From an uncultured Gemmatimonadales bacterium (lineage in GTDB: Bacteria; Gemmatimonadota; Gemmatimonadetes; Gemmatimonadales; GWC2-71-9): a stretch of DNA of 64,000 nt. The stretch is taken from the NCBI GenBank assembly GCA_963841505.1, contig CAWJCZ010000008.1, forward strand, positions 519,175 to 583,174, written 5' to 3'. The notes below the pieces were generated by a model that searched no databases, was not told where the DNA came from, and saw only the letters and a program-made list of their open reading frames with translations. This document shows, in pieces, positions 1 through 64,000 of this stretch. How positions within the stretch are numbered: position 1 is the stretch's first letter; each line of letters starts with the position of its first letter. A program made the translations under genes and the position numbers.

Positions 1-409
1 AATCATCGACCACCGTCACGCGCTCGAGGTCCGCCAGATCGGACCGGCGGGGATAGCCGGTCTCGACCGCGCGCGCGGCGTCGAGGGTCCAGCCAGCATC
101 GCGGGCGGTGGTCGGAACGCCGTCATGCCAGCGTAACCCGGTGAGAAGATGGAAGGTCAGGGCGGTGCGATCGGATGACCAGCTCCAGGTTCGAGCCAGG
201 GCCGGCGCGGGTGCGAGCGCGCTGTCATAGCGTACCAGGGTCACCAGCAGGGCGTACCGCTGTACCTGTTTTGCCAGCGGATGGACGGTGAGGAGGGGAT
301 TGGGGCTCTGGAGGTCGGCGCCCGAAGCGAGGATGACCGTATCGCCGCGCCGGCCCGCGCCGGCACAGGCAACGAGGAGAACCAGGCTTACCCCGGGGAG
401 ACGGCGCAC
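1..409 (-). CDS. ABC transporter substrate-binding lipoprotein, family 5 (peptide/nickel type), N-terminal part; the gene runs off the left edge
   Basis: My own reverse-strand translation; it is absent from the ORF track because there is no stop in the window. It reads VRRLPGVSLVLLVACAGAG...LVTLVRYDSALAPAPALARTWSWSSDRTALTFHLLTGLRWHDGVPTTARD. It has a lipobox (LVAC) and the SBP_bac_5-type W.S.D....F.LR.G..WHDG block. Start is GTG 407-409 or TTG 413-415. Confidence 0.7.
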   Translation of the reverse strand, partial: MRRLPGVSLVLLVACAGAGRRGDTVILASGADLQSPNPLLTVHPLAKQVQRYALLVTLVRYDSALAPAPALARTWSWSSDRTALTFHLLTGLRWHDGVPTTARDAGWTLDAARAVETGYPRRSDLADLERVTVVDD

Positions 410-441
410 CTCCAAGTGTACACGGGGCGATACATTCCGGC

Positions 442-1410
442 ATGATGCGGCATCTGGTGGTCGCCGGCGCCCGCGGCGTCCTGGTCATCTTCGGTGTCGT
501 CACTCTCACTTTCATGCTGTTGCGGCTCGCCCCGGGAGACCCGGTGCGGCGGATGCTCGGGCCCGCGGCAACTCCGGAACAAGTCGCGGTGAGCCGCCAT
601 GAGCTGGGACTCGACCGGCCGGCACTGGCACAGTATTCCACCTGGCTCGGGCAGGCGTTGCGGGGTGATTTCGGCACCAGCATCGCCCAGGGGCGACCCG
701 CCGCCCGCCTGTTGGGAGAGGCCTGGCCGGCCACTGCCTTCCTGGTGCTCCTGTCGATCGGACTCAGCTGGCTCATCGGAATGGTGATCGGGGTGATTCA
801 GGCCAACACCCGTCGCCGCGGCGTGGACGGAGTGATTTCCGGCGTGACCGTCGCGTTCAATGCGATGCCGGCCTACTGGCTGGGACTGGCGCTGGTGATG
901 CTGTTCACCTACGAGCTGCGGTGGCTTCCGGCGTTCGGGGCGGCGGGGATCGATGCGGAGTTTCTGGGAGGATGGGGGCGAATCGTGGACCGGCTGCGTC
1001 ACCTGACGCTGCCCCTCGCGACCCTCACACTGATCGGTCTGGGAGCGGATGCCCGCTTCACCCGTTCCACCATGCGTCAGCTCTCCTTCGCTCCCTTCCT
1101 GCTGTCGGCCCGAGCTCGCGGACTGACCGAGGGGCGGGTGGTCGTCCGGCACCAGGTCCGGAGCGCGCTGATCCCGATCGTGACCCTGCTCGGCCTCTCT
1201 CTGCCGGCGGTCTTTTCGGGTGCGGTGTTCGTGGAAGCGATCTTCGCGTGGCCGGGGGTCGGCCAGGTACTGGTGCAGGCGGTCCAGGCGCGGGACTATC
1301 CCGTCGTGATGGCGGCGGCGACGGTCAGCGCGGTGCTGGTCGTTGCCGGCAATCTCCTGGCCGAGCTGCTGGTAACCGTAGTGGACCCGAGAGTGCGCGA
1401 TGCGACTTGA
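442..1410 (+). CDS. ABC transporter permease, DppB/OppB-like
   Basis: 322-aa ORF. The N-terminus (RHLVVAGARGVLVIFGVVTLTFMLLRLAPGDPVRRMLGP) is typical of the peptide-permease BPD family. It has multiple TM segments and a 3' end overlapping the next permease gene. Confidence 0.9.
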   Translation: MMRHLVVAGARGVLVIFGVVTLTFMLLRLAPGDPVRRMLGPAATPEQVAVSRHELGLDRPALAQYSTWLGQALRGDFGTSIAQGRPAARLLGEAWPATAFLVLLSIGLSWLIGMVIGVIQANTRRRGVDGVISGVTVAFNAMPAYWLGLALVMLFTYELRWLPAFGAAGIDAEFLGGWGRIVDRLRHLTLPLATLTLIGLGADARFTRSTMRQLSFAPFLLSARARGLTEGRVVVRHQVRSALIPIVTLLGLSLPAVFSGAVFVEAIFAWPGVGQVLVQAVQARDYPVVMAAATVSAVLVVAGNLLAELLVTVVDPRVRDAT

Positions 1411-2221
1411 CGGCCGCGGGAAGCTCGGCCTTGTGATCGTCTCGATCATCCTGGTGCTGGCGGTGGCCGCGCCGGTCGTCGCGCCGGTCAATCCTGACAC
1501 GCAACGCGACGTGGTCGCCACCCGGTTCCTCGCGCCGATGACGACCGACGCTCACGCGGTCTTCCACCCGCTGGGGACCGACCGGCTGGGGCGGGATGTG
1601 TGGTCCCGGCTGGTGTACGGCGCCCGGATCTCGCTCGCGGTGGGCGGACTTGCCATGGCGCTTTCGCTGGTCATCGGCATCGGCGTCGGCGCGGTCGCCG
1701 CGGCCGGCGGCGCGGTGACCCGCAGTGCGCTGCTGGGACTCACCGACTTCGCGCTGGGTCTTCCCCGCGTGGTGCTGCTCCTTCTGCTCGCGGCGCTCTG
1801 GCAGCCGAGCGCGGTGCTTGTCATCGTGGTCCTCGGGGTCACCGGCTGGATGCCGGTGGCCCGGCTGGTGGACGCGGAGGTGCGGGCCCAGCTGGCGCGC
1901 CCCTATGCGGAGGCGGCCAGCGCTCTGGGAGCGCGACGGACCCGGCTTCTCCTCCGCCACGCCCTGCCGAACGCGCTGGCGCCGGTCATCGCCCTCGCGA
2001 CGCTGGGCGTCGGCAATGCAATCACCCTGGAAGCGGGGCTCTCGTTTCTGGGGTTAGGGGTGCAGCCTCCCACCGCCTCGTGGGGCACCATGATCGCGAG
2101 CGGGCGCGACACCGTGGTGAACGCGCCGTGGGTCGGACTCGCCCCGGGAATCGCGCTGGTGCTGGTGGTGGTGGGGTGTACCCTGCTGGCCGATTCGATC
2201 GAGGAGCGAAGGACCGGCTAG
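1400..2221 (+). CDS. ABC transporter permease, DppC/OppC-like
   Basis: 273-aa ORF with the OppC-type N-terminal region (PLGTDRLGRDVWSRLVYGARISL) and an EAA-like loop. It overlaps the upstream permease by 11 nt. No ATPase gene follows. Confidence 0.9.
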   Translation: MRLDGRGKLGLVIVSIILVLAVAAPVVAPVNPDTQRDVVATRFLAPMTTDAHAVFHPLGTDRLGRDVWSRLVYGARISLAVGGLAMALSLVIGIGVGAVAAAGGAVTRSALLGLTDFALGLPRVVLLLLLAALWQPSAVLVIVVLGVTGWMPVARLVDAEVRAQLARPYAEAASALGARRTRLLLRHALPNALAPVIALATLGVGNAITLEAGLSFLGLGVQPPTASWGTMIASGRDTVVNAPWVGLAPGIALVLVVVGCTLLADSIEERRTG

Positions 2222-4710
2222 AACCAGGTGCGGACTCCGAAGGAAACCGTGCGGCCTGGAAGCACGGTCGCGTTGTCGGGCTCGCCGGTCTGGTAGTTGA
2301 GCAGGTTGTCTCCCGACAGGGTGAGGCCGAGGCTGCGGGTCAGGGTGACGGCAACGCTGGCGCGGAGCCGGGTGACGCCGGGGTACTCTTTCCAGAACTC
2401 CCGCAGATTCCAGCCGACGTAGTCCTGGGTGGGACGATTGGTGGTCGCGAACGCCTGGGCCAGCGCGATGCGATCGTAGCTGATCCAGTGGTAGGCCCGA
2501 TACGCCGTGACCGCGGCGTTCCATCGCGCCGCGGAGTAGGACCCGATGACGCTCAGAGTCTGCTGGGGCACTTCCAGCATGCGATTCCCGGCGCGAAGGT
2601 CGCCGGTATAACCCTGCGCCACCTTCCGGACCCGGCTGTCCACCTGGGAGTACGCCCCGGTGAGCCCGAATCCACCGGAGTGCAGGGTGCCCTGAAGCTC
2701 CCATCCCCGATTGGTGATCTCTCCCACGTTCTGAAGCTCGGAGCCGAGCCGGCCGGTGGGCGGACCATCCGGGCGGGGACCCGCGTTCCTCGCGAGCAGT
2801 ACCCGCTGAATGAGCCCGGAGGCGACCTGATCGAACCGGGTGATCTGGAAGCTCGCGGCGCGGCCGATCACCAGATCAACGCCGGCTTCCACTCCCGACT
2901 GTTCCTCCGGCTTCAGGGCCCGGCTGGCTTCGTCGCTGAGGATGCCGTCCCACAGGGTCTGCCGGGCCGGAGCATCGGGCCAGCGGATGCCCTTGCCGTA
3001 GGCGCCGCGCAGCTTGACGCCGACGATCCCGTAATTCCTGGTCCAGGCGAGCCCGGCCATGGGAAGGGTGGCCCAGCGCTCGGTGCTGGTTGCGCCTTCA
3101 TCGCGCTCCAGTCGCACTCCGCCGTTGAAGTGCAGTCCCCCGAACAGCGCGGCGGTGAACTGGGTGGTGAACCCGCTGTTACCGCGCCAGCGGGTGATCT
3201 CCTCGTCGGGGTCGCCGGCTGCGTTCGGCATGATTTCGTAGGGCATGGCGCGCTGCCGGAGCACCGACTGCTCGGCGGAAAATGTCAGGTCGGCGAGCCG
3301 GCGCTCATTGCCCAGCTTGACGACGGTGCTGGCGCGGAGGGTCGCGCGGCTCGCGGACCCTTGCGCACTCGCCAGGGAACCGGCGCCGGTGAGCGGGATG
3401 GGAGTGTGGGGATCGGGGACCCCGCTCAGGCTGTAGCCATCGAGCCCGGCGGTGAAGGTGTGCTGCCAGCGTTCACCCGGAAACACCTTGAGGGTGGCGC
3501 CGGCGGTGTACTCGGCCAGCGATTCGACCCCGGCAAGCGGCTGGGCCGGGACGCTGCTGGTGTCGGAGGCCCGCCAGGGCGCGAGCGTGCGGGTTATGAC
3601 CGGGCTTTCGCCGGTCCCGGCCCGCATCCCGAAGAACCGCAGCGTGCCGGTGAGCAGGCTGGCCTCCCCGACCCGGCGTCCGACCGCGGTGGCGAGGAGC
3701 CGCCGGGAGGACGCGTCGGCAAAGTAGGCGCCGGTCGCGCCGGCGTCGACATCGAGCGATGCCGATTGCAGGTTGGAGCCGGTGCGGAACCTGGCGGCAT
3801 AGGACTGGTCCACCGCAGGGCTCGAGGTGTACTGGCTTCCGGCCAGGCCGATCCCGGCGTCGAAGCGGGCCCGGAGGGAGCTCTCTCCGGTGTCGTATCG
3901 GGAGATGATGTTGGCCACGCCGCTGATGGCGTCGGCGCCATAGAGGGCGGCCCCCTGGGGGCCCCGGATCAGCTCGATGCGGTCGATCGCGCTCGACTGG
4001 ATCCTGGTGAAGAGCAGCGGATTCGCAAGCTGGATCCCGTCGAGATACACCTTGGGGTAGCTCGCTCCGAAGGAGCTGGCGCCCCGGATACTTCCGTACT
4101 GCGACAGCGCGCTGACCGGCGATTGTTCCCACAGCCATAACCCGGGGACCTGGCCGTCCATGGCGGAGGAGAGGGTGGTGGCCCCCCGCTGTTCCAGGGC
4201 CCGTCCGTCGAGCACGTCGAGGGCGATCGGCAGCCCGCTCTGGCTGGCTCCGGCCGGAGAGCCGGTCACCACGATGCGTTCGAGCTCGACCGGCGGGGAT
4301 GGTGGGGTGGTGGCGACCTCCCGGGCGACCGGCGCCAGGACCACGTGGTCGGCGGCCAGGGGCACCAAGCGGAGGGGCAGATCGCCTAACACGCTGGTCA
4401 GGGCATCGCCCAGGGTCACCGCGTCGAACCGGAGGCAGACCCGGCGGTCGAGGGGAACCGCTTCGCCGCTATAGGACAGCCGGATCCGCACCTGCGCGGC
4501 GATCCGGTCGAGGGCCTCGCGCAGGGACACCTCGCGGGCGTGCAGCGAGAGCGTTTTTCCGAGCGGGCCGGTCCACTCCCGTCCGGAAAGCGAGGCGGTG
4601 AGATCGGGACAGGAAGCCGGCGGGGTCCAGGCCAAGGCTCGCGCCGACGACCCGGTCCATCCCCAGACCAGGACGAGCGCCACCGGGAGCGGCCGGAACC
4701 TCCATCTCAT
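2218..4710 (-). CDS. TonB-dependent receptor/transducer with N-terminal STN (secretin/TonB short N-terminal) signalling domain, FecA-like
   Basis: 830-aa ORF. It has a signal peptide, an STN-like block (SLREALDRIAAQVRIRLSYSGEAV...FDAVTLGDALTSVL), a plug (RIVVTGS...) and a beta-barrel ending FGVRTWF. An ATGA start/stop overlap joins it to the fecR-like gene. Confidence 0.9.
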   Translation of the reverse strand: MRWRFRPLPVALVLVWGWTGSSARALAWTPPASCPDLTASLSGREWTGPLGKTLSLHAREVSLREALDRIAAQVRIRLSYSGEAVPLDRRVCLRFDAVTLGDALTSVLGDLPLRLVPLAADHVVLAPVAREVATTPPSPPVELERIVVTGSPAGASQSGLPIALDVLDGRALEQRGATTLSSAMDGQVPGLWLWEQSPVSALSQYGSIRGASSFGASYPKVYLDGIQLANPLLFTRIQSSAIDRIELIRGPQGAALYGADAISGVANIISRYDTGESSLRARFDAGIGLAGSQYTSSPAVDQSYAARFRTGSNLQSASLDVDAGATGAYFADASSRRLLATAVGRRVGEASLLTGTLRFFGMRAGTGESPVITRTLAPWRASDTSSVPAQPLAGVESLAEYTAGATLKVFPGERWQHTFTAGLDGYSLSGVPDPHTPIPLTGAGSLASAQGSASRATLRASTVVKLGNERRLADLTFSAEQSVLRQRAMPYEIMPNAAGDPDEEITRWRGNSGFTTQFTAALFGGLHFNGGVRLERDEGATSTERWATLPMAGLAWTRNYGIVGVKLRGAYGKGIRWPDAPARQTLWDGILSDEASRALKPEEQSGVEAGVDLVIGRAASFQITRFDQVASGLIQRVLLARNAGPRPDGPPTGRLGSELQNVGEITNRGWELQGTLHSGGFGLTGAYSQVDSRVRKVAQGYTGDLRAGNRMLEVPQQTLSVIGSYSAARWNAAVTAYRAYHWISYDRIALAQAFATTNRPTQDYVGWNLREFWKEYPGVTRLRASVAVTLTRSLGLTLSGDNLLNYQTGEPDNATVLPGRTVSFGVRTWF

Positions 4711-5714
4711 CGATTAGGGGGATGCCGGGCAGGCGGAGCGGGTCGCACCACGGCCGTGTCTCCTTTTCGTTCGATCGAAGCACCGAGGGCGAGCCGGAGC
4801 ACTTCGAGGACCTGGTCGCGCGATTCCCTGGAGAAGCGCGCCGAAACGTGCCGGCCGACCAGGCTGGAATCGGCGAGGACGAGCTCGAGACCAAACCAGC
4901 GATGCAGATCTTCCCGAACCCGGCTCATCGGCGCGTTGTCGAAGATCAGCTGGCCGGTGAGCCAGGCCAGATCGGCTTCGTTGCGCTGCCCGGGGACCGG
5001 AGTGGCCTGCCGGGCGCCCAGGGTTCCCACTTCACCCGGCTTGAGGGTGAGGGTTCGCCGGGTCCGGCGCACGGTATCCTGCAACTCGACCGAGCCGGAC
5101 TCCACCATCACCCGGACCTCCTCGCTGCCGGTGTGAACCGTGAACCGGGTCCCGAGGTCGACGATTTCGGCCGCTCCGGCTCGGACCACGAACCGGTGGG
5201 TCGCATCGTGCGGGACGTCGAACATGGCCTGGCCCTGGAGGGTGACCACCCGATCGGGGAGGCCATAACCCGCGATGACGTCGAGCCGGCTGCCGGGGCC
5301 GAGCACCGCGGTGGTGCCGTCGGCGAGACGAATGGAGTCGGTCTGTCCCACCCCGGTGGTGAAGCTGGTCGGGTCCTGGTGGGGAGGAGCGGTGCGGACC
5401 ACCCGCCAGATCAGGGTGGCGCCGGCGACGAGCACGAGGGCGGCGGCAAGCCGTCCCCAGGTGAAGGCGCGCTGGCGGGAGGGGAGGTCAATGACCCTGG
5501 CTTCGCCGAACCGGGCCTTGACCCGCTGCAGGGCGGCCTCGACATCGACGGCGGGATCGGCTTCGGTGCCCCGCTCGAGCGAGGCCAGGAACGGGCCAAG
5601 GGATGGATCGGTCTCGGCCCAGTCGCGGACCTGCGCCTTCTCCTCGGCAGAGGCCTCCCCGGCCGCGTGGCGTCCCAGGACGATCCAGTCGTTTTCGGTG
5701 GTTGGCTGCCTCAT
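4707..5714 (-). CDS. FecR-family anti-sigma factor / transmembrane sensor
   Basis: 335-aa ORF. It has an N-terminal anti-sigma region (AAGEASAEEKAQVRDWAETDP), a single TM segment (LAAALVLVAGATLIW) and a FecR periplasmic domain. It is translationally coupled to the TonB transducer. Confidence 0.85.
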   Translation of the reverse strand: MRQPTTENDWIVLGRHAAGEASAEEKAQVRDWAETDPSLGPFLASLERGTEADPAVDVEAALQRVKARFGEARVIDLPSRQRAFTWGRLAAALVLVAGATLIWRVVRTAPPHQDPTSFTTGVGQTDSIRLADGTTAVLGPGSRLDVIAGYGLPDRVVTLQGQAMFDVPHDATHRFVVRAGAAEIVDLGTRFTVHTGSEEVRVMVESGSVELQDTVRRTRRTLTLKPGEVGTLGARQATPVPGQRNEADLAWLTGQLIFDNAPMSRVREDLHRWFGLELVLADSSLVGRHVSARFSRESRDQVLEVLRLALGASIERKGDTAVVRPAPPARHPPNR

Positions 5715-5791
5715 GTGCAGATGACACCCCTCCCACGTATCACCCTATATTCGAGCGACCCCAATCCCAAGCCCTTCCACGAGCGTCCCGG

Positions 5792-6337
5792 GTGAGCGAC
5801 CAGGAAAACTTCGAGCGGCTTCGCCAGGGCGACGAGAGTGGATTCGACGAGATCTTCCGGGCGCATTATGGGAGTCTGGTTGGGTTTGCTCAATCCATTC
5901 TCAAGGATCGGGCCGACGCCGAAGACACCGCACAGGAAGTCATGCTGGAGCTGTGGCGCCGTCGCTCAAATATAGTTCTCGAGACTTCCCTCCGGGCCTA
6001 CCTGTTCCAGTCCACCCGGAACCGCGCGCTCAACCGGATCCGCCACCAGCGGGTGGTGGACCGGCTCGATCCGGAAGTCGCGAAGCCGACTCCAGCGCCG
6101 CGCCCCGACCGGGAGCTGGCCGAGCGCGAAATGAGCATCGTGATCCGGCGCGCCCTGGATGACCTGCCGGATCGGTGCCGGGAGGTGTTTTCGCTCTCCC
6201 GCGACCGGGGACTCAAGTATGCCGAGATCGCGACGGCGCTCGGGATCTCGATCAAGACGGTGGAAGCACAGATGGGGAAAGCGCTCCGGATGCTGCGAGA
6301 ACGTCTGGGGCCCTGGCTGCCGGAAGGCGGGCGTTAG
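5792..6337 (+). CDS. ECF (sigma-70 family, group IV) RNA polymerase sigma factor
   Basis: The track ORF 5603..6337 is trimmed to GTG 5792. Region 2 reads FDEIFRAHYGSLVGFAQSIL...DTAQEVMLELW. Region 4 reads CREVFSLSRDRGLKYAEIATALGISIKTVEAQMGKALRMLRE. It is divergent from fecR. Confidence 0.9.
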   Translation: MSDQENFERLRQGDESGFDEIFRAHYGSLVGFAQSILKDRADAEDTAQEVMLELWRRRSNIVLETSLRAYLFQSTRNRALNRIRHQRVVDRLDPEVAKPTPAPRPDRELAEREMSIVIRRALDDLPDRCREVFSLSRDRGLKYAEIATALGISIKTVEAQMGKALRMLRERLGPWLPEGGR

Positions 6338-6433
6338 GGGTCAGCGGCCCGGTTCGTGTCTTCTGCACGAAGGCCGGTGGCGATCCGGCGGAGTCGGGAT
6401 CGCCAGAACACGCAGCCAACGGAGATTTGCCCC

Positions 6434-7352
6434 ATGGGTATCCCTCGACTGATCGTCGCCGCGATCCTTCCCCTCGCGGCGGCCTGCTCGCTGACCACCG
6501 ATAGCACGGATTCGACCGAGCTGCTCGCCGCGTTTCAATCGGCTCCCTACGGCATGAGCAATGTGTCGAGCACTTTCGCCACCAGCGCCGACCAGGAGGG
6601 CACGGCGTGGGCGCCTCCCGGCCGGCCGGGCCACGAATTCGGCCCGCGGCGGTCCGGCGGGTGGTCCGATGGGGTTCATGATGGGAGGGCTGGGAGGCGG
6701 ATTCTTCGGCGGCCTGTTCGGCCCCCATTTCGGGAATCGTCCGGTGAGCGAAGACGGCGATGGCGGCGCCTGCGGCTTCAACAGCGGCAGCGGGCGAGTG
6801 GAGTGCGGGCCGGTGACCCGGGGTGGTCTCACCATCACCCGTTCGGCCCAGTACCTGGACGGAGCGGGCCAGGTGCAGAGCGGCTTCGACAATCAGACCA
6901 CGAACTCCATTAACACGCAGATCTCGGTCACCGGGACGATCACCCGGCGGGACAATGCCAGCACCGACGTGGACGCCTACAGCGACCGCACCGTCACCGG
7001 ACTCGCGGCCGGCAGCACCCAGCGCACCGTGAACGGCACCTCGCGGGGCCACGAGCTGACCACCGGCACCGACCGGACCGGCGATTTCACGGCGGAGCGA
7101 CTGGCCGGGGATACGGTCCAGAACGTGGTGATTCCGGTGGTGGGCGACGGGCGACCCGCGCTCCCCAGCGCCGGGACGATCATCCGGTCCATGATGGTCA
7201 CGGTGACCTACACCGGCTCCGACCCCCGCACCCTAACCCGGCGCGAGGTGGTCACCTTCACCGGCAACGGCGGGGCCACGATCACCATCACCCACAACGG
7301 CGAAACCAGGACCTGCACTCTCGCTCCCGACGCGCGGCCGAGCTGCTCCTAG
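6434..7352 (+). pseudogene. Secreted Gly-rich lipoprotein, reading frame broken once (about 6630-6665)
   Basis: The lipoprotein signal MGIPRLIVAAILPLAAACS (ATG 6434, GGAG upstream) is in the frame of ORF 6356..6913. That frame degenerates into Arg-rich nonsense. Coding-like sequence (GGPMGFMMGGLGGGFFGGLFGPHFGN...TVTYTGSDPRTLTRREVVTFTGNGGATITITHNGETRTC) continues in the frame of ORF 6561..7352. Confidence 0.55.
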
Positions 7353-9688
7353 GGCCGGGGCGCGAGCCGTCGGTGGAAGGACTGCACCGGAAGGAAGGCC
7401 TCCTCCCAGAGCTGCTCGAGGCGTTCGGCGAGGTCCGGGAGATCGAGGGGAAGCAGGGCCAGGGCCAGCTCGAGGCGATGCTGGCCCGGCTCCTGGGCCT
7501 CGGGCGTCGGGACCGGCCAGGCGGCGTGTCCGGGGCGCTCGGGCAGCCCGTCGCGGGTTAACTCTCCCACCCCCCGAAGGACGCTGATCAGCAGCACGCC
7601 GTGCGGGGTCCACTCGTACTCGAAGAACCCGGGAGCGAACACCGCGAGCACCCCCGCCGGTCCCTGGGCCGCGACAAAGCGCTGGGCCGGCGCGGTCTTC
7701 ACCTCCCGCTCGATGGCGGCGACCGGCGGGGCCTCCGGCACCGGGGCAGTCAGGTCCAGCCCGACCGTGCCGCCCGCGATCACCTTGCCCCGTCCTGCCG
7801 GGAAAGCCAGCCGGAGCCGGTGATCCGGCCCGGGATTCTGGAGGTCGATCCGCACGGTGAGCAGGGACGAGCCCGCTTGGAGCGCGGTCACCATGCGGGC
7901 GTCGAGGCGGCCGGACGGCAGGCGCACCGACCAGCGGGTTTCCAGCGCGCCGATGAGGCTTCCATTCGCGTGGATGGCCTGCCCGAGGGGCGAGATGGTT
8001 CCCTGCTGGGGCGACCCACCGGGCGAACAGGTGTAGAGATCGCCCTGGTCGGGCTCATCCACGAAGCGGAGCAGCCCTGCGAGGCTGGTTCCGGTGGTGC
8101 GGTCGGCCAGGGTGATGGACCCTTCGGGACTGGTTCGAGCCGCCACCAGCTCGTTCGAGATGGTATCGGGCGCCGAGACGAGGAGCGGCCCGTCGGCCGG
8201 GTCCGGGCTGGGAACCACCTGGAGGGTCGCCAGGCCTAACCCGGGAAGCTTCGGGGCGCGGACCGCGATCCAGACCCGGTCCACTTCGTCCTGGTCGGGG
8301 TAGCGATGGAGATCGTCGCGCCGTTCCTGGTCCCGGCGGACGGCGAGAACCTGGACCGGCAGCACCTGGCCGCCCGCGGTTCTGAGCCCGAACGGTGCGG
8401 CCCCCACCCCGGTCCGGGGAGTCCGGCCGTCCGGGGCGCCGACCAGAATATCCCGGCGAAAAAATGTGAGCATCGCGGTCACCACGCCGGCCCGTTTTCG
8501 TTTGACCGGATTCCACAACAGCAGGCGGCCTTCCGCGCCACCGGCGTCGTCTCCCGCGTCGAGCAGAGTGTTCACCGCCGCCTGGACCACCTCACGGCTG
8601 ATCGTGTTCACCGCCCGAATCCGGAGCGCCTGCTCCTGCTGGGCCTCGTCGCAGGTGGTTCCGGCGAGGGTGTCATGGAACTGGGATTGGAGCAGAATTT
8701 TCCAGGCCTGGTCCAGCGCGGGCGAGCGTCCCCCACCCCGGATCCGCGCGTCGAGCGGCTCCGCCACCCGGGCCAGCCGGAGCTCGGCGGCGCCGTGGGC
8801 GGCCTTGAGCCGGGCTCGCGCCGAGTGGGTGTCCTGGAGGTCCCAGGTGTAGCCGCGGCTCCGGCGAAGCGACCCGCGGATGACCGGCGCGACGGGCGGC
8901 TCACCCTCGACGGCATCGAAGTACTCCCCTAACCCGCTGATCCGGACCGCCCCCCCGGGCTCCAGCGCGGCCAGCCGGTCGCGGAGGACCGACACCCGGG
9001 GCACCATGGCGTGGTGGTCGGCGCCGAGAAACACCGCGAGATGGGGAGTCGAGGCGCGATCGATGAGCTGCTGCCGGATCCGCCGCCATTCGGTCGGCAG
9101 CGCCGGGCTTCCGGCGAGCCCGATGGCGTCGTCGTAGCCGGCCGGGGGAAGCTGGTGGGTCAGCAGGCTGGCCCCATCGGGCGACTCCCACCGGTAGAAG
9201 TCGCCGGGTCGCCCGAGGCCGCGCCGGATCACCGCGCGCCGAAACCCGAGCTCGGCGGCAATGGCGGGGAGCGCCGCGGGATGACCGAAGGCATCGGGAC
9301 TGTAGAGCACGTCGAGACACTTGCCGAATCGTTCGGCCGCCCGGCGGCCTTCGATCAGGTTGCGGCGGATGGAATGGGCCGAGGGCACCAGCAGGTCGGC
9401 CAGCACGTACCACGGCCCGATCTCGAGCGCGCCGCGTTCCACCTGGGCCCGGATCCGCGGCTCCTGCTCGGGACGAATGGCCAGGTAGTCCTCGAGCAGG
9501 ATGGTCTGCCCGTCCAGCAGGAACCGGGCATCGGGATCCGCCTCGAGCTGGTCGAGCACCTGGTCCAGCACCGGGACCAGGCGGGTCTGGAAAGCGGCCC
9601 GCGGCAAATACCACTCGCGGTCCCAGTGGGTGTGGGGAATGAGATGGAAGGTGTAGCCGGACGGGCGGACGGGCGGACCGGCGGACAG
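7349..9688 (-). CDS. Glycoside hydrolase family 38 (alpha-mannosidase-like)
   Basis: The track ORF 7349..9607 starts at TTG. It shows GH38 N-domain features (LLDGQTILLEDYL, EIGPWYVLAD, SPDAFGHP). The conserved GH38 metal-site motif HLIPHTHWDREWY is encoded in frame just upstream (9608-9649) of that TTG. I therefore extend to the only near-cognate start, CTG 9686-9688; the start is uncertain. Confidence 0.8.
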   Translation of the reverse strand: MSAGPPVRPSGYTFHLIPHTHWDREWYLPRAAFQTRLVPVLDQVLDQLEADPDARFLLDGQTILLEDYLAIRPEQEPRIRAQVERGALEIGPWYVLADLLVPSAHSIRRNLIEGRRAAERFGKCLDVLYSPDAFGHPAALPAIAAELGFRRAVIRRGLGRPGDFYRWESPDGASLLTHQLPPAGYDDAIGLAGSPALPTEWRRIRQQLIDRASTPHLAVFLGADHHAMVPRVSVLRDRLAALEPGGAVRISGLGEYFDAVEGEPPVAPVIRGSLRRSRGYTWDLQDTHSARARLKAAHGAAELRLARVAEPLDARIRGGGRSPALDQAWKILLQSQFHDTLAGTTCDEAQQEQALRIRAVNTISREVVQAAVNTLLDAGDDAGGAEGRLLLWNPVKRKRAGVVTAMLTFFRRDILVGAPDGRTPRTGVGAAPFGLRTAGGQVLPVQVLAVRRDQERRDDLHRYPDQDEVDRVWIAVRAPKLPGLGLATLQVVPSPDPADGPLLVSAPDTISNELVAARTSPEGSITLADRTTGTSLAGLLRFVDEPDQGDLYTCSPGGSPQQGTISPLGQAIHANGSLIGALETRWSVRLPSGRLDARMVTALQAGSSLLTVRIDLQNPGPDHRLRLAFPAGRGKVIAGGTVGLDLTAPVPEAPPVAAIEREVKTAPAQRFVAAQGPAGVLAVFAPGFFEYEWTPHGVLLISVLRGVGELTRDGLPERPGHAAWPVPTPEAQEPGQHRLELALALLPLDLPDLAERLEQLWEEAFLPVQSFHRRLAPRP

Positions 9689-9694
9689 GGGGAC
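9653..9694. repeat. Tandem octamer array, about 5 units (GTAGCCGG ACGGGCGG ACGGGCGG ACCGGCGG ACAGGGGG on plus strand)
   Basis: Read directly. It belongs to the same NGGCGGAC family as the arrays at 37132, 38971, 42718 and 44295 but in the opposite orientation relative to the flanking minus-strand genes. It lies between the TAG stop of the ferritin-like gene (9694-9696) and the GH38 conserved N-terminus. Confidence 0.85.
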
Positions 9695-11077
9695 TATTCC
9701 GCCAAGATGGAGAGCGGCCCGCGCTCTTCAGGGCGTAGGGCGGCCGGATGTCCTAACACGCGGCGGACCAGGTCGGTCCACCAGTCGCCCGGAGGCTCTC
9801 CGGTCCGATACCGCTCCAGCATCGGCCAGGTCTTGTCATGAATCGCTTCGCCCCGGGCCAGCGCGTCCTCCGGGTCGATCCTCTTCGTGCCGCAGCCAGC
9901 GGCGGCCGATCTGGGCGTGCAGGACTTCGTCGGCCCAGTCGTAGTCGTGGAAGTGGGCCGACAGATCATCGCCTGCCTCGACCGCGGTCCGGTATTCGAA
10001 TCGCTTCCCGGTCTCCCCCGGCATGAGCGACTGCTCGATGGCGAAGAGCAGGATCTGTCGCTCGAGCGGTGTGGCGTGGAGGTTGAGCCGGAGCGCAAAC
10101 CCGACGTTGAGCGGGATCCCGGTCCAGTCCACCCCGCGGGCCTCGAGCGCGACGCTGCCCATCATGGCGTGGCGGGTTTCGTCCCAGAGCTGCCGCGAGT
10201 AATCGAGCTGAAACTCCCAGGGCTGCTCGGGACGCTCCACCAGAATGGAGGCCATCATCTCGGGGACGTCCATTTCCAGGGTGCGCTTGGCGAGCAGGGC
10301 GAGGTTCCGCTCGTCGGCCGGCACCCGGGCATCGTTGTAGATCACGTGCGGGGGAAAATCGAACGCGTACTGTCCGGTAAACCGGTGGTCCCGCCGGGGA
10401 TGAAAGTCCGGGATGAACGGTTGTCGTGCCCGCGGGGCCGGAAGCTCCGCCGTCGGTGCGGAAGCCGGACCGGCGATGCCTCCCGCCGCATCGAGCCAGG
10501 CGCGGAGATGGTCCTGCCACTCCGTAACGACCGTGGCCTTGGGTCGATCCGCTCCGGTGAGGGCCGAGAGCGCCTGACGGCTCCACCCGAGCGCCGCCTC
10601 ATGATCCAGCAGCGCGGCCTGGAGAATGCGCCGGGTCGGCTGATCAACCAGCGGGTTACTCCGGGCCAGATGGTCGCGATACGCCGCGGCGAGGGCCTCC
10701 CGCAGCACCTGGTAGCTGCCCGCGAGGAGCTCGACATGGTCGGCGCTCCACAGAGCTTCCGCGAGCGCGCGGTCGAGGGATTCGTCCGGGGCGTGATCGA
10801 GTGGAGGAAGGGGATGCCGCATCTCGCCGATTCTCCGACGGAGGGCATCGGCGTGCAGACCGTCCTGCCACTGGTGCAGCGCGAAGCCACACTTGAGCTC
10901 CCACACGGGTTCCGCGGTCAGGTGCGACAGCAGGTCGCGCATCAACCACCGCTCGACCCACTGATAGCGGAGCAGGCGACGAACGGTCTCCTCCACCGCG
11001 AAGCCGATCCGGGCCGCGTCCTGATAGGAAGCGAGGCCGGCCAGCGGTGGAACGCCAAGGGACGGCGCTGCGCTCAT
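9694..11077 (-). pseudogene. Ferritin-like (putative di-iron) domain protein, reading frame broken once near 9870-9900
   Basis: ORF 9836..11077 (LWDETRHAMMGS..., FHDYDWADEVLHAQIGRRWL) ends in Arg/Gly-rich nonsense. ORF 9694..10098 carries a coding-like C-terminus (IDPEDALARGEAIHDKTWPMLERYRTGEPPGDWWTDLVRRVLGHP). The family assignment is weak. Confidence 0.5.
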
Positions 11078-14055
11078 GGCGTGGGACGAGGCTCAGGGCC
11101 GAGCACGGCGGCGAGCTCCGCCTTGACGACATCGAGCTCCTTGCGAAGGACTTCGTATCGCTGCACCGCGTCGCGGCCGACCTTCTGATCGGTGTTCGCC
11201 GTCATGCTGGCGAGGTAGGTGATGTGGGCCTGGAGCCCTGGTTTTCCATAGCGCACCGGTTCGGTGAGCAGCTTGCGGGCGATCGCCTGCACCCGGGCGG
11301 CCGTGTCGGCGGTCGCGCCGGTTGCCCCGCGGGTTCGACTCAGGAATTGCTGGACCCGGGCCACGGTCCGCCCCGCCTCGCCGACCATGCGGCGCATTCG
11401 AAGATTGTGCGCGTATTCCGCGGTCAGATCGGCGACGGTGGTTCCTTCCGCGGGGAGCCGTGGATCGATCCGCACGGTCAGTGGCTCGGTCCTGGTGAAA
11501 TCTCCCACGGTGACACGGACCTGGTATTCGCCCGGGGGCGCCATCACGCCTTCGGAATGGCGGAGATCCCACACGAAGCGGTTGATGCCCGCCACCCTGG
11601 TCACCTGACTCGTAAAGAATCTGCCGAAGCCGAATCCCTGATTCTCTTCGTCATCCCCACCGCCCCGGCCGCGAAAGACGGGCGGAGGCGTGGCGCTGCT
11701 GTAGCTGTTGATCACCGCACCGCCCCGATCGAGAATTTCCACCTTGACCGCTCCATCCGGGATCGCGGGCAGGTAATAATCCACCCTCGGGCCCAGCAGG
11801 GCGGTCGCGGTGCGGGTGTGGTAACCACCGGGCGATGGGAAGAGAGTGATCTCCCCGGGCCGGGTGGCGGCGAGCTGACGCACCGGCGCCAGGTCGTCGA
11901 GGATCCACAGCGCCCGTCCCTGGGTGGCAATGATCAGATCGTTCCGGAACACCCGCACGTCGTTGATGGGCACGTTGGGCAAGTTGAGCTGGAAGGGCTG
12001 CCAGTGGGCCCCGTTGTCGTAGGAAATGAACATGCCGAACTCGGTCCCCGCGTAGAGCAGCCCCTCACGCTCGGGATCCTCCCGGACCACGCGGGTCGGC
12101 CAGTCCGCCGGAATCCCGTTCTTCCCGTCGGTGAGTCGGTTCCAGGTCGCGCCGTAGTCATCGGTGCGATAGAGATAGGGCTGGTAGTCGCCGAGGAGAT
12201 AGCGGTACACGGCGTAGTAGGCGGAGCCCTTCCGGTGCGGGGAGACGTCGATCCAGGCCACTCGCCCGCCGGAAGGAAGGCCCTTCGGGGTGACGTTCTT
12301 CCAGGTCTTCCCGTTGTCGCGGGTCAGGAAGAAGGGACCGTCGTTGGATCCGGTCCAGATCACGCCCGCTTCGTGGGGGGATTCGGTGATCGCGTACAGG
12401 GTGCTGTAGAACTCCTCACCGGTGACGTCCCGGGTGATGGGCTCGCCGCTCGCGCCCTGGCAGCACTCGGGATGGGCGGTGAGGTCGGGCGAGATGGTTT
12501 CCCAGGTCACGCCCTTGTCGCGGGTGCGGTGCACGAACTGCGATCCGTAGTACAGCACGTCGGGATCGTGCGGAGAGGTCGCCATCGGGGACACCCGCTG
12601 GAACCGGAGCATCAGGTCGCTGGCGGGGTTGCCGTAGAGCGATTGCGCTCCTACCCAGTAGTTCCGGGTGTGCCCCGACGTCATGTTCATGACTTCGTAT
12701 TGTCCCTTGCAGGCGCCGTACACGATGTTCGGATTCCGGGGATAGGGCATGATGGGTCCGGTCTCGCACCCCGGTCCGGTATGCCAGTCGCTCAGGTCGA
12801 ACGGATTAGCCACGCTCGAGATGATCAGCGTGGTGTTGTCCTGCTGCGCCCCGTAGATCTGATAGGGAAACAGGGTGTCGGTCCAGACCCCGTAGATCTC
12901 GGCGGTGGCCTGGTTCATCTGGGTGGACCAGGTCTTCCCGCCGTCCAGGGAGACGTTGGCGCCGCCGTCGTTCGACTGGATCAGGGTATTCCCGTCCCTG
13001 GGGTTGACCCAGATGTCGTGGTTGTCTCCGTGCGGGGTGCGGAGTGGCGTCATGGTCCGGCCGCCGTCCACCGACTTGAAGAAACTCTCCGCCCCGGCGT
13101 AGACCACGTCGGCGTTGGTCGGATCCGCGCCGAGGGTGGTGTAGTAGAACGGACGCTGGACCAGCGCGCCCTGCGAATTCATCTGGGCCCAGGACTGTCC
13201 CGCGTCGTCGGAGCGATAGAGTCCCGCGCCGGGTTTGGCCTCGACCAGGGCGTAGATGCGCTGCGGGTTTGCCGCGGTCACCGCGAGATTGCCCTTGCCG
13301 ATCAGGTCGTTGGGCAGGCCGGTGGTAATCCGGGTAAAGTGCTCGCCTCCATCGGTGCTCTTGTAGAAGCCGCCTTCGTGGGAGCCGCTGATGATGGTCC
13401 ACGGTTTTCGCTCGATCCGGTTCATCCAGGCGTACACCACGGCGGGGTTGCCGGGCATGAGCTCGACGTCCATGGCGCCGGTCGAATCCGACACAAACAG
13501 GGTGTTCTTCCAGGTGTTCCCGCCGTCGGTGGTCTTGAAGAGGCCGCGCTCGTGGTTGGGCTTGAAGATGTCGCCGTAGGCGGCTACCCAGACCGTGTTA
13601 GGGTCGGAAGGGTGGATCCGCAGGCCGCCGATCTGGCCCGCGTCATGGAGACCGGCAAAGCTCCACGTCTTGCCGCCATCGGCGCTCCGGTACACCCCCC
13701 GCCCGGTGGAGACGTTGCTCCGGACCCCATCCGATCCGGTGCCCACGTAGATGACGTTGGGGTCGGTTTCGGCGACCGCGATCGCGCCGACCGAGCCCAG
13801 GGGAATCTTCCCGTCCGTGATGGGCTCCCATTTGGCACCACCGTCGGTGGTCCGGAATACCCCGCCGCTCGCGACGCCCATGTAAAACGTCTTGGGCTGG
13901 GACGGCACTCCGGTGACGGCGGTGACCCGGCCGCCGCGCGAAGGGCCCACCAGTCGATAGCTCAACCCTTTGAACAGGGCGCTATCAACCTGGGCAGAGG
14001 CGGTCGAGGCCAGGGAGACGAGACTCAGGAGCGTGAGCGGAAATCGAAAGGACAT
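11074..14055 (-). CDS. Secreted BNR/Asp-box repeat beta-propeller protein (sortilin/VPS10-like, glycosyl-hydrolase-like)
   Basis: The real start is ATG 14055 inside the 1409-aa track ORF. It has the signal peptide MSFRFPLTLLSLVSLASTASAQ and repeated Asp-box motifs (TTDGGAKW, SADGGKTW, TTDGGNTW, STDGGEHF, SDDAGQSW, SVDGGRT, SLDGGKTW, TRDKGVTW, TRDNGKTW, TDDYGATW, SYDNGAHW). Confidence 0.88.
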   Translation of the reverse strand: MSFRFPLTLLSLVSLASTASAQVDSALFKGLSYRLVGPSRGGRVTAVTGVPSQPKTFYMGVASGGVFRTTDGGAKWEPITDGKIPLGSVGAIAVAETDPNVIYVGTGSDGVRSNVSTGRGVYRSADGGKTWSFAGLHDAGQIGGLRIHPSDPNTVWVAAYGDIFKPNHERGLFKTTDGGNTWKNTLFVSDSTGAMDVELMPGNPAVVYAWMNRIERKPWTIISGSHEGGFYKSTDGGEHFTRITTGLPNDLIGKGNLAVTAANPQRIYALVEAKPGAGLYRSDDAGQSWAQMNSQGALVQRPFYYTTLGADPTNADVVYAGAESFFKSVDGGRTMTPLRTPHGDNHDIWVNPRDGNTLIQSNDGGANVSLDGGKTWSTQMNQATAEIYGVWTDTLFPYQIYGAQQDNTTLIISSVANPFDLSDWHTGPGCETGPIMPYPRNPNIVYGACKGQYEVMNMTSGHTRNYWVGAQSLYGNPASDLMLRFQRVSPMATSPHDPDVLYYGSQFVHRTRDKGVTWETISPDLTAHPECCQGASGEPITRDVTGEEFYSTLYAITESPHEAGVIWTGSNDGPFFLTRDNGKTWKNVTPKGLPSGGRVAWIDVSPHRKGSAYYAVYRYLLGDYQPYLYRTDDYGATWNRLTDGKNGIPADWPTRVVREDPEREGLLYAGTEFGMFISYDNGAHWQPFQLNLPNVPINDVRVFRNDLIIATQGRALWILDDLAPVRQLAATRPGEITLFPSPGGYHTRTATALLGPRVDYYLPAIPDGAVKVEILDRGGAVINSYSSATPPPVFRGRGGGDDEENQGFGFGRFFTSQVTRVAGINRFVWDLRHSEGVMAPPGEYQVRVTVGDFTRTEPLTVRIDPRLPAEGTTVADLTAEYAHNLRMRRMVGEAGRTVARVQQFLSRTRGATGATADTAARVQAIARKLLTEPVRYGKPGLQAHITYLASMTANTDQKVGRDAVQRYEVLRKELDVVKAELAAVLGPEPRPTP

Positions 14056-14084
14056 TGCGGATATCCGGAGAGAGGGCTGGAGTC

Positions 14085-15377
14085 CTACATAGTAAACCCT
14101 GACTTGGACTGTGGCACCGCCGGGCTCGTGCCGGCCGCCTCGCCGGCTCCGCGGGGGATTGCGAAGACGGCGATGGCAGCCAGCGCCGTGTAGACGGCCA
14201 TCATCAGGAACAGGGGCCGGTAGCTCCCGAAGACATCGAACAGCGCCCCGTTCATCGGATCGCCGATCCCGCCTCCGAGTGCGATCGACAGCAGGAAGAG
14301 CGCCGACAGCACCCCGCGACGCTCCCGGGGGATCGGCTCCACGAAGAGCGGATAGGCGTTCACGGTCGGGAAGGTCCATGCTGCCGCCGTCAGGGCAAGC
14401 AGCGGAGCCGCCTGCGCCATGCTGCTCACCCGATCGAGCGCGACCAGGCACCCCGCCATCACGCCGAACCCGGCGAGCATGGCGTTGCGCCGTCCGAATC
14501 GCATGCCGATGAACCCGGCCGGCAGCGCCCCGATCACCCCGCCGACCGCCCACGCCATGAACCCGATGGTGACGTCCTCGGGTCGCACGCCGAAACGCTC
14601 GGTGCCATGCAGCGCGAACCAGGTGGTGAAGGTCTGGAAGGTCAACTGGACCAGGAGAGCGGCCAGGAACATCGGCCGGATCCCCGGCATCGCGCCCCGC
14701 ATCGCGCTCTGGACCGCCTCCCAGAGAGACCGGTAGCTCGCCTCGACGGCGCTCCCGTGTGGCGGGGGTTCGCGGAGACCAAGGCCAAGTCCGGCGGCGA
14801 TCAGCAGCACGGTCGCTGCGGCGATCAGGAATGCGCGCTCCATCCCGAGCACCCGGCCAAGCATCAGGAAGACGATGGCCCCGACACACATCTGGAAGGT
14901 GACCGAGCCGGTGGCGAGCGAGCGAAACCGCGAGGGGACCGCGTCCGCGATGACCGCCTGGAACGGAGAACGCTGGACGTTGATCCCGGTGTAGAGCACC
15001 ACGATCGCGGCGATCACGCCCACGATCCCGAATCGGGCCGACCAGGGAAAGAGCGCCATCCCGATCGCCGAGAGCAGCAACGCGCCGACGATCATCGGGA
15101 GCCGGCCGCGGCCACTCACTCCGGCCCGGTCGGACGCGGCGCCAGCCCACGGCACCAGAAGGAGCAGGAGCAGGTTGTCGATCGCCATCACCGCGCCGAT
15201 CGCGGTGCGATGGTCGCCCAGGGTTTCCCGGACCAGGGGGGGAACAAAGGTGCTCAAGAGCGGCCCGGTCACCCCGGCGAACAGACCGCCCAGGCCGACG
15301 CACAGGCAGATGCCGTAGGGCGTCCGCGCCGCCGTCCGCCCGGCGTCAGGACCAACCGTATCGGGTTGGGGGGTCAC
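14085..15377 (-). CDS. MFS transporter
   Basis: 430-aa ORF with about 12 predicted TM helices. The loop motif GAASDRAGVSGRGRLP lies between TM2 and TM3, as is typical of MFS transporters. Confidence 0.85.
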   Translation of the reverse strand: MTPQPDTVGPDAGRTAARTPYGICLCVGLGGLFAGVTGPLLSTFVPPLVRETLGDHRTAIGAVMAIDNLLLLLLVPWAGAASDRAGVSGRGRLPMIVGALLLSAIGMALFPWSARFGIVGVIAAIVVLYTGINVQRSPFQAVIADAVPSRFRSLATGSVTFQMCVGAIVFLMLGRVLGMERAFLIAAATVLLIAAGLGLGLREPPPHGSAVEASYRSLWEAVQSAMRGAMPGIRPMFLAALLVQLTFQTFTTWFALHGTERFGVRPEDVTIGFMAWAVGGVIGALPAGFIGMRFGRRNAMLAGFGVMAGCLVALDRVSSMAQAAPLLALTAAAWTFPTVNAYPLFVEPIPRERRGVLSALFLLSIALGGGIGDPMNGALFDVFGSYRPLFLMMAVYTALAAIAVFAIPRGAGEAAGTSPAVPQSKSGFTM

Positions 15378-15430
15378 GTCCCCATATTACGTGAAGGTTG
15401 CTCCCCACACCACCGGACGAGGCGGCGGCG

Positions 15431-16030
15431 ATGGACCCGATGTTTCTTCCGGATGTCGAAGCGAATCCGCAGGGCGATTCGCCCTATGCGAGCCTGATCG
15501 CCCAGGCCCGGGCCGCCGGTCGGGAGTACCCGCAGATCTGGCACCTGTTCGCGTTCAAGCCGCACGCCACGACGCACCTCGCCCATTTCACCCAGGAAAT
15601 CCTTCGCGGCGAGGCGCCGCTCAGTCCGGGATTTCGCGAGCTGATCGCGGCGCGAACCAGCGGCCGGAACGGGTGCCCGTTCTGACTGAAGTCTCACGCC
15701 GCGGTCGCGGCGGTGCTGTTGGGAAGCGAGGAGCTGGTCCGCGGGGTCCTGGAGGATCTCGACAGCTCCGGCCTGAGTGACGCCGAGAAGGCGCTGCTGC
15801 GTTTCCTCGACCGGGTGAACGACGACTCGCCCCGCATCACCGGGGCCGACATCGAGCCGCTCCATGCAGCGGGGTGGACCGACGAGCAGATCTGGTATGC
15901 CGTGACGGTATGCGCCCTGTTCAACTTCTACAACCGGTGGATCGACGCGACCGGCGTCCATGCCCTCTCCGACGAAGCCCATCGTGAGGGCGGGAAGCGA
16001 AGCGCGGCGGGCGGGTACGCCCGGAAGTAG
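15431..16030 (+). CDS. AhpD/carboxymuconolactone-decarboxylase-family peroxidase-related protein with in-frame TGA (probable selenocysteine) at 15683-15685
   Basis: Track ORFs 15398..15685 and 15713..16030 are in the same frame. The joined sequence is ...ELIAARTSGRNGCPF-TGA-LKSHAAVAAVLLG..., so the TGA occupies the second Cys of the C-x-x-C-x-x-x-H redox motif. A SECIS-like hairpin follows. The ATG 15431 start is preferred over TTG 15398. Confidence 0.7.
15697..15712 (+). promoter_or_regulatory. Candidate bacterial SECIS hairpin (6-bp GC stem, GGUC apical loop) 11 nt downstream of the TGA
   Basis: CGCCGC-GGTC-GCGGCG read directly. The spacer (11 nt) and loop sequence match the E. coli fdhF SECIS minihelix (GGUC loop). 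Confidence 0.6.
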
Positions 16031-16038
16031 AGGGTGGG

Positions 16039-17016
16039 CTAGGAAATTCCGAGCAACGCAGCGGCATTCCCCCCGAGAATCCGGGCTTCCTCCTCCGGGG
16101 TCAACCCCAGCGACTTGACCGTCGAGGTCATCCGGGGAATGCTGCCGATCTGGTGCGGGTAGTCGGACCCGGCCAGGATCTGGCCCACCCCGGCGAACTG
16201 GATCGCGAGACGCAAGGCGTCGGGGTCGAAATTGACGGTGTCGTAGTAGAACTGTTTGAGGTGCTCGCTGGGTGGCGCGGCGAGATCCTTCCGGCACTCC
16301 GCGAACATCTCGAACCCGCGATCGAGCCGCTCGGCCAGATAGGGGATGGTGCCGCCCAGGTGGCCCAGCACCCAGCGGATTCCAGGGAACCGTTCCGGGA
16401 TTCCGGCGAACACCAGGTGCGCGGCGGCGAGCGTGGTGTCGAACAGGAATCCCACCAGCGGCATGAGCCAGTACTGCTGCATGGCCTCGACGCCGAGCGG
16501 AAAGGTGGGATGGATGTACATCACCGCGCGAGCATCGCTGGCAGCTTCCCAGAGGGGCCAGAACCGCCCGTCGGCGAGCGGGACGCCGTTGACGTTGCCG
16601 AACACCATGCAGCCGCGGAATCCAAGCGCCCTAACCCGCTCGAATTCGCGCACCGAGGCGGCGGGGTCATTGAGGGGCAGGGTGGCCAGGGCGGTGAAGC
16701 GCCCACCCCGCTCCTGCATCACGCCGGCAAAGGCGTCGTTCACCATCGAGGCCAGCCGGGCGGAGCGGTTCTGCTCCTCGAGCAGGGTCCCCGGGCAGGT
16801 GAGCGAGATCAGCTGCCGATCGACCCCTTCCCGGGCCAGGACCTCTTCGCGATAAGCGATGTCCCGATGACCCCGGACCGCGATGTTCGCGTCGCCCGGG
16901 GAGTAGAGCACCGGATTGCCTTCGGCGTCGTCTCGCACCGAAAGCGCGCTGGCCCCCTGGCGGAGCGCATCGATGAAGGCCGGCGGGTAGTAATGGTTAT
17001 GGACGTCGAGGATCAT
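16039..17016 (-). CDS. Amidohydrolase-2 family metal-dependent hydrolase/decarboxylase (ACMSD-like)
   Basis: 325-aa ORF. The N-terminal MILDVHNHYYPP (HxH metal motif), HPTFP, GHLGG and AGSDYPH are typical of PF04909. Confidence 0.85.
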   Translation of the reverse strand: MILDVHNHYYPPAFIDALRQGASALSVRDDAEGNPVLYSPGDANIAVRGHRDIAYREEVLAREGVDRQLISLTCPGTLLEEQNRSARLASMVNDAFAGVMQERGGRFTALATLPLNDPAASVREFERVRALGFRGCMVFGNVNGVPLADGRFWPLWEAASDARAVMYIHPTFPLGVEAMQQYWLMPLVGFLFDTTLAAAHLVFAGIPERFPGIRWVLGHLGGTIPYLAERLDRGFEMFAECRKDLAAPPSEHLKQFYYDTVNFDPDALRLAIQFAGVGQILAGSDYPHQIGSIPRMTSTVKSLGLTPEEEARILGGNAAALLGIS

Positions 17017-18316
17017 GGATGCTCACCGCGAAGTAGTAGACCGGCAGACCCAGCAGCACGAGACCCAGCCCCAGTGCGGTGTTGATCGGGTCGGCCACGA
17101 CCTGGCTCACCACCACCAGGAACGCGGCGACGGTGAAGATAACCGGCAAAACCGGGTACCCCCACATGGCGTAGCCGCGCACCAGCCCGGGTCGGCGCCG
17201 CAGCAGGATGACCCCGATCGCCATCAATCCGAAGAAGATCCATTCGGTGTACACCACCCGGGTGAACAGGGCCCGGAAGGTGCCCGTCGCGACCAGGACG
17301 CTGGACCAGATGCCCTGGAGCACGATGGCCCGATGGGGAGTCTGGAAGCGCGGATGGATCGCCGCGGCCCAGCGAAACAGGAGCCCGTCCCGCGCCATGG
17401 CCAGGTAGACCCGCGGGCCGGTGAGCACGATGCCCGCGAGGGCGCCGAACGACGAGAACATCACCAGGCCCGCCACCGCCCGCCCGCCTCCCGCGCCGAG
17501 CAACGCTTCCGCGAAATCGGCCGCGACCCGGGTCGAGCCGGCCACCGCGTCGAGCGGGAGGACATAGAGGTACACCGCATTCATCGCGAGATAGCAGAGC
17601 GTCACGACAGCGGTTCCCAGGGCGAGCGCGCGGGGAATGGTCCTGGCCGGGTCAACGGTTTCTTCCGAGCTGTAGGTCACCATGTGCCAGCCGCCGAACG
17701 CAAACAGCCCGGCGCCGAGACCGACCAGCACGTCCCAGCCGCGGAGCGCTACCGGGGCGGCCGCAGGAACGAAGTGGGTCGGAACCCGCCCGCCCAGGGT
17801 TACGCCGAGGATCACGATGAGCAACACCGCGAGGAGCTTTCCCGCGGTAAAGGCGGTCTGGAGCCGGCTTCCCTGTCGGACCCCGACATAATTGATCCCG
17901 GTGAGCAGCAGGATGACGCCGATCGCGACCAGCCGGGTTTCCAGGTCGCCAAGCGGGATGAGCGTGCCGGCATAACGCGCGAAGATCACCGCGACGGCGG
18001 CGATGATGCCGGAATGCATGCTCCAGAACATCGCCCAGCCCCACAGGAACCCCAGGGGCCGCCCGAAGGCCTCGGACAGATAGACGTAGACCCCACCGCT
18101 CCGGGTGAAGGTGGACGCCAGCTCGGCGGAGACCAGCGCCCCGATCAGGGTGATGAGCCCGGCAGCGAGCCAGGTCCCTAACACGCCCGCGACCGAGGGC
18201 ACCCGGGAGGTGATTTCGGAGGGCTGGACGAAAATCGAGGCGCCGATGATCGTGCCGATCACCAGCGCCGCGGCGTGAGGGAGCCGGATGGCGCGTCGAA
18301 GTTCCGGCGCCCTCAT
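16997..18316 (-). CDS. APC-family amino acid permease
   Basis: 439-aa ORF with about 12 TM helices. The N-terminal block AALVIGTIIGASIFVQP...GALVSAELAS...GGVYVYL is typical of the APC superfamily. It overlaps the downstream amidohydrolase start by 20 nt. Confidence 0.88.
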   Translation of the reverse strand: MRAPELRRAIRLPHAAALVIGTIIGASIFVQPSEITSRVPSVAGVLGTWLAAGLITLIGALVSAELASTFTRSGGVYVYLSEAFGRPLGFLWGWAMFWSMHSGIIAAVAVIFARYAGTLIPLGDLETRLVAIGVILLLTGINYVGVRQGSRLQTAFTAGKLLAVLLIVILGVTLGGRVPTHFVPAAAPVALRGWDVLVGLGAGLFAFGGWHMVTYSSEETVDPARTIPRALALGTAVVTLCYLAMNAVYLYVLPLDAVAGSTRVAADFAEALLGAGGGRAVAGLVMFSSFGALAGIVLTGPRVYLAMARDGLLFRWAAAIHPRFQTPHRAIVLQGIWSSVLVATGTFRALFTRVVYTEWIFFGLMAIGVILLRRRPGLVRGYAMWGYPVLPVIFTVAAFLVVVSQVVADPINTALGLGLVLLGLPVYYFAVSIHDPRRP

Positions 18317-18334
18317 GACCGGTGAGCCGGTCGC

Positions 18335-18634
18335 CTATCGGATTCGGAAGCGCTTGCGGCGGCGGGCCTTCCCGCGGGCGGCCATGGCGCCCACCGCCGC
18401 GGCGCCGATCCCCAGCGCAGTCGCGGCCACCGCGACGAGCTTCCGGGTGTTGATGCCCTTGAACTTGGTGGCGAGCCGCTTGCCGAGGCGCTGGCCCTCG
18501 CGCTCGACCGCCTTGAGCGCGGCGGTGGCGGAAGCCATGGACATCGCCTTGGCGGCGGGCTTCGGTGATTTGGCTGGGGCGCTCTTCCGGGTTCGGGTCG
18601 CGGTGCTCCGGGATTTCTTGGATCTCGTCGCCAT
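18335..18634 (-). CDS. Small basic protein with C-terminal TM helix, unknown function
   Basis: 99-aa ORF preceded by a strong SD (GGAGGTAGA-ATG). It has a Lys/Arg/Ala-rich N-terminal half, a hydrophobic LVAVAATALGIGAAAVGAMAA segment and a basic tail. Confidence 0.5.
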   Translation of the reverse strand: MATRSKKSRSTATRTRKSAPAKSPKPAAKAMSMASATAALKAVEREGQRLGKRLATKFKGINTRKLVAVAATALGIGAAAVGAMAARGKARRRKRFRIR

Positions 18635-18692
18635 TCTACCTCCGTGAAATGGTGTGCGCGTTAATTGGGAGACGCATCGGATGGCTCGCCGC

Positions 18693-19520
18693 TCACGCCA
18701 GGGCGCGGGTCAGGGCGCGGCGGGTGAGGACCCGGGCCAGGTGGGCGCGATACTCCGCGGAGCCGCTCAGGTCCGTCATCGGCTCGATCCCGTCGGCGGC
18801 GTGTTCGGCAGCGTTCCCGATCGCTCTGACCGATCGCTCCCGGCCCAGAGCGGATTCGACCGCCGCGGCCCGATACGGCTTCGCCGCGACACCGGTGACG
18901 CCGACCCGAACCCGGTTTCCATCGATCACAACCGCGACACCGCAGAGCGCGAATCCGCTGGCTTTCTGGGCGAGCTTCTCGTAGCCGACCGTTCTTGCCG
19001 TCCTGGGGACCCGGATGGCGGAGAGGATCTCACCGGGCTGGATCGCGGTCTGGAACAGGTCCACGAAGAAATCTCGGGCCGGAACCGATCGGCGCCCACT
19101 CTTCCCGGTGACCTCGAGCTCTGCCTCGAGGGCGAGCATCGCCGCGGGCCAATCGGCCGCGGGGTCGGCGTGGGCCAGGCTTCCCCCGATGGTTCCCCGA
19201 TTCCGGACCTGCACGTCGCCGATCTGCACCGCTACCTGGTGGAGGAGCGGACACGCTCGCGCCAGCAAGTCATTCGATTCAATATCGTAGTGGGTCGCCA
19301 TCGCGCCGATCGCGATACGATCGCCATCGGCACGAATCGCGCGGAGCTCTGCGATGCGACCGATGTCCACCAGCGCATTCGGCTGGGAAAGACCGAGCTT
19401 CATGGCGGGAAGGAGGCTGTGCCCGCCTGCCAGTACCCGGGCCTCCTTGAGCTCGACGAGAAGCCCGGTCGCTTCGTCGAGGGTTCCCGGCCGGTGATAC
19501 GCGAATTCAGCGGGGATCAT
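18693..19520 (-). CDS. Molybdenum hydroxylase FAD-binding (medium, CoxM-like) subunit
   Basis: Start is MIPAEFAYHRP (ATG 19520, ATGA overlap with the large subunit). It shows FAD_binding_5 motifs: LAGGHSLLPAMKL, RNRGTIGGSLAHADP. Confidence 0.88.
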   Translation of the reverse strand: MIPAEFAYHRPGTLDEATGLLVELKEARVLAGGHSLLPAMKLGLSQPNALVDIGRIAELRAIRADGDRIAIGAMATHYDIESNDLLARACPLLHQVAVQIGDVQVRNRGTIGGSLAHADPAADWPAAMLALEAELEVTGKSGRRSVPARDFFVDLFQTAIQPGEILSAIRVPRTARTVGYEKLAQKASGFALCGVAVVIDGNRVRVGVTGVAAKPYRAAAVESALGRERSVRAIGNAAEHAADGIEPMTDLSGSAEYRAHLARVLTRRALTRALA

Positions 19521-21922
19521 CGGCGCACCTTCTTTCGCGCGGCCGGTTTGGGGGTGGCGGGCTTGCGGGCCGGCGGAGCCGGCTCGGTCACCAGGGGCCG
19601 CGGTGCCGCGGCGGGGTCGCTGATCGCCCGCCACACCTTCTCTGGAGTGAACGGCATGTCGAGGTGCCGGACCCCGAGCGGCGCCAGCGCATCGATCACC
19701 GCGTTCGCGATGGCCGGCGTGGACCCGATGGTTCCGGCCTCGCCCACCCCTTTGACCCCCAGCGGGTTGGCGGGCGTCGGGGTGATGGTGCTGCCCAGCA
19801 CATACTCCGGGATGTCGGTGGTCCTCGGCATGGCGTAGTCCATGAATTCGCCGGTGAGCAGCTGGCCATTGTCGTCATAGACCGTCTGCTCGAACAGCGC
19901 CTGTCCGATCGAATGGGCAATCCCTCCCTGCACCTGGCCTTCGATGAGCAGGGGGTTCACCTGGTTCCCGCAATCGTCCACCGCGATGTACTTGACGATG
20001 CGGACCTCTCCGGTGTCGCGGTCGATCTCGACCACGGCGATGTGGGTGCCGAACGGAAACGTGGCGCTGGGTGGCTCGAAGAAGCTGGAGGCCTCGAGGC
20101 CCGGCTCGAAATTGGGCGGAAGGTTCTTGGCGATGTACGCTTCGCCCGCGAGCTGACCCCAGCCCAGCGCCTGCCGGCGCTTGCCCTTGACGAAGAACTG
20201 TCCCGCGTCGAACTGGACGTCCCTGGGTTTTGCTTTGAGGAGCGCCGCAGCCAGGATCCTGGCCTTGGCGACGATCTTGTCGATGCACATCACGATCGCG
20301 CTTCCGCCCAGCGCGGTGGCGCGGCTTCCGTAGGTGTCGCGCCCGTAGTGCGCAATCGCGGTGTCGCCACGATACACTACGATGTCTTCGATCGGGACAC
20401 CCAGCCGGTCGGCGGCGATCTGGGCGAAGCTGGTCTCCTGGCCCTGCCCGTGCGGGGTGGCGCCGGTGATCACCGTCACCTTGCCGGAGATCTCCATCCG
20501 GACGCAGCCCCACTCCCAGCCGCCCGCCGACATCGTCTTGGACGGGCCTAACGCGCAGATTTCCACGTAGGTCGAGACCCCGATCCCGTAGAGCCGGCCG
20601 GCCCGCCGGGCCGCTTCGCGTTCGCGCACCAGCGCGTCCCACCGGCCCAGCTCCAGCGCCTTCTTGAGCGCCGCCTGGTAGTTCCCGGTGTCATAGGTCG
20701 CCCCCGTCGCCGTGGTGAAGGGGAATTCGCTCGGCTTGGGAAAATTCTTCCGGCGGACCTCCAGAGGGTCGAGGCCCAGCTCGGTCGCAATGATGCTCAT
20801 GAGGCGTTCGATCGCGTAGGCCGCCTCGGGGCGGCCCGCGCCGCGGTACGCGTCGGTCGCCATCTTGTGGGTGTGGACCGCCGTCACGTCCATCTGCACC
20901 GCGCGGAGCTTGTAGCACCCGCAGATCATCAGGGTGGTCAGCCCGGGGATCGCGGGGGTCAGGAGCTGGTTGTAGGCGCCCAGGTCGGCCAGGGTGTGGC
21001 CCTTGAGCGCGAGCACCGTCCCGTCCCGCTTCACCGCCACTTCATAGTCGCCGATCTGATCGCGACCGTGGATCGTGACCGCGGCATTCTCGCTCCGGGT
21101 CTCGATCCATTTGACCGGCGCGTTGAGCCGGATGGCGAGGTGGCTCACCAGGATTTCTTCAGGATAGAGATTCAGCTTGGATCCGAACCCGCCGCCGACC
21201 TCGGGCGCCACGATGCGGAGCTTGTTCTCGGGAACGTTCACCAGGGCGGGCAGCAGGGTACGCACCAGGTGCGGCACCTGGGTCGAGGTCCACAGGGTGA
21301 GCGACTCTTCGCCCGGGTGCCACGACGCGACGCACCCCCGGGGCTCCATGGCCATGGGGGTGAGGCGCTGATGGCGCATGCGGACCTTGATGATCCGGTC
21401 TGCCCGGGCGAACTCGGCCGCCACGTCGCCGTTCACCATGGTGGACCGGAACGCGATGTTGGTGCCCAGGTCGGGATGGGTGAGGGGCGCGCCGAGGAGG
21501 GCCTGCTCCGGGTCCACCACCACGGGAAGCGGATCGTACTCCACGTCGATCAGGTCGAGGGCGGTGCGCGCGGCGGCGGGATTGCTGGCCACCACTACCG
21601 CGACCGGATGGCCCACGAAGTACACCCGGTCACCGGCCAGCACGGTGTGGGTGGGCGAGGTCTGGCCTGGCTGGGGTGCGGCGCAGGGGACCGCGCCGAC
21701 CTGGCCGGTGAGGTCCGACCCGGTGAGCACCGCGACGACACCGGGATGGGCCCGGGCCTGGTCGGCGTGAATCGCCCTAACCCGCGCGTGCGCGTGGGGG
21801 CTCCGCAGGAAGGCGGCGTGCAGCAGGCCGGGCAGGCGCAGGTCGTCGACATAGGTGGCGATGCCCTTGATCAGGCGGGGATCTTCCACCCGCTTGAGTG
21901 GGCGGCCCACGTAGCGGTTCAT
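19517..21922 (-). CDS. Molybdopterin-binding large subunit of the aldehyde oxidase/xanthine dehydrogenase family, form-II CoxL-like
   Basis: The real start is MNRYVGRPLKRVEDPRLIKG (ATG 21922) inside the 1842-aa track ORF. The active-site loop is AYRGAGR (form II, not the VAYRCSFR of true CO dehydrogenase). It has a Lys/Pro-rich C-terminal tail. Confidence 0.9.
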   Translation of the reverse strand: MNRYVGRPLKRVEDPRLIKGIATYVDDLRLPGLLHAAFLRSPHAHARVRAIHADQARAHPGVVAVLTGSDLTGQVGAVPCAAPQPGQTSPTHTVLAGDRVYFVGHPVAVVVASNPAAARTALDLIDVEYDPLPVVVDPEQALLGAPLTHPDLGTNIAFRSTMVNGDVAAEFARADRIIKVRMRHQRLTPMAMEPRGCVASWHPGEESLTLWTSTQVPHLVRTLLPALVNVPENKLRIVAPEVGGGFGSKLNLYPEEILVSHLAIRLNAPVKWIETRSENAAVTIHGRDQIGDYEVAVKRDGTVLALKGHTLADLGAYNQLLTPAIPGLTTLMICGCYKLRAVQMDVTAVHTHKMATDAYRGAGRPEAAYAIERLMSIIATELGLDPLEVRRKNFPKPSEFPFTTATGATYDTGNYQAALKKALELGRWDALVREREAARRAGRLYGIGVSTYVEICALGPSKTMSAGGWEWGCVRMEISGKVTVITGATPHGQGQETSFAQIAADRLGVPIEDIVVYRGDTAIAHYGRDTYGSRATALGGSAIVMCIDKIVAKARILAAALLKAKPRDVQFDAGQFFVKGKRRQALGWGQLAGEAYIAKNLPPNFEPGLEASSFFEPPSATFPFGTHIAVVEIDRDTGEVRIVKYIAVDDCGNQVNPLLIEGQVQGGIAHSIGQALFEQTVYDDNGQLLTGEFMDYAMPRTTDIPEYVLGSTITPTPANPLGVKGVGEAGTIGSTPAIANAVIDALAPLGVRHLDMPFTPEKVWRAISDPAAAPRPLVTEPAPPARKPATPKPAARKKVRR

Positions 21923-22398
21923 CGGGCACCTTTCCCGCCGGCCTTCGCGGCGTGCTCGATGGCGTCGATGATGTGGGAGTAGCCGGTGCAGCGGCACAGG
22001 TTGCCTTCCAGGCCGTCGCGAATCTGGTCCCGGCTCGGGTGGGGATTCCGCTCGAGGAGCTGGACCCCGGCAAGGATCATCCCCGGGGTGCAGTACCCGC
22101 ATTGCAGCCCGTGACATTCCCAGAAGCCCTGCTGGACGGGATGGAGGGTTCCGTTCCGGGCCAGACCCTCGATGGTGCGCACCTCGCTTCCATCGGCCTG
22201 GACCGCGAGCACGGTGCAGGATTTCACCGCGTTGCCGTCGAGCAGCACCGTGCAGGCGCCGCACACCGACGTCTCGCACCCGATGTGGGTCCCGGTGAGG
22301 CCGCAGGAGTCGCGGAGGAAATGGGCGAGCAGCAGTCTGGGTTCGACCTCCTGCTCCTGCATGGCGCCGTTGATCCGGATCCGGACGGGTGTTTTCAT
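21919..22398 (-). CDS. [2Fe-2S]-binding small subunit (CoxS-like)
   Basis: Start is MKTPVRIRINGA (ATG 22398). The Cys clusters are CETSVCGACTV and CGYCTPG...CRCTGY. An ATGA overlap joins it to the large subunit. Confidence 0.9.
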   Translation of the reverse strand: MKTPVRIRINGAMQEQEVEPRLLLAHFLRDSCGLTGTHIGCETSVCGACTVLLDGNAVKSCTVLAVQADGSEVRTIEGLARNGTLHPVQQGFWECHGLQCGYCTPGMILAGVQLLERNPHPSRDQIRDGLEGNLCRCTGYSHIIDAIEHAAKAGGKGAR

Positions 22399-22510
22399 GC
22401 GGAGTGTTCTCCCTGCTTCGAGCCGTGTTGTCGTCCGTGCAGAAGATACCTCTCGATCCCGCGGCATGCTGGATGTTGCCGCGGGCTCTCCGTCTGCGCA
22501 GACTTCCGGG

Positions 22511-24124
22511 ATGGGGAGACTCTGTTCTGCCGTCCTGATTCTGCTGGCGACCTCGCTTCCCCCTGCGGTCGAACAACGCACCATGGGGACCGGGCCGCCG
22601 GCACGCCTCATCGTGAGCTTCGACGGTCTGGGTTCCGGCTTTGAAGGCCCCCAGGGAACCGCCACCTTCCGTAACCCGTCCGACAATACCATCGCGGTCG
22701 GACCCGACCGGGTGTTTCAGATCGTGAATACCAGGATGGCGATCTTCACCCGGACTGGGAGACCGCTCTATGGGCCGGTCCCCACCAATACGCTGTTCCG
22801 GGGATTCGGCGGTGCATGCGCGACCTGGAACAACGGTGATGCGGTGGTCCGCTACGATCAGCTCGCCGACCGGTGGCTGGTGGTGATGCCGGTGTTCCGG
22901 CGCGGCGAGCCGCGACCCGACGTTGCTCCCGCCGGAAGCACGGGCAGTCCGCCGGCGCTGAGCACCGCGGGAAACCCGGATCAGCCCGGCCTGCCGGTCC
23001 CGCTTTTCGTGCCGGACTCGGGCGGGCCGGCCCCCGCTCCCGCTCGGGCAAGTACGCCGCCGCCGACCGGCCCCTACTCGATGTGTTACGCCGTGAGTGA
23101 GACCAGCGATCCGATGGGGCGATGGTATCGATACGAGTTTCTCCGGCCGCTCTTTCCCGACTATCCCCGGCCCGCGGTCTGGCCCGACGGTTACTACGTC
23201 CCCACCAGCACCAGCGACGATCGCATCTCCCCCACGGTCGCGACCCAGAAGCACGCCTGCGTGGCGGAACGGGCCCGCATGCTGGCCGGACAACCCGCTC
23301 GGGAAATCTGTCTGATCATCGAGAATGTGAACTTCCTGAACAACGCCGATCTGGACGGCAAGGCCCTCCCGCCCCGTGGGGCAGCTAACCCGATGATGGC
23401 CGCCGGCGGGCGGCAGCTCGACAGTCTTCTCGCGGATAGCGTGATCAATGTGTGGCAGTTTCGGGTGGACTGGGCCGACCCGGCGAACACGGCGATCACC
23501 GGTCCCACCGCGATTGCCGTCGCACCGTACCACTACCTCTGCGGCGGCCAGCTCACCAAGTGCGTGCCGCAGCGCGGGACGGAACAACGTCTCGATGCCC
23601 AGGGCGACAAGCTGATGGCGCGGCTGGTCTATCGCCGGATCGGAAACCGCGAATCCATCCTTGCCACGCACTCGATCAACACCTCGAGCGGTGGGGGCGG
23701 CGTGCGCTGGTACGAATTCCGGATCGGCAGAAATCGCCAGGTGTCCCTCTATCAGGAGGGGACGTTCCTCTCGGACGGCGACTTCCGGTGGATGGCGAGC
23801 GGTGCCATCGATCGGTTCGGCAATATCGGCTTCGGGTATTCCTTCGGCGCGGCCGTGCAGTTTCCGGGGCAGCGATTCTCGGGACGCCGCCCCGGTGATC
23901 CACCGGGACAGCTGACCCTCGCGGAAACCGTTCTCGCCGAAGGCGAAGCGGCACAGGTCGGGACTCCGCCCGAATGGCGTAACCTGCGCTGGCAGGACTA
24001 CACCCAGACCGCGGTCGATCCGAACGACGATTGTACCATCTGGTACGTCGGCGATTATCTCAAGCAGGGAGCAACCTCCTACTCGAGCCGGATCGGCGCG
24101 TTCCGGATGCCGGGGTGCCGTTGA
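22511..24124 (+). CDS. Hypothetical secreted protein
   Basis: This is the coding-like part of track ORF 22172..24124. It has a signal-like N-terminus, MGRLCSAVLILLATSLPPAV (an alternative start is ATG 22466). I recognised no domain. Confidence 0.55.
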   Translation: MGRLCSAVLILLATSLPPAVEQRTMGTGPPARLIVSFDGLGSGFEGPQGTATFRNPSDNTIAVGPDRVFQIVNTRMAIFTRTGRPLYGPVPTNTLFRGFGGACATWNNGDAVVRYDQLADRWLVVMPVFRRGEPRPDVAPAGSTGSPPALSTAGNPDQPGLPVPLFVPDSGGPAPAPARASTPPPTGPYSMCYAVSETSDPMGRWYRYEFLRPLFPDYPRPAVWPDGYYVPTSTSDDRISPTVATQKHACVAERARMLAGQPAREICLIIENVNFLNNADLDGKALPPRGAANPMMAAGGRQLDSLLADSVINVWQFRVDWADPANTAITGPTAIAVAPYHYLCGGQLTKCVPQRGTEQRLDAQGDKLMARLVYRRIGNRESILATHSINTSSGGGGVRWYEFRIGRNRQVSLYQEGTFLSDGDFRWMASGAIDRFGNIGFGYSFGAAVQFPGQRFSGRRPGDPPGQLTLAETVLAEGEAAQVGTPPEWRNLRWQDYTQTAVDPNDDCTIWYVGDYLKQGATSYSSRIGAFRMPGCR

Positions 24125-24169
24125 GCTGACCTCTCGAAGTATGTTGCGACCACATCCACTGAGGACGGA

Positions 24170-25246
24170 GTGCCGGTGGGATTCCTGGATCTGATTTTTC
24201 TGGAGAACAGCGTTCGCGCCTGGGCAATCGCCGGCGGCGTGGCGGTCGGTATCTATCTGATCCTCACCGTGGTGCTCGCGGTCGTCCGGAACCGGCTGAG
24301 CAAACTCGCGGCACGCACCAGGACCCAGTGGGACGACATCGTTGTCGGCGCCCTCGGCAGGACCAAGAGCCTCTTCCTCCTGGTCCTCGCGATTGCCGCG
24401 GGGTCGTCGTTGCTCGACCTGCCGGGCCGGGTCCGCGCCGCGATCGAAGCGGTTACGGTGCTCTCCCTGGTCTTTCAAGGCGGCATCTGGGTCTCCGCCG
24501 CATTCACCACCTGGCTCTCGGCCTACACCCAGCGGGAGATGGAGACCGACCGGCGCGCCGCCACGACCTTGAGCGCCCTTGGCTTCGTGGTCAAGCTGGT
24601 GCTCTGGTCGATCATCGTGCTGCTGGCGCTGGACAACCTGGGCGTCAACATCTCCGCGCTGGTTGCCGGATTGGGGATTGGTGGAGTCGCGGTGGCGCTC
24701 GCGACCCAGAACATCCTGGGAGACTTGTTCGCGTCGCTCTCCATTCTGGTGGACAAGCCGTTCGTCCTCGGCGACTTCATCATCGTGGACGACAAGCTCG
24801 GATCGGTGGAGAAGATCGGACTCAAGACCACCCGGGTCCGAAGCCTGTGGGGGGAGCAGGTCGTGTTCTCCAACAACGACCTCCTCAAGAGCCGGCTTCG
24901 CAACATGGGCCGGATGCTGGAGCGGCGGGTGCAGTTCAGCCTGGGGGTGATCTATCAGACGCCCCGGGCCAAGCTCCAGCGCATTCCCGGGATCATCCGC
25001 GACGCGATCCAGGCCCAGCAGAAGATCCGGTTCGACCGGGCCCATCTCAAGGAATTCGGCGACTTCGCCATCAGCTTCGAAGTCGTCTTCTTCGTCCTGT
25101 CACCGGATTACAACACGTATATGGATATCCAGCAGGCGATCTACTTGAGGATTCACGAGGTCTTCGAGACCGAAGGGATCGAGTTTGCCTATCCTACTCA
25201 GACCCTTTTTCTCTCCCGCTCCCGGGAAAGCGGCGAAGCCCCCTGA
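24170..25246 (+). CDS. Mechanosensitive ion channel, MscS family
   Basis: 358-aa ORF with GAGGA upstream of the GTG start and several TM helices. The MscS core reads LGIGGVAVALATQNILGDLFASLSILVDKPFVLGDFI...G.VEKIGLKTTRVRS. Confidence 0.88.
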   Translation: MPVGFLDLIFLENSVRAWAIAGGVAVGIYLILTVVLAVVRNRLSKLAARTRTQWDDIVVGALGRTKSLFLLVLAIAAGSSLLDLPGRVRAAIEAVTVLSLVFQGGIWVSAAFTTWLSAYTQREMETDRRAATTLSALGFVVKLVLWSIIVLLALDNLGVNISALVAGLGIGGVAVALATQNILGDLFASLSILVDKPFVLGDFIIVDDKLGSVEKIGLKTTRVRSLWGEQVVFSNNDLLKSRLRNMGRMLERRVQFSLGVIYQTPRAKLQRIPGIIRDAIQAQQKIRFDRAHLKEFGDFAISFEVVFFVLSPDYNTYMDIQQAIYLRIHEVFETEGIEFAYPTQTLFLSRSRESGEAP

Positions 25247-26705
25247 ACTTGTAGACCCGATCGGCCAGACTTCCCTTCCGGATCTTGACCCCGGTGCGGC
25301 CGGCCTCCTCGATCGTCACATCCAGGGTCACCTCGAGTCCGGCGGACTTGGAGAGGCCGAGCTTCTGGCTGGCGTACACGCTGCGGTGCCCGACCATGAG
25401 GAACGCGGTGACCGCGGCGAGTGCGGCGTACACCCCTTCTCCGCGGGGGAGAACCTCGATCGCCATCACGGCGGCCGCGACCGGGGTATTCGCCGCCGCG
25501 GCGAGGACCGCCACGAACCCATAGGCGGCGAAGAGCACCGGGGGAAGCCCGAACAGACTGCCTAACGCGGCGCCACTGGTGGCGCCCACGAAGAAAATCG
25601 GGGTGACGACTCCGCCACTCCCCCCGGTCTCCAGGGTGATCGACGTCGACAGGATCTTGAAGAGAAACGCGGCCCACACCACCGTCACGCTCCCGGTGAG
25701 CACGCCGGCGAGCGTGTCGGTGCCCAGCCCGGCATAGATGTCGCCCGCGAGCAGATAGAGGGCGACCAGCGCGAGACCGCCCCCTGCGGCCAGCAGATAG
25801 GGGTGGCGCTCGAAACGGCGGAGGGCGTGCTCGAATCCCCGCATGGTTTCGATGAAGAGCAACGCCACCAGACCGAAGATCGCTCCGGCCACCAGTGAGA
25901 TCGCCACAGACGAAGTGGAACCCAAGCCGAGCAGGGTCTGCTCCACGCCGGGGAAGGGCGCCTGGACGCCGCAGACCAGGTGCCCCACGATCCCCGCCAC
26001 CATCGCCGGAAAGATCACGGTGTAATCGAGCCGGCCCAGATAGAGGACTTCGATCCCGAAGAGCGCCCCGGAAATCGGCGTCCCGAACACTGCAGCGAAT
26101 CCGGCGCTGATGCCGCAGATCACCAGACGGCGGCGGTCGTCGTCACTGAGCCGCATGATGTCAGCGAAGAGGCTGGTGAGCGCGGCACCGATCTGGGCGG
26201 CAGGGCCCTCTTTGCCGACCGACCCACCAAAGGCCAGCGTCACCACCGTGGCGCCGAGCTTGACGGGTGCGACCATCCAGTCCATCCGGCCGGAGCGCTG
26301 ATGTATCGCCGTGATCACCGCCTCGGTGCCGTGGCCGCGGGCGTCCGGCGCGAACGACCGGATCAGCCAGACGCAGAGGGGCAGGGCGATAGGAAGGAAG
26401 ATGAATGCCGGGGCGAGACCGTGGAGCAGTGAGCTGACCAGATCGCTCGATGCGGTCAGCGACCAGAGAAAACCGCGGGTCCCGAACCCGACGCACACTC
26501 CGGAGGCCGCGCCGAGGAGCGACCACTTGATGGTGCTGATGAGCAGGGCGGTATGCTCGGTGTACCAGCGCTTCTCGTCGGCCAGTCGCGGTGGGCGCGC
26601 CAGCGCCTCCTCCCAGCGGAGGGTCTGAATCAGCCGGCGAACTTTCGAGGCGAAGGTTCCGGGACGGGATGGCGGCGTGTCAGGTGGGCCGGTTTCGGCG
26701 GTCAC
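25194..26705 (-). CDS. ClC-family chloride channel/H+-Cl- antiporter
   Basis: 503-aa ORF with ClC selectivity motifs GSVGKEGP and GTPISGALFGIE and many TM helices. Its 3' end overlaps the MscS 3' end by 53 nt (convergent). Confidence 0.88.
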   Translation of the reverse strand: MTAETGPPDTPPSRPGTFASKVRRLIQTLRWEEALARPPRLADEKRWYTEHTALLISTIKWSLLGAASGVCVGFGTRGFLWSLTASSDLVSSLLHGLAPAFIFLPIALPLCVWLIRSFAPDARGHGTEAVITAIHQRSGRMDWMVAPVKLGATVVTLAFGGSVGKEGPAAQIGAALTSLFADIMRLSDDDRRRLVICGISAGFAAVFGTPISGALFGIEVLYLGRLDYTVIFPAMVAGIVGHLVCGVQAPFPGVEQTLLGLGSTSSVAISLVAGAIFGLVALLFIETMRGFEHALRRFERHPYLLAAGGGLALVALYLLAGDIYAGLGTDTLAGVLTGSVTVVWAAFLFKILSTSITLETGGSGGVVTPIFFVGATSGAALGSLFGLPPVLFAAYGFVAVLAAAANTPVAAAVMAIEVLPRGEGVYAALAAVTAFLMVGHRSVYASQKLGLSKSAGLEVTLDVTIEEAGRTGVKIRKGSLADRVYKFRGLRRFPGSGREKGSE

Positions 26706-26749
26706 TTCCCAATGTACCTAGTTTGGCTGCGAGATTCGACCGCTGCGGT

Positions 26750-27177
26750 TCAGCGCCCCGGATCGGGCAAACCGCTGGCATCCCCGTCGAATTCCTTCCG
26801 GGTCACGGACTGCTCGGTGCCGACCCGACCGACCGCGATCTCCGCGCGGGCGTAACTCTCCGGCTTGACCGCGGCGCCCGCCGCGCCCCGGAGCATCGCG
26901 AGCTGCCCGATATGGGTCAGCGCGTCGGCGATCGGGCCCTGGAACAGGATCTCGGCCGGGTAACCGAGCGGTGCGGGATCGGCGAGCCGCCGGTCGAGCA
27001 TGCCCAGGCGCTCCAGGTCATGAGATCGCCCAGGTGAGAGACGATCTGACCCGGCGTCCGCCTTCCGGCAAGCGAGAAATCAGCAAGATCCGCCGGGACA
27101 TCTCGCAGGACTTTCTCGGAGCGATAGGCCAGCGTGGCCACGGTGTGGCGCAACAGGGAGCGAGCAGGGTCGTTCAT
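26750..27177 (-). pseudogene. DinB-family protein, reading frame broken once near 27000
   Basis: The N-terminal part (MNDPARSLLRHTVATLAYRSEKVLRDVP...GQIVSHLGDLMTWSAWA) is in ORF 26917..27219. The C-terminal part (LDRRLADPAPLGYPAEILFQGPIADALTHIGQLAMLRG) is in ORF 26750..27001. A GGAGAA SD lies upstream of ATG 27177. Confidence 0.6.
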
Positions 27178-27349
27178 GCCGGATTCTCCAATCGCCGTCA
27201 TTGCATTACCCCGGATCACACCGATACCAGATCGTGACCCTGGTGTGATGGGTGTCCCCTAACTTTTCACCATGACATCTTCCAGCAGCAGGCTCCTCCG
27301 CAGCATTCTCGGCATTCAGGGCAGTGACGCAGGGCTGTGGCCCGCCACC

Positions 27350-28495
27350 TTACAGGATGCCGGCAACCCAGAAACCGAAGAAATTCCCCAGCGCGTTTCC
27401 CAGGGAGCCGATCAGCACCGCGGGCAGCACGAGGTCCTCGCGAGAGAGACTCCGTGCCAGTGCGAGAGCTGACGTCGCGCCACCCACATTGGCCTGGGAG
27501 GCGACCGCGGCCATGTCCACATCCAGTTTCATGAGCCTCGCCGCCGTGAAGGTGACGATCCCATGGACCAGGACGGCGATCCCCGCGAAGAGCAGAAGCA
27601 GGAGGCCGAGTCGCCCCAGACCCGCCATCGCGCCGAGGTCGCAGTAGGCCCCGATGACATTGAGGAACAGGTAGACCGCGAACATCCCGAGCACCCGGAC
27701 GCCGCGGAGTCGGGTCACGATCGGAAGCTGGGCGAGGGCCAGGGCCACGATCGTGAGCACCAGCATGAACGGGATGGTGACGCCGCGCGCGGCCAGCCAG
27801 TCGGCCCCCCAGCGGGAGCCGGCCACCGCGGCGAGTCCGAGCGCCAGCACGACACCGAGGTCCACCGGGTGCAAGGTTTCGGTGTCTTCGTCGATCCCGC
27901 TGATCACCTCACCCCGGGGTGGGGTTGCCGCCCCGGCCCGGCGGTAGAACCGGGCCAGGAGCCGCGGCAGCGCCAGCGTCGCCACGATCCAGATCGTCGT
28001 GATGATATTGTCGACCACGACGCTCCCCGCATAGAGAACCCCGTCCCGCACCACGCCGTACTGGAGCGCCACCGCGTTGAAGTTGACGCTGCCTCCGATG
28101 TAGGTGCCGGTGAACATTCCCCCTAATGCGGCGTACTGCGGCCCGAAGGCCCGCGGACCACCGACGACTGCCATGCCGGCCAGGATGCCGGCCATCGTTC
28201 CGAAAGAGCCGATCACGAACAGGATGACCAGGGGCAGGCCGGCGCGGAGCACGCTCCGGAGGTTCACCGTCAGGATGAGCCAGAAGATCGCGAGGGGGGC
28301 GACCTGGTCGAAGATCGCGTCATACACGGGGACCGGCCGTGCCGCGGTCGACCCCGCCGGAATGATGCCGAGGTTAGCGACGATCGCGGTGAGGATAATG
28401 CCGAGCAACGCGGTGCCCGCGTGGCGAAACCCGGGACGCCGGGCCAACCACTCGGCGAGCACCACGATGAGGCACAAGACGGCCAGGACGAACAC
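27350..28495 (-). CDS. DUF819-family integral membrane protein
   Basis: 381-aa ORF, polytopic. The blocks GMFTGTYIGGSVNFNAVA and QANVGGATSALALA are as I recall them for DUF819. Confidence 0.7.
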   Translation of the reverse strand: MFVLAVLCLIVVLAEWLARRPGFRHAGTALLGIILTAIVANLGIIPAGSTAARPVPVYDAIFDQVAPLAIFWLILTVNLRSVLRAGLPLVILFVIGSFGTMAGILAGMAVVGGPRAFGPQYAALGGMFTGTYIGGSVNFNAVALQYGVVRDGVLYAGSVVVDNIITTIWIVATLALPRLLARFYRRAGAATPPRGEVISGIDEDTETLHPVDLGVVLALGLAAVAGSRWGADWLAARGVTIPFMLVLTIVALALAQLPIVTRLRGVRVLGMFAVYLFLNVIGAYCDLGAMAGLGRLGLLLLLFAGIAVLVHGIVTFTAARLMKLDVDMAAVASQANVGGATSALALARSLSREDLVLPAVLIGSLGNALGNFFGFWVAGIL

Positions 28496-28507
28496 GAGAT
28501 GCCCCGG

Positions 28508-29995
28508 CTATCGAGGTGCCAAATCGAGCGATTGAAGCACCAGCCGGCCCAGCTCCGCTTTGAGGGATCCCTTCACCGATGCATGGGCGGGATCGCCCGC
28601 GAGGTTCCGCCGCTCCAGCGAATCGGTACGGAGGTCGTACAGCTCGTCTGCTTCCGGATGCTTGATCCAGTGGATGTATTTGTAGTCCGCGGTCCGAACC
28701 GCGCGATAGTCCATATCCATGAGGTGGGGGAACGGCTGCTCGTTGGTGTAGAACTCGACCAGGACCGACTTGCGCCAGTCCAGCGGCGCTTGCCGGAACA
28801 GGGGGACCAGGGACCGGCCCTGGATGTGGGGACCCGGTGTCAGTCCGGCCAGCTCCAGCAGGGTCGGGGCCAGGTCGACCGTGAGCGCCAGTCCGGTTGG
28901 ACGGGAGCCCGCCGGAATCCGGGGCGGGTATCGCATCAGCAGCGGGTTACGAATGGATTCCTCGTAGGGGAGCCGCCGCTCGGTGGTGAGGCCGTGTTCG
29001 CCGAAAAAGAACCCATTGTCGCTGCTCAGCACGATCACGGTCTTGTCGAGGAGCTGGAGCGAGTCCAGCGCCGCCATGATCCGTCCCAGGCTCGCGTCGA
29101 CTGCCAGAATCATTTCGGCCCGCCGCCGGATGGTTTCTTCGCCGGTCCACGGTGTGAGCGAGGGCTCGTGGTCCGCCGTGGAAGGAATTGCGGTCGGGGG
29201 CAGCTTGGCGAGCGCCTGCCGGATCGCCGGTTTCCCGACCAGGTCGGCGGCGATGTCTTCCGGTTCCTCACGACGAACGAACACCTTGTCCTGGTATCGC
29301 CCCTCGTCCCGCGGGGCGGGGATGTACCCGCGATCGTTCTCGGTGTCGATCGACCCATCGTCCCGCTGCACGATGTCGGGATGCACCGCTTTGTGGGCCA
29401 GATAGACCAGGAAGGGATGGTCATGCTCGCGCTGGATGAATCCGACCGCTCGATCGGTCAGCAGATCGGTGGTGTAACCGGGAACCTTGTGCAGAGCGCC
29501 TTCCTCGAAGAGCTCCGGGTCGGTGGCATGTCCCTGACCCGGCATCGCGGACCAGTAGTCCCAGCCCGGTCGGGGAGTGGGGTCGTTGCCCATGTGCCAC
29601 TTGCCGATGAACGCGGTGCGGTACCCCGCCTGCTGGAGGGGAATGTTGAAGGTCTCCAGATGATGACTCGCCAGATCGCGAGCCAGGTTGTCGATGATGC
29701 CGTGGCGTGAGGGGAACTGACCGGTGAGCAGGGTGGCCCGGTTCGGGGAGCAGAGCGGCACCGCGTGGAACGAATTCACGAAGAGCGCGCCCTCGGCCGC
29801 CAGGCGGTCCATGTTGGGCGTCTCGAGATAGGGATGGCCCCCGGCGTGGAACTCGTCGAACCGGAGGTCGTCGACCAGGACGACGACCATATTGGGACGG
29901 TCCGCGAGCGCGGCGGTCGCGGATCGCTGCTGGGTGCCGCACCCGGTGAGACACCCGACCAGCAGCGCCAGGGCCGGACCGGTCCTCCGCGGCAC
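28508..29995 (-). CDS. Sulfatase (formylglycine-dependent), lipoprotein
   Basis: The track ORF is trimmed to GTG 29995 (GGAGG 5 nt upstream). It has lipoprotein signal LLVGCLTGC. The sulfatase signature is VVVLVDDLR...PLCSPNRATLLTG (C-x-P-x-R). Confidence 0.9.
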   Translation of the reverse strand: MPRRTGPALALLVGCLTGCGTQQRSATAALADRPNMVVVLVDDLRFDEFHAGGHPYLETPNMDRLAAEGALFVNSFHAVPLCSPNRATLLTGQFPSRHGIIDNLARDLASHHLETFNIPLQQAGYRTAFIGKWHMGNDPTPRPGWDYWSAMPGQGHATDPELFEEGALHKVPGYTTDLLTDRAVGFIQREHDHPFLVYLAHKAVHPDIVQRDDGSIDTENDRGYIPAPRDEGRYQDKVFVRREEPEDIAADLVGKPAIRQALAKLPPTAIPSTADHEPSLTPWTGEETIRRRAEMILAVDASLGRIMAALDSLQLLDKTVIVLSSDNGFFFGEHGLTTERRLPYEESIRNPLLMRYPPRIPAGSRPTGLALTVDLAPTLLELAGLTPGPHIQGRSLVPLFRQAPLDWRKSVLVEFYTNEQPFPHLMDMDYRAVRTADYKYIHWIKHPEADELYDLRTDSLERRNLAGDPAHASVKGSLKAELGRLVLQSLDLAPR

Positions 29996-30015
29996 CAGGA
30001 CCTCCGATCCCGGAA

Positions 30016-31098
30016 TCAGCGGGGCAACCTGAGCAGGGCGTTTCCTAACCCGGTGAGATATACCGGGTCGCGACCACCCCCGAGGATCATCCCGGTGATC
30101 GGCCCGGGCAGGGGGGCCCAGACTGCCGGCGTGAAGAGCTCCATCCGGGATTGACCGGTCTCGCCCCGGCGATTGAATTCCGCGACGATTCCTTCCTGCT
30201 CGGGCGTATGTGATCGAAACACGCTCTGCCGCGCCCCAGTCCCGGGGTCCAGGACCTCCACCTGGTTGGTGAGCGGCTCCGCCATCCACAGCCTCCCGGC
30301 CTCGTCGAGTTCGAGATTGTCGACCGCGGTGCTGTCCGCCAGGAGAATGCGATTGCTCAGGGTCCCCGAGCCGAGGTCGACCTTGAAGCTCCAGACCCGG
30401 CGGCCGACCGTTTCGGCGAGGTACAGGACCCCGCTCCCCTCGTCGAGGGCGAGGCCATTGGCGAAATACAGGGAATCCACCAGCAGCCTGGCAGCACCGA
30501 CCGGCCGATCGTTCTGCATCTCCAGCCGATACAGGGCGCCTTCCGGCCTGGGAATGTCCACCGTCGCCCACATTCGGGCCTCGCCCTCTTGCGGCGTATT
30601 GTGGGCGCTCTGGGTGAACCACACCGCCCCGCGGGAATCGCGGATGGCGGCATTGATGCCATAACGGTGCTGGTAGAGCTTCTCCGCCGCTCCGGTGGAC
30701 ACGTCCACCCGGTAGATCGCCCCACCGAAGATGTCGGCCACCAGGACATGCCGGCCATCCGGCTCCAGGGAAACCCCGTTGGCTCCACCGCTCTGGCCAG
30801 GCGGCTGGTGGGAATACCCGGCCGTCGCCATGGCGCCGAATGGATGACTGCTCCCGTCCGGCGCCACCATTCGCAGCCCGTTGACCTGATCGGTGACGAG
30901 AAGTCGTCCATCCGGAAGCATGACCCCGTCCTCAGAGCGGTGCAGCGAGCGGTCCGCGGGGAACACCATGGTCGAGTCGTAGTTCCAGGTCCGCAGGGCC
31001 ACCGGAGCTTCGGCGGATTCCCCTGATCCGGTGCATCCCGGGGCGGCCACCCCGAGCAGGATGAGCGAGGTGCCCCACCGACGTGGTGAGAGAATCAT
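30016..31098 (-). CDS. SMP-30/gluconolactonase/LRE-like (strictosidine-synthase-like) beta-propeller lipoprotein
   Basis: Start is MILSPRRWGTSLILLGVAAPGC (ATG 31098, GGAG upstream). Repeated propeller blocks include PDGRLLVTD, GANGVSLEPDG, ANGLALDE and LYLAE. Confidence 0.7.
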   Translation of the reverse strand: MILSPRRWGTSLILLGVAAPGCTGSGESAEAPVALRTWNYDSTMVFPADRSLHRSEDGVMLPDGRLLVTDQVNGLRMVAPDGSSHPFGAMATAGYSHQPPGQSGGANGVSLEPDGRHVLVADIFGGAIYRVDVSTGAAEKLYQHRYGINAAIRDSRGAVWFTQSAHNTPQEGEARMWATVDIPRPEGALYRLEMQNDRPVGAARLLVDSLYFANGLALDEGSGVLYLAETVGRRVWSFKVDLGSGTLSNRILLADSTAVDNLELDEAGRLWMAEPLTNQVEVLDPGTGARQSVFRSHTPEQEGIVAEFNRRGETGQSRMELFTPAVWAPLPGPITGMILGGGRDPVYLTGLGNALLRLPR

Positions 31099-31229
31099 GA
31101 GGTCTCCTCGGCTGGAAGGCGGACGGACTGGACAAGTATACGACCGCGGCGAGGGGGGCAATACCTACCGGGACCGGTCCGGTCGGCCAGGTCCTGTATT
31201 TCCTCTCCGAACCTGATAGTGTTGGCTCC

Positions 31230-32993
31230 ATGAGAATCCGAGGGGTTGGGGCGATCCTGGCGATGCTGGCGATGGCAGTACCCGTCGAGGCTCAGCAGCC
31301 GGGGGCGAGCGGCGACTGGACCATGCCGGGACGGGATTACACCGCCACCCGCTTCAGTCCGCTCAACCAGATCACCCCCACCAACGTCGCGACCCTCAAG
31401 CCGGTCTGGAACTTCTCGACCGGGGTGTTGCGCGGCCACGAGGGCCAGCCGCTGGTGGTCAACAACACGATGTATGTCGTCACGCCCTACCCGAACGTGC
31501 TCTACGCGTTCGACCTGACCAAGGCCGACTATCCGCTCAAGTGGAAATATCGGCCAGCGGTGGACGCCAACGCTCTCGGCATTGCGTGTTGCGACGCGAT
31601 CAACCGAGGCGCGTTCTACGCCGGCGGCAAGATCATCTACAACACGCTCGACGGGCACACCATCGCCGTGGATGCCGCGACCGGTCGCGAAGTCTGGAAC
31701 GTGAAGGTCGCCGACATCACCGATGGAGAAACGACCCCGATGGCGCCATTCGTCGTCGGCAACCGGGTCATGGTCGGCCCTTCCGGCGGCGAGTTCGGTA
31801 TCCACGGGTGGGTGAAGGCGCTGGATCTTGCGACCGGCAAGCTCGCCTGGACCGGGTACAACGTCGGCCCCGACGCCGACATGCTGATTCGTCCCGGAGC
31901 GGTTCAAGCCGTTCTACGACAAAGGCCCCAACCTGGGGCTCACCACCTGGCACACCGAGGCGTGGAAGACCGCCGGCGCGCCGGTCTGGGGCTGGTTCTC
32001 CTATGACCCGTCCCTCGATCTGGTGTACTTCGGGGTCGGAAATCCGGGTCCCTACAATCCCGAGCAGCGCCCGGGCGACAACAAATGGACCAACAGCGTG
32101 CTGGCGCGTAGGCCTCGGGATGGCTCCCTCGTCTGGGCCTACCAGTTCACCCCGCACGACAACTGGGACTTCGACTCCAACGCCGGGATGATGCTCGCCG
32201 ATCTCACCATCAAGGGTCGGCTCCCGAAAGGTGCTGGTGCACTTCGACAAGAACGGCTTTGCCTACACGCTGGATCGCGCCACCGGTGAGGTGCTCGTCG
32301 CGGAACCCTACGTGTTCCTCAACTGGGCCAAACGAGTGGATCTCACGACCGGCCGGCCGGTGCTCGACTCGACCAAGCTCACCGGCGAGAGCAAGGGGAA
32401 CGTCACCTACATCTGTCCCAGCCTCGAGGGAGGAACCAGCCCGGCGTCCCCTTCGGCGTTTTCCCCTCGCACCGGTTGGTTCTACGTCTCGACCGTGAAC
32501 CTCTGCATGGACTATCACGCCGAGCCAAAGGCGCGGATCCGGGGCACCCCGTTCATCGGGGCGAGCACGCCGTATGTCGCGGGACCGGGCGGCAACATGG
32601 GTGCATTCATCGCCTGGGACGCGGCGACGGGAAAGCGCATCTGGGAGATCAAGGAGCGCTATCCGGTATGGAGCGGAGTGGTCGTGACCGGTGGAGACGT
32701 GGTGTTCTACGGGACCCTCGATGGCTGGTTCAAGGCCGCCAACGCCCGGACCGGCGAGGTGCTCTGGAAATTCAAGGTCGGCTCGGGGGTGGTGGGAGCG
32801 CCGATCACTTACCGCGGGCCCGGATGGGAAGCAGTACGTCGCGGTTTACGCCGGAATAGGCGGGGACTGGGCCCTGCTCTCGGGGGATGTGCGGTCCGAC
32901 GACCCTAACGATGTGCGGGATCCCGCCAGTTTCATCAACGACCTGGGTCGCTACACCAGCTCCGGCGGCATGGTGTGGATATTCGCATTGTGA
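31230..32993 (+). pseudogene. xoxF: PQQ-dependent methanol/alcohol dehydrogenase, XoxF-type (lanthanide signature D-x-D), interrupted by three +1 frameshifts
   Basis: Four consecutive track ORFs in frames 0,1,2,0 (31230.., 32023.., 32231.., 32691..) join into one quinoprotein. Joined features are FSTGVLRGHEGQPLVV, vicinal ACCD, GGEFGIHGWV, FKPFYDKG, PHDNWDFDS, HFDKNGFAYTLDR and PITYRGPDGKQYVAVYAG. Extra G residues lie at about 31896, 32230 and 32822. Confidence 0.8.
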
Positions 32994-33445
32994 GGCTCGG
33001 CTTTCTCGGCGGCCTGCTGCTCCTCTACAGCTCGGGCTGCGGGCGCCCTAACCCGGCATCCCGGGTCGGAGAGGCGACGGCGGCCGCGCCGGCGGTCCGG
33101 TTCGATCGCGCGGTGCTCGCCGGCGGCGCCATGCCTCCATCCGACACGCTTCGGAATCCCTTCACGGGCGACACCACCTCCGTTACCGAAGGCGGGAAGC
33201 TCTGGAGCTCGATGAACTGCGACGGTTGCCACGGCGGCGGGGAGGGGTGGGTCGGGCCCAGCCTGAGCGACGGCCGATGGCGGTACGGTGGCTCGGACGC
33301 CGAAGTCTACCAGACCATCTTCTACGGCCGCCCCAACGGAATGCCGGCGTTCGGAGGGCTGCTCTCGCAGGATATCATCTGGAAGCTGGTGAGCTACATC
33401 CGCTCCCTTCCGGTGCCGAGAGCGGTGCCGACCCAGTCCTGGTGA
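32975..33445 (+). CDS. Mono-haem c-type cytochrome lipoprotein (XoxG-like position)
   Basis: 156-aa ORF with lipobox YSSGC, haem motif CDGCH and a distal Met region GMPAF. It overlaps the end of the xoxF-type gene; the start may be GTG 32990. Confidence 0.8.
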   Translation: MDIRIVRLGFLGGLLLLYSSGCGRPNPASRVGEATAAAPAVRFDRAVLAGGAMPPSDTLRNPFTGDTTSVTEGGKLWSSMNCDGCHGGGEGWVGPSLSDGRWRYGGSDAEVYQTIFYGRPNGMPAFGGLLSQDIIWKLVSYIRSLPVPRAVPTQSW

Positions 33446-33490
33446 TCTCCATCCTGTTTGGAACTGGGTGGACCTTTGTACCGCCCGTCC

Positions 33491-33664
33491 CTACGGCCTC
33501 CGCCGGATTTTCGGCTTGACTCGGGGCTTTTCCTTGCGCCCCATGTTCTCATTCACCTTGGGCGGCCCGCCGCCGGCCTGGTCCGCCTTCTTTCGTTCCA
33601 GATAGATCCGCATCGCCGCTGCAGTGGGGTCCTCGGGGGCCGGTTTTTCAGGTTTCCTTGCCAT
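33491..33664 (-). CDS. Candidate small basic protein (57 aa), hypothetical
   Basis: My own translation (below the track length cut-off): MARKPEKPAPEDPTAAAMRIYLERKKADQAGGGPPKVNENMGRKEKPRVKPKIRRRP. It lies in a GC-poorer intergenic stretch and has no clear SD. Its TAG stop is followed by one octamer-repeat unit (GGACGGGCGG). Confidence 0.25.
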   Translation of the reverse strand: MARKPEKPAPEDPTAAAMRIYLERKKADQAGGGPPKVNENMGRKEKPRVKPKIRRRP

Positions 33665-33801
33665 ATCGGTATTCTGTCTGATTGGGGTGATCCTTGCAAT
33701 GACAGGGTCTCGTCGGTGAATTGACCCTCGACGGTTCCCGCGTCAATCGTTGGACAAGGTACCCCCAGCGGCGAGTTCCGCCGCGAGGCCAGCACGCGGG
33801 T

Positions 33802-36465
33802 TCACCGCTTCACCTTGGCCAGGAGCTCGGCCAGCCAGCCCTCAACATAGACCGCACCCACGGAGACCGCGGGGTCGCGGATCATCACGAAACGGCCATC
33901 GGGAGCCACGTCGTACTGCTGATGGTTCCGGGCCCGCCGGTAGCCCTCCACGGAAAACAGCGCCCGAGGAGCCCCCGGATTGAAGGAGGGGCCGGGAAGT
34001 ACCGCGGCGGCCATCAACTTGCCCCCGCTCACGAAGTACAGCTCTCTCCCGTCACGGGACCAGCGCGGCTCGGTGCCCCCTCCATTCGACACGAGGCGCC
34101 TGGACTTCGTGTCGGGAAACGAGCTGACATACACCTCGTACTGGCCGGTCTGATTGGAGGTGTAGGCGAGCCACCGGCCATCGGGTGAGAGCGCGATGCA
34201 GAGCTCGAAGCTCGGCCCGACCAGGAGCGGTTTGACGATCGTGTCGCCGGAAAGGCGGCGGAATCTGATATTGGAATTGGCGCCCTCTTCATCCAGGCGT
34301 ATCACCAGCCACTGGCCATTGCGGGATACCACGGCTTCCCAGATCCCGAACGAAGATTTCTGGATGAGCTGTGGCTTGGCGCTGCCGTCAGTCTTCACCT
34401 GCTGCACCGTAACGTCGTTCGGATCGGCGGGATTCCCCACCGAGATGAATGTGAGAGAACGTCCGTCGGGGAACCAGGACGAACGCCAGTTCGCGGCACC
34501 CTCGGCGTCGACCTGGGCGTGGGTGCCGTCGGCTCGGCGGATCCAGAGATCGGTGGTCTTGTCGCGGACACTGACGGCCAGCTCCTTCCCATCGGGTGAG
34601 AGCGCCGGATACTCGAAGCGGCCCCGCCAGGTCGAGTCGACCGCTGTCGCGCGGCCGTCCCGGGCCACCCAGACCAGTTCGGCCTGGGTTCGTGCTGCGG
34701 AGCCGGTGGTATACAGTGCCGCCCCCGAAGCCGACAGGGTGAAACTGGTCGGCTCGACGTCCTGAAGCAGGGGAATCGCACCCGAGGTGAGCGCCATCCG
34801 CCGCGCATCGAATCCCATCGCGTAGAGGCCGCCCTCGCGGCTGGTGTACAGCAGCTGACTCGCCTGCGGTGAAAACCATGCCCCCGCGGCGCCCGGCACC
34901 AGCAAGCGGGCACTGCCGGTCTTGAAATCATAGGCGTAGAGGCTGGTCGAGTTGGCGCAGTTGCCCGGGCAGGCGGTAAAGAGGAAGCCCCGACTCTCGG
35001 GAAGGGGCCAGAGGGTGGACGCGGCACCCACATTGGTTGGGAGCGGGACTGGGATCGCCGCGCCACCATCGGCGGGGATCCGCTTGACCCCTCCGTTCCC
35101 ATCGCCGGAGTAAAGGATGGTGCCGTCGTCGAGCCACGCACCGGCCTTTTCGTCCGGGTTGTTGGCTTCGACCAGGGTCACAGAACCGCCACCATTCACC
35201 GGGACCTTCTTGACCTTGTTGTCGATCGTGATGTAGCCGACCCATTTGCCGTCAGGCGAGAAGAACGGCGACACGCCTCCCTCGGTGCCAGCGAGTGGGG
35301 TTGCCTCGCTCGCGTCGCGCAGCTTCCGCATCAGTACGTAGCCCATGGCGGTCGAATCGGTGAACACGATGCTCGACCCGTCCGGTGCGATCGCGGCCTG
35401 GATGCCGATGAATCGTGCACCGGGCGCGAGTGCGTAGGGGATGCGGTGCTGCCAGAGCAGCACGTGCTGCCTGCTGGTTCCCACGACCGCCGGCTTGCGC
35501 AGCCCCAGGAAGATCGCAACCGCCAGGAGAAGCAGGTTGAATGCGACCGCAATTCCCAACCAGCGCGGCGGCACGCCAGCAGCCGACTGCTTGCGAACCC
35601 GGATGCCCGAGGTACCGCCTGTCGCCCTGAAGGCGGTGTCCTCCAGTGCGTGAGAGAAAGCGGCGGCATTCGGGATCCGATCGGCGGGCACCTTCTCCAG
35701 CGCGCCGAGCACCGCAGCTTCCACATGGATCGGCACCGACTTCCGCAGCTCGGTCAGCGGTCGGGGCGGGTCGGTCATCAGTTTGGCGATGATAGCCTGC
35801 ACGGTACTGCCGGTGAACGGCGGCTCTCCGGTCAGCATCTCGTAGGTGACGGCGCCAAGCGCATACACATCCGCCCGCGCATCCACCGTCTTCTCGCCCA
35901 TCGCCTGCTCCGGGCTCATGTACTGGGGCGTGCCAAGCGAGAGACCGGTCTGGGTCATCCGGTGTCCGCCCGCGCTCTGCACGGCGAGGGCAATGCCGAA
36001 GTCCGCGACCAGCGCGTGGCCACCCTGGAGCAGAATGTTCTCGGGCTTGATGTCGCGATGGATGATGCCGAGGCCATGCGCGGCGCCCAGGGCGTCGGCG
36101 GTTTCTCTGGCGATGCGCAGCGCCTCGGCGATCGGAAGCTGCCGTTCCCGCTCCAGCCGGGCCCGCAGGGTCTCCCCGCTCACATACGGCATCACATAGA
36201 ACAGGAGCCCGTCGGCCTCGCCCGAATCGAGCAGCGGGAGGATGTGGGGATGTTGCAGCTTCGCGGTGGTCTTGATCTCGCTGAGGAATCGCTCCCCGCC
36301 GAGCGCAGCGGCCAGCTCGGGATGCAGCACTTTGATCGCGACGTCGCGATCGTGCCGGAGATCATGGGCGAGGTAGACCGTCGCCATGCCGCCCTGGCCG
36401 AGCTCTCGCTCGATCCGGTAGCGATCGGCCAGCGCGGTCCGCAGCCGTTCAGTCGAGTCGGTCAG
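33802..36465 (-). CDS. Ser/Thr protein kinase fused to C-terminal TolB/PD40-like beta-propeller
   Basis: The track ORF 33802..36387 begins inside the glycine loop. In-frame upstream sequence LTDSTERLRTALADRYRIERELGQGG-MATVY aligns with the paralogue at 39025..41730. I therefore extend to CTG 36463-36465. It shows HRDIKPENILL, DFG and SPEQ motifs, then a TM segment, then PD40-like repeats. Confidence 0.85.
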   Translation of the reverse strand: MTDSTERLRTALADRYRIERELGQGGMATVYLAHDLRHDRDVAIKVLHPELAAALGGERFLSEIKTTAKLQHPHILPLLDSGEADGLLFYVMPYVSGETLRARLERERQLPIAEALRIARETADALGAAHGLGIIHRDIKPENILLQGGHALVADFGIALAVQSAGGHRMTQTGLSLGTPQYMSPEQAMGEKTVDARADVYALGAVTYEMLTGEPPFTGSTVQAIIAKLMTDPPRPLTELRKSVPIHVEAAVLGALEKVPADRIPNAAAFSHALEDTAFRATGGTSGIRVRKQSAAGVPPRWLGIAVAFNLLLLAVAIFLGLRKPAVVGTSRQHVLLWQHRIPYALAPGARFIGIQAAIAPDGSSIVFTDSTAMGYVLMRKLRDASEATPLAGTEGGVSPFFSPDGKWVGYITIDNKVKKVPVNGGGSVTLVEANNPDEKAGAWLDDGTILYSGDGNGGVKRIPADGGAAIPVPLPTNVGAASTLWPLPESRGFLFTACPGNCANSTSLYAYDFKTGSARLLVPGAAGAWFSPQASQLLYTSREGGLYAMGFDARRMALTSGAIPLLQDVEPTSFTLSASGAALYTTGSAARTQAELVWVARDGRATAVDSTWRGRFEYPALSPDGKELAVSVRDKTTDLWIRRADGTHAQVDAEGAANWRSSWFPDGRSLTFISVGNPADPNDVTVQQVKTDGSAKPQLIQKSSFGIWEAVVSRNGQWLVIRLDEEGANSNIRFRRLSGDTIVKPLLVGPSFELCIALSPDGRWLAYTSNQTGQYEVYVSSFPDTKSRRLVSNGGGTEPRWSRDGRELYFVSGGKLMAAAVLPGPSFNPGAPRALFSVEGYRRARNHQQYDVAPDGRFVMIRDPAVSVGAVYVEGWLAELLAKVKR

Positions 36466-36506
36466 GGCAAACCCCGGTGAAGGGAAGGAGATGAATTATA
36501 CCGGTT

Positions 36507-36541
36507 GGACTATTGTTTAGGGATGAACGCGGAACCCCTCC
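36507..36541. repeat. 35-nt block conserved upstream of both kinase paralogues (copy 1)
   Basis: GGACTATTGTTTAGGGATGAACGCGGAACCCCTCC here versus GGACTATTGTTCAGCGATGACCGCGGAATCCTCCA at 41801..41835 (29/35 identical). Confidence 0.7.
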
Positions 36542-36987
36542 TTCGGCGGGTGGCGGCCCTCCTCGCGAAGCACCGGCTCGACGCGGTCCTGATCGGGAAT
36601 GCGGCGGCCGCTCTCCAGGGGGCCCCAGTCACCACGCTGGACCTGGACTTCATGTTCCGCAAAACCCCGGGCAACCTGCGGAAGCTACGACGGATCGCCG
36701 ACGACCTCGAGGCAGTGGTCTTCCTGCCCTACTATCCGGCGTCCGGTCTCTATCGGATCGCGCGAGACCGCGACGGACTCCAGCTCGACTTCATGGCGAA
36801 GGTGGACGGCATCCGCTCGTTCGAGGGACTCCGATCCCGGGCGGAGGTCACCCGCTTTGGCAAGCACCAGCTTCGGGTGGCTTCCCTGGAGGATGTGATC
36901 AAAAGCAAGCAGGCTGCCAATCGCCCTCAGGATCGCGCGGTCTTACCCATCCTCAGGAAAACGATCCGTGAAAAGCAAGCGCGTTAG
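36523..36987 (+). CDS. Nucleotidyltransferase-fold protein (DUF6036/DUF2204-like), hypothetical
   Basis: 154 aa from ATG 36523. The block LIGNAAAALQGAPVTTLDLDF resembles the G-x-x-A...T-x-D-x-D minimal nucleotidyltransferase motif. The family call is tentative. Confidence 0.45.
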   Translation: MNAEPLLRRVAALLAKHRLDAVLIGNAAAALQGAPVTTLDLDFMFRKTPGNLRKLRRIADDLEAVVFLPYYPASGLYRIARDRDGLQLDFMAKVDGIRSFEGLRSRAEVTRFGKHQLRVASLEDVIKSKQAANRPQDRAVLPILRKTIREKQAR

Positions 36988-37126
36988 GAAGGTCCGCCAG
37001 CACTCTGCGCTTCGGAAAGAGTCGGACCGGGCGGGCCGGGAGCAGATCCGGCGCCTCCTCGCCCTCCCGATGCATCGCCGCACCGGCTTCCTGCGGAAGC
37101 GACACCAGAACGGGTCATCGCTATAG
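36968..37126 (+). CDS. Candidate 52-aa basic ORF overlapping the end of the nucleotidyltransferase-like gene
   Basis: My own translation from GTG 36968: VKSKRVRKVRQHSALRKESDRAGREQIRRLLALPMHRRTGFLRKRHQNGSSL. Its TAG stop at 37124-37126 lies immediately before the octamer array. There is no other support. Confidence 0.15.
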   Translation: MKSKRVRKVRQHSALRKESDRAGREQIRRLLALPMHRRTGFLRKRHQNGSSL

Positions 37127-37131
37127 AATCG

Positions 37132-37171
37132 GTCCGCCCGTCCGCCCGTCCGCCCGTCCGCCCGTCCGCCC
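37132..37171. repeat. Perfect tandem octamer array (GTCCGCCC)x5, plus a partial unit running into the stop codon at 37174-37176
   Basis: Read directly. The minus strand reads TAG-AC(GGGCGGAC)n. Confidence 0.95.
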
Positions 37172-37173
37172 GT

Positions 37174-38965
37174 CTACGACTTCAGGATCCAGAAGCGCGC
37201 CTGATAGCGCCACGCGGTGTAGGCGATCCGGCCCCCATCCGGCGACACCGCCGGCTGGGTCTTGTCGGTGGAATCCCGGGTGAGTTGCGCCGGAACATTG
37301 CCGCTCGACCGGACCCGGAACAGCTGGAGCCGTCCCTGATCGTCGGGGGCGGGATAGACCAGCCACGCCCCACCCGGACCCACCCCGAATCCGTCGATCC
37401 GCTGAGGACTCTCGTACCGGTGAATCACCTGCGGCGTCCCGCCGGTACGCGCCACGCGGTAGAGCGTGTGTCCGGTCGGCGGATGGGTCGCCGAGAAGAC
37501 GATCGTGTCGCTGGAGCCGAGCCACTCGGCGTGGACTACCTCCTCGGACAAACCGGTGACCGGAACGGAACGCGCCGGGACGGTCACCCGACCGGTCTCC
37601 TGATCGACCCCCACGATCCATACCAGCGATCGGCGGCGCCCATTGATCACCGAATCGCCGTCGAACACGATCCACCGTCCGTCCGGCGACCACCGCGGCC
37701 ACCCCACCTCGGCGCCGCGGCCGAGGTTGCTGATGCGGGTTAACGGGCTATCTCGCTCGGCAGGACGGAGCCAGACGTCGTCCGAATTCTGCTGATGTGA
37801 GTGAAACGCGATCCAGCGCCGGTTGGGCGACCAGGTGATCCCCTGATCCTCCGACACGGACTGCTGGATGACTTGCTCCACTCGGGCAGCCGGCGCGTCA
37901 CCGTCCGCCGCGATGATCCCGACGTCTTGCGCGATGTCGGGGTAATGGAAATCGTCACGCACCCTGCGCCAGGTTCCGTAGGTGACGCCGAGACGGGTTC
38001 CGGTCGGGTCCCACGAAGGAGTCTCGGCTTGAAAAGCGGTGCGCTGCACGGCCGAGCCGCCTTCGGCCGGCATCACCAGCACTTCGGTTCCGTAGTCCTG
38101 ATCCTTGTAGAGGAGGGCGCCGTCCCGGCTCACCGACGGAGCGTAAGTATCCCTCGGCTCGGCGGCCATCTGGCGGCCAGCGTGCCGGCTCAGGTCCCAG
38201 GCCCAAAGCCGAACAAAGCCGCTGTCGTTGGCGAAAGCGACGTACAGCTCGCGGCCGTCGGGCGACGGGGCGACGGGACCGTAGGCCTCGCGTTCCTCGA
38301 GTCCGACAGGCACGGCATCCCCGCAGGGGAGCGTAACCCGCTGTCGACCGGCTTCCATTGCCAGGCAACCGATCCGGCCATCCGGCATCCAGAAGGGGTA
38401 GCCCACCCGGATGGTGATTGACCGAGTCGAGATTGCTCGTCCGCTCGCATCGAATTCCCAGAGTCGGGATCCCGGCGGCTGCAACTCAACTCCCGCGCCT
38501 TTGCGTCCATCCAGCGACCAGCTCAATTCACGGAGTAAGGCGGGATCCACCGAGTCGCCGGCGCTGGTCACGAGCCGAGTGTCCCTCGGGCCAGAGGGGT
38601 TGCCGGGTGCCGCGGTTCAGGTCGTAGGACCACCAGAGTACCGCGCTGTCGGGCTGGCCCAGCACCAGCGTCGTATCGTCTCGCCAGACGAGGTGCTGGA
38701 TCCGTCCGTCTCCCACCGGCAGGGAGCGCTCGGTGCCGGCCCGGAGGTCATGGATTACGAATTGGTTGGGGATGACGGTCGCCAGCCGGCGCCCGTCGGG
38801 GGAGAGCACCCCGATCGGATCGCGATACCCCACCGGCCCGGCCTGATGTATCGTCGCGACGACGGACGCGATCGGCGAGCCTGGTGCTGCCGGGCAACCG
38901 GCGAGAAGGCCGAACCAGGTGATCGCGAGGAGAAATGCCGGGTTATGGAGCGATGGCCGTCTCAT
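37174..38965 (-). pseudogene. TolB/PD40-like beta-propeller lipoprotein, reading frame broken once (38572-38618)
   Basis: The N-terminus with lipobox (MRRPSLHNPAFLLAITWFGLLAGC...) is in ORF 38528..38965. The body, with PD40-type repeats (SPDGRELY, SRDGALLY, SPNRRWIAF, SPDGRWIVF, SPDGGRIAY), is in ORF 37174..38571. Confidence 0.7.
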
Positions 38966-38970
38966 CGATG

Positions 38971-39026
38971 GTCCGCCTGTCCGCCGTCGCGCCTGTCCGC
39001 CTGTCCGCCTGTCCGCCTGTCCGCCT
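38971..39026. repeat. Tandem octamer array, 7 units (GTCCGCCT x5, GTCCGCCG, one degenerate TCGCGCCT)
   Basis: Read directly. It fills almost the whole 59-nt spacer between the kinase stop (39025-39027) and the ATG of the PD40 lipoprotein gene (38963-38965). Confidence 0.95.
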
Positions 39027-41730
39027 ATTTCCTGCCCGTGAGGCCTTGGAGCCAGTTCTCCGCCACGATCAGCTCGCTCTGCTGGGTGGCCTCGCCCTCC
39101 CGCACCATGAGAAAATGCCGGTCGTCGGGGGCGAGCGAATACAACGGAATCGGGCCAGTCTGGATGTACTGCGCGACCGAAAAGAGCGTGCGTTGCTTGC
39201 CCACGGCAAAGGTCGGACCCGGCGGAATCTGGACGTCGATCATCTCGTTCCGCCCGTTAATGTAGAAGAGCTCGCGGCCACTCTTCGCCCAGGTTGGGGC
39301 GCTGCCTCCCGCCGTGGAGACCTGCCACTTGGCGGAGGAGGTTTCCGGGAAGGGGCGCACGTAGACTTCGAATGCCCCCGATTCGTTCGAGGAGTAGGCC
39401 AGCCAGCGGCCGTCGGGCGAAAGCGCCGGGTGGAATGACTGTGCCGAGCTCGCGACCAGGGGCACGATCGTGGTGTCGGGCAGGTGCATGCCCACGATGC
39501 GGGGAGTGCCGGCACCGGGTGGTGCCGTCCGAAGGAGCAGCCACTTGCCGTCCCGGGAGCCGACCACCTGCCCGTAGTCGTCGTCCTTGGTGGCCTTGAG
39601 CAATCTGGCCGCCCCGGTACCGTCGGCGCGGTGCGCGTAGGCCGGCCCCACGCCGGACCCGGATCGGTCATTGACGTAATAGACCTCGCGACCATCCGTC
39701 GACCAGGAGGGTCGCACCGCCGAAGTATCGCCGAAGGTGATCCTGGAAAACGGCCCATCCGGAAGCTGCTTGACCCAGATGTCGCGGCGGCCGTCGCGCG
39801 CAAGGCCCACCGCGATAGCCTTCCCGTCGGGCGAAAGTGAGGTCGACTCGATGACGCCCTGTGGGTCCCACGCCGGGTCCACCGGTGTGACCCCGCCTTC
39901 CATGCTCACCCACACGGCGCGGCGGGAGACCAGCGATCCGCCCGTGCTGTACGCCAGGGTGCCATTCCCGGCCAGAGTCAGGTCGATGTTGAATCCGCCG
40001 TTTCGCATTCCCACCCCTTCGAGCAACGCGATCGGCGCACCGGTGACTTCGAGCTTTCCGGGATCGAACGGGAGGGCGATCAGCTTCCCCTCGGCGGTGA
40101 CCACCAGGAGATGACCGGTCTTCGCATAGGTCGCGTAGATCCCCCGGACCAGGGTGTGGCCCAGCTCGCGGGGTTTGGGTGGGAGCGGCGCGGCCATGAT
40201 TTCGAAATCGGAAACCCCCTGGCCGGCGTGGCGCACCCGGAAAATGACGCCTTTTCCTCTCGGGAGCAGCTGAGGCCACTCGGTCGCGATCTCGTTCTTG
40301 TCAGGGTGCACGGTGTACACCGGCTCGATCTCGCCGCCCCCGGCGCGCATCCGGGCGATTCCCGAATCCACCTCGAAGTAGATGAAGCCATCTTCGCCCC
40401 ACGTGCCCCCGGTGGTGTTCGCCTTGTCGGTCAGGGTGATGGTGGGTGCACCCGCGAGTGAAGCGATGCGAATCGCGGTCCCGCCCTTCACGAAGGCGAC
40501 ACGCTGGCCGTCCGGAGAAAAGAACGCCGTGCCTGCTCCTTCGGTACCCATCATCGGTGTGCCATCGAGCTGATCGAGCCGGCGGATCCAGAGGCGGTTT
40601 CCCCCCTCGGCGGGACCACTGTACACCAGGGTCCGCCCGTCAGGAGAAAGGGCGAGGCGCGATCCCCCGGTCGGAAGCGGCGCCTGGAGTCCCTGGTTGG
40701 TGCGAAGCCCCAGGCTGAACTGGGTGAGCGGCGCCGCTGGTGCCGACCGGCTCCAACCCCAGATCGCGGCCGCCGTCACCACGATGAGGCCGAGCAGGAG
40801 GGCCGGGACCAGGAACCGAGGCAAGCCGCGCTGCGACACCTGGGCCATCGTTGTCTGCTGGGTTCCCCCGCCAGGCACGGCGCTCGAGATTCGGTATCCC
40901 GGATTCCTGAGCGCCTCGGCGAACTCCGCCGCGGTGGCGAACCGGTCGGCCGGAAGCTTCTCCAGCGCGGTCAGCACTGCCGCCTCGATGTGGGGCGGAA
41001 TGGTGTGTCGCTGGGGGATGAGCGGCCGGGGGCTCTCGGTCACGACCCGCGCCACGATCGCCTGCGCCGTGCTTCCGGTGAACGGCGGGTCGCCGGTGAG
41101 CAATTCGTAGAGCACGACGCCGAGGGCATAGATATCCGAACGGGCGGTGATCTCCCGCTCGCCCATGGCCTGTTCGGGACTCATGTAGTGCGGGGTGCCG
41201 AGGCTCATGCCGGTTTCGGTCATCCTGGCGCCGCCTGCTTTGCTGGCGGCGAGCGCGATGCCGAAATCGGCGACCTGGGCTCGGCCGTCGTGGAGCAGGA
41301 TGTTCTCCGGCTTGATGTCGCGATGGACCACCCCATGGCGGTGGGCATAGTCGAGTGCGTCCGCCACTTCTGCTGTGATTCGCACCGCTTCGCTGACCGG
41401 GAGCTGCTTTTCCCGGGTGACGCGATCGCGGAGCGATTCACCCTCCACGAACGGCATGACGTAGAAGAGATTGCCGTCGACTTCGCCGGAATCGAACAGC
41501 GGCAGGATATGGGGGTGCTGCAGGTTGGCCGTCAGTTTGATCTCGGCCAGGAAGCGTTCCGCGCCGATGACCGCGGCCAGCTCGGGACGCAGGACCTTGA
41601 GGGCGACCCGACGGTTATGGCGCACGTCTTCGGCCAGATAGACGGTGGCCATGCCGCCGGCGCCGATTTCGCGCTCCAGGCGATACCGGTCCGCCAGCGC
41701 GGACTGCAAACGGCCGATCATTTCCGGCAT
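39025..41730 (-). CDS. Ser/Thr protein kinase fused to C-terminal TolB/PD40-like beta-propeller (paralogue of 33802..36465)
   Basis: 901-aa ORF. Its glycine loop is GAGGMATVY, with VALKVL, HRDIKPENILL, DFG and SPEQ motifs, then a TM segment and PD40-like repeats (SPDGRTLVY, SPDGQRVAF, SPDGKAIAV, STDGREVYY, SPDGRWLAY). Confidence 0.92.
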   Translation of the reverse strand: MPEMIGRLQSALADRYRLEREIGAGGMATVYLAEDVRHNRRVALKVLRPELAAVIGAERFLAEIKLTANLQHPHILPLFDSGEVDGNLFYVMPFVEGESLRDRVTREKQLPVSEAVRITAEVADALDYAHRHGVVHRDIKPENILLHDGRAQVADFGIALAASKAGGARMTETGMSLGTPHYMSPEQAMGEREITARSDIYALGVVLYELLTGDPPFTGSTAQAIVARVVTESPRPLIPQRHTIPPHIEAAVLTALEKLPADRFATAAEFAEALRNPGYRISSAVPGGGTQQTTMAQVSQRGLPRFLVPALLLGLIVVTAAAIWGWSRSAPAAPLTQFSLGLRTNQGLQAPLPTGGSRLALSPDGRTLVYSGPAEGGNRLWIRRLDQLDGTPMMGTEGAGTAFFSPDGQRVAFVKGGTAIRIASLAGAPTITLTDKANTTGGTWGEDGFIYFEVDSGIARMRAGGGEIEPVYTVHPDKNEIATEWPQLLPRGKGVIFRVRHAGQGVSDFEIMAAPLPPKPRELGHTLVRGIYATYAKTGHLLVVTAEGKLIALPFDPGKLEVTGAPIALLEGVGMRNGGFNIDLTLAGNGTLAYSTGGSLVSRRAVWVSMEGGVTPVDPAWDPQGVIESTSLSPDGKAIAVGLARDGRRDIWVKQLPDGPFSRITFGDTSAVRPSWSTDGREVYYVNDRSGSGVGPAYAHRADGTGAARLLKATKDDDYGQVVGSRDGKWLLLRTAPPGAGTPRIVGMHLPDTTIVPLVASSAQSFHPALSPDGRWLAYSSNESGAFEVYVRPFPETSSAKWQVSTAGGSAPTWAKSGRELFYINGRNEMIDVQIPPGPTFAVGKQRTLFSVAQYIQTGPIPLYSLAPDDRHFLMVREGEATQQSELIVAENWLQGLTGRK

Positions 41731-41800
41731 GTGGTGTCTTGGGTTTGGATGGTTGAAGATGGGGGTGGCGGCGCCGTGCGGCTAGGGGCGCTAGGCCGCC

Positions 41801-41835
41801 GGACTATTGTTCAGCGATGACCGCGGAATCCTCCA
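41801..41835. repeat. 35-nt block conserved upstream of both kinase paralogues (copy 2)
   Basis: See 36507..36541. Here the embedded ATG opens only an 8-codon ORF (ATGACCGCGGAATCCTCCAGGCTGTGA). Confidence 0.7.
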
Positions 41836-41848
41836 GGCTGTGAAAACG

Positions 41849-42712
41849 ATGACTGCTCTGCTGTTCCTCGCCGGGTTGTTTGCCCACCTGACTCCGACCA
41901 GCCGCTGGAACGACGCCGACTGGCAGGTGCTCGACGCCAAGGTCCGCTGGGCCGCCCGCGGGCGACTGGAAACCCTTCCGATCGGAGCGGCCATTGCCCG
42001 GCTGGGACAGAGTTTCGTCGGGGCGGTCTACACTCCGGGAACCCTCGAGCCGGCGGGACCCGAACGAGTGGTGGTGAACCTCCAGGCATTCGATTGTGTC
42101 ACTTTCATTGAAAACGTTCTGGCGCTGACCCGGTTCATTCGGGAGGATGGGGTTTCCGCGCTGGCGGACCGGCCGGCCGCCGAGGCGAGATACGTTCGGT
42201 ACCTGGAGGACCTTCGCTATCGGGGCGGGCGACTCGATGGCTACCCGAGCCGCCTGCACTACTTCTCCGAATGGTTGAGGGATAATGCGGGTCGCGGGCG
42301 TCTCCGGCTGTTGACCCGGGAGCTCGGTGGGGTTCCCGATTCCGAACCCCTGAGCTTCATGTCACGCCATCCCGGATCCTACCGCCAGATGGCGGAGCCT
42401 GGGATAGCAGAAGCGATCGGGGCTGTGGAAACGCGCCTCAACCAGGACCTGCCGCGGTGGTACATCCCGGAGTCAGCCATCGCCACGGTCGAGAACCGGA
42501 TCGAGGATGGGGATCTGATCGCGGTGACTTCCACCCTGCCGGGTCTCGACATCGCCCATACCGGCATTGCACTGTGGGTGAATGGCCGGCTCCACCTTCT
42601 GCATGCACCGCTGGTCGGCAAATCGGTTGAGATTTCCTCGGTGCCCCTGGCCGAGCGGATCGCGGGGATTGCCACTCAGGACGGCATCATGGTGGCCCGG
42701 GTGATTCACTGA
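41849..42712 (+). CDS. DUF1460-family protein (amidase-like fold), secreted
   Basis: The track ORF 41807..42712 is trimmed to ATG 41849 (MTALLFLAGLFAHL signal). The block FDCVTFIENVLAL is typical of DUF1460 as I recall it. Confidence 0.65.
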   Translation: MTALLFLAGLFAHLTPTSRWNDADWQVLDAKVRWAARGRLETLPIGAAIARLGQSFVGAVYTPGTLEPAGPERVVVNLQAFDCVTFIENVLALTRFIREDGVSALADRPAAEARYVRYLEDLRYRGGRLDGYPSRLHYFSEWLRDNAGRGRLRLLTRELGGVPDSEPLSFMSRHPGSYRQMAEPGIAEAIGAVETRLNQDLPRWYIPESAIATVENRIEDGDLIAVTSTLPGLDIAHTGIALWVNGRLHLLHAPLVGKSVEISSVPLAERIAGIATQDGIMVARVIH

Positions 42713-42717
42713 CCCCT

Positions 42718-42749
42718 GTCCGCCGGTCCGCCGGTCCGCCTGTCCGCCC
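42718..42749. repeat. Tandem octamer array, 4 units (GTCCGCCG x2, GTCCGCCT, GTCCGCCC)
   Basis: Read directly. It occupies the convergent spacer between the TGA at 42710-42712 (plus-strand gene) and the TAG at 42749-42751 (M14 peptidase). Confidence 0.95.
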
Positions 42750-45700
42750 TATTTCTCGTCGAGCTTTCGTCCCACATTCAGGTTGTCGAAGTGCATGATG
42801 GTGTTGAGCACCAGCGGGTAGCTTCCGATCGTTTCGCCCCGCCACATCGGATTGATCGCGAAGAGCACGACGTGCCCCTTGTCCTTCGGCGCGTCCACCA
42901 CGATGGGCCGCTCCGCGATCTCGCTGCCGCCATCGAGCAATCCCGACACCAGGAGATCCCGTTGCGCGCTGAACCGGAGCGCCACCCGGGGACGCTGATC
43001 CGGCGGAATGATGTTGATGGGATTCCGGAGCTGATCGTTGGTGAGCGGCACCCGTTCCCATTGTTCCGCCGTCGGCCGAGCCGGCAGCTCGAACTCGGGC
43101 GTGAGTGCGGGCCGTCCCTGCACCACATCGGGATCGTCCTGGGTTCCCCTCCCGGTGGGCCGGGAGTTGGACCCGCCGAACCGGCCGCCCCGGCCGCCGC
43201 CCAGCGTGTTACCGACCGAAAGACTCGACCCGTCATCGCTGTACACCGCCAGGCTGTCGCCGACGCCGTACACGATTGGGCTCGTCGCATCCACGATTCG
43301 AGAGCGGAGCAGGGTGCCCACGACCCGGGAACGGCCTGGCCCGTTGGTCGAAACCCCGCTGGCGAGTCCATACTGGACTGCGAGTTCCGCGGTGTTCGCG
43401 ACGCCGACCAGCACGCCACCCTGGGACACGAACCGCTGGAGATTGGCCAGGCCGGTCCATCCTAACCCGGGGCGCACGTCGTCGGTCTGGGCCCAGGTCC
43501 CGAGGTTCGGGGTTTCCGGGGTGTTCTTCCAGGGCATCGGATTCCGCCACATCGGGAGGCCCTGCACGATGGTCTGAAGGCCCCCGCCCGCCGGGGGAAA
43601 GAGGATCACGTCGTATTTCGCATTCAGGTTGTCGTTCTTTGCGACCTCCTGGGTACTGATGTAGTCGAACGGGATGCTCAGGAAGTCGAACGCCTGCCGC
43701 CACCAGCCTTCGGTCTGGGTGCCGAGCCAGGTGTGCAGTATGGCGACCCGGGCCGCCCGCACCGGGTGGGTCTTCACCGTGGGCGCCGTGGCCAGTCCGT
43801 ACCCGGTCAACCCAAGCTCTCTGGTCGCTCGATCCAGATCACTCGCCCCGACCCCGCGGATCAGGAACGTCCCGCGGGCAAATTTCTTCCCCGCCGCCTC
43901 GAACGGTTCTTCGGCAGACTGGATGTCGGCGTCCTTGAGCCGGTAGCGGAGCGTCGCGAGGGCGTTGTCGCCGTTGGCATTGATGGCGACCACGCTCCCG
44001 CTGCCCTGCACGCTACCCGGCGGATTCACCGGACCGCTGATCGCCGTCACCGGCACGCGAAGCACCGTGGTGTCGGTCACCCGGAGCGCCTCGACCGCGA
44101 ATCCCTCCGGGAAGGTCCAGCCGGTGTCATCGTAGGGCGTCTTCTGGGGATCGTCCGGAGCCCAGTACTGGTAGTCGAGCAGCGCGTCCGCGATGCGGGA
44201 GTAGGGCTGGTCCATCCGGATGATGTACGACCCGGCCGGGAAGCTCTTCGACTCGGTCTTCTTCGCGGTATCGGCCTTCACCGCGGTACTGTCGGTCCGC
44301 CGGTCCGCCGGTCCGCCGGTCCGTCGCTTCACCGCCACCTGCACCGTAAACGGAGCATTCGCGCGCGAGATCTCCACGTGCTGCTTCTGGAGGATCCGAA
44401 GCAGCTCCGCCTGGGCCCCGGGCCGGCGGGTTTCCCCGGTCAGGACATAGGCGGCGGGGCCTTCGGTATGCGCCTTGAGCACCGAGCGCTTGCTCTTCTG
44501 GTAGAAGTTCCTGAGGATGAGCTCCTTGTTCTGGGCGATGTAACTGAGTGAGACCAGCAGGCCGGTCTGCTCGTAGTTGTTGTTATTGCGGAGCGACCAC
44601 TTGACCCGGGGCAGCGGGGGATTCTGGCGGTACCAGGTGCGCGAGGTTTCCCCGGGAGAGAGGGTGCGTTCCAGGGTCTCCGCGCTGCCGCCGTTCCCGA
44701 AGGTTTCGTAGAGCCGGCTGATCCCATTGTGAGTTGCGGCCATGAACATGAGGTAGCCGGGCGACCAGGTATCGAAATTCCCGAAGGCAAAAACCCCGGG
44801 CATCCCCATCCGGGTCATCTCCTGCACGTTGTTCCAGCCGATCATCTGCCACTCGTTGGTCAGCAGCGGATCCACCCATGCGTTGTAGGGACCGTCGCCG
44901 ATGGTGTTGTCGTAGAGGTAGGCGACCGATTCATGCAGATCGTGAATCACCTGCGCCTTCCAGTCCACGTAGGTGTTCAGCACGTTCTGGGTCAGCTTCA
45001 GCGTCATCCCCATCGCGTCGCGATTGTTGTCGTGCGCGACGTAGTGCCCCCAGTAGATCAGGTTGGGCCAGGTATCGTCGGGATGGGCCTTGTGCCAGTT
45101 GTAGATGTCCACCACCCGGTCGCGCCCATCCACCTCGACGATCGGCGTGATCAGCGTGATGACCTTATCGCGGATGTTCTTGAGGTACGGACTTTCGTCC
45201 ACCGCGAGACGGTAGGCCAGCTCCATCAGAGCGGTGGGGGCGCCGGCTTCGGGAGAGTGGATCGTGCCGGTGATGTAATACACCGGCGCCGCCGTCGCCG
45301 CGATCCGGGCCGCCTCGGCGTCGTTCATGTTGATGGTCCGCGGGTCGGCCAGCCGGGCGAGGTCCGCCTTGTTGGCATCGAGGCGGGCCATCAGCGCCTC
45401 CGAGGCCACCGCCACCGCGATCATCTCGCGATTCTCTTCGGTGCGCCCGATCGAATAGACCCGCACTCGCGGGCTCGCCTTGGCGAGCCGTCGCATGTAG
45501 TCGTACACCTCGGTGGAATAGGGAAGCTTGCCCGGCGCCCCGGCGATGTCCCCCAGGACCACCGTCGGGGTCGGCACCGTCTTGGAGGCCGGTAAATAGT
45601 TGACCAGGGGAGAGAGGAAGAAGGGTTCGGTGGTGTACTCCAGGATCTTCTTGGTGTACGCCTCGTCGATTGGCTGACTCGGACTCCGGCCCGGCACGAC

Positions 45701-45769
45701 CGGGGATTGGGCGGCCACCGTGGAAGTCGTGAGGAGAAGGACCGCGAGAAGTGGGCGTGACGGGTTCAT
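42749..45769 (-). CDS. M14-family zinc carboxypeptidase-like protein, large secreted form
   Basis: The real start is MNPSRPLLAVLLLTTSTVAAQ (ATG 45769). M14-like blocks are YSIGRTEENREMIAV, ITGTIHSPEAG, DNNRD and IHDLHES. It has a long C-terminal extension. Confidence 0.8.
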   Translation of the reverse strand: MNPSRPLLAVLLLTTSTVAAQSPVVPGRSPSQPIDEAYTKKILEYTTEPFFLSPLVNYLPASKTVPTPTVVLGDIAGAPGKLPYSTEVYDYMRRLAKASPRVRVYSIGRTEENREMIAVAVASEALMARLDANKADLARLADPRTINMNDAEAARIAATAAPVYYITGTIHSPEAGAPTALMELAYRLAVDESPYLKNIRDKVITLITPIVEVDGRDRVVDIYNWHKAHPDDTWPNLIYWGHYVAHDNNRDAMGMTLKLTQNVLNTYVDWKAQVIHDLHESVAYLYDNTIGDGPYNAWVDPLLTNEWQMIGWNNVQEMTRMGMPGVFAFGNFDTWSPGYLMFMAATHNGISRLYETFGNGGSAETLERTLSPGETSRTWYRQNPPLPRVKWSLRNNNNYEQTGLLVSLSYIAQNKELILRNFYQKSKRSVLKAHTEGPAAYVLTGETRRPGAQAELLRILQKQHVEISRANAPFTVQVAVKRRTGGPADRRTDSTAVKADTAKKTESKSFPAGSYIIRMDQPYSRIADALLDYQYWAPDDPQKTPYDDTGWTFPEGFAVEALRVTDTTVLRVPVTAISGPVNPPGSVQGSGSVVAINANGDNALATLRYRLKDADIQSAEEPFEAAGKKFARGTFLIRGVGASDLDRATRELGLTGYGLATAPTVKTHPVRAARVAILHTWLGTQTEGWWRQAFDFLSIPFDYISTQEVAKNDNLNAKYDVILFPPAGGGLQTIVQGLPMWRNPMPWKNTPETPNLGTWAQTDDVRPGLGWTGLANLQRFVSQGGVLVGVANTAELAVQYGLASGVSTNGPGRSRVVGTLLRSRIVDATSPIVYGVGDSLAVYSDDGSSLSVGNTLGGGRGGRFGGSNSRPTGRGTQDDPDVVQGRPALTPEFELPARPTAEQWERVPLTNDQLRNPINIIPPDQRPRVALRFSAQRDLLVSGLLDGGSEIAERPIVVDAPKDKGHVVLFAINPMWRGETIGSYPLVLNTIMHFDNLNVGRKLDEK
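44295..44326. repeat. Octamer array inside the M14 coding sequence: (GTCCGCCG)x3 plus degenerate GTCCGTCG
   Basis: Read directly. The three perfect units (24 nt) stay in frame, and the array region encodes RRTGGPADRRTD in the minus-strand gene. Confidence 0.9.
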
Positions 45770-45809
45770 GAAGCGATATCCGGGAAAGCGGTGAAAGACC
45801 AAGGAAATC

Positions 45810-47102
45810 TCAGCGGGACTGCCGCCGCCGAGCGACCAGCAGAACCTGGATCTCATCGGGGCGGGCATTGACGAAGTCGACTCGCACGCGGCCGTCGGGA
45901 AGAATCGACACGGTGCCGGGGATACTGCTGTGGGTGAGGTACCATCCGGCTGGAAGCACCACGGCGTTGGTGGGGCGACCGAACCCGCGATCCCAGATCA
46001 GCTCGTCGCCCTCGACGCGGTAACGGACCGAGTCGGTGTAGGTCTCCGCGATCCGGAGCCGGGTGCTCTGTCCCCGCTTCACGGCGGGGAACCGGATCAC
46101 CACCACCTCGGTCTCGGGTTTGACCGGCTCACCGATGTCGAGTTTGGCCGCCGAGATCGCATCGCCTTTGAGCGTCTCGACGGTTAGCGGCTCGCCGGTA
46201 TCCAGGATGAGGGCAGAAGGATTGCTGGCGGTGCTCCCCGCCCGTACCACATTGAGATACTTGTCCACGCCCTCACGGGTCTCGGTGTAGTCGTGATAGA
46301 GATCGAAGGTGTGGGTTTCCGGCTGGCGCAGGAAATACACGATGTCCCGGGTCTGGGTGGCCCGCTCGGAGAGCCGGTTGCGGAGCGTCGCTGACGTAGC
46401 AGCCGGGGCGGTGGCGGCCGCCGCCGATGGCCGCGCCCGGATCAGGAGCGACGCGGCGTCGGGGCCGGCGTTGATAAAGCTGATCATGACCCGCCCATCC
46501 GGCTCCCGGAGAACCTGGGATGGAACGTTGACGCTGGCCAGCTCATAACCCGCAGGCAGGACCACCCCGTTCCGCTTGATGCCCAGCGAACGGCGGAAGA
46601 CCAGCTCGTCGCCCTCCTGGAAATAGCTGGCCGGATCGGTGTAGGTCTTGTCGATCAGGATCCGCTGCACCCCGTCCTTCGGCACCGGGTGGGCCAGCTC
46701 GACCCGGATGTAATGACTCCCGGTGTCTGCCCGGGCCAGCCCGCTGGCCTGGGCAGTCCGCCCGTCGATCTCCTCGAAGTGAAGCGGGGCGCCGCTGGCC
46801 TGGTCGCGCACCGATTCGTCGCTCGCGATGCTGCCCTTCCGGATCGGATTGAAGAAGTAGCGCGCGCCCGGCGTGGTGGCCCAGACCTCGTAGAGGATCC
46901 GGAACTTGCCGCTGCCCGGAGCCAGCAGCTCGTACCGGGTGTATTCGCCGGCCGGAGCTTCTGGGCCTGGAGCGGCGGGCCGGCAGAATACGCCGTCAGG
47001 AGGGAGGAGCGGGAGCGTGAAACGATGCATGGGGGTGACGCAGTGAGATGGGGAGAAGATGCGGCGGACGTCGTCCCCCGCCGCTAGCCCCAGTCCACGC
47101 AT
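45810..47102 (-). CDS. Hypothetical protein with internal two-fold duplication
   Basis: 430-aa ORF (an alternative start is ATG 47030, MHRFTLPLL). The halves share GDELVFRRSLGIKRNGVVLPAGYELASVNVPSQVLREPDGRVMISFINAGPD and GDELIWDRGFGRPTNAVVLPAGWYLTHSSIPGTVSILPDGRVRVDFVNARPD. Confidence 0.6.
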   Translation of the reverse strand: MRGLGLAAGDDVRRIFSPSHCVTPMHRFTLPLLPPDGVFCRPAAPGPEAPAGEYTRYELLAPGSGKFRILYEVWATTPGARYFFNPIRKGSIASDESVRDQASGAPLHFEEIDGRTAQASGLARADTGSHYIRVELAHPVPKDGVQRILIDKTYTDPASYFQEGDELVFRRSLGIKRNGVVLPAGYELASVNVPSQVLREPDGRVMISFINAGPDAASLLIRARPSAAAATAPAATSATLRNRLSERATQTRDIVYFLRQPETHTFDLYHDYTETREGVDKYLNVVRAGSTASNPSALILDTGEPLTVETLKGDAISAAKLDIGEPVKPETEVVVIRFPAVKRGQSTRLRIAETYTDSVRYRVEGDELIWDRGFGRPTNAVVLPAGWYLTHSSIPGTVSILPDGRVRVDFVNARPDEIQVLLVARRRQSR

Positions 47103-47150
47103 GGGCCGCCCCTGTTATCCGGCCACCCCGAGATCCTGTTTCCTATATTC

Positions 47151-47882
47151 ATGTTCCCCTACAAAGACGACAACCCGACTCTCACCACCCCGGTCGTCAC
47201 CTACGGCCTCATCGCAGTGAACGTGGCGGTCTGGCTGCTGATCCAGGGAATGGGTCAGAGCCCGGTCCTCGAGGCCTCGGTCTGTCAGTACGGCGTCATC
47301 CCGGGCCGCTTGTTCGGCCACCTCATGCCCGGGATGGTGGTGAGCCTGGGGCCGGACGTGGCCTGCCGGATCGGCGACTTCCCGGCCTGGGCCACGGTGC
47401 TGAGTTCGATGTTCATGCATGGCGGCTGGCTGCATCTGATCGGGAACATGTGGTTCCTCTGGATTTTCGGGAACAACGTGGAGGACTCGAGTGGACGGCT
47501 CCGGTTCCTGCTGTTCTATCTGCTCTGCGGCGCGGTCGCCGCGGGAACCCAGAGCGTCGCCACCCCCGAGAGCCCGGTGCCGATGGTGGGGGCCTCGGGA
47601 GCGATCAGCGGGGTGATGGGAGCCTACATCCTGCTGTACCCCCGGGTCCGGGTCCACATGCTCATCTTCCTGGGCTTCTTCATAACCCGCATTGCCGTCC
47701 CCGCCTACTTCATGCTGGGCTACTGGTTCCTGCTTCAGCTCGCCAGCGGGTTTCTTCCCTCGGAGGAAGGGGGTGTGGCGTTCCTGGCCCATGCTGGCGG
47801 GTTCGTGTCCGGGATGGCGCTGATCTTCCTGTTCCGGAACCCCGAGCTGATCGCGCGGCGCCACGCCTACCGGCTGCCCTGA
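47151..47882 (+). CDS. Rhomboid-family intramembrane serine protease
   Basis: 243-aa ORF with six TM helices. Motifs are FMHGGWLHLIGNMWFLWIFG (HxxxN) and the catalytic GASGAISGV. Confidence 0.9.
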   Translation: MFPYKDDNPTLTTPVVTYGLIAVNVAVWLLIQGMGQSPVLEASVCQYGVIPGRLFGHLMPGMVVSLGPDVACRIGDFPAWATVLSSMFMHGGWLHLIGNMWFLWIFGNNVEDSSGRLRFLLFYLLCGAVAAGTQSVATPESPVPMVGASGAISGVMGAYILLYPRVRVHMLIFLGFFITRIAVPAYFMLGYWFLLQLASGFLPSEEGGVAFLAHAGGFVSGMALIFLFRNPELIARRHAYRLP

Positions 47883-47930
47883 CCCCGGTCCGGTGGCCCC
47901 TTCGGCGGCTTCCCCGTAACTTTCCGGTTC

Positions 47931-48965
47931 ATGGCCACGCCAACCCGAACCTCCCGCTACGGGACCCCATCGTCCCCCGGGAGCCGTGCCTCCGCGCCGG
48001 TTCCAGGACCGGCCGATCTCGCGCGCAATCCCGGCATGCCGCTCGACCTGGGCTGGATTCGGGAGATCCGGATCAACCGGAGCGCGGTGGAGCGGCGCGC
48101 CGCGACCATTCCCACCCGCCGCTCGATCAAGAAGGAGTGGCAGGCCGGCTGGCTGCTCCGGGCCATCACGCTGATGGATCTCACCACCCTCCAGGGGGAC
48201 GACACGCCCGGGCGGGTGCTTCGATTGTGCGCCAAGGCCCGGCAGCCGGTGCGGCGCGACCTGCTCGAGGCCCTGGACCTCGGGGGACTCGATCTCACGG
48301 TCGCGGCGGTGTGCGTCTATCACGCCTTTGTCGAGACCGCGGTTCGGGCGCTCGAAGGGAGCGACATTCCGGTCGCCGCGGTCTCCACCGGCTTTCCCGC
48401 CGGGCTCTCTCCGATGCCGCAGCGGCTCGCCGAGATCGAAGCGTCGTTGGCGGCCGGTGCCCGGGAGATCGACATCGTCATAACCCGCGCCCACGTGCTG
48501 ACCTCCAACTGGGGCGCGCTCTACGACGAGGTGAAGGCGTTCCGCGCCGCCTGCGGCCCGGCCCACCTCAAGGCCATCCTCGGCACCGGCGACCTCGGCA
48601 CCCTGCGCGAGGTGGCCAGGGCCAGCATGGTGGCCATGATGGCGGGGGCCGACTTCATCAAGACCTCGACCGGCAAGGAATCGGTGAACGCTACGGTCCC
48701 GGTGGGGCTCGTCATGGCCCGCCAGATCCGGGAGTATCGCGAACGCACCGGACACACCGTTGGGCTCAAGCCCGCGGGCGGCATCCGGACCGCCAAGCAG
48801 GCGCTGGACTGGCTCGCCATGATCAAGGACGAGCTGGGAGACCGCTGGCTCGCTCCCGACCTGTTCCGCTTCGGAGCGAGCAGTCTGCTGACCGACATCG
48901 AGCGGCAGCTCGAGCATCACGCCACCGGCCGCTACAGCGCGACCCACCGGCATCCCCTGACATGA
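47931..48965 (+). CDS. deoC: Deoxyribose-phosphate aldolase (long form)
   Basis: 344-aa ORF. Blocks are IDLTTL-type LMDLTTLQGDDT, AAVCVY, EIDIVI and ADFIKTSTGK (Schiff-base Lys). An ATGA overlap joins it to the downstream aldehyde dehydrogenase. The start could be the later ATG 48036. Confidence 0.85.
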   Translation: MATPTRTSRYGTPSSPGSRASAPVPGPADLARNPGMPLDLGWIREIRINRSAVERRAATIPTRRSIKKEWQAGWLLRAITLMDLTTLQGDDTPGRVLRLCAKARQPVRRDLLEALDLGGLDLTVAAVCVYHAFVETAVRALEGSDIPVAAVSTGFPAGLSPMPQRLAEIEASLAAGAREIDIVITRAHVLTSNWGALYDEVKAFRAACGPAHLKAILGTGDLGTLREVARASMVAMMAGADFIKTSTGKESVNATVPVGLVMARQIREYRERTGHTVGLKPAGGIRTAKQALDWLAMIKDELGDRWLAPDLFRFGASSLLTDIERQLEHHATGRYSATHRHPLT

Positions 48966-51403
48966 CCTCGGTCCGCGAAGCCTACGAATCCATGGCGTGG
49001 GGACCGGCGCCCGAGTCGCCCGCGCAGGCGCAGGCGTGGATCGAGCAGCACGGGCGCACGTTCGGGAATTACCTGAACGGCGCCTGGGTGCCCGGGACTT
49101 CCCACTTCGGGGTGATCAACCCCGCCACCAGGGAAGAGCTCGCGCGGGTGGCGGAGGCCGGCAAGGCCGAGGTGGATGCCGCGGTGGCCGCGGCGCGCGC
49201 GGCCCAGAAAGCCTGGTCGGCCCTGGGCGGACACGGACGGGCCCGGTGGCTCTACGCCCTCGCCCGGGAAGTGCAGCGCAACGCGCGGCTCTTCGCGGTG
49301 GTCGAGTCACTCGACAATGGAAAGCCGATCCGGGAATCCCGCGACATCGACATCCCGCTGGTGGCCCGCCACTTCTATTACCATGCCGGGTGGGCCCAGC
49401 TCATGGAGACCGAGCTCGCGGGTTATGAGCCGGTGGGGGTCGTCGGCCAGATCATTCCATGGAATTTCCCCCTGCTCATGCTGGCCTGGAAGATCGCCCC
49501 GGCCCTCGCGACCGGAAACACGGTGGTCCTCAAGCCCGCCGAGTTTACTCCGCTCACCGCGCTGCTCTTTGCCGACTGCTGCCATACCATCGGTCTGCCG
49601 CCCGGGGTGGTGAACATCCTCACCGGCGACGGCACCACCGGTGCCCTGCTGGTCGATCATCCCGGGCTGGACAAGATCGCGTTCACCGGGTCCACCGACG
49701 TGGGCCGGATCATCCGGACCGCGACGGCCGGGAGCGGCAAACGACTGTCGCTCGAGCTGGGCGGCAAGTCGCCCTTCATCGTGTTCGAGGATGCCGATCT
49801 CGACAGCGTGGTCGAGGGCGTGGTGGACGCGATCTGGTTCAACCAGGGCCAGGTCTGCTGCGCCGGCTCCCGGATCCTCGCGCAGGAAGGCATCGCCACC
49901 CGGCTGGTCGAAAAGCTCCGGAATCGCATGGAGACGCTCCGGGTCGGGTCTCCGCTCGACAAATCGGTGGACATCGGGGCGATCGTCGCCCCGGTCCAGC
50001 TCGAGCGGATTGAATCCCTCGTCAAGCAGGGCGTCGAAGAAGGCGCCACCTGCTGGCAGCCCAGCTGGAGCTGCCCCACTGAGGGGCTGTTCTATCCTCC
50101 GACGCTGTTCACCGATGTGGCGCCCGCCGCGACGATCGCGCAGGTCGAGATCTTCGGACCGGTCGTGGTGCTGATGACGTTCCGGACCCCGGGCGAAGCG
50201 GTCGAGATCGCCAACAACACGCGCTATGGCCTCGCGGCCAGCGTGTGGAGCGAGAACCTCAACACCGCGCTCGATGTTGCCCCCGAGCTCAAGGCCGGGA
50301 CCGTGTGGGTCAACTGTACCAACATGTTCGATGCGGCAAGTGGATTCGGCGGATACCGGGAATCCGGGTACGGGCGGGAGGGCGGGCTCGAGGGACTGTG
50401 GGAGTACGTGCGGATGGGAAGATTGGAGGATAGGAAGATGGGAAGAGAGGACGCCCCGCCATCTGCCCATCCTCCTATCCTCCCATCCTCCCGTCCTCCT
50501 ATCCTCCCATCCTCCCATCCTCCTATCCTCCCATCCTCCCATCCTCCCATCCTCCCTCCCATCGACCGCACCCCCAAGCTCTACATCGGCGGGAAGCAGG
50601 TCCGTCCCGATGCGACCTACACCATCCCGATTCACGACAGCGCGGGGAAACTGCTCGCTGAAATACCTCGCGGGAACCGCAAGGATGTCCGGAACGCGGT
50701 GGAAGCCGCGCGTCAGGCGGCATCCTCATGGGGCAAGGCCACCGCGCACACCCGTGCTCAGGTTCTCTACTATTTCGCCGAGAACCTGGCCGTCCGGGAA
50801 AAGGAATTCACCGATCGGCTGGCGTCTTTGGCGGCGCACTCCCCCTTCGCGCCGGCGGCTGAAGTCGCCGGGTCGATCCAGCGCGCCTTCTACTATGCCG
50901 CGTGGGCCGACAAATACGACGGGCGGGTCCACCACACCCCGTTTCGCAATGTGACGCTTGCGATGAACGAGCCGATCGGGGTGCTGGGCCTGGTCGCCCC
51001 GGAGGAGTCGGGACTGCTTGGCTTCCTTTCTCTCGTGCTCCCCGCTATCGCCATGGGCAATACCGTGGTGACGATTCCTTCGAGTCGAGTGCCGGTGCTG
51101 GCCACGGATCTGTACCAGGTATTCGACACCTCGGACGTGCCCGGCGGCGTGATCAACATCGTGACGGGAGCTCGCCAGGAGCTTGTCCCGGTGCTCGCCG
51201 CGCACGACGATGTCGATGGCATCTGGCTGTTCGGATCCCGCGAGGAAGTCACCGAGGTCGAGAAGCTCTCCGCCGGCAACATGAAGCGGACCTGGGCGGA
51301 ATGGGAATCACGCGACTGGTCCGACCCTCACGAGGGGCAGGGCGGGGAATTCCTTCGCGAGGCGACCCAGGTCAAGAACATCTGGGTCCCCTACGGCGCC
51401 TAG
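48962..51403 (+). CDS. Two-domain aldehyde dehydrogenase: a complete ALDH (catalytic Cys) fused through a repeat-encoded Pro-rich linker to an ALDH-like N-terminal/NAD-domain module
   Basis: This is the in-frame part of track ORF 47048..51403, starting MTSVREAYES. Domain 1 has IIPWNFPLLM, ELGGKSP and NQGQVCCAGSR. The linker is ...HPPILPSSRPPILPSSHPPILPSSHPPILPP. Domain 2 (IDRTPKLYIGGKQVRPD...) is ALDH-like but I see no catalytic Cys block. Confidence 0.8.
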   Translation: MTSVREAYESMAWGPAPESPAQAQAWIEQHGRTFGNYLNGAWVPGTSHFGVINPATREELARVAEAGKAEVDAAVAAARAAQKAWSALGGHGRARWLYALAREVQRNARLFAVVESLDNGKPIRESRDIDIPLVARHFYYHAGWAQLMETELAGYEPVGVVGQIIPWNFPLLMLAWKIAPALATGNTVVLKPAEFTPLTALLFADCCHTIGLPPGVVNILTGDGTTGALLVDHPGLDKIAFTGSTDVGRIIRTATAGSGKRLSLELGGKSPFIVFEDADLDSVVEGVVDAIWFNQGQVCCAGSRILAQEGIATRLVEKLRNRMETLRVGSPLDKSVDIGAIVAPVQLERIESLVKQGVEEGATCWQPSWSCPTEGLFYPPTLFTDVAPAATIAQVEIFGPVVVLMTFRTPGEAVEIANNTRYGLAASVWSENLNTALDVAPELKAGTVWVNCTNMFDAASGFGGYRESGYGREGGLEGLWEYVRMGRLEDRKMGREDAPPSAHPPILPSSRPPILPSSHPPILPSSHPPILPPIDRTPKLYIGGKQVRPDATYTIPIHDSAGKLLAEIPRGNRKDVRNAVEAARQAASSWGKATAHTRAQVLYYFAENLAVREKEFTDRLASLAAHSPFAPAAEVAGSIQRAFYYAAWADKYDGRVHHTPFRNVTLAMNEPIGVLGLVAPEESGLLGFLSLVLPAIAMGNTVVTIPSSRVPVLATDLYQVFDTSDVPGGVINIVTGARQELVPVLAAHDDVDGIWLFGSREEVTEVEKLSAGNMKRTWAEWESRDWSDPHEGQGGEFLREATQVKNIWVPYGA
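50412..50555. repeat. Inverted octamer arrays: 5 G-rich units (GGATGGGA AGATTGGA GGATAGGA AGATGGGA AGAGAGGA, 50412-50451), a 16-nt spacer, then 11 C-rich units (YRTCCTCC, 50468-50555)
   Basis: Read directly. The two arms are largely complementary (a 22-nt stretch pairs 20/22). The array lies inside the ALDH reading frame. Confidence 0.9.
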
Positions 51404-51407
51404 CGTC

Positions 51408-51821
51408 CTACTTCGCTTCTTCGACGATCCTGCCCAGGATTTCCTTCGCGAAATCCTTGTCCCACGTCACCGCGCTTTTCTTGACCGTCACTTCGACCTT
51501 GGTGCCTGCGCCTTCGGTCTTGAGATCCACCGACACGTCGCGATCGGACGTCTTGCCTTCCAGCGTCCGGCTTTCCACCGCGCCCTCGTGCTGGGTGCTG
51601 GTCTTGGATTCGGTGATTCCCAGGGCCTGGAAGGTCTGTCGCGTCGCGTCAAAGGTCTTGTCCACCGACGCTGAAACCAGCGATTCCGCCCCGTTGGAGG
51701 TGAGATAGATCGCGCCGCCGGCGCCGGCTCCCGCGGCAAACAGGAAGCACCCGCTGGTGGCCATCGCGCCCACCGCGAGTGCCACGCCTGCCAGCCGGAT
51801 CTTTCCCCGCACGTTTCCCAT
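51408..51821 (-). CDS. DUF3568-like small lipoprotein
   Basis: 137-aa ORF with lipobox AMATSGC. The mature part is similar to my memory of DUF3568 (…SLVSASVDKTFDATRQTFQALGI…VTVKK). Confidence 0.6.
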   Translation of the reverse strand: MGNVRGKIRLAGVALAVGAMATSGCFLFAAGAGAGGAIYLTSNGAESLVSASVDKTFDATRQTFQALGITESKTSTQHEGAVESRTLEGKTSDRDVSVDLKTEGAGTKVEVTVKKSAVTWDKDFAKEILGRIVEEAK

Positions 51822-51890
51822 GATCGCCCCTTGGTCCAGGTCTACTAGCCTGACGCCGCTCCGGCGACGGCTGACACACGCTGGTCGGGG

Positions 51891-53519
51891 TTATCGCTCC
51901 AGGGGTTTCTGGGACGGGGCGTAGGTGGGAGGCCGGCGGGCCTTGGTCAGCTGTTCGAATGCGTAGGCGAGTCGGAGCAGCTTGCCTTCGCTCCAGGCCG
52001 TTCCCATGAACAGCATCCCGACCGGAAGGCTCGAGACGTCGCCCGCGGGAACGGTGATGCAGGGATACCCGGCCGCAGCGGAGGTCACGAAGCTGCCGAG
52101 CGGGGCATTGTCCCCGAGCATGGGATCGATCAGGCTGCCGGGCGGCTGGGTCGGGGCGACGATCGCATCGAGCTTGAACGCGTTGAGGGTCGCGTCGATT
52201 CCCTGGGCCCGGGCCAGCTGCCGTACCATGGCAAGCGACCGCTGGTACTCGGGACTGGTGAGCGGCCCCTTGGTCACCGCGTACTCGAACACCTCCTGCC
52301 CAAAGTACTTGAGCTCCCGGTCGGCATTCTGCTCGTTGAACGCGATCAGCTCGCCGAGCGAATGCACCGGCTGGCTCTTGTCCAGCCGGGTGAGGAAGCG
52401 ATCCATCGCGGCCTTGATCTCGAAGGTCAGGACTTCGGCGTCGAAGGTCCACACCGCGGCGGCGGTGTCGATGTCGGCGGGATCGACCAGAATGGCGCCA
52501 GCGGCCGCCATCGTCTTGAGGGCCCGCTCGGCGATCCGGTCGGCTGCCAGGTTGGCGCCGAAGAGATTCCGGGCCACTCCAATCCGCGCGCCCTTGAGCC
52601 CGCCCGGGTCGAGGAACTTCGTATAGTCCTTCTCGACGTGGCCGGCGCTCTCCGCGGTCGCGGGGTCGGCGCGGTCGGGACCGACAATCGCGGAGAGCAG
52701 CAGTGCTACGCCTCGGACCGATCGCGCGATCGGCCCGGGCGACTCCTGGGTAATGGAAGCCTGGATCGAACCGGCCCGGCTGATGAGGCCGACCGTCGGC
52801 TTCATCCCCACCACACCGCAGATCGAAGCGGGGCTCACGATCGAACCCATCGTTTCGGCTCCGACCGAAGCGGAGGCAAGGCTCGCGGCAACCGCCGCGG
52901 CCGATCCCGCGCTCGATCCGCCCGGCGTCCGGTCCAGCTCGTATGGGTTTCGGGTAAAGCCGCCCCGCGCGCTCCATCCGGCAATGGCGTTCTTGCCGCG
53001 TCCGTTGCTCCACTCGCTCATGTTGGTCTTGCCGAGGATCACGCAGCCAGCTTCCCGGAGCTTCCGGACGACCGCGGCGTCCTCGGGCGCGATGTAGTTC
53101 GCGAGCGCGTACGACCCCGCGCTGGTATGCATGGTATCCGCGGTACCGAAGGTGTCCTTCACCAGGATGGGGATGCCGTGCAGCCTGCTGCGAGGCCCCG
53201 TGGTTCCTCGCTCGGCGTCCAGCGCCTCGGCGATCGCGAGCGCTTCCTGGTTGATCTCGAGGACCGAGCCAAGACCCGGTCCCCGGCGGTCGACGGTCTC
53301 GATCCGATCGAGATACGCTGCCACGAGGGCGCGGGAAGTCCAGCGCCCATTCTGGAGGCCGTCGGCGGCGTCTGCGAGGCTCAGCTCCTCGACACTGGGT
53401 GTGTCGAACCGGAGTGCGAAGTGAGGTCCCAGCGCAATCAGACCGGCGGCCGTGGTGGTGCGGCTCAGAAACTCCCGGCGATTGATGCTGGAGGAGGGCC
53501 CAGTCCGGTGACGGGACAT
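51891..53519 (-). CDS. Amidase (amidase-signature family), Tat-exported
   Basis: 542-aa ORF with twin-arginine signal SINRREFLSRTTTAAGL. The AS signature is GGSSAGSAAAVAASLA, with GTDTGGS-like AETMGSIVSPAS. Confidence 0.88.
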   Translation of the reverse strand: MSRHRTGPSSSINRREFLSRTTTAAGLIALGPHFALRFDTPSVEELSLADAADGLQNGRWTSRALVAAYLDRIETVDRRGPGLGSVLEINQEALAIAEALDAERGTTGPRSRLHGIPILVKDTFGTADTMHTSAGSYALANYIAPEDAAVVRKLREAGCVILGKTNMSEWSNGRGKNAIAGWSARGGFTRNPYELDRTPGGSSAGSAAAVAASLASASVGAETMGSIVSPASICGVVGMKPTVGLISRAGSIQASITQESPGPIARSVRGVALLLSAIVGPDRADPATAESAGHVEKDYTKFLDPGGLKGARIGVARNLFGANLAADRIAERALKTMAAAGAILVDPADIDTAAAVWTFDAEVLTFEIKAAMDRFLTRLDKSQPVHSLGELIAFNEQNADRELKYFGQEVFEYAVTKGPLTSPEYQRSLAMVRQLARAQGIDATLNAFKLDAIVAPTQPPGSLIDPMLGDNAPLGSFVTSAAAGYPCITVPAGDVSSLPVGMLFMGTAWSEGKLLRLAYAFEQLTKARRPPTYAPSQKPLER

Positions 53520-53554
53520 ACGATCTATACGAGAAGGTCGGGAATTCGGTTGAT

Positions 53555-54436
53555 TCAGTCTGCCCGTTCGAGCAGGGCAACGCCCGAGAATCGGGCGAAC
53601 TCTTCCCGTTTTTTTCTGGGCATAAGACGACTGATCGCCCGCCAGAATTTTGCCATGGGCATGGTCCGGCGGAGCCGGATCGATTCATCGAACATCGAGC
53701 GGTATTCCATCTCCCGCCACCCCATCGGCGCGAAGAACCCGGTGTTCTCGGCCGGCCCGAACTTGAAGGGCGCATTCCCCGCCGCGACTGACGGCGCCCA
53801 GGTTTTCTCCAGGCGCTTGAGCAGGGCGGGGCTGGCCAGGTCAATGATCCAGAACCGAAACGGCGACTGGGCGGCCAGGTCACGAGCCAGCCCGGCGACC
53901 GCATCAGGATCCAGGTAGATCAGCAGGCCTTCGCTGATCACCAGGGCCCGCCGCATTCGCTGACCCAGATCGCGGAAGAGCTGGTCCCGCTCCGCGATCC
54001 GGCTCAAGTCCAGGCGAACCGCTTCATAGCGACAGTGGGGGTGCTCTCCCTGGAGCGTCGCTTCCTTGCGATCCAGCATGGGTGGCATGTCCACGTCGAC
54101 CCAGAGCAGATCCTTGGGAAGCGCCAGCCTCCAGGGTCGGGCATCGAGACCCGCGGCGAGGTTGATCACGCCATCGAGACGCTCCCGGGCCAGCGCTCCC
54201 AGCAACAGCTCGTCGATGATGGCGGTGCGCACGATCATCGGCCAGGCGAGCTGCCGTCCCTTCGGCATCGCGTTGACGATCGCTTCGCCCTGCTCTCCGG
54301 CCAGTGCCTTGGCGAATGGGTCCCGGAAAATCGCATCGGATCGCTCGGTTTCCATCGCGCGATAGTAGGCCACCCATCGCGCGGTATCGGTGACGTCGCG
54401 GATCAGGCGCTGGTCGCCCTTCACCGGCTCACTCAT
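53555..54436 (-). CDS. SAM-dependent O-methyltransferase, leucine carboxyl methyltransferase (LCM/TIGR00027-like) family
   Basis: 293-aa ORF with blocks TARWVAYYRAMETERSDAIFRDPFA and VINLAAGLDARPWRL. Confidence 0.75.
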   Translation of the reverse strand: MSEPVKGDQRLIRDVTDTARWVAYYRAMETERSDAIFRDPFAKALAGEQGEAIVNAMPKGRQLAWPMIVRTAIIDELLLGALARERLDGVINLAAGLDARPWRLALPKDLLWVDVDMPPMLDRKEATLQGEHPHCRYEAVRLDLSRIAERDQLFRDLGQRMRRALVISEGLLIYLDPDAVAGLARDLAAQSPFRFWIIDLASPALLKRLEKTWAPSVAAGNAPFKFGPAENTGFFAPMGWREMEYRSMFDESIRLRRTMPMAKFWRAISRLMPRKKREEFARFSGVALLERAD

Positions 54437-55911
54437 GGGGTTGCTCCCGTTCCAGGCCGGGGAATCGGCTGATCCCGGCTCGCCGCCTGCCAGGCGAAGA
54501 ATGCCAGGACGATGGCCGACTGCCTCAGATCGTCGCTCTTTACCCGCTCGGCGAAATCCATGTTGGTGTGATGGGTCCGGGTGTCGTACTCCCCGTAGTC
54601 CTGGAGCGAATTGAAGCCGGGCAGCCCGAGTGCCGTGAAGGAGAGATGGTCGGTGCTGCCGATCTTCGCGGAGACATTGCGGCGCGCCCCGAAAGGGAGC
54701 AGCGGAGCCAGCCAGGCATCGAAGATCGCCTTGGCCTGGGCATTCTCCTCCATGTACCAGCCGTAGATCGGGCCGGTTCCCGGATCGTTGTTCAAGTAGA
54801 GCGCGAGTCGCTCCCGGTTCTGGGCATTGGCGGGGCCGGCATAGTGCGCCTGGGCATAGGCCCGGGAGCCCAGCAGACCCTGCTCTTCGCCACCCCAGAG
54901 CGCCATCCGGATGGTGCGACGAGGCCGGGCGCCCACCGCCTGGAGAATGCGCATCGCTTCCATGAGCGAAGCGGCGGCGTCGGCGTTGTCGGCCGCGCCG
55001 GTTGCCGAATGCCAGGAGTCGAGATGAGCGCCCAGCAGGACGATCTCATCCTTGAGCGCGGGATCGCTGCCGGGAAGCTCGGCGATCACGTTGTAGCCGT
55101 TGGTGTCGGCCGAGAAAGTGCGAGTCACCAGATTCACCCGCAGCTTGACCGGCGCACCGGCCTGGAGGGCCCGGACGATCAGGTTGTAGTGCTCCGCCGC
55201 GAGCACGATGGAAGGCGCAGCATCGGCGGGGTTGTCGCGGCGGCCGGTGACGAACAGGGTCCCGTCTTCTCCCTGGCTCGGGCGGAGCACCACCCCGGCC
55301 TGCAGCTCTCGCATCACCGACCCGAGGGAGCGTCCCGGGAGCGGGCCTCGAGCGGTGAGGAAGGGCGGGGCACCGATCGCCACCGGTTCCTCGTGCTGGC
55401 TTGGCTCGGGCCGGTCCCGCACGATGAATTCCTGCTGGGGGCTGGTGGCGAGCACGATCGCGCCACGGAGCGCTCCGGCCCGGGCCCGTACCGCAGAGGA
55501 ATCAGCGAGGTCACCGATGTACACCGGGCGGGCCAGCAGCTCGCCCCGGGTCGAAGGACTCCATGCCTCGGGATATCCGGTCAGCGGGAAATACCGCGGC
55601 TCGACCATTTCCAGGGTCAAACGTTCAAGACTCCACCCTCTCCCGAAAGGCCAGGCCTCCTGGTGCACCCCACTCAATCCATACTGCTTGAGGAGGCCGG
55701 TGCTCCAGTCCACCGCCTGCTTGAACGCGGGGCTTCCGGTCAATCGCGGTCCGATCACCTCGGTGAGATGCCGAAACGTCTGCTCCACTTGGGAGCGCTG
55801 GGTGCCTTCTTCCCGGATCCGGGCCAGCATGGCGGTATCCACTCGCTCCTGCGCCGCGGCCGAATCAATCGCACCCAGCCCGAGCAACGCGACGAGAAGA
55901 ACCTTGCCCAT
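54433..55911 (-). CDS. M28-family aminopeptidase with PA domain, secreted
   Basis: 492-aa ORF with a signal peptide. M28 metal-ligand blocks are LGAHLDSW, GAADNADAAASLMEA, WGGEEQGLLGS and HHTNMD. Confidence 0.85.
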   Translation of the reverse strand: MGKVLLVALLGLGAIDSAAAQERVDTAMLARIREEGTQRSQVEQTFRHLTEVIGPRLTGSPAFKQAVDWSTGLLKQYGLSGVHQEAWPFGRGWSLERLTLEMVEPRYFPLTGYPEAWSPSTRGELLARPVYIGDLADSSAVRARAGALRGAIVLATSPQQEFIVRDRPEPSQHEEPVAIGAPPFLTARGPLPGRSLGSVMRELQAGVVLRPSQGEDGTLFVTGRRDNPADAAPSIVLAAEHYNLIVRALQAGAPVKLRVNLVTRTFSADTNGYNVIAELPGSDPALKDEIVLLGAHLDSWHSATGAADNADAAASLMEAMRILQAVGARPRRTIRMALWGGEEQGLLGSRAYAQAHYAGPANAQNRERLALYLNNDPGTGPIYGWYMEENAQAKAIFDAWLAPLLPFGARRNVSAKIGSTDHLSFTALGLPGFNSLQDYGEYDTRTHHTNMDFAERVKSDDLRQSAIVLAFFAWQAASRDQPIPRPGTGATP

Positions 55912-55912
55912 G

Positions 55913-56884
55913 TCACTGTCCTTTCGGATAGACTCCGAGGATTACGATTTCGTACGGCATTTTCGTCAGGTGCGACGCGCTGTCTCCGGCCGATTCCATC
56001 AGGCGAACCAGGCCATCGAGATTGATCCTGGGCAACCCCCACACGTGAATCCAGGAGCGCGGGGGTAATCCCCGGATCGCGATGTCGGGAGGGCTCCGTC
56101 CAATCAGAACCACCCGGATTGAGTCTTCCAGCACGTTGCCGGAGAAATCCCGAGCCCGCCCGCTCAGGTAGGCTCCATCCTCCCGAACCCGGACCGGCCG
56201 GTCGGTCAGCTCCAGTACGAAATGTACGTCGTTCCAGAGGCCGGCCGAGGTCTCGACCAGGACACTATCGCCCTGGAGGCGGAAGCGTACCTCGGCGTGA
56301 TCGAGATGATCGAAGGCGGAGGACGCGTGGAAGGGGCGATAGCCTTCGACCGGGTGCAGGGTGTATCGGAGGTCGAGGTTGCCGATCGCAATCACCGGGT
56401 GGAGCTCGAACAGGTGGTCGGGATTGGAGGTCTCGAGGCGGGGCATCGGCCCTCCCTGCCGGTGCGGAAGACCGATGGCGTGTTCGGGCCAGTAACGCGG
56501 GACCGCCACCATGCGGACCGGCTTCCGGGTCTTCTCGGCGTTGCGGAGCCGGGCAATCGCGGCGGGAGCTGTCCTGGCGTTGGCGATCTCCGCGACCATC
56601 CGGAGCCCGATGTCGGGTGACCGCCCGGCAATGTGAATGTCGCCATCGAACGCGGCCGGATTCACCATCCGGGCCACCACATCGACCGTGAAATCGGTCT
56701 CCAGGGTGATCCGTTCGCGATTCGATTCCAGAAAAGCCCGGCTGAAGCGGGCCGTCACATGGTTGGGGCCGACCTTCTCGGTGATCTCCTCATGGAGGAT
56801 CAGGGCCTGGCGGACCACCCGGGCGCAAGCGATGGTGGCGGCCCCCAGGGCCGCCACGAGCAGTCGGCAGCTTGGACTCGGCAT
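55913..56884 (-). CDS. Hypothetical secreted protein
   Basis: 323-aa ORF with a signal-like N-terminus (MPSPSCRLLVAALGAATIACA). It is tightly packed upstream of the M28 gene. I recognised no domain. Confidence 0.55.
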   Translation of the reverse strand: MPSPSCRLLVAALGAATIACARVVRQALILHEEITEKVGPNHVTARFSRAFLESNRERITLETDFTVDVVARMVNPAAFDGDIHIAGRSPDIGLRMVAEIANARTAPAAIARLRNAEKTRKPVRMVAVPRYWPEHAIGLPHRQGGPMPRLETSNPDHLFELHPVIAIGNLDLRYTLHPVEGYRPFHASSAFDHLDHAEVRFRLQGDSVLVETSAGLWNDVHFVLELTDRPVRVREDGAYLSGRARDFSGNVLEDSIRVVLIGRSPPDIAIRGLPPRSWIHVWGLPRINLDGLVRLMESAGDSASHLTKMPYEIVILGVYPKGQ

Positions 56885-56973
56885 GCTAAGGTGACGAACG
56901 CCGAGCCCAACCCGCGCATTCAGGTGAGGGTACCGGGCCGGTCTGCCAGTCCCGGTGATTTCGCTCGCTCTTG

Positions 56974-58545
56974 CTAGGCGAGGGCGGCCGGCAGCACCAC
57001 TACATCACGGCCGAGCAGCTTGGCCAGGACGTTTCCTTTGCGAGTCGCTCCCCAGCATTCCAGCGAGAGATCGGCGCCCCGCTGTTTGGGGATCGCCCGG
57101 ATTGTGAGACGCTCGGCAGTGAGCCGGGTGGTCACCCGCTCGACCGCCGAGGTGTGACCGCGATCGAGTCCATCGGCAATCCTGAGCAGGCCGGCCATTC
57201 GTCGGACGATGTCCTGCTCTTCCGGCGGGAGCCGGGTGAGCTCCTCGTGCTTCTTGCTCGGCCCCTTCCGGCGGTGATAACGGCTGATCAGGGCGACCAG
57301 GTACCGGTCTCGCGAGGTAAAACTGAGCCGGTCGGCGTGGAGGATGAGCTGGAAACTGTGCCGGTGATGCTTCCGGTAGCTCACCACCTGGCCGACATCA
57401 TGGAGCAGACAGGCCGCTTCCAGCAATGGCCGCTCCGAGGGATCCGCCCCGATCGCATCGGCGAGGCGGTCGAACAGGATGAGGCCGAGCACTCGCACCT
57501 GCTCCACGTGGCGGCGGTCACCCTGGCAGCGGTCCACGAACTCGCGCATGGCACGGAGCGGATCGGCCCGGGGAGCCGCCTCGCCGATCATGTCGAGCAG
57601 CAGCCCTTCCCGCAGTCCGAACGCGCTCACTGTGAGGTTGCGGGCTTCGACCATGCCGAGCAGCTCGGCGGTGACGGCGAGCCCGGCGAGAATGATGTCG
57701 GCCCGCTGGGGGTTGAGACCGGCCACCCCGCGGCGTCGTTCCACGCTGAGCGAGCAGAGCCACTCGAGGAGCTGCTCGACTTCGGCGGTTTTCACCACTT
57801 CGCCGTGGACCGATTCGGCCGCGATGTCCCGGCGGGACAACACCATCCGGGCGAGGTTGGTAAAGGTGCCGCCCGACCCGATCACGGTGGCATTGCTCCA
57901 TTCCCGCCATCGTCCGGCGCGCTTGAGCTGTTTGCGCACCTTGCGACGCAGCTCGGCGACCTCACGGGTCCGGGATTTTCCCTCGAAGAGGTACTGCTCG
58001 GTCAGCCGGACCGCGCCCATCGGCAGCGACTCGGTCAGCTCGACCAGGCCATTGATGGCGCCGATCAGCTCGAGGCTCCCGCCCCCGATGTCGGCGACCA
58101 GCGCACGCCCGGCCCCCAGCGGGAAATGGTGGGCCACCGACCGCCAGGAGAGCGCGGCTTCGGTCTCCGCGCCGATCACCCGGAGCGGGATGCCCACTTC
58201 CTTCCTAACCCGGTCCACGAAGGCCTTGCCGTTGAGCGCCTCCCGCACCGCCGAAGTCGCCACCGCCGAGAGCCGCCGGACCCCGCGTCGCTCGGCGACT
58301 TCCCGCATCCGGCCCAGGGTCCGGATGGCCCGGGCCATGGCGAATTCGTCCAGGCGCTTGGATTCTGCGAGACCCGACGCGAGACGAGGCTGGTCCTTGA
58401 CCTCGTCGACCACGTTGATGCCGGTCTGGGGATCGTACTCGGCGACCAGCAGGCGGATGGAATTGGAGCCGACGTCGATGGCCGCGAGGCGCTCATCCGG
58501 TTCCGGCGGGCCGGCGGGGAGCGCGGCCATATAGGTACGCCGCAT
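56974..58545 (-). CDS. ppx: Exopolyphosphatase / guanosine pentaphosphate phosphohydrolase (Ppx/GppA) with C-terminal HD domain
   Basis: 523-aa ORF. It has the AAIDVGSNSIRLLVAE phosphate-1 motif, DIGGGSLE and the HD region LLHDVG. A TGATG overlap joins it to phoU. Confidence 0.9.
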   Translation of the reverse strand: MRRTYMAALPAGPPEPDERLAAIDVGSNSIRLLVAEYDPQTGINVVDEVKDQPRLASGLAESKRLDEFAMARAIRTLGRMREVAERRGVRRLSAVATSAVREALNGKAFVDRVRKEVGIPLRVIGAETEAALSWRSVAHHFPLGAGRALVADIGGGSLELIGAINGLVELTESLPMGAVRLTEQYLFEGKSRTREVAELRRKVRKQLKRAGRWREWSNATVIGSGGTFTNLARMVLSRRDIAAESVHGEVVKTAEVEQLLEWLCSLSVERRRGVAGLNPQRADIILAGLAVTAELLGMVEARNLTVSAFGLREGLLLDMIGEAAPRADPLRAMREFVDRCQGDRRHVEQVRVLGLILFDRLADAIGADPSERPLLEAACLLHDVGQVVSYRKHHRHSFQLILHADRLSFTSRDRYLVALISRYHRRKGPSKKHEELTRLPPEEQDIVRRMAGLLRIADGLDRGHTSAVERVTTRLTAERLTIRAIPKQRGADLSLECWGATRKGNVLAKLLGRDVVVLPAALA

Positions 58546-59231
58546 CAGGCCGTTCCGGTGAGGTCCTCGGCGTGGTGCTTGATGGACTTGCCCTCGACCA
58601 GAAATACGACCTCCTCCGCGATGTTGGTCGCGAGGTCGGCGACCCGTTCCAGGTTGCGGCTCACCAGGAAGAGCTCGAGTCCGGTCCCGATGCTGGCCGG
58701 CTCTTCCATCATGTGGGTGAGCAGAATCCGGAACACCGACCGGTTGAGCGCATCGACCTTGTCGTCCCGGAGACAGACCTCGCGGCCCGACGCCGCATCG
58801 CCCCGGACGAACGCTTCCAGGGCATCCGCCAGCATGTCGCGGGCCAGCCGCGCCATCTCGACGATCTCGGGCTCCGGCGCGATGGGCCGGCCCCGGGAGA
58901 GCCGCTCGGCCGACTCGGCGAGGTTGACCGCGTGATCGCCGACCCGCTCCAGGTCGTTGGAGATCTTGATCGCGGCCACCAGCATGCGGAGGTCCCGGGC
59001 CATCGGCTGCTGCAGCGCGAGGAGGTCGATGCAGGAGTCTTCGATCTCCACTTCCATGTCGTTGATGATCTTGTCGCCCTCGATGACCTGACGGGCCTTG
59101 TCCAGGTCCCGCTCGAGCAACGCTTCCACGCTGAGGCGCAAGGCCGTCTCCGCCTCCCCGCTCATGGTGAGCAGGCGCACCTTGACTTCGTTCAGCTCGT
59201 CGTGGAAATGCCGGTGCGCCGGAGCGCTCAT
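58545..59231 (-). CDS. phoU: Phosphate signalling complex protein PhoU
   Basis: 228-aa ORF with a duplicated PhoU repeat (E..D..ID; [17 protein letters not shown] / [17 protein letters not shown]). Confidence 0.93.
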
Positions 59232-60043
59232 CCGAACCTCCCCGTGATGTAGGCCTCGGTCCGCTCCTCCCGCGGCGACGTAAAGATGCGGTCGGTCGGA
59301 CCGAATTCCACCAGCTCGCCCAGGTGGAAGAATCCCGTTTCGGTCGACACCCGGGCGGCCTGCTGCATGTTATGCGTGACGATCACGATCGTGTAGGTCT
59401 TCCGGAGCTCGAACATGAGCTCCTCGATCCGCTGGGTCGCGATCGGGTCCAGGGCGGAACAGGGCTCATCCATCAGCAACACCGCCGGGCTGTTGCCCAG
59501 GGCCCGGGCAATGCAGAGCCGCTGCTGTTGGCCTCCCGAGAGCCCGGTGGCTGGGGCATTGAGCCGGTCCTTGACCTCGTCCCAGAGAGCGGCCTGCCGC
59601 AGACATCGTTCCACCAGGTCGGGCAGCTCGGACCGGCTGGCCAGGGCATTGAGCCTCGGGCCGTACGCCACGTTGTCAAAGATGGACTTGGGAAACGGGT
59701 TGGGCCGCTGGAACACCATCCCGATCCGCTGCCGCAAGGCAACCAGATCGACGCCGTGGCCATAGACCGGCTGTCCGTGGACCACGATGTCTCCGGTGTG
59801 CCGGGTCTCCGAGATCAGGTCATTGAGTCGGTTGATCGATCGCAGGAAGGTCGATTTGCCGCACCCCGAGGGTCCGATGATCGCGGTTACCGCGCGGGGC
59901 CGGATCGAGAACGAGATCTGGTGGAGCACCTGGCGGGGACCATACCAGAACGAGAAGTCGCGCGCTTCGACGCTCGCGGTCTCCGTCCCGGTCCCGGGCA
60001 CTGTCGCCGAACCAGGCGCCGTTGAGCTCACCGTGGCCGTCAC
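59228..60043 (-). CDS. pstB: Phosphate ABC transporter ATP-binding protein PstB (copy 2)
   Basis: 271-aa ORF with Walker [25 protein letters not shown], Walker B LLMDEP and the PstB-typical C-terminus [10 protein letters not shown]. Confidence 0.93.
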
Positions 60044-60813
60044 CCGAACCTGCCGGTGATGTAGGCCTCGGTCTTTTCCTGCTCGGGCGCGGTAAACAGC
60101 CGGCGGGTCGGACCGGTTTCGATCAGCTCGCCCAGGTAGAAAAACGAGGTGGTGTCGGAGACCCGGGCCGCCTGCTGCAGGTTGTGGGTGACGATGATGA
60201 TCGTGAATCGCTGCTTGAGCTGGAACAGCAGCTCCTCGATCCGCTGGGTGCTCTGCGGATCGAGCGAGGCGGTGGGCTCATCGAGCAGCACGACCTCCGG
60301 TTCGGGCGCCACGGTCCGCGCGATACACAGCCGTTGTTGCTGACCCCCGGAGAGCGCAATCGCGCTCCCCCGCAATCGATCCTTCACTTCTTCCCACAGG
60401 GCCGCGACGTGGAGCGCGCGCTCGACCTTGCTGGTCAGAGTTTTCCGGTCGAGTCGGCCATTGGACCGCAGACCGGCCGCGACGTTGTCGAAGACCGACA
60501 TGGTGGGGAAGACGGTCGGCTTCTGAAAGACCATCCCGACCCGGCGACGAAGCCGGCGCAGATCCACCTGCCGGGCGTAGATGTCCTCTCCGTCGAGCAG
60601 AACCTGCCCCTCCGCGCGGGCCCCAACGACTTCCTCGTGCATCCGGTTGAGGCACCGCAGGAAGGTCGTCTTCCCGCAGCCCGAGGGACCGATCAGCGCG
60701 TGCACCTGGTTCGGGGTGAAGTCGAGACTCACGCCCCGGACCGCGGCGGTTCCCCCGTACCATGCGGTGATGTCCCGGGTGCGCACCCGCGGGAGCGGCT
60801 CAGCGCGGGGCAT
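60040..60813 (-). CDS. pstB: Phosphate ABC transporter ATP-binding protein PstB (copy 1)
   Basis: The track ORF is trimmed to ATG 60813 ([20 protein letters not shown]). It has [29 protein letters not shown] and the C-terminus [10 protein letters not shown]. Confidence 0.93.
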
Positions 60814-61630
60814 CGAACCTTCGGCGGGTGGCGAATCGGGCGGCGAGGCTGAGAACCAGGACGACCACGATGAGGACCAGCGAGGTTGCCCAGGCGAGTC
60901 GGTGCCATTCTTCGTAAGGACCGGTTGCATAGGTAAAGACCACCAGGGGAAGGGCGGCCATCGGCCGGTTCAGGTTCAGATTGAGGTACTGACTCCCCAG
61001 CGCGGTGAAGAGCAGCGGTGCGGTCTCCCCCGCCACGCGGGCCACCGCGAGCAGGGAGCCGGTCACGATGCCGGGCAGGCCGGTTCGGACCACCACTACC
61101 AGCGTGGTCCGCCAGCGCGGGAAGCCCAGGGCCAGCGCCGCTTCCCGGAGCGAATGGGGCACCAGCCGCACCATTTCTTCGGTGGTGCGCAACACCATCG
61201 GGATCATCAGCACCGCCAGGGCGGCGCTGCCGGCGAATCCGGAGAAATGCTTCTGGGTCGCCACGATCCAGGTCCAGGCGAACACCCCAACCACGATCGA
61301 AGGGGTCCCGTTGAGCACGTCTGCGATGAAGCGGGTCGCGATGGCCAGCTTGCTTCCCTGCCATTCGGCGGTGAGGATCCCCGCCGCGATCCCGACCGGA
61401 AGCCCGATCAGCGCCGCGGCGCCCACCATGAGGAGCGTCCCGACGATGGCGTGCATGACTCCGCCGCCGGAGTCGCCCGGCGGCTTCGGAAGCTGGGTGA
61501 AGAACGCGAGGTTGATGCTGCTCGCCCCCTTGATCACCAGGGTGGCGAGAATGGCGAGCAGGGGCAGAACCGAGAGCACGACGCAGACCACCAGAAGCGA
61601 CACCATAAGCCGGCTGCGCCAACGCCGCAT
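60800..61630 (-). CDS. pstA: Phosphate ABC transporter permease PstA
   Basis: This is the C-terminal third of the 609-aa track ORF, starting [15 protein letters not shown] (ATG 61630). The EAA-type block is [31 protein letters not shown]...GETAPLLFT. Confidence 0.9.
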
Positions 61631-61638
61631 TTGCGCTC

Positions 61639-62629
61639 TCACAGGGCGGCCCCTCCGGTGGGCCGGCCCCGGGAGACTCGCCAGATCAGCAGCCGCGCCA
61701 TCGCGTTGACCACGACGGTGACCCCGAACAGCACCAGCGCGACGTACGCCAGGGAGGCAAAGTGAAGGTCGGTCGCCGCCTCGGCGAACTCGTTGGCGAT
61801 CGCCGCCGCCATGGTGTAACCCGGCGCGAACAGCGACGCCGAGATGTCGTGGCGATTGCCGATGACCATGGTGACAGCCATGGTTTCGCCCAGGGCCCGG
61901 CCCAACCCCAGAATGACGGCGCCCATGATTCCCGACCGGGCATAGGGCACCACCACACTCCGCGCCGCTTCCCACCGGGTCGCCCCCAGCGCAAGCGCCG
62001 CCTCCCGCTGGCTCGAGGGAACCGCGAGGAGGACCTCCCGACTCACCGACATGATGTACGGCATGATCATGATGGCGAGAATGATCCCGGCCGTGAGCAT
62101 CGAGGGGCCATAGATCGCGACCCTGGAAGAACGGCAGCCAGCCGAACGCACCCTTGAGGAAGGGAAAGAGCGTCGCCCGAAGCACAGGAATAAGGAAGAA
62201 GATGCCCCACAGGCCATAGACCACGCTGGGCACCGCCGCCAGGAGCTCGACGATGTAGCCAACCGGCTGACGGACCGCGCGCGGGGCAAATTCGGTCAGG
62301 AAAATCGCCACGCCGACCGCAAGCGGCACCGCGATGACCAGGGCGATCAGGGAAGACGCCAGCGTTCCGAAGACCAGCGGCAGCGCGCCGAACTGCCCCG
62401 CGACCGGATCCCAGACCGACGTGGTGAGGAAGCGGAAACCGTACTTCTCGATGGCGAGCCGGGACCCGCTGATCAACTCCCACGCGAGAAATCCGAGCAG
62501 GGTCGGGACGGAAAGAGCCGCCAGGGTAAGGACGGCGCGAAAAACCCAGTCCCCCACTGCGACGCCGTGCAGGCGACTGGTCGGGACGGGCTCGGGGCGG
62601 GGATCGGTGGCGGTGGGAACGCTTGCCAT
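61639..62629 (-). pseudogene. pstC: Phosphate ABC transporter permease PstC, reading frame broken once near 62125
   Basis: The N-terminal half (MASVPTATD...AVPSVVYGLWGIFFLIPVLRATLFPFLKGAFGWLPFFQG) is in ORF 60800..62629. The C-terminal half (AIYGPSMLTAGIILAIMIMPYIMSVSREVL...[28 protein letters not shown]...GETMAVTMV) is in ORF 61639..62289. Confidence 0.8.
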
Positions 62630-62648
62630 CGCGCCGGGAGTTTACCCT

Positions 62649-62683
62649 CCGTTACCCGCCCCATTGTAACGGGCGGGTAACGG
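62649..62683 (-). other. 13-bp intercistronic hairpin between pstS and pstC
   Basis: CCGTTACCCGCCC (62649-62661) pairs with GGGCGGGTAACGG (62671-62683) around a 9-nt loop. No U-tract follows on the sense strand. Confidence 0.6.
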
Positions 62684-62695
62684 ATGGGTAACAGG

Positions 62696-63775
62696 TCAGC
62701 TGATTGGTGCGCCCGCCGCTTTGAGCGTTTTGATGCGCTCCTGCTCCAGAGATACGACCGATTTTGGAAGCGGGGCGTAGTGGAGCTGCTGCGCCATGGC
62801 TTGTGCGCTGTCGGTCACCATCCATTCCAGGAACGTCTTGATGGCCCGCGCCTTGGATCCATCCGGCATGTCCGGATGGATGAGAAGCCAGGTGAACGAC
62901 GCGATGGGATAGGCGTCGGGGCCGCCCGCATTGGTGATCGAGACCCGGAAGTCGGTGTCCGGAGCAAACTCGGCGCTGGCGGCGGCGGCGGAAACCGACT
63001 CCAACGATGGCGCGATGAAATGATCTTCCCGGTTCTTGACCTGGGCGTACGGAAGGTTGTTGGAGATCGCGTAGATCAATTCCACGTATCCCAGCGATCC
63101 TTCGGACTGCTTGACCTGCTGGGTGACCCCCTCGTTGCCCTTGCCGCCCAGTCCCACTGGCCAGTTGACCGCGGTGCTGGCGCCCACCTTCGACTTCCAT
63201 TCCGGGTCGATCTTGGAGAGGTAATCGGTGAACACAAAGCTGGTTCCCGAGCCGTCCGAACGATGCACCACGATGATGTCGGTGTTGGGGAGCTTGGCAC
63301 CCGGGTTCATGGTCCTGATCCGCGGGTCGTTCCACTTGGTGATCTTCCCGAGGAAGATGGCCGAGATGGTCGGCCCATCGAACTTGAGGGGGGTGGTTCC
63401 CAGGGCCGGGACGTTGTAGGTGATGACCACGGCGCCCAGCACGGTCGGAAAATGCAGGACCTGCCCCTGAACCGCGGCCATCTGGTCGGCGTTCATGGGG
63501 GAATCGCTGGCGCCGAAGTCCACCGTGCCTTCGGTGAACTGTTTGATGCCGCCCCCCGACCCAATCGACTGGTAGTTGATCTCGACCCCGGTCTTCTGGG
63601 CGTACTCCGCGAACCATCGCTTGTAGATCGGATCCGGGAACGTGGCGCCCGCGCCGGTGAGCCGCATCGTCCCGGTGCTGACTGCCGTGCTGTCGCCGGA
63701 CCCTCCACTCGCTCCCTTCCCGCCACAGCCGATCAGAAGGAGTGCCGCTCCGAAGCCCACGAGTCTGCGAGTCAT
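62696..63775 (-). CDS. pstS: Phosphate ABC transporter substrate-binding lipoprotein PstS
   Basis: 359-aa ORF with lipobox LLIGCGG. PstS blocks are GAGATFP.PIY.RW, YQSIGSGGGI, DFGASDSPM and RSDGSGTSF.F. Confidence 0.93.
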   Translation of the reverse strand: MTRRLVGFGAALLLIGCGGKGASGGSGDSTAVSTGTMRLTGAGATFPDPIYKRWFAEYAQKTGVEINYQSIGSGGGIKQFTEGTVDFGASDSPMNADQMAAVQGQVLHFPTVLGAVVITYNVPALGTTPLKFDGPTISAIFLGKITKWNDPRIRTMNPGAKLPNTDIIVVHRSDGSGTSFVFTDYLSKIDPEWKSKVGASTAVNWPVGLGGKGNEGVTQQVKQSEGSLGYVELIYAISNNLPYAQVKNREDHFIAPSLESVSAAAASAEFAPDTDFRVSITNAGGPDAYPIASFTWLLIHPDMPDGSKARAIKTFLEWMVTDSAQAMAQQLHYAPLPKSVVSLEQERIKTLKAAGAPIS

Positions 63776-63783
63776 ACGGCTCC

Positions 63784-64000
63784 TCAGAAAGTGAATTGCA
63801 CCTGGAACAGGGCCTGGGACCGCACCGCCTCGAGCGCGGGGCTGGGAGTCCCGCCCTGATAGACGAGATGATCGAGGTCCGCGAGCACGCGCACGTTGGG
63901 GGCGAGTTGGTAGCCGACCCCACCGATCCAGCGGGTATTCGCATCGTTGTCGACCCGGGTGCTCGGATCGACCCGGTCCATTCGGGCGATGAGCTGCACT
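63784..64000 (-). CDS. Outer-membrane beta-barrel porin, C-terminal fragment (possibly phosphate-selective OprO/OprP-like); the gene runs off the right edge
   Basis: The C-terminus ...RSQALFQVQFTF has an alternating beta-strand pattern and a terminal Phe. It lies immediately upstream of pstS. Only about 70 residues are visible. Confidence 0.45.
   Translation of the reverse strand, partial: VQLIARMDRVDPSTRVDNDANTRWIGGVGYQLAPNVRVLADLDHLVYQGGTPSPALEAVRSQALFQVQFTF

Follow-up and report, generated by a model that had tools for sequence, protein, structure and literature searches.

A clade-restricted, hyper-abundant nine-base word in Gemmatimonadales, possibly a DNA-uptake-sequence-like signature

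Described signature words and the word in the window

The USS of Pasteurellaceae (AAGTGCGGT / ACAAGCGGT) are non-palindromic words of about 9-10 bp that are hugely over-represented, at up to ~1 per kb; they are mostly intragenic, occupy few favoured frames, have sub-clade variants, are positionally conserved in relatives and tend towards even spacing. Genome-wide, known uptake sequences favour neither orientation, but within genes one of the two predominates (PMC2346458); for the DUS of Neisseriaceae (GCCGTCTGAA and its dialects) this is the reverse complement, with 245 copies versus 123 in N. meningitidis (PMC2346458). DUS copies are conserved, related lineages carry distinct dialects built on a shared core, and copies frequently lie between genes as inverted repeats serving as terminators. 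The Chi sites of RecBCD/AddAB are short, over-represented words, about 1 per 5 kb in E. coli (PMC8022716), that vary between lineages (PMC3384302), and the KOPS/SRS sequences that orient FtsK/SpoIIIE have a strand skew of 0.79-0.91 in the known KOPS cases (PMC3384302). Finally, HIP1 (GCGATCGC) of cyanobacteria is a hyper-abundant oligomer of coding DNA, of unknown function, that is conserved beyond neutral expectation.

The window analysed here, a 64,000-nucleotide stretch of the MAG of an uncultured member of the Gemmatimonadales, carries a word, CCTAACNCG, that together with its relatives' versions has all of the USS features listed above, including one predominant orientation inside genes but no bias at the level of the genome. 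Its sequence is unrelated to the USS, however, and it occurs in a different phylum, the high-GC Gemmatimonadota; it also differs in having no AT-rich flanking tracts, no inverted pairs at gene ends and a lower density in the window. As with the DUS, there are dialects on a common core (CCTAAC/TAAC), one lineage carrying CNTAACCCGC and another RCCTAACGM, and the reverse complement is the commoner form inside genes, but 35 of the 38 copies in the window are intragenic and none are paired. HIP1 resembles the word in abundance and conservation; it is, however, a palindrome overlapping methylation sites, whereas the word is asymmetric.

Abundance and coding context

An exact search located 14 plus-strand and two minus-strand copies of CCTAACNCG, at all 16 coordinates given in the preliminary description of this DNA. 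Across 100 dinucleotide-preserving shuffles, the two strands combined gave 0.84 +/- 0.97 copies and never more than 4, against the 16 observed; the over-representation is real. The form CCTAACCCG makes up nine of the 16 copies, as had been claimed, all nine lying on the plus strand, and it is the highest-scoring 9-mer of the window in a third-order Markov ranking (9 observed, 0.19 expected). The core consensus, C-N-TAAC-[C>A>G]-CG-[C>G], is about 10 bp long. TAACNCG occurs 38 times, distributed 27:11 between the strands, and TAACCCG 19:7, where the earlier count had the plus strand right and one copy too few (6) on the minus strand. Overall the 9-10 base word is enriched about 20-35-fold and reaches a density of 0.4-0.6 per kb, with a spacing in the window that is no more even than random. 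Only 3 of the 38 copies are intergenic. Tight inverted pairs at the ends of genes, as formed by many DUS and USS, are not among them, and there is no flanking AT-rich periodicity of the Haemophilus USS type around the word.

The coding contexts of the 9-mer are diverse, and the frames given in the preliminary description are correct. Eight sites read xxC GNG TTA GGx, encoding [G/A/V]-L-G, all of them antisense on the plus strand: CCTAACACG at 4385..4393 in a TonB-dependent receptor gene (AGC GTG TTA GGC, S-V-L-G) and at 18177..18185 in an amino-acid permease gene (xxC GTG TTA GGG, V-L-G); CCTAACGCG at 20547..20555 in a molybdopterin (xanthine dehydrogenase-type) gene and at 25561..25569 in a CLC channel gene (both GCG TTA GGC, A-L-G); and CCTAACCCG, read as G-L-G, at 8235..8243 (GGG TTA GGC) and 8928..8936 (GGG TTA GGG, within S-G-L-G-E-Y-F) in a GH38 gene, at 30044..30052 near the 3' end of an SMP-30/gluconolactonase-like gene and at 43461..43469 in an M14 peptidase gene (the latter two GGG TTA GGA). 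Three more antisense plus-strand copies of CCTAACCCG read CGG GTT AGG, encoding R-V-R, at 16630..16638 (amidohydrolase gene), 21776..21784 (the same molybdopterin gene) and 58204..58212 (ppx). Two plus-strand genes carry CCTAACCCG in the sense direction on the plus strand, as T-L-T-R (ACC CTA ACC CGG; 7232..7240, in the gene at 6558-7352) and as P-N-P (CCT AAC CCG; 33047..33055, in a cytochrome c gene). The remaining sites are CCTAACACG at 13594..13602 (minus strand, sense in a BNR/sortilin-like gene, CCT AAC ACG, P-N-T), CCTAACACG at 9752..9760 (plus strand, in the intergenic stretch that separates the GH38 start from the upstream gene) and CCTAACGCG at 36980..36988 (minus strand), which overlaps the TAG stop codon of the plus-strand gene at 36505-36987.

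The other copies match the core only. On the plus strand these are CGTAACCCG (134..140), CATAACCCG (4138..4144), CATAACCCGCG (5266..5272, in a FecR gene), TTAACACG (6911..6917), CATAACGCG (17973..17979), CGTAACCCG (22672..22678) and GCTAACCCG (23386..23392), the last two in plus-strand genes, CGTAACCCGCT (38334..38340), TCATAACCCGCA (46546..46552), TCATAACCCGCA again (47683..47689, sense in a rhomboid gene, using an ATA codon), TCATAACCCGCG (48481..48487, sense in a DeoC-family gene), AGTAACGCGG (56493..56499) and TGTAACCCGG (61817..61823). The minus strand carries TCATAACCCGCA (3590..3596, sense in the TonB receptor gene, I-T-R), GTTAACCCGCG (7554..7560), AGTAACCCGCT (10652..10658), TTAACGCG (18657..18663), CGTAACCCGCT (28943..28949, sulfatase gene), GTTAACCCGCA (37736..37742), CATAACCCGG (38939..38945, intergenic), GGTAACACGCT (43205..43211, M14 peptidase gene) and TCATAACCCGCG (49419..49425).

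At least five combinations of frame and strand are thus represented, across unrelated proteins and intergenic DNA alike; a repeated protein motif with a uniform frame, named in the preliminary description among the findings that would overturn its view, was not borne out. The embedding of the word through rare codons, also described there, is equally clear: TTA accounts for only 18 of the ~1490 Leu codons in minus-strand genes, and 8 of these 18 sit within the word. Of 46 X-[GAV]-L-G contexts, 9 use TTA, compared with a background of 1.2%, and 13 of the 69 peptide contexts that permit the 9-mer in its majority orientation (19%) are realised. When codons were shuffled synonymously within genes, a null that leaves proteins and codon usage unchanged, 0.19 antisense 9-mers were expected in minus-strand genes and 11 are present. 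Because the word is tied neither to one frame nor to one gene strand, uses rare codons, far exceeds the codon-shuffle expectation and is conserved at orthologous positions, the data support the earlier view that the DNA word rather than a protein motif is acted on, be it by selection or by a drive.

Distribution and turnover among relatives

The preliminary description had proposed looking for the word in related genomes, and it is indeed kept in related soil bacteria, restricted to a narrow clade of Gemmatimonadales. There it reaches 0.4-1.7 copies per kb in either orientation, often at orthologous positions. Carriers include L162, L166 and L163 (Ppx 94%, 87% and 82% identical, respectively), L081, L082, L147 and the pair L083/L084, in which the density rises to 1.35-1.66 per kb. 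These contigs were assembled independently from other samples or sources (L081 from Logan; L082-L084, L147, L163 and L166 from JGI; L162 from ENA). The word is absent from the close relatives L164, L167 and L168 (Ppx 80-82% identical), which have no comparable word, and from about 1.9 Mb of other Gemmatimonadota loci.

Between the window and its relatives, 9 of 19 word sites are conserved, as compared with ~3.6 expected from other 7-mers. The full site in ppx is retained in L162, as are the core-only copies at 47683, 48481 and 49419, while L163 retains both copies in the M14 peptidase gene. In L081, the site at 4385 is retained as an orthologous CCTAACACGCTGG, and the orthologous position of the site at 8928 has the same word (62% amino acid identity) with different adjacent synonymous sites. 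Judged by eye, the site at 7232 has its likely L081 counterpart in a variant, CATAACCCG, near the end of the same gene, and the FecR copy has apparent orthologous copies in L081 and L083.

A second lineage (B; loci L086-L089, L092, L094, L099, L102, L108, L140 and L158) carries the related word RCCTAACGM at 0.8-1.0 per kb. This dialect is also embedded via TTA, CTA and AGG codons, shows strand counts of 8:7 and 7:9, and is spaced more evenly than random (CV 0.53, P=0.013). Its sites are conserved in 10 of 11 cases, versus 26% for other 7-mers.

Orientation and candidate functions

The 14:2 strand count had been read as a polarity resembling that of Chi or FtsK-orienting sites. The count is real, but the bias is mostly a by-product of how the genes are oriented and of what they must encode: peptides that suit the antisense orientation ([G/A/V]-L-G, R-V-R) are common, and the minus strand holds most genes of the window. 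Because peptide contexts permitting the antisense orientation are ~4 times commoner than sense-permitting ones and the minus strand has 74% of the coding DNA, 9.3 of 14 copies of the 9-mer and 20.3 of 34 core words are expected on the plus strand. In permutations stratified by peptide context, the observed 13/14 and 25/34 correspond to P=0.016 and P=0.044, both before any correction for post-hoc word choice. Apart from this residual plus-strand excess in the window itself, neither orientation is favoured when coding constraints are allowed for. The three relatives L081, L162 and L163 have no residual polarity after the same stratification in syntenic orientation (intragenic core words, 16/26 plus versus 15.8 expected; 9-mer, 5/9 versus 5.2), and the raw 9-mer count in relatives is 7:5. 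Relative to the codon-shuffle null, the majority orientation is enriched ~10-fold and the minority ~3-fold, and both are enriched within plus-strand genes and within minus-strand genes. Cues to the leading strand conflict: gene orientation points to the minus strand, as had been suggested, and four-fold-site GC skew (+0.024) together with GGGNAGGG (10:5) points weakly to the plus strand.

Since the polarity is mostly a by-product, the relatives lack an excess and the minority orientation is itself enriched, the Chi/KOPS reading as originally put is weakly supported, and the strand neutrality of the lineage B dialect also speaks against it. A polar sequence of the KOPS, SRS or AIMS type, steering FtsK/SpoIIIE to dif, would account for the length of the word, its G/T-rich complement and a raw skew (88%) inside the known KOPS range. 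This is nevertheless very improbable, and already disfavoured: gene orientation together with coding constraints already predicts about two thirds of the skew, copies in the opposite orientation are in excess rather than avoided, and conservation goes no further than a narrow clade, the word being missing from close relatives although these, too, have chromosomes to segregate. Nor is it a purine-rich octamer of the GGGNAGGG type; GGGNAGGG itself has its 10:5 majority on the opposite strand. Only 5 of the 14 plus-strand sites have the preceding C with which the complement becomes GGTTAGGG, and the proposed one-mismatch likeness to KOPS is therefore restricted to a minority of them. A Chi-like site, 5'-GCGGGTTAGG-3' on the complementary strand, read in single-stranded DNA by the clade's RecBCD/AddAB and kept frequent by selection, fares somewhat better and seems to us rather unlikely. 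Both orientations would be useful at two-ended breaks, and a modest excess, such as the residual one of the window, would face replication-fork breaks; the two-way enrichment is compatible with Chi; over-representation, variation between lineages and a density of 1 per 1.7-4 kb are also Chi-like. AddAB-type Chi sites of Bacillus and Staphylococcus contain GCGG, as does the complement of the word. On the other hand, replication-linked polarity, the defining genomic mark of Chi, is not demonstrable here after control for gene strand and codons, and close relatives are without any comparable word. An enrichment of 20-100-fold, one to two orders of magnitude above E. coli Chi, is unusual for a Chi site, as are local densities reaching 1.7 per kb. 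The four-fold GC skew hints weakly that it is the C-rich reading that occupies the leading strand.

That the word has no DNA-level function at all and reflects chance, a recurring protein motif or an artefact of sequencing or assembly (e.g. methylation-induced long-read errors) is scarcely credible and already refuted. The source does resemble a long-read MAG, and one gene of the window is broken by frameshifts; the diversity of contexts, the shuffles and the recurrence in independently assembled contigs, partly at orthologous positions, exclude it. A binding or modification site of some other chromosome-wide factor, kept by selection for an intracellular function and with no DNA uptake, is possible though on the unlikely side; examples would be a nucleoid-associated protein peculiar to the lineage or, by analogy with HIP1, a non-palindromic, methyltransferase-linked repair system. 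It, too, would fit an enrichment that is neutral in orientation, the conservation of sites, the restriction to a clade and the even spacing seen in dense lineages, and no data specifically demand DNA uptake. Uptake sequences are, however, the only precedent known to us for such a non-palindromic 9-10-mer, and sporadic presence in close relatives and dialect-like drift are predicted more readily by a self-reinforcing drive than by a housekeeping function.

We therefore tentatively favour, at somewhat short of an even chance, the reading in which the 9-mer is the most prominent version of a lineage-specific, hyper-abundant signature word with a candidate function like that of DNA uptake sequences, a likeness preferred over a Chi or FtsK-guiding site because the one-strand bias stems mostly from gene orientation. 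Counted against uptake are a window density below the classic ~1 per kb, the rarity of intergenic copies with neither inverted pairs nor AT-rich flanks, a spacing no more even than random and the residual plus-strand excess. Reports that Gemmatimonadota undergo natural transformation did not turn up in our literature search, and we know of none. Most likely, a DNA-binding component specific to the clade would recognise the word in double-stranded form, and fragments bearing the word would be taken up preferentially in natural transformation and then recombined into the chromosome. Accumulation would probably be self-reinforcing, as for the USS and the DUS, with new copies arising by synonymous mutation, spreading and being retained; among the relatives, word sites have been both gained and lost where the peptide context permits.

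Abundance and coding contexts of the signature word

Exact search of the window recovered the 9-mer CCTAACNCG 14 times on the plus strand and twice on the minus strand, at every position where the preliminary description had placed it, and its form CCTAACCCG nine times, always on the plus strand. The 16 copies compare with 0.84 +/- 0.97 (maximum 4, both strands combined) in dinucleotide-preserving shuffles. An unbiased k-mer survey singled out the same sequences: among the 9-mers of the window CCTAACCCG ranks first (9:0 versus 0.19 expected under a third-order Markov model), and among the 7-mers TAACCCG does (19:7 versus 2.2 and 1.2 expected; of the earlier estimate of about 19:6 the plus-strand count stands, but the minus-strand count is seven and not six). 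The enrichment of the word, 20- to 100-fold, is established.

One-mismatch variants, together with a logo pooled from 86 sites in the window and its relatives, define the motif as C-N-T-A-A-C-[C>A>G]-C-G-[C>G]; the pooled logo carries no information outside positions -2 to +7, and the window copies have no sequence in common beyond the word itself. The core of the motif, TAACNCG, is present in 38 window copies (27 plus, 11 minus), that is, one per 1.7 kb or 0.59 per kb, and 35 of these lie inside genes, the other three being intergenic. Copies are spaced in a random-like manner at a density below 1 per kb, no two in the window are less than 200 bp apart and there are no terminator-like inverted pairs. 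A longer sub-variant with 11 fixed bases, TCATAACCCGC[A/G], has five window copies, at 3590 (minus), 46546, 47683 and 48481 (plus) and 49419 (minus); in sense it encodes [I/F/V]-I-T-R with the rare ATA codon, and three of the five copies are kept in the related contig L162.

Genes were called with a self-trained codon model and the calls were then corrected by the Pfam results. The window (67% G+C) encodes a TonB receptor/FecR/ECF sigma set, a GH38 mannosidase, two Ser/Thr kinase-PD40 proteins and a pst-phoU-ppx cluster, among others, and the proteins hosting the 9-mer are unrelated to each other. Eight copies read xxC GNG TTA GGx ([G/A/V]-L-G) and three CGG GTT AGG (R-V-R), while single copies occur as CCT AAC CCG (P-N-P), as ACC CTA ACC CGG (T-L-T-R), as CCT AAC ACG (P-N-T), across a stop codon and in intergenic DNA. 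A repeated protein motif with uniform frame, an alternative that the preliminary description had itself raised, was rejected: the frames are not uniform, and the word occupies five frame and strand contexts, unrelated Pfam families and intergenic DNA.

The embedding of the word by way of rare codons is borne out by the use of TTA, which makes up only 18 of about 1490 leucine codons in the minus-strand genes, eight of the 18 being inside the word. When synonymous codons were shuffled within each gene, 0.19 antisense 9-mers were expected in the minus-strand genes, against 11 observed, and of the 69 peptide contexts that permit the 9-mer in the majority orientation, 13 realise it. The earlier inference that selection acts on the DNA word rather than on the protein is therefore correct. 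The minority orientation is enriched as well, about 3-fold over the codon-shuffle null. Long-read methylation errors were considered as a source of the word and rejected, since the word recurs in contigs assembled independently from different samples and sources (JGI, Logan, ENA), which rules out a sequencing artefact. Taken together, the probability that an artefact, chance or a protein motif lies behind the word is negligible.

Distribution among relatives and a second dialect

The best database matches of the window are to uncultured Gemmatimonadales, and contigs from closer relatives share the word. Among them are L081, a contig syntenic over the TonB-FecR-sigma-GH38 region at 59-83% amino-acid identity, and the JGI contigs L082, L083/L084 and L147; TAACNCG occurs 12 times in 8.9 kb of L083 and 13 times in 7.8 kb of L084, or 1.35-1.66 per kb. 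Of the contigs retrieved by way of Ppx, L162 (Ppx 94% identical, DNA about 82%), which is syntenic with the window at 47-64 kb, L166 and L163 (Ppx 87% and 82%) carry the word, but L164 and L168 (both Ppx 82%) and L167 (Ppx 80%) do not; about 150 further Gemmatimonadota loci are also without it. Across 80 loci from other Gemmatimonadota (1.15 Mb together) the 9-mer has eight copies, which is at chance level or below, and a GTDB scan with the kinase family gave, among the matches listed, mostly orthologues from other Gemmatimonadota, none with the word.

In alignments with the relatives, nine of 19 window copies are conserved, versus about 3.6 expected for ordinary 7-mers. For instance, the copy at 8928 and its L081 counterpart both have GGG TTA GGx inside S-G-L-G-E-Y-F although adjacent synonymous sites differ, and CCTAACACGCTGG is common to window position 4385 and L081. 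Copies are also gained and lost where the local peptide permits; in the TonB receptor, S-V-L-G is used at differing columns in differing sub-lineages. The word itself varies, being CNTAACCCGC in the window clade, NNTAACCCGC in L081 and L083/L084, and RCCTAACGM in a second Gemmatimonadales lineage (lineage B).

This last form emerged when all fetched loci were searched blindly for over-represented words. In 11 loci of lineage B (JGI soil and rhizosphere contigs, 66% G+C, with a TonB homologue 45% identical to that of the window) the word is CCTAACG, with the logo RCCTAACGM, at a density of 0.8-1.0 per kb, and G follows CCTAAC every time. Its two orientations are equal (8:7, 7:9), it is embedded as xCG TTA GGx, CCT AAC Gxx, xxC CTA ACG and GTT AGG, and it is spaced more evenly than by chance (CV 0.53, P=0.013). 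Between two 81%-identical genomes 10 of 11 copies are kept, versus 26% of ordinary 7-mers. Most other Gemmatimonadota loci have no comparable word, their top words being kinase/PD40 peptide motifs or tandem repeats. Other high-ranked words of the related loci, over-represented or skewed, are no part of this phenomenon: GACATCAAG (D-I-K), GACGGCAAG (D-G-K) and TTCTACGT (F-Y-V) are kinase/PD40 protein motifs, and others are tandem repeats, as in L031, a Gemmatimonadota MAG contig.

Strand polarity and possible functions of the word

By raw counts the 9-mer stands at 14:2 in the window and the core at 27:11, with a plus-strand bias of the same sign in all four window quarters; for TAACCCG the ratio is 6:1 in plus-strand genes and 12:5 in minus-strand genes. 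A bias arises even without polarity at the level of the chromosome, because 74% of the coding DNA in the window is on the minus strand and peptide contexts permissive for the core are about four times commoner in antisense (586) than in sense (145); for the 9-mer the corresponding numbers are 87 and 14. A pooled opportunity test gave zero polarity, but it mixed the sense and antisense classes and was superseded by a stratified permutation, in which the observed copies are redistributed among permissive contexts inside each context class. Without correction for the word having been chosen post hoc, this leaves in the window a core count of 25/34 on the plus strand (20.3 expected, P=0.044) and a 9-mer count of 13/14 (9.3 expected, P=0.016). 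In three relatives (L081, L162 and L163) set in the same syntenic orientation there is no plus-strand excess, with 16/26 for the core (15.8 expected, P=0.59) and 5/9 for the 9-mer (5.2 expected, P=0.82). The raw 9-mer ratio in relatives is 7:5.

The leading strand could not be called, since its indicators disagree: whole-window GC skew was among those considered, gene orientation (74% minus) speaks for the minus strand, four-fold-site GC skew (+0.024 +/- about 0.011 on the plus strand) and GGGNAGGG (10:5 in the window) weakly favour the plus strand, and there is no AT skew in the window. The polarity reported earlier is real as a raw count, but given the antisense-permissive contexts, the gene orientation and the lack of excess in the relatives it stems in the main from how the genes are oriented; there is still room for a small real component in the window. 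More generally, even a 14:2 polarity can stem from gene orientation and the amino-acid contexts that a word needs, so tests of polarity should be stratified by gene strand and peptide context.

Lineage-specific hyper-abundant oligomers are already known as a kind, the uptake sequences (USS/DUS), Chi and HIP1 being examples. In our literature search neither the present word nor any hyper-abundant oligomer turned up as described for Gemmatimonadota; a search on the word itself returned only telomere papers, CCTAACCC being part of (CCCTAA)n, and we dismiss this resemblance as coincidence. The word is an asymmetric sequence of 9-10 bp. In its enrichment, density (up to 1-1.7 per kb), rare-codon embedding, use of both orientations, conservation with turnover, clade limits, dialect and even spacing at high density, it matches the genomic behaviour of USS and DUS, a family in which one word of 9-12 bp is hugely over-represented at roughly 0.3-1 per kb, dialects differ between related taxa and the word does not occur outside the group. 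It may thus be uptake-sequence-like, a reading to which we give somewhat less than even weight, and by analogy fragments carrying it would be recognised and taken up. USS and DUS have no genome-wide orientation bias, one orientation being commoner inside genes (PMC2346458), and an intragenic sense/antisense asymmetry is likewise present in the window. Unlike in that family, terminator-like inverted pairs, a typical but not required trait, are absent here, as are the AT-rich flanks of USS. The random-like spacing at less than 1 per kb and the nominally significant strand excess left in the window (P=0.016-0.044) also count against an uptake sequence. No competence genes (type IV pilus, ComEA, ComEC, DprA) or DNA receptor were found within the 64-kb window. 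Our literature search found no report of natural transformation in Gemmatimonadota, and we know of no transformation or competence in this phylum.

The preliminary description had likened the word to Chi or KOPS, a proposal that is not supported in that form, the polarity being mostly a by-product, the minority orientation enriched and the relatives devoid of excess. Over-representation relative to oligonucleotide composition and the residual plus-strand excess in the window would suit a Chi-like signal, which would modify the activity of RecBCD/AddAB; leading-strand polarity beyond the effects of composition and gene orientation would be expected of it as well. Such polarity, however, is one criterion for recognising Chi (PMC8022716), and the relatives have no polarity excess while the leading-strand indicators disagree. 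The properties of the word fit Chi less well than USS/DUS, and we consider a Chi-like role unlikely. They fit a KOPS/SRS word, orienting FtsK or SpoIIIE, poorly. Such a word should have a leading-strand skew of at least about 75-90%, become more skewed and more frequent towards dif, and be kept wherever the gamma domain of FtsK is. A wrongly oriented KOPS copy misdirects FtsK and should be selected against, yet here the reverse orientation is enriched rather than counter-selected, the 9-mer is close to balanced in the relatives, only a small excess is left in the window after stratification, and close relatives (L164, L167, L168) do without the word. KOPS and SRS have a skew of 0.79-0.91 and one copy per 12-22 kb (PMC3384302), and an orienting role is highly improbable. 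Finally, the word could serve some other chromosomal function in which it is recognised as double-stranded DNA, which seems to us somewhat unlikely.

To return to uptake, sequence-specific DNA uptake is to our knowledge known from just two proteobacterial families. It is possible, though somewhat less likely than not, that a clade of uncultured soil Gemmatimonadales has such uptake, with CNTAACCCGC as its word and RCCTAACGM as a sister dialect. If so, this uptake-sequence system, found by sequence alone, would be the first of its kind outside Proteobacteria and would mean that members of a phylum without described competence undergo natural transformation with self-recognition. The origin of uptake words, the diversification of their dialects and their effect on recombination barriers are debated. 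An unrelated third case, from a soil phylum that is abundant but barely cultured, would be of value, with its gain and loss at permissive codons, densities that range among close relatives from 0 to 1.7 per kb, and the second dialect of a neighbouring lineage. An uptake word would also provide an independent system for models of molecular drive versus selection, and a practical marker for metagenome binning and for tracking gene flow. Were the word Chi-like instead, Gemmatimonadota would have their first candidate for a recombination signal.

Other features of the window and related contigs

Two paralogous Ser/Thr kinase-PD40 beta-propeller proteins (33802-36387 and 39025-41730, minus strand) are 41% identical and have a PD40-only protein between them; this family has very many copies across Gemmatimonadota, and k-mer scans pick up its conserved peptides as spurious skewed words. 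Two tandem PstB-like ABC ATPase genes (59228-60043 and 60040-60930, minus strand) adjoin phoU and ppx, and the duplication is kept in every relative examined (L162-L164, L166-L168). At 31101-32908 (plus strand) the coding sequence of a PQQ-dependent dehydrogenase is broken into three or more consecutive ORFs in differing frames, with Pfam PQQ profile positions 1-205 at 31230-32006 and 537-590 at 32231-32908; either the gene is a pseudogene or the long-read assembly has indel errors here. Of the 1842-codon open frame at 19517-25045 (minus strand) only the final ~830 codons, with the molybdopterin-binding domains, are real; the upstream part of the frame overlaps plus-strand genes, and long ORFs at 67% GC are not equivalent to genes.

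The MAG contig L031 has three short arrays of the 8-bp tandem repeat (GGACGTGA)n, at 2343-2390, 8090-8157 and 10757-10819, all on one strand. In L148 (ERZ777003 NODE-1741, 22.4 kb, 73% GC) the palindrome CGACGTCG, which resembles the HIP1 octamer of cyanobacteria, has 30 copies versus about four expected.

Follow-up and report, generated by a model that had tools for sequence, protein, structure and literature searches.

The window analysed here is a stretch of 64,000 nucleotides from a soil Gemmatimonadales genome, a 13-contig long-read metagenome bin that contains patches of poor consensus. Two neighbouring genes on its minus strand are considered, a ferritin-like (DUF455-like) gene (9694..11077) and, downstream of it, a gene of the GH38 alpha-mannosidase family. 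The ferritin-like gene has a weak Pfam DUF455 match and is read as two ORFs (9836..11077 and 9694..10098), since a 1-nt insertion near 9882 (GAAG-A-GGATC) splits it at a place where aligned orthologues read RHEGIDPE. It ends at a TAG codon (9694..9696, minus strand), and its C-terminus LSILAE fits the L[KRS]I[IL]AE terminus of the orthologues. The product of the second gene belongs to GH38 by profile, with both the N-terminal catalytic domain (Pfam PF01074, 5e-33, 115 bits for a cut-off of 25) and the middle domain (PF09261, 1.4e-8, 35.1 bits for a cut-off of 31.1), and its best solved relatives are 3LVT/5KBP (4e-58). It scores 238.9 bits against the mannosylglycerate hydrolase equivalog NF007331 of NCBIfam, whose cut-off is 1138; by this profile it is only a family relative of that enzyme, after which some sources name its homologues.

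The GH38 frame is open from an in-frame TGA at 9730-9728 (9728..9730, minus strand) and reads RARAALHLGGIVPLSAGPPVRPSGYTFHLIPHTHWDREWY. It includes HTHWDREW (9611..9634, minus strand), the GH38 N-terminal metal-site motif, which aligns in frame to residues 14-21 of PDB 3LVT. The motif occupies residues 14-18 in solved GH38 structures, and the Pfam GH38N alignment begins at profile position 2, one residue ahead of HTHWDREW. Both indicate that HTHWDREW belongs to the protein, where it is needed for the fold and the metal site. The first in-frame canonical start, a TTG (9605..9607, minus strand), nevertheless lies 3' of this motif; the initial annotation had singled it out as the only canonical start of the ORF, and its coordinates all hold. 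Automatic gene calling picks this TTG and yields a 752-aa product devoid of HTHWDREW, and the database copy of the protein (P0001) accordingly starts MPRAAFQ. Upstream of the motif, none of the three frames contains an ATG, GTG or TTG in the open stretch. A GTG at 9781-9779 is unusable, because the in-frame TGA at 9730-9728 intervenes. The near-cognate codons listed at the outset could all be verified on the sequence, namely ATA 9697-9695, which overlaps the upstream TAG, CTG 9688-9686 and ATT 9640-9638. As in a gene with a near-cognate start, no canonical in-frame codon thus precedes the required conserved segment, and the H-x-H-x-D motif enters the GH38 product only if translation begins at a non-canonical codon upstream of HTHWDREW. 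Since canonical starts are absent from all three frames, neither a single indel nor a changed number of 8-nt repeat units restores one, and rescue by one indel or one unit was ruled out.

The gap to the upstream gene is filled by an 8-base repeat, hence the lack of a canonical start before the metal-binding motif. The array (9655..9694, minus strand) comprises five units, GTCCCCCT GTCCGCCG GTCCGCCC GTCCGCCC GTCCGGCT, and its first base is the G of the upstream TAG. By pattern search it spans five units over 9655-9694, and by Tandem Repeats Finder 4.6 copies of period 8 over 9658-9694. It is not peculiar to the GH38 gene: the genome holds 89 (GTCCGCCN)n arrays of at least 3 units, most commonly 4, and many of them abut stop codons. 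The octamer pattern has 103 matches in the genome, compared with 19 for the control, so that its presence at GH38 is no chance event; the array is one member of a dispersed Gemmatimonadales octamer family.

We then compared the locus with its homologues. The genus set comprised 26 genomes in all, one of which, with an ATG, came from a wider search. In orthologues, the octamer repeat is translated behind an ATG in L004, L007, L009, P0006 and P0025, and encodes an N-terminal extension such as MNSSARPPVRPSG-LTFHL. L009 and P0018 have the same array-derived N-terminus, MSFPPSRPPVRPTF, although their branches measure about 0.3 each, so that such N-termini can be stable. The view of the array as occupying the place of the start codon needs amending: in orthologues the start adjoins the upstream stop, and the array comes behind it and is translated. 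Orthologues lacking HTHWDREW would have spoken against the initial annotation, and all 99 homologous loci with a match carry this segment; in 95 of the 99, a canonical start lies 7-39 codons ahead of the motif.

The position of the start follows a simple rule. Canonical starts are present in 19 same-genus orthologues, and every one of these starts falls within -4 to +11 nt of the upstream stop, at any spacer length from 2 to 88 nt. Six of these orthologues (L006, L007, L008, L018, L019 and L118) display ATGA or GTGA stop-start overlaps. In the window, CTG 9688-9686 is found at +5 nt, the same spacing as the ATG of L016 (TAA CCCGC ATG). As expected of a coupled pair, the two genes are on the same strand and in conserved synteny, with a start, in the window a candidate start, a few nt from the upstream stop.

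The GH38 coding sequence itself is intact and conserved. The window's protein is 52-64% identical to its syntenic orthologues, found in 22 of the 25 other genomes of the genus, and dN/dS is 0.30-0.41 against them and 0.23-0.34 between pairs with normal starts. At columns that are otherwise invariant it shows 6 singleton changes (range 0-21). Having no internal stop or frame break, and a constraint within the orthologue range, the gene does not look like a pseudogene, although a very recent start loss would leave no such trace. The gene is dispensable in the genus, since no GH38 match was found in 3 of the 25 other genomes (G003, G009 and G015) and the loci L006 and L016 contain internal stops. 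No second copy of the window's protein was found in the protein collection, where it is a singleton with a next match at 63% identity. Its lineage lacks close relatives: the nearest one shares 63-64% identity, and the terminal branch measures 0.46-0.49, so that the evidence for a persisting startless state, given below, comes from another lineage.

Startless GH38 copies are not restricted to the window. We found seven of them, on at least 6 independent branches of the tree, all with intact ORFs of 763-783 aa. The genome closest to the window's, L002, is likewise startless; a single ancestral loss common to L001 and L002 was rejected by the trees, in which L001 stands alone, and indeed P0003, the sister of L002, has an ATG. 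In one pair, L111 and L116, both copies have (CTCACCT)n ahead of TTT CTG AGC CCT CTC ACC TTC CAC, i.e. (M)SPLTFHL. They are 71% identical (dS 0.76, dN/dS 0.28), and L111 has no canonical start throughout its 76-codon open stretch. Here a CTG is shared by diverged orthologues under purifying selection, from which we conclude that a startless copy can persist under such selection, and has lasted in this related lineage. A metagenome scan for further 5' ends of the L111/L116 type returned only the contig of L116 itself. Startless copies have 12 CTG triplets in the interval from the upstream stop to the conserved N-terminus, of which 8 are in frame (P=0.019, for rows that are not fully independent); in L001, L002 and L115 an in-frame CTG comes +4 to +10 nt after that stop. 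Among the 120 best database homologues, six entries (P0001, P0056, P0060, P0064, P0078 and P0084) are truncated for want of a canonical start ahead of the motif. P0066, possibly the called product of the startless L002, starts even further inside. P0068, P0072 and P0073 were rejected as startless, having upstream canonical starts or a frameshift.

We thus propose, at roughly even odds, that the GH38 gene of the window is intact, has lost its canonical start, and is initiated at CTG, or another near-cognate codon, in a manner coupled to upstream termination. The canonical start would have been lost as one octamer array came to occupy the whole of the spacer that separates the upstream stop from the conserved N-terminus. 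Ribosomes ending at TAG 9696-9694 would reinitiate at the candidate CTG (9686..9688, minus strand), in frame and 5 nt past the TAG, which is the sole CTG triplet from the upstream stop to the conserved N-terminus. The putative coding sequence would then run from CTG 9688-9686 to the stop 7351-7349 (7349..9688, minus strand), 779 codons without an internal stop. The product, (M)SAGPPVRPSGYTFHLIPHTHW..., of 779 aa, would be a working enzyme, probably made at a low level, and its predicted N-terminal peptide spans SAGPPVRPSGYTFH, the equivalent in L111/L116 being (M)SPLTFHL. ATA (9695..9697, minus strand) is a weaker candidate, which overlaps the upstream TAG (ATAG) with the geometry of the ATGA/GTGA overlaps. 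CTG as the codon used, and coupling as the driver of its use, are the most likely interpretation of these comparisons.

The initiator tRNA gives no reason to expect a special tolerance for CUG: an altered form was rejected, since its anticodon stem has the three normal pairs (G29-C41, G30-C40 and G31-C39). An unusual anti-Shine-Dalgarno was rejected as well, the 16S 3' end being the canonical CCUCC. The only Shine-Dalgarno-like element is a weak GGCGGA, 9 nt ahead of the CTG, and a search for a special RNA structure around the start gave a fold with no added stability over shuffled sequences (z = 0.29). The CTG is formed at the junction of repeat units (..CCT|GTCC..), so that its presence is in part a by-product of the repeat. 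CUG is a very poor initiator in bacteria and among their rarest starts: it makes up 0.024% of annotated starts and has about 0.86% of the efficiency of AUG in E. coli (PMC11497404), and in mycobacteria it did not emerge among the selected starts (PMC4633059).

This intrinsic weakness of CTG favours a different scenario, in which repeat turnover removed the start recently, on the window's own branch, and further damage to GH38 has not had time to build up. Either nothing would then be made, or only the 752-aa form starting at TTG, which lacks the metal-binding residues. The loss is confined to a terminal branch that lacks close relatives, which is also in keeping with such an inactivation, as are the genomes in which the gene is missing (G003, G009, G015) or broken (L006, L016) and the frame break in the adjoining ferritin-like gene. 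Nevertheless, the seven startless copies are otherwise intact, L111/L116 have kept the startless state at a dN/dS of 0.28, the window's gene is not unusually rich in changes at invariant positions, and the break in the adjoining gene resembles the 1-nt consensus errors of this contig; we therefore hold recent inactivation to be possible, yet rather unlikely. The initial annotation had offered both a near-cognate or coupled start and a dead enzyme. Of the two, the former is somewhat favoured by the comparison of homologues.

The same frame break, about 190 nt away, raises the question of the assembly, in which a long-read consensus error or a mis-built repeat might hide a true ATG or GTG, all the more as long-read-like bins are the source of three (L001, L002 and L042) of the four startless loci found first. 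Should the frameshift of the ferritin-like gene be real, its ribosomes end at 9838-9836 and coupling is gone. The errors seen are indels, however, and neither an indel nor a change in unit number can create or expose a canonical start, whatever the frame; only a substituted base or mis-assembly on a larger scale could have hidden one. The 2.3-kb GH38 ORF itself has no frame break. Startless copies are moreover present in short-read assemblies (L005/L109, L111, L115 and L116), and we regard an artefact as distinctly improbable. Finally, the 8-nt unit number might slip between start and gene body, the window being caught in the OFF state of a phase-variable switch. The repeat of orthologues does lie directly behind the ATG, as in classical contingency loci, and the frame changes with each unit gained or lost. 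This is nonetheless by far the least probable scenario: with no ATG, GTG or TTG in the three frames of the window, no unit number gives an ON state, arrays favour 4 units genome-wide, and MSFPPSRPPVRPTF stayed identical between L009 and P0018 across branches of about 0.3.

Returning to CTG-coupled initiation, it would, if true, represent a natural and recurrent case of non-canonical restart in bacteria, and would show that function can survive the loss of start codons to fast-evolving simple repeats. Gene callers would then truncate such proteins, leaving entries that resemble inactive enzymes. A bolder extension, which we consider doubtful, is that ribosomes of this clade ending on the ferritin-like gene may restart on GH38 largely whatever the codon, a natural, lineage-wide and efficient form of CUG-dependent or codon-relaxed reinitiation. 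Such a restart would account for the constant link of the start codon to the upstream stop, and for the fact that repeats have overwritten the ATG at least 6 independent times without killing the gene; repeats would be tolerated as a translated N-terminal spacer. The consensus errors on this contig mean that single-locus oddities found there need read support.

Several known systems share part of these features. In the contingency loci of Haemophilus and Neisseria, simple repeats lie just past the start codon. In GH38 orthologues, too, the start codon and the gene body are separated by a repeat with a unit length not divisible by three. In contrast to contingency loci, the window has no start codon in any frame, so that no unit change brings one in or out of frame, and unit-number polymorphism was not observed. 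Termination-reinitiation at overlapping or adjacent stop-start sites (ATGA/TGATG) occurs in trp operon genes and in the coat-lysis genes of RNA phages. The orthologue starts close to the upstream stop, among them the six ATGA/GTGA overlaps, and the window's CTG at +5 resemble this arrangement, but the restart codon would here be non-canonical and coupling is deduced from geometry only. Near-cognate starts exist in bacteria (CUG, AUU, AUA), as exemplified by the AUU of infC. As in such genes, the canonical start is missing before a required N-terminal segment and a near-cognate codon occupies the expected position; unlike them, the CTG, a candidate start read from the sequence, arises from a repeat-unit junction and not from a conserved regulatory design. 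As for the repeat itself, its closest counterparts are the G-rich 7-nt repeats GGGNATC and GGGGA(C/T)T of Xanthomonas and Nostoc, likewise dispersed and with a preference for four units. Those show an enrichment in non-coding DNA, either at about 50 bp or less from stop codons or ahead of ORFs (Rehm et al. 2015, PMC4692102), and many of the 89 arrays of this genome likewise abut stops. The unit described here differs in being 8 nt long (GTCCGCCN / NGGCGGAC); its C-rich strand is the sense strand at the GH38 site, and the array is translated in orthologues.

The 2.3-kb minus-strand open frame codes for a GH38-family alpha-mannosidase (Pfam PF01074, 5e-33; PF09261, 1.4e-8), its nearest solved structures being 3LVT/5KBP (4e-58). 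It opens after TGA 9730-9728 (minus strand), with the translation ...GGIVPLSAGPPVRPSGYTFHLIPHTHWDREWY, and contains HTHWDREW at 9634-9611 (minus strand). The first in-frame ATG, GTG or TTG is a TTG at 9607-9605 (minus strand), 3' of the motif; it was chosen by automatic gene calling, and the database copy of the protein has 752 aa and the N-terminus MPRAAFQ. The initial annotation had claimed that the start was missing and the octamer array stood in its place. The absence of a start was borne out more strongly than claimed: in the open stretch before the motif, none of the three minus-strand frames, closed by stops at 9730, 9755 and 9696, has a canonical start, so that neither a single indel nor the gain or loss of 8-nt units can restore a normal start. 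The gene upstream encodes a ferritin-like protein weakly similar to DUF455; its stop is TAG 9696-9694 (minus strand), and its protein ends, like the orthologues, in ...LSILAE*. From this TAG to the conserved YTFHL there are 38 nt, nearly all made of the array GTCCCCCT GTCCGCCG GTCCGCCC GTCCGCCC GTCCGGCT (9655-9694, minus strand), whose first G is that of the TAG.

The orthologue alignment proposed in the initial annotation located the usual start. A canonical start precedes the first His of the motif by 7-39 codons, most commonly 10, in 95 of 99 motif-carrying homologous loci; the protein therefore always includes the motif, and no start ever lies at the position equivalent to the TTG. Within the genus, the order ferritin-like gene then GH38 is kept, and GH38 is found in 22 of the 25 other genomes. 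In all 19 genus orthologues that possess a canonical start, it falls between -4 and +11 nt relative to where the upstream stop ends (ATGA/GTGA overlaps in 6 of them). The spacer between that stop and the conserved N-terminus, by contrast, ranges from 2 to 88 nt in length. The start thus keeps to the upstream stop, the geometry of translational coupling, and any sequence 3' of it is translated. Orthologues do carry the array, as a translated extension: octamer-derived N-termini are MNSSARPPVRPSG- in L004, MTLPPARPPVRPPDR- in L007, MSFPPSRPPVRPTF- in L009 and MTPPVRRSAGPPVR- in the database protein P0006. The MSFPPSRPPVRPTF extension is identical in L009 and P0018, on branches of about 0.3 each, which indicates that an array, once translated, can be stably retained. 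Other lineages have heptamers in the same spacer, CCCCTGA (L005) and CTCACCT (L111, L116), and the GH38 stop-to-start junction is a hot spot of simple repeats in general, beyond the octamer alone. In L005 (=L109), (CCCCTGA)x4 puts TGA into every frame; in L111 and L116, (CTCACCT)x5-9 translates as SHLSPLT repeats.

Six intact loci besides the window are startless, i.e. without ATG, GTG or TTG between the upstream stop and HTHWDREW: L002 (genome G018), L005, L110, L111, L115 and L116, of which L110, L111, L115 and L116 were found via database proteins truncated like that of the window. L042 is also startless, with a broken ORF. Full-length ORFs of 763-783 aa are intact in 7/7 startless copies, and these seven rows require 6-7 independent changes on the protein tree. 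A single ancestral loss common to the window and L002 was rejected: P0003, sister of L002, has an ATG, and the window is alone on a branch of 0.46-0.49. L111 (ENA) and L116 (JGI), from separate assemblies, have a common 5' structure, (CTCACCT)n then TTT CTG AGC CCT CTC ACC TTC CAC. It reads (M)SPLTFHL, the usual family N-terminus with CTG replacing ATG, and the 76-codon open stretch of L111 contains no canonical start. These two proteins are 71% identical (dS 0.76) with a dN/dS of 0.28, so that a startless GH38 has long been kept under purifying selection. This persistence argues for translation of startless copies from a non-canonical codon. Automatic calls from the window, L005/L109, L110, L111, L115 and L116 (P0001, P0056, P0060, P0064, P0078, P0084) all start 3' of HTHWDREW, so that the corresponding database entries resemble truncated enzymes. 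P0066 (649 aa), which starts still further inside, is, from its sequence and the size of its contig, probably the call of startless L002.

In the window, the sole CTG triplet of the spacer (9688-9686, minus strand) is in frame, 5 nt after the TAG, at the same spacing as the ATG of L016 (TAA CCCGC ATG) and close to that of L015 (TAG CCGTCC ATG). Spacer CTG triplets are in frame in 8 of 12 cases across startless copies (P=0.019, rows being partly non-independent); L001 (the window's own locus), L002 and L115 each have one at +4 to +10 nt. A weaker alternative, ATA 9697-9695 (minus strand), overlaps the TAG as ATGA overlaps do. At its end the upstream gene carries GGCGGA, able to base-pair with the UCCGCC of the array (9681-9704, minus strand) in a predicted small hairpin enclosing TAG and CTG; the mRNA fold around the start is unremarkable, being no more stable than shuffled sequences.

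We give about an even chance, the highest of any reading, to a functional GH38 starting at this CTG or another near-cognate codon: ribosomes would end the ferritin-like gene at TAG and restart there, making the 779-aa enzyme at low level. We counted several points against CTG, including the plain fold. CUG makes up 0.024% of bacterial starts, and in E. coli its output is about 0.86% that of AUG (PMC11497404); in mycobacteria, ATT was selected as a start and CUG was not (PMC4633059). The initiator tRNA and anti-Shine-Dalgarno sequence of the window genome are canonical, and the CTG arises at a repeat-unit junction (..CCT|GTCC..). The gene is also dispensable in the genus: 3 of the 25 other genomes gave no GH38 match, and L006 and L016 contain internal stops. 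A recent start loss, with further decay not yet begun, is a less probable reading, to which we would give perhaps one chance in four. No decay is visible: dN/dS of the window gene against orthologues is 0.30-0.41 (normal-start pairs, 0.23-0.34), and its singleton changes at otherwise invariant columns number 6 (range, 0-21).

The missing start could also be a consensus error, and a 1-nt insertion near 9882 (GAAG-A-GGATC, minus strand, 9877-9886; probably the A at 9882) raises the prior for an artefact nearby. Because of it the ferritin-like gene appears as two ORFs, 9836..11077 and 9694..10098 (minus strand), whereas orthologues read ...WLRHEGIDPE... unbroken; no second copy of the window's species was found in the collections. 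However, such errors are indels, which are unable to create a start here, and startless copies are present in short-read assemblies too, making this explanation unlikely. A phase-variable OFF state is very improbable, since 0/3 frames offer a canonical start before the motif. What reaches beyond this locus is that the start codon has been lost repeatedly, and the loss tolerated, at a repeat hot spot.

The array belongs to a genome-wide family. In the window's genome bin (G000; Gemmatimonadales, long-read, 13 contigs, 3.28 Mb, 66% G+C, 84% complete), a 21-nt array pattern with at most 2 mismatches gave 103 matches, versus 19 for a control, and there are 89 (GTCCGCCN) arrays of at least 3 units, the majority with exactly 4. 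Both strands carry them, frequently as facing pairs, and many adjoin long-ORF ends. The GH38-start array is therefore one unexceptional member of a dispersed simple-repeat family, not a GH38-specific structure. Further arrays in the window lie at 37132-37171, 38995-39026, 42718-42749 and 44295-44326, and one array of the genome has 12 units (C8 430077-430172). Facing arrays on opposite strands, 40-190 nt apart (e.g. C2 39897-39928 and 39971-40002), could pair as long hairpins. A tRNA-Met (CAT) gene (C6 320861-320935) directly adjoins one such pair (320750-320781, minus strand; 320817-320848, plus strand). The locus combines elements of known kinds, namely a proposed near-cognate start, putatively coupled genes and dispersed simple repeats. 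Among the last, G-rich repeats of Xanthomonas and Nostoc prefer four units and are over-represented close to stop codons (Rehm et al. 2015, PMC4692102), and the four-unit preference is common to them and to the octamer arrays described here.

Follow-up and report, generated by a model that had tools for sequence, protein, structure and literature searches.

Analysis of a 64,000-nucleotide stretch of DNA from an uncultured Gemmatimonadales bacterium (hereafter the window) indicates that a gene on its plus strand, at positions 15431..16030, very probably encodes a 199-residue AhpD-like thiol/selenol oxidoreductase of the TIGR01926 family, in which the UGA at codon 85 specifies selenocysteine (Sec). 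The predicted coding sequence of this 'peroxidase-related enzyme' comprises 199 codons and a TAG stop, and the UGA (15683..15685, plus strand) occupies the second redox position of a C-P-F-U motif. A preliminary description, made from the letters of the window, had proposed that the gene encodes a selenoprotein, and this reading is now supported by the conservation of the TGA and of the frame beyond it, the alignment of cysteines with the TGA, the fit of an adjacent hairpin to the bacterial SECIS model and covariation of that hairpin at synonymous sites.

Examination of the reading frames reveals that the open reading frames 15398..15685 and 15713..16030 lie in a common frame, with the TGA at 15683-15685 and nine sense codons between them. 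After the TGA the frame continues for 114 further sense codons up to the TAG at 16028-16030. The joined translation reads ...RNGCPF[TGA]LKSHAAVAAVLL..., with a histidine four residues past the TGA. Coordinates and translation therefore agree with the preliminary description, both in the arrangement of the two frames and in the placement of the TGA at the second cysteine of a C-x-x-C-x3-H motif, followed four residues later by its histidine. Given that homologues begin with the sequence M-[DKE]-P-M-F-L-P, the ATG at 15431 is likely to be the start codon of the joined gene. When the Sec is replaced by cysteine, the joined protein scores 97 bits against the NCBIfam model TIGR01926 (cutoff 81.8), spanning profile positions 29-172 of 178, and is also recovered by the Pfam CMD model PF02627 (38.2, threshold 23) and by TIGR00778 (33.8, cutoff 27.8). 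Relatives with structures in the PDB, namely 2OYO, 3C1L, 6K40, 2PFX and 2PRR, align with it over about 150 residues (E = 1e-15 to 1e-12), and a cysteine faces the TGA in each of these alignments. That these five solved AhpD-like structures are sequence homologues implies that the window protein would adopt the all-helical AhpD fold.

A protein search recovered 2,050 homologues, and a CxFCxxxH motif is present in about 92 of the 120 matches listed. The closest approximately 25 of these 120 matches (64-73% identity; JGI sequences from contigs of about 1 kb) display a 'W' at the Sec position, which is a gene-calling artefact, because the underlying DNA has an in-frame TGA at precisely that codon. 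Scans of metagenome and GTDB genome collections provided the best 160 further loci, and every one of these from the two collections has TGA, not a Cys codon, at this position. The nearest of the loci from these scans (80-84% identity) are Gemmatimonadota MAGs, and most of the remainder belong to Acidobacteriota (Bryobacterales, Solibacteraceae, Terriglobia). In total, the TGA is present in 162/162 scorable related loci from Gemmatimonadota, Acidobacteriota and others (65-84% protein identity), and in all 162 the frame stays open past it for 112-219 codons (median 114). Across the same loci the 15 residues following the TGA are 85% identical to those of the window, and more distant homologues have cysteine at the Sec position (CxFCxxxH). 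As the preliminary description had anticipated, Cys-containing homologues align across the TGA, both in the protein search and among the PDB relatives, and the homologues neither end at the TGA nor split into two genes, with all 162 loci retaining the TGA and the open frame. Furthermore, the recoding of UGA appears to be position-specific and not genome-wide, because TGA is the terminal stop of the same gene in 44/162 orthologues and also ends many of the Pfam-verified genes of the window.

Immediately downstream of the TGA lies a candidate SECIS hairpin (15697..15712, plus strand), in which a perfect 6-bp G+C stem (15697-15702 / 15707-15712) bears the apical loop GGUC (15703-15706). It is separated from the UGA by an 11-nt spacer (15686..15696, plus strand), whose first base, directly after the UGA, is C. 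The stem, loop and distance are those of the preliminary description: the pairing is perfect, and RNAalifold, applied to 149 distinct orthologue sequences, recovered as its consensus exactly the same stem. The 11-nt spacer between the UGA and the stem is fixed in all loci, and standard pairs occupy 98.8% of the hairpin alignment cells, as against 28-83% in controls in which the partner strand was slid out of register. The observed covariation score was not reached in any of 500 shuffles.

Some stem positions are fixed by Ala codons, which leaves just three of the seven pairs able to covary. Compensatory changes are seen at three pairs, and in each case they fall at synonymous third-codon positions: 15697/15712 changes from C-G to U-A, 15700/15709 from C-G to U-A and 15703/15706 from G-C to A-U. 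In 8 loci a change of the His89 codon from CAC to CAT is matched by a change of GCG to GCA at the pairing partner. At 15703/15706 (+20/+23), 82 loci have G-C and 80 have A-U, none has a mixed pair, and on a neighbour-joining protein tree this switch corresponds to about 16 independent events. The central G15704-U15705 of the loop is invariant. The apex is, in effect, an invariant G-U closed by a covarying pair (N1-G-U-N2), and the SECIS as a whole is unusually compact. Codon usage across the hairpin points in the same direction: the loop Val codon is GTC or GTT in 162/162 loci, as against 49% GTG among the Val codons elsewhere in the same genes, and one hairpin Ala codon is GCA in 49% of the loci compared to a background of 7%. 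As a control, five distinct Cys-type genes with the identical HAAVAA peptide use free codons (Val GTG in 4/5) and do not have the conserved hairpin. The folding energy of the window hairpin is -10.8 kcal/mol, and 159/161 orthologue hairpins have a value of -7.5 kcal/mol or lower. The hairpin is, in short, conserved and covaries as an RNA. The base following the TGA is likewise constrained, with counts of 106 loci for C, 41 for A, 15 for G and none for U; the Leu codon that follows the UGA is CTN in 104 loci and TTR in none, as against a TTR share of about 33% at two further Leu positions within these genes. That U is consistently avoided directly after the UGA is compatible with selection for inefficient termination, given what is known of stop-codon contexts in E. 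coli.

Seen in the window alone, the hairpin is not remarkable for a G+C-rich sequence, and its significance comes entirely from the comparative data. The local 61-nt fold has z = +0.51, with 142/200 shuffles folding at least as well; the window contains 66 perfect hairpins with a 6-bp stem and a 4-nt loop, and of its 1,416 TGA triplets, 6 are followed by a hairpin of this kind at a distance of 9-14 nt. With respect to published models, bacterial SECIS elements are described as having a loop of 3-9 nt, an upper stem of 4-16 bp, a UGA-to-loop distance of 16-37 nt and an MFE of -7.5 kcal/mol or lower, the first or second loop base being a G, often with a G or U after it (PMC13188914). The window hairpin lies within all of these published bounds, with a loop of 4 nt, a stem of 6 bp, the loop G, a UGA-to-loop distance of 17 nt and an MFE of -10.8. 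A search of the whole window with all 4227 Rfam families, a set in which any curated SECIS model would be contained, returned no match to the hairpin at the gathering score, and a permissive scan of 15600-15800 (E <= 10) returned chance miRNA-like matches and no SECIS family. Given how short and diverse the SECIS elements of bacteria are, this null result carries little weight.

Several other explanations for the in-frame TGA have to be weighed against these data. Given that a single base change converts TGC or TGT to TGA, and that a frame-shifted-looking PQQ-dehydrogenase-like gene elsewhere in the window (31101-32908) raises the possibility of errors in the assembly or the genome, the TGA might be a true stop, which marks either a pseudogene or a sequencing or assembly error. 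However, the same TGA recurs in 162/162 loci that are independent and differ in sample, assembly and phylum, the frame downstream of it is intact and strongly conserved in protein across all of them, and the accompanying RNA hairpin is under selection. On these comparative sequence data we consider this explanation effectively refuted and assign it a negligible probability. A comparably negligible probability attaches to the reading of the locus as two genes, one for an 84-residue N-terminal protein that ends at the TGA and the other for a C-terminal protein that starts from GTG 15713. A mechanical ORF caller indeed reports two ORFs, and the same-frame TGA junctions at 47880 and 24122 in the window are merely those of neighbouring genes. 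Nevertheless, such a split would divide both the C-x-x-C-x3-H active site and a single Pfam/TIGRFAM domain; the Cys homologues are single proteins of about 200 residues, as are the solved structures, and the nine codons from the TGA to the GTG (KSHAAVAA) are among the most conserved of the protein.

It is also conceivable that the UGA is read through by a route other than Sec insertion, be it an opal-suppressor tRNA charged with Cys or another residue, near-cognate Trp decoding or a genome-wide reassignment of UGA. JGI gene callers do place Trp at this codon, and tRNA-Sec-like opal suppressors that insert Cys have been described, as have unusual allo-tRNAs in Acidobacteria (PMC5389517); both selC*-type tRNA-Cys and allo-tRNAs have been proposed as UGA-reading routes (PMC5389517). 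Genome-wide reassignment is at odds with the use of TGA to end the same gene in the 44 orthologues and many genes of the window. As for the suppressors, the selC* tRNAs come from anaerobic Firmicutes, Thermodesulfobacteria, Nitrospirae and Proteobacteria, and not from the phyla considered here (PMC5389517). Moreover, the position is that of the catalytic Cys of a redox motif, a classic site of Sec/Cys exchange, the family is already catalogued as one of CxxU selenoproteins (PMC1088965, PMC13188914), and the hairpin fits the SelB-type SECIS model. We therefore regard non-Sec readthrough as quite unlikely. Even less likely, in our assessment, is that the hairpin has some other role, for example in mRNA stability, ribosome pausing or as a protein-binding regulatory site, and that its placement after the TGA is incidental. 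G+C-rich hairpins of this kind are common in the window (the 66 noted above) and Rfam makes no SECIS assignment, but the codon lock and the covariation are found in all the UGA orthologues and are absent from the Cys-type genes with the same peptide, which ties the hairpin to the UGA. The spacing of exactly 11 nt in all loci and the invariant G-U of the apex argue likewise, given that a G as the first or second loop base is part of the bacterial SECIS model (PMC13188914).

Under the selenocysteine reading, the anatomy of the element suggests that the hairpin 11 nt past the UGA would recruit SelB, together with GTP and Sec-tRNA(Sec), to a ribosome paused on the UGA. This complex would then outcompete release factor 2 at the UGA, and the non-U base that follows the UGA may aid decoding by weakening termination. 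Both the dependence on SelB and the actual insertion of selenium at the UGA are what we infer from sequence.

The active site of the predicted enzyme can be delineated by comparison with characterized AhpD proteins, in which a proton relay is formed by E118/C130/C133/H137 in Mycobacterium tuberculosis AhpD (MtAhpD) and by E36/C48/C51/H55 in PA0269 (PMC3141380). In the window protein, E70, C82, U85 (TGA) and H89 show the exact E-x11-C-x-x-C-x3-H spacing, and all four are invariant in the clade. Glu70 (GAG, 15638..15640, plus strand), the putative proton-relay glutamate, lies 12 residues before Cys82, a spacing identical to that of Glu118-Cys130 in MtAhpD and Glu36-Cys48 in PA0269 (PMC3141380). 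Cys82 (TGC, 15674..15676, plus strand), the first residue of the CxxU motif, is equivalent to Cys130 of MtAhpD (PMC3141380) and is the probable resolving cysteine, while the putative proton-relay histidine His89 (CAC, 15695..15697, plus strand) is encoded four residues after the Sec by a codon whose third base opens the SECIS stem. In MtAhpD the attack on AhpC is made by the second cysteine, Cys133, which is exposed (PMC6626918). By homology to this enzyme, we propose that Sec85, which occupies the position of the attacking Cys133, might act on an oxidised partner, which could be a disulfide or sulfenate of the peroxiredoxin type or else a peroxide. Cys82 would then resolve the Sec85 adduct as a selenenylsulfide, with Glu70 and His89 serving as the proton relay. 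These catalytic roles, and likewise the physiological substrate, are what we infer by analogy with the characterized proteins.

The gene lies next to a divergently transcribed MFS transporter gene (14085..15377, minus strand; Pfam MFS_1, 1.4e-25), which forms part of the conserved context and not of the recoding device. In 10 Gemmatimonadota-type loci the same divergent neighbour (74-78% identity) is situated at a distance of about 1.5 kb from the TGA, and the Cys-type homologues also abut or overlap MFS_1 genes. This recurrence in gene neighborhoods suggests that the transporter might be functionally linked to the AhpD-like gene, and it hints at a specific substrate. On its downstream side the gene is followed by an Amidohydro_2 gene and one for an amino-acid permease, and the gene neighborhood in the window does not include ahpC. 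With respect to the Sec machinery, ARAGORN detected no tRNA in the 64-kb window, and its matches in all the fetched related loci were 10 ordinary tRNAs, with tRNA-Sec not among them. In about 40 ORFs of the window that were scanned with Pfam there was no SelA, SelB or SelD, genes that need not be linked to those of selenoproteins; tblastn searches with approximate E. coli SelA, SelB and SelD sequences, used as probes only, similarly gave no match in 1.65 Mb, including the flanks of the relatives, and here too linkage is not required. Three other TGA codons of the window were considered as Sec codons and rejected: 1) TGA 47880-47882 terminates a rhomboid protease gene and is followed by deoC; 2) TGA 24122-24124 is the stop of a gene for an unknown protein and is followed by an MscS channel gene; 3) TGA 20154 (plus strand), with a hairpin 9 nt downstream, lies in a shadow frame of a minus-strand xanthine dehydrogenase/CoxL-type gene. 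Elsewhere in the window, the PQQ-dehydrogenase-like gene mentioned above looks frame-shifted.

The gene is a member of a selenoprotein family that has been catalogued since 2005 and is not a discovery as such. AhpD-like proteins with a CxxU motif (COG2128, Pfam02627) were first reported in the Sargasso Sea selenoproteome, with 27 sequences (PMC1088965). In the GOS data 'AhpD-like 1' was the fourth most abundant selenoprotein family, with 299 sequences (PMC2398784), and AhpD-like selenoproteins are known from a few sequenced genomes, such as that of Alkaliphilus (PMC1794560). A 2026 review lists in a table an 'AhpD-like protein, TIGR01926, CxxU' (PMC13188914). The mention in the preliminary description of Sec-containing AhpD-like proteins predicted in surveys is thus borne out, down to the CxxU arrangement about which it had been undecided (PMC1088965, PMC2398784, PMC13188914). 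Given that the CxxU/TIGR01926 combination is already present in the catalogues of 2005, 2008 and 2026, the window gene adds a member to a known family, and general knowledge of selenoproteins is unchanged, both family and motif having been on record since 2005. Among the phyla involved, Acidobacteria were recorded as Sec-decoding in 2006 (PMC1794560), and our search of the literature found no published description of selenoproteins in Gemmatimonadota.

What is added here is modest: strong covariation of a very compact SECIS, a large clade of soil bacteria in which the Sec form apparently dominates and the systematic mistranslation of the Sec codon as Trp in JGI proteins. This clade takes in a phylum that the selenoproteome papers searched do not discuss. 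More tentatively, and on balance less likely than not in our view, the C-P-F-U form might be the standard form of the enzyme across a large, mostly aerobic, soil and freshwater clade of Gemmatimonadota and Acidobacteriota that has gone undescribed. If all of this is indeed undescribed, the clade would offer a clean natural system for the study of a minimal SECIS and of selenium dependence in soil bacteria. The 162-locus alignment provides strong covariation support for a very small SECIS and could be useful for SECIS models. In terms of annotation, the locus would be correctly described as one 199-residue selenoprotein, in place of a pair of ORFs, a pseudogene or a protein with Trp at this site. 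Current pipelines mishandle the clade: the Trp at the Sec site in JGI proteins is a systematic error, and an ORF caller based on the standard code breaks the gene in two at the TGA. The selenoprotein reading further implies that the source organism decodes selenocysteine and would need selenium for at least one redox enzyme.

In comparison with known systems, the window gene shares with the catalogued AhpD-like CxxU family the TIGR01926 relationship, the Sec in place of the second Cys of CxxC and, just past the UGA, a SECIS-like hairpin whose small apical loop has a G. They differ in provenance: the earlier reports are mostly from marine metagenomes, whereas the C-P-F-U clade of the window gene is from soil and freshwater Gemmatimonadota and Acidobacteriota. 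Two NCBIfam models, NF041238 ('AhpD_rel_CFYUT') and NF053654 ('YciW-related (seleno)protein'), describe related selenoproteins of the AhpD superfamily with CxxU motifs; the joined protein scores 37.3 bits against the former (cutoff 175) and 20.1 bits against the latter (cutoff 310) and is a member of neither. The nearest proteins with structures, that is, the 'uncharacterized peroxidase-related proteins' 2OYO, 2PFX and 2PRR, Mlr4105 (3C1L) and the AhpD 6K40, have the same motif region as the window protein, with Cys in all of them and the predicted Sec in the window protein. MtAhpD, of which PA0269 is a structural analogue, has in common with the window protein the E-x11-C-x-x-C-x3-H signature on a two-helix motif (PMC3141380), and the position of its second Cys is that of the Sec in the window protein. 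Nevertheless, the overall sequence similarity between the two is very low and phmmer does not recover MtAhpD; the residue between the redox residues is Phe in the window protein, His132 in MtAhpD and Tyr50 in PA0269.

At the RNA level the closest comparison is with the SECIS of E. coli fdhF, whose sequence was verified by the occurrence of TGA + 11 nt + GGUUGCA-GGUC-UGCACC at 100% identity within fdhF of 5,419 of 5,426 E. coli genomes. Direct comparison with this verified sequence confirms the likeness drawn in the preliminary description, namely the 11-nt spacer, the GGUC loop and the offset of 1 nt. The two elements share the 11-nt spacer, a GGUC apical tetraloop with a central G-U and an upper stem of similar size. 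The 5' arm of the fdhF element has 7 nt with a bulged U, while the 6 bp of the window stem pair perfectly and without a bulge; consequently, the loop of the window element is 1 nt closer to the UGA. Furthermore, the lower stem of the fdhF element includes the UGA, whereas RNAalifold shows no conserved lower helix in the window element, and the GGUC loop of fdhF is replaced by AGUU in half of the orthologues of the window gene. The window element would therefore appear to act in the manner of the fdhF SECIS while being distinct from it.

The JGI/IMG protein records for the clade of the Sec gene, the AhpD-like (TIGR01926) 'peroxidase-related enzyme' gene at 15431-16030 (+), show tryptophan at the Sec position (homologous proteins P0001-P0023, P0027, P0030 and P0101). 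In the underlying DNA, where these proteins show tryptophan, the codon is TGA (related loci L001 and L002); therefore, the gene caller applied a code with TGA as tryptophan on short contigs. Tryptophan at this site in these public records is thus a systematic mis-annotation of selenoproteins.

Examination of gene neighborhoods revealed a recurrent physical linkage between AhpD-like genes of the TIGR01926 type and genes for MFS transporters, both in the window and in related loci (L003-L010, L083-L085, L163, L165, L167 and L170). In Gemmatimonadota-type loci with the Sec form the MFS gene is a divergent neighbor, as is the one at 14085-15377 (-) beside the Sec gene; with the Cys forms, which have cysteine at that position, it lies on the same strand, adjoining or overlapping.

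Other stretches of the window mimic selenoprotein genes. Two regions with one frame running across a single TGA were rejected as separate genes: 47088-48965 (+) codes for a rhomboid protease followed by deoC, and 22115-25246 (+) for an unknown 650-residue protein followed by an MscS channel. An in-frame TGA with a hairpin at 20154 is spurious, falling in the plus-strand shadow frame of a putative xanthine dehydrogenase/CoxL-type molybdopterin enzyme gene (approximately 19517-21900 (-); assigned from its translation). This shadow frame yields long ORFs with high GC3, such as 18654-19838, which can misdirect ORF-based scans.

At 31101-33445 (+), a PQQ-dependent dehydrogenase-like gene is apparently split into three overlapping ORFs in differing frames (31101-32006, 31888-32289 and 32192-32908, all +); an ORF with a cytochrome c domain (32909-33445 (+)) comes next, beyond a TAA and in frame with the last of the three. 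The arrangement may reflect frameshifts, pseudogenization or errors in the assembly. Elsewhere, two paralogous Ser/Thr protein kinases, each fused to PD40/WD40-like β-propeller repeats, flank a third PD40-repeat protein (33802-36495, 37174-38616 and 39025-41781, all -), and at 2218-5744 (-) a FecR-type anti-sigma gene adjoins a TonB-dependent receptor gene. A phosphate-uptake cluster (58545-64000 (-)) comprises a PhoU gene, mutually overlapping ABC ATPase ORFs (59228-60277 and 60040-60969, both -) and a permease gene, together with a gene for a PBP-like binding protein that extends past the window end.

Follow-up and report, generated by a model that had tools for sequence, protein, structure and literature searches.

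Stop-anchored G-rich octamer arrays belong to a widespread, fast-changing simple-repeat class in Gemmatimonadales

Three minus-strand genes in a 64,000-nt stretch of an uncultured Gemmatimonadales genome (the window, by which we mean the whole of the DNA analysed) run at their stop codons straight into tandem arrays of a G-rich octamer, raising the question of what these arrays are and what places them there. Gemmatimonadota are abundant soil bacteria whose molecular genetics is nearly absent. The arrays and related features of the window are the following.

37132–37174, minus strand: array 1, (GGGCGGAC) ×5.4 on the sense strand
38971–39026, minus strand: array 2, (AGGCGGAC) ×7, 92% match (Tandem Repeats Finder)
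42718–42748, minus strand: array 3, (GGCGGACN) ×3.9 (Tandem Repeats Finder)
44293–44323, minus strand: intragenic array of the GTCCGCCN type, ×3.9, within the M14 ORF
9656–9694, plus strand: array with a G-rich plus strand, ×4.6, C-rich in minus-strand mRNA
50412–50556, plus strand: inverted pair of another octamer family, arms 50412–50451 and 50466–50556
33480–33493, minus strand: ~1.5 degenerate units (GGACGGGCGG) 3′ of a 57-aa ORF’s TAG

Tandem Repeats Finder and the raw sequence agree in placing arrays 1–3 where a first-pass annotation of this DNA had located them. All three are head-to-tail, near-perfect repeats (period 8, 92–100% match, 3.9–7 copies) with a sense strand of 50–60% G. They can be written as (GTCCGCCN)n, each running, as that annotation had it, into the CTA (the TAG complement) of a minus-strand gene, at 37174–37176, 39025–39027 and 42749–42751, and the mRNA at these points reads TAG-(NGGCGGAC)n. 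Pfam agrees with the gene names that had been proposed: PD40 for 37174–38571, Pkinase plus PD40 for 39025–41730, and Peptidase_M14 for 42749–45868. Array 1 (100% match, unit GTCCGCCC) begins 3 nt past the TAG of the PD40 gene and covers, of the 186-nt spacer between convergent genes, no more than the 43 nt nearest the stop. Array 2 contains one degenerate 9-mer unit, GTCGCGCCT, has the AG of the kinase TAG in register with its first unit, and fills a 59-nt intergenic spacer up to 5 nt from the start codon (ATG, 38965) of a lipoprotein gene that follows in the same direction; since those 5 nt leave no promoter room, array 2 would have to be transcribed if the lipoprotein gene is co-transcribed. 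Array 3 lies directly 3′ of the M14 TAG and takes up 31 of the 36 nt between two convergent stops, that of the M14 gene and that of an AmiA-like gene (TGA, 42710–42712).

The GTCCGCCNGTCCGCCNGTCCGCC pattern occurs nine times in the window, whereas none of 100 dinucleotide-preserving shuffles contained it. An inverted array reported near 9653–9694 is indeed present, at 9656–9694, where it fills a ~40-nt gap between a TAG (9694–9696) and the 5′ end of a GH38 gene, with an N-terminal HTHWD motif on the GH38 side; the gene that ends there, which had been called ferritin-like, is a frameshifted DUF455-like one. A unit said to follow the TAG of a small ORF at 33491 corresponds to sequence at that site, but to only ~1.5 degenerate units, weak evidence for what is possibly an array seed. 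As had been claimed, these are not CRISPR arrays, a class that we rejected on finding the units contiguous and free of spacers.

The same arrays were found at at least 120 loci, ~72 of them from ~50 Gemmatimonadota MAGs, on contigs of up to 3.7 Mb. The view that they form a real family was borne out (at least 50 Gemmatimonadota MAGs), and we give practically no credence to an assembly artefact or to a replication-linked signal (a primase site, Chi or KOPS). One contig-end palindrome (locus L118) does look artefactual, but the arrays, at 30–60 nt, are shorter than a sequencing read and recur in ~50 independent MAGs, megabase contigs included. Moreover, in convergent gene pairs (locus L191) both genes have an array, each G-rich in the sense strand of the gene it belongs to, and array orientation therefore follows genes, not the replication fork. 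The arrays are real, and they constitute a widespread, fast-changing simple-repeat class in Gemmatimonadales, built of head-to-tail units without conserved flanks, with 8 and 7 as the dominant periods in the studied loci.

Placement relative to genes is strongly non-random. Among the Gemmatimonadota loci listed, arrays start between −4 and +15 nt from a stop with the G-rich strand in the mRNA in 29/79 cases, versus 2/75 in the opposite orientation (Fisher p = 4e-8). The anchoring is tight, mostly −2 to +5 nt, and the 5′ end of the array often overlaps the stop codon by its final base or bases. In an unbiased set of loci picked by a protein (949 kb), there were 22–24 post-stop arrays versus 1–3 pre-start ones, and the sense-strand composition was G 0.47, C 0.20, A 0.22 and T 0.10. 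Array-less genes showed no G excess 3′ of the stop, and a control on Streptomyces and other loci that bear these octamer arrays revealed no stop anchoring (5 vs 3 of 49).

The first-pass annotation had proposed a preference both for gene 3′ ends and for TAG; the post-stop placement upholds the former, while the latter did not survive scrutiny. Stops at the family’s post-stop arrays were TAG in 16 cases, TGA in 11 and TAA in 2. Without the window’s own three cases TAG accounts for 13 of 26 (p = 0.07), and three out of three in the window corresponds to p ~0.04. Nor is TAG rare here: of the 42 rough gene calls in the window it closes 14, and of 469 in related loci it closes 161 (a 34% background). 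A further 11 genes of the window end in TAG without carrying an array, and stop usage at other 7/8-mer post-stop arrays matches the background. TAG is not required for the arrays; its weak excess arises because the G of TAG is often the unit’s first G (TA-GGCGGAC). These data also bear on the idea of a TAG-specific readthrough, recoding or release-factor context, or of a Shine-Dalgarno mimic by which the terminating ribosome would be tethered. All three window arrays follow TAG, GGCGG resembles GGAGG and 5 nt separate the end of array 2 from an ATG; yet TGA and TAA are also used, the C-terminus and stop position of M14 are conserved with no extension, and pairing with the anti-SD tail is weaker than in composition-matched shuffles (mean z = +1.1). 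We regard this idea as scarcely credible and already largely refuted.

The end of the M14 gene offers a view of array turnover. The M14 C-terminus, ...LD(E/A)(K/R)-stop, is kept in 80 orthologues, and the M14 stop is the ancestral one. When the 80 gene ends were compared, sister lineages presented other purine-rich 7–9-mer arrays at the orthologous stop, with GACGCAAA, GGACGCTA, GNGGGCCR, GGACGGWC, GCYTGGG, GGTYGRG and others as units by lineage; unit and copy number vary between lineages and the position stays. Arrays at this stop are kept across a clade of only 76–79% protein identity, more distant orthologues have no such arrays, and some orthologue ends bear canonical hairpin-plus-T-tract terminators in their place. 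A reading of the arrays as arrayed binding sites, on mRNA 3′ ends or DNA, for a GGCGGAC regulator or for a CsrA-like protein on GGA, could draw on the dominance of one unit family, the GGCGGAC type, in the window (5 arrays), on the GGA in each window unit, and on like proposals for TAACTGA repeats (PMC4679880) and Geobacter families (PMC2700814). The units at orthologous gene ends are unrelated, however, single MAGs hold several unrelated 7/8-mer families, GGA or GG is missing from many units, and the 8-bp spacing mismatches one helical face of DNA, all of which makes this reading unlikely.

With regard to structure, a downstream inverted partner array was observed in 35/82 cases (~40%) and an upstream one in none, and in paired inverted arrays the purine-rich arm came first in 24 of 24. 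Arrays 1–3 have no inverted partner, no hairpin, no U-tract and no self-complementarity, and their folding is no stronger than that of shuffles (z = +0.5 to +1.3); antisense RNA of the arrays is nearly unstructured (−8 kcal/mol over 60–70 nt). The G-quadruplex (G4) that had been suggested is computationally possible for the window arrays in a two-tetrad form: the ViennaRNA G4 model predicts weak two-tetrad G-quadruplexes, only 1–6 kcal/mol better than the alternatives, and an analogous repeat class provides a published precedent (PMC4692102). As a general property the suggestion fails, because several orthologous units, including GACGCAAA and GACGCTAA at M14 ends, have no GG tracts, and G4 is not the common denominator of the wider class.

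The arrays had also been placed where a terminator would normally sit. We found them not enriched at convergent junctions and equally common between co-directional genes (background ratios), and array 2 is operon-internal; given this lack of enrichment and the end of array 2 only 5 nt before a start codon, the arrays are not obligate terminators. Intrinsic (Rho-independent) termination was rejected, as no terminator-like site was found at the three gene ends and folding z was above 0. Phase-variation (contingency) SSRs were set aside too: the arrays lie after stop codons, not in a 5′ coding region or promoter, and the intragenic copies are mid-protein, in variable loops, with the reading frame kept.

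REP/BIME elements of enterobacteria are repetitive extragenic 3′ UTR sequences found within operons and at operon ends, and REPs are imperfect palindromes of a conserved 35–40-nt sequence that RAYT transposases mobilise. The window arrays differ in being direct repeats without self-complementarity, with flanks unrelated between copies, and do not belong to the REP/MITE palindromic mobile elements. More broadly, one might think of a mobile element or its footprint, i.e., a MITE, REP/RAYT, an integron attC-like element, or 8-bp target-site duplications from repeated transposon insertion and excision: the paired inverted arrays resemble palindromic elements, a 340-bp AT-richer segment lies between inverted arrays at one locus (L027), and octamer pairs in Geobacter are associated with IS elements (PMC2700814). 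Nevertheless, we hold this origin to be very unlikely, as neither flanks nor loop sequences are conserved between copies, the window arrays have neither terminal inverted repeats (as the first-pass annotation had noted) nor target duplications around them, no transposase or integrase gene adjoins them, and 7-mers and 9-mers behave alike.

Tandem heptanucleotide repeat families at many intergenic and intragenic sites are known in cyanobacteria as STRR. The Gemmatimonadales arrays closely resemble the G-rich heptameric GGGNATC and GGGGA(C/T)T repeats that Rehm et al. (2015, PMC4692102) described in Xanthomonas and Nostoc. Common to both are tandem 7–8-nt G-rich units that occur genome-wide and are over-represented in non-coding DNA, a positional rule at stop codons, inverted-repeat versions, arrays that differ extensively in length and sequence from one close relative to the next at a given intergenic site, and no tie to mobile elements or particular gene classes. 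They differ in host phylum and in the tighter anchoring seen here. Our unit has 8 nt and GG tracts in place of the GGG/GGGG tracts of Xanthomonas and Nostoc, and therefore only two-tetrad G4s are predicted to be possible; the G4 criterion in those repeats was four G-tracts, with CD evidence in K+ (PMC4692102). Furthermore, Gemmatimonadales sister lineages use units incapable of G4. A second Xanthomonas/Nostoc rule places repeats upstream of ORFs on the non-coding strand; our loci did not clearly reproduce it (5 vs 6 and 11 vs 8).

Two other known systems invite comparison. The LSSR of Mrazek, Guo and Shah (2007; summaries in PMC4679880 and PMC4692102) have 5–11-nt units, occur in large high-GC genomes and were proposed to originate by polymerase slippage with a ~7-nt ruler, the 7–8-nt step reflecting, on that proposal, the DNA segment held by the polymerase. 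They share with our arrays the form of non-coding tandem repeats with a unit that is not a multiple of three, heptamers dominating in LSSR; as summarised there, they differ in being a statistical category without a positional rule, and Gemmatimonadota are absent from the LSSR genomes that these summaries give. The hepta- and octanucleotide families of Geobacter metallireducens (PMC2700814) are similar in occupying dozens of intergenic and intragenic sites, with some pairs on opposite strands at variable distance; they differ in being read as regulator sites, some tied to IS elements, and stop-codon anchoring is not reported for them. As a separate observation, slippage taken alone gives no account of why arrays start at the stop although >90 nt more non-coding DNA follows, or of their strict purine-first polarity.

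On balance we lean, without great assurance, towards the reading that the arrays are slippage-generated long simple-sequence repeats with 7–8-nt units, the Gemmatimonadales counterpart of the GGGNATC repeats. Replication slippage would create and resize the arrays, which would be retained only where an 8-nt step is harmless, namely in the first nucleotides after a stop or, in three-unit multiples, in loops. The functional steps we infer throughout. The 3′ UTR of the transcript would open with a C-poor, G-rich tract devoid of Watson-Crick structure, and the GGCGGACN tract could, as modelled, fold into weak two-tetrad G-quadruplexes. Such a tract would load Rho poorly and could plausibly impede 3′-to-5′ exonucleases or the terminating ribosome, and together with a partner array it would yield a long stem-loop; the window’s three arrays would represent the unpaired form, not terminators in their own right. 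REPs located ≤~15 nt from a stop codon reportedly interfere with the terminating ribosome (work ascribed to Liang, Rudd and Deutscher in 2015).

A less probable, though serious, alternative is that the arrays are a non-adaptive by-product of a transcription- and translation-linked mutational bias, with no role for the cell. Expansion would take place preferentially where the nascent RNA is first ribosome-free, right after the stop; a G-rich non-template strand would favour it by way of an R-loop or displaced-strand structure promoting replication slippage. This one scheme would cover the anchoring, the G-rich-sense polarity, the arbitrary units, the fast turnover and the rarity of arrays before starts, and it is consistent with the background co-directional/convergent ratios, with the fact that only ~5% of genes bear arrays, and with the invasion of any tolerant coding loop. 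Of note, the lack of convergent enrichment fits a neutral by-product as well as function. Conversely, the scheme is purely inferential, and the same octamer arrays in Actinobacteria, also high-GC, lack stop anchoring, so that it still needs a lineage-specific factor; persistence at the M14 stop at 76–79% identity suggests maintenance or a very stable hotspot.

It is conceivable, though we doubt it, that the stop-anchored purine-rich 7–8-mer arrays act as a functional, sequence-independent Gemmatimonadales 3′-end module, ribosome-adjacent, Rho-refractory and G4- or hairpin-capable. The tract would then set mRNA stability or the behaviour of the terminating ribosome, and a lineage-specific repeat generator with a 7–8-nt ruler, linked to the site of transcription–translation uncoupling, would keep it homogeneous. 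If such a module exists, the purine-first order in 24/24 pairs and the persistence despite unit turnover would signify selection on form, not sequence.

Our findings extend the Xanthomonas/Nostoc observation to a third, unrelated, high-GC lineage. That the rule also holds there for non-G4 units argues that the anchoring and the purine-strand polarity, rather than G4 potential, need explaining. A repeat class found at ~5% of gene ends under a strict strand rule provides a cheap handle on transcript ending or decay.

The arrays had been described as devoid of coding capacity, and this proved incorrect: the same unit is translated in-frame within the M14 ORF (44293–44323), as ..KRRTGGPADRRTDS.. 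/ ..RRTGGPADRRTD.., in a hypervariable loop that harbours different 7/8-mer arrays in many orthologues. Similarly, the inverted pair at 50412–50556, with a first arm of degenerate GGAWGRKN and a second of CCCATCCT ×11.4, is translated too, forming the linker between the domains of a fused two-domain ALDH-like gene (~49000–51403), and is apparently the seam of this fusion; the same linker in orthologues carries GGCGGAC/GTCCGCC arrays (3 genomes compared). The array sequence contains no stop codon in any frame, which, together with these translated linkers, suggests that arrays may supply low-complexity linkers and gene fusions. For annotation, the arrays account for odd ORF extensions and absent start codons in Gemmatimonadales genomes.

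We searched the window with Tandem Repeats Finder, which reported the following arrays:

37132-37174, end of a minus-strand gene: array 1, 5.4 perfect copies of GTCCGCCC, period 8
38971-39026, end of a minus-strand gene: array 2, 7 copies including one degenerate 9-mer, period 8
42718-42748, end of a minus-strand gene: array 3, 3.9 copies, period 8
44293-44323, inside the M14 peptidase ORF: the unit of arrays 1-3, encoding ..RRTGGPADRRTD..
50466-50556: a different octamer, CCCATCCT x11.4, preceded at 50412-50451 by a degenerate copy in inverted orientation
9656-9694: an array of opposite orientation, C-rich in the sense of the minus-strand gene

In the raw sequence, a CTA abuts arrays 1, 2 and 3 at 37174-37176, 39025-39027 and 42749-42751; on the minus strand these triplets read TAG and close ORFs with PD40, Pkinase plus PD40, and Peptidase_M14 domains, respectively. 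A pattern of three consecutive units occurred 9 times in the window versus 0 in 100 dinucleotide-preserving shuffles. Together, the repeat search, the raw sequence and the shuffles confirmed the observation of the first-pass annotation that octamer arrays run into TAG stops. None of the three has a partner, i.e., an inverted array nearby. The spacer that holds array 1 is 186 nt long, and the array takes up only the 43 nt nearest the stop. Only 5 nt separate array 2 from the ATG of a lipoprotein gene (MRRPSLHNPAFLLAITWFGLLAGC..., minus strand, start region 38963-38971) encoding a signal peptide with an LAGC lipobox. Because a promoter would not fit in the space before this ATG, array 2 would, as read from the sequence, lie within a polycistronic transcript.

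Scanning species-representative genomes with GTCCGCCNGTCCGCCNGTCCGCC yielded at least 120 loci, ~72 of them from ~50 different Gemmatimonadota/Gemmatimonadales MAGs (on contigs up to 3.7 Mb); the remainder, among the matches listed, came mostly from Streptomyces, Kitasatospora and other high-GC bacteria. We then oriented each array as GGCGGAC and looked for a coding-like ORF (100 codons or more) ending -15 to +4 nt from the array start. Among the matches listed, such an ORF end, with the G-rich strand as sense, was found for 29 of the 79 testable Gemmatimonadota arrays (the array lay -4 to +15 nt from the stop, in most cases -2 to +5), whereas the mirror image, in which the ending gene has the C-rich strand as its sense strand, was found for 2 of 75 (Fisher p = 4e-8). 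Hence the non-random positioning at stop codons, first noticed in the window alone, proved much stronger and more general than the window had indicated. Applied to the non-Gemmatimonadota loci, this test yielded 5 versus 3 of 49 among the matches listed, and therefore the bias is not created by the method and is lineage-specific. The Streptomyces and Kitasatospora loci (L004, L010, L036, L095, L099 and others) carry GGCGGACN octamer arrays of up to 15 units, without the stop anchoring found in Gemmatimonadota. Nor is the anchoring a by-product of short spacers, since array 1 fills 43 of 186 nt and, at many loci elsewhere, the non-coding DNA goes on for over 90 nt past the array.

At convergent gene pairs, as in locus L191, each gene is followed by its own array, G-rich in its own sense strand, implying that orientation follows the genes and not the replication fork; on these grounds we rejected primase or any other replication-linked origin. 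An assembly artefact was likewise rejected, as a sequencing read is longer than the arrays, which were found repeatedly in independent assemblies. Specific results also contradicted sequence-specific binding sites, mobile elements, TAG recoding and replication signals.

To sample loci by protein and not by repeat, we collected 80 orthologous M14 peptidase loci (68-79% protein identity) from metagenomes and classed their arrays, along with those of the window (period 6-10, at least 2.8 copies). Post-stop arrays numbered 22-24 versus 1-3 pre-start arrays; a further 16 were otherwise intergenic and 50 intragenic (mostly 9-mers), the latter two counts being approximate given the crude GC3-based gene caller. 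On the sense strand, the mean composition of the post-stop arrays was G 0.47, C 0.20, A 0.22 and T 0.10. While the C-terminus and stop position of the M14 orthologues are conserved, the sequence after the stop depends on lineage: in some it is an array of GACGCAAA, GGACGCTA/GACGCTAW, GNGGGCCR, GGACGGWC, GCYTGGG, GGTYGRG or 9-mers, and in others a canonical hairpin-plus-T-tract terminator, with the arrays concentrated in the window's closest clade. Thus the position of the array persists as its unit sequence turns over. Genes lacking an array showed no G excess after the stop (G and C both ~0.32 at +1 to +60), and a G-rich post-stop context was therefore rejected as a general seed. The kinase/PD40 operon synteny is not conserved in the M14 loci, leaving no second orthologous series, and exact-protein look-ups for a near-identical strain, in which copy-number polymorphism might be seen, returned no match.

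The M14 protein also harbors the repeat within its coding sequence. Its GGPADRRT stretch is exactly three units in frame (44293-44323), located in a hypervariable loop, and at this loop the orthologues (L121-L165, ~1530-1620 nt into the gene) carry translated arrays of at least 12 different 7/8-mers, e.g., GTGCGGCA x8, GCGCGGG x8.7 and TCCCCAG x4.9. This surface loop is a hotspot for translated 7/8-mer arrays, its length ranging from ~15 to ~90 residues. Taken together, the arrays form a lineage-wide class of stop-anchored, purine-strand-polar, fast-turnover 7-8-nt tandem repeats that are tolerated in protein loops as well.

The emphasis initially placed on TAG was not supported. In a rough GC3-based gene map, whose caller recovers only ~55-60% of the expected genes, stops were TGA 24, TAG 14 and TAA 4 in the window, and TGA 232, TAG 161 and TAA 76 in 949 kb of related DNA. 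With TAG making up about one third of stops, three of three arrays at TAG has p ~0.04, and a further 11 genes of the window end in TAG but carry no array. Among the matches listed, stop-adjacent GGCGGAC-type arrays of related genomes were preceded by TAG 16, TGA 11 and TAA 2 times (p = 0.017), or by TAG in 13 of 26 cases once the window's own are left out (p = 0.07). In several arrays the unit begins with the G of TAG itself (TA|GGCGGAC), which is enough to account for this mild excess, and before post-stop arrays of other units the three stop codons occur at their background frequencies.

We also considered what the arrays might do as RNA. The sense RNAs of arrays 1, 2 and 3 folded no better than their shuffles (z = +1.3, +0.5 and +0.8), and no terminator-like hairpin or T-tract was found at the ends of the three genes, such that a hairpin or terminator at these arrays was rejected. 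Across the family of GGCGGAC-type arrays, the downstream gene was co-directional in 19 cases and convergent in 14, versus a background of 158 and 95 (among the matches listed), and therefore the arrays are not obligate terminators. These findings, along with the location of array 2 before a co-directional ATG, leave the proposal that the arrays substitute for terminators unsupported. As for the suggested G-quadruplexes, two-tetrad structures (GG-N-GG-NNN-GG-N-GG) were predicted in each of arrays 1-3 with a gain of only 1-6 kcal/mol (ViennaRNA quadruplex model), and the antisense RNAs were predicted to be almost unstructured. Several M14 post-stop units lack a GG tract, hence G4 formation cannot be a feature common to the class. 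In Rfam, no family reached the gathering threshold anywhere in the window, and none had E <= 1 between 36.9 and 43.0 kb. A Shine-Dalgarno mimic was rejected, since the arrays paired less strongly than shuffled arrays with a generic anti-SD tail (mean z = +1.1). At the lipoprotein ATG following array 2, no canonical Shine-Dalgarno was found (38963-38971); the SD-like string closest to this ATG, 7 nt upstream of it, is GGCGG in the array's last unit.

Paired arrays elsewhere do fold (RNA z = -6 for 50400-50549). Among the matches listed, 35 of the 82 testable family arrays had a partner 1-131 nt downstream and 0 had one upstream, and the purine/G-rich arm came first in all 24 pairs with a clear skew (all unit types, both locus sets). 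Ordinary non-repeat post-stop hairpins were purine-first in 112 versus 85 cases (intragenic controls, 81 versus 96), a weak bias that led us to reject a general property of post-stop hairpins and renders the strict purine-first rule specific to the arrays. A different type of repeat, at 62640-62700 on the minus strand, breaks this rule of the 7/8-mers: a pyrimidine-first ~11-mer (CCTGTTACC/CATCCGTTACC/CGCCCGTTAC) follows the TGA of the gene at 62696-64000, and after it, shortly before the ATG of the following gene, comes the repeat in inverted form (GGCGGGTAACGG). At locus L027 (1012-1462), a cassette-like, AT-richer segment of ~340 bp separates a post-stop GGCGGAC array from a 10-unit GTCCGCC array. 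The contig of locus L118 begins with a long near-perfect palindrome (1-200) whose arms include arrays and non-repeat flanks; it is probably a contig-end assembly artefact, and such loci call for caution.

We propose that the arrays arise and change size through replication slippage and would be kept only where 8-nt steps do no harm. In the RNA, the outcome would be a C-poor, unstructured, G-rich tract opening the 3' UTR, weakly G4-capable in the case of the GGCGGAC-type unit. Such a tract may be refractory to Rho loading and to 3' exonucleases, or it may influence the ribosome as it terminates; with a partner array present, it would turn into a long stem-loop. The main rival explanation is that the arrays have no function whatsoever; their anchoring and polarity would then stem from a mutational bias at the point of ribosome loss from the nascent RNA, such as R-loop-promoted slippage along a G-rich non-template strand.

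A second case of translated repeats concerns a fused two-domain ALDH-like ORF of ~800 aa (49000-51403, plus strand), whose interdomain linker is encoded entirely by an inverted octamer pair. The pair (50412-50556) is translated as RMGRLEDRKMGRED...PSAHPPILPSSRPPILPSS... and connects a complete ALDH domain with another whose beginning resembles an ALDH N-terminus (KLYIGGKQ). The window itself resembles Gemmatimonadales DNA: this protein is 68-70% identical over ~800 residues to those of three Gemmatimonadales MAG loci, in which the linker bears other arrays (in L100 and L101, those of GGCGGAC/GTCCGCC and of GCGGCAGA). Within the linker, domain 1 runs directly into a G-rich array, and a C-rich array leads directly into domain 2. 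This same layout is seen in true intergenic spacers, such as that of L080, suggesting that two genes were fused across a repeat spacer without stop codons, which became their seam.

Comparable repeats were described in past studies of other bacteria. In Xanthomonas and Nostoc, heptamer repeats (GGGNATC / GGGGA(C/T)T) are over-represented in non-coding DNA, occur also in inverted-repeat forms, vary highly in length and sequence at the same site between close relatives, show no link to mobile elements or gene classes, and are transcribed and form G4 in vitro, without a known function (Rehm et al. 2015, PMC4692102). Mrazek et al. 2007, as summarized in later papers (PMC4679880, PMC4692102), found 'long SSRs' with units of 5-11 nt, most of them heptamers, in large high-GC genomes, and proposed that the polymerase slips with a ~7-nt ruler. 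In Geobacter metallireducens, tandem hepta-/octanucleotides form families, some paired on opposite strands (PMC2700814). The arrays of the window and of Gemmatimonadota resemble the Xanthomonas/Nostoc class in structure, position and variability, yet differ in their octamer unit and in extending to a new phylum. They thus belong to a known, functionally unexplained kind of bacterial repeat with close published precedent; our literature search found no paper with the exact repeat strings, or one linking Gemmatimonadota to such stop-codon tandem repeats. The second Xanthomonas rule, a G-rich strand antisense just upstream of ORFs, gave no signal here (5 versus 6 and 11 versus 8), in counts that depend on unreliable start-codon calls.

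The array of opposite orientation lies between two genes with unusual ends. At the start of the GH38 alpha-mannosidase gene (9607-9700, minus strand), the conserved N-terminal motif YTFHLIPHTHWDREW is upstream of the first canonical start (TTG at 9607), no ATG, GTG or TTG occurs between the preceding in-frame stop and this motif, and the C-rich array occupies the expected start site. Possible readings are a non-canonical start (CTG, perhaps), a disrupted gene or a sequence error. In the neighboring DUF455 (ferritin-like) gene (9694-11077, minus strand), the ORF at 9836-11077 ends ...HAQIGRRWLRHEE, and a protein-like tail (..WPMLERYRTGEPPGDWW..) runs on in another frame to the TAG at 9694; by its sequence, this gene appears to be frameshifted.
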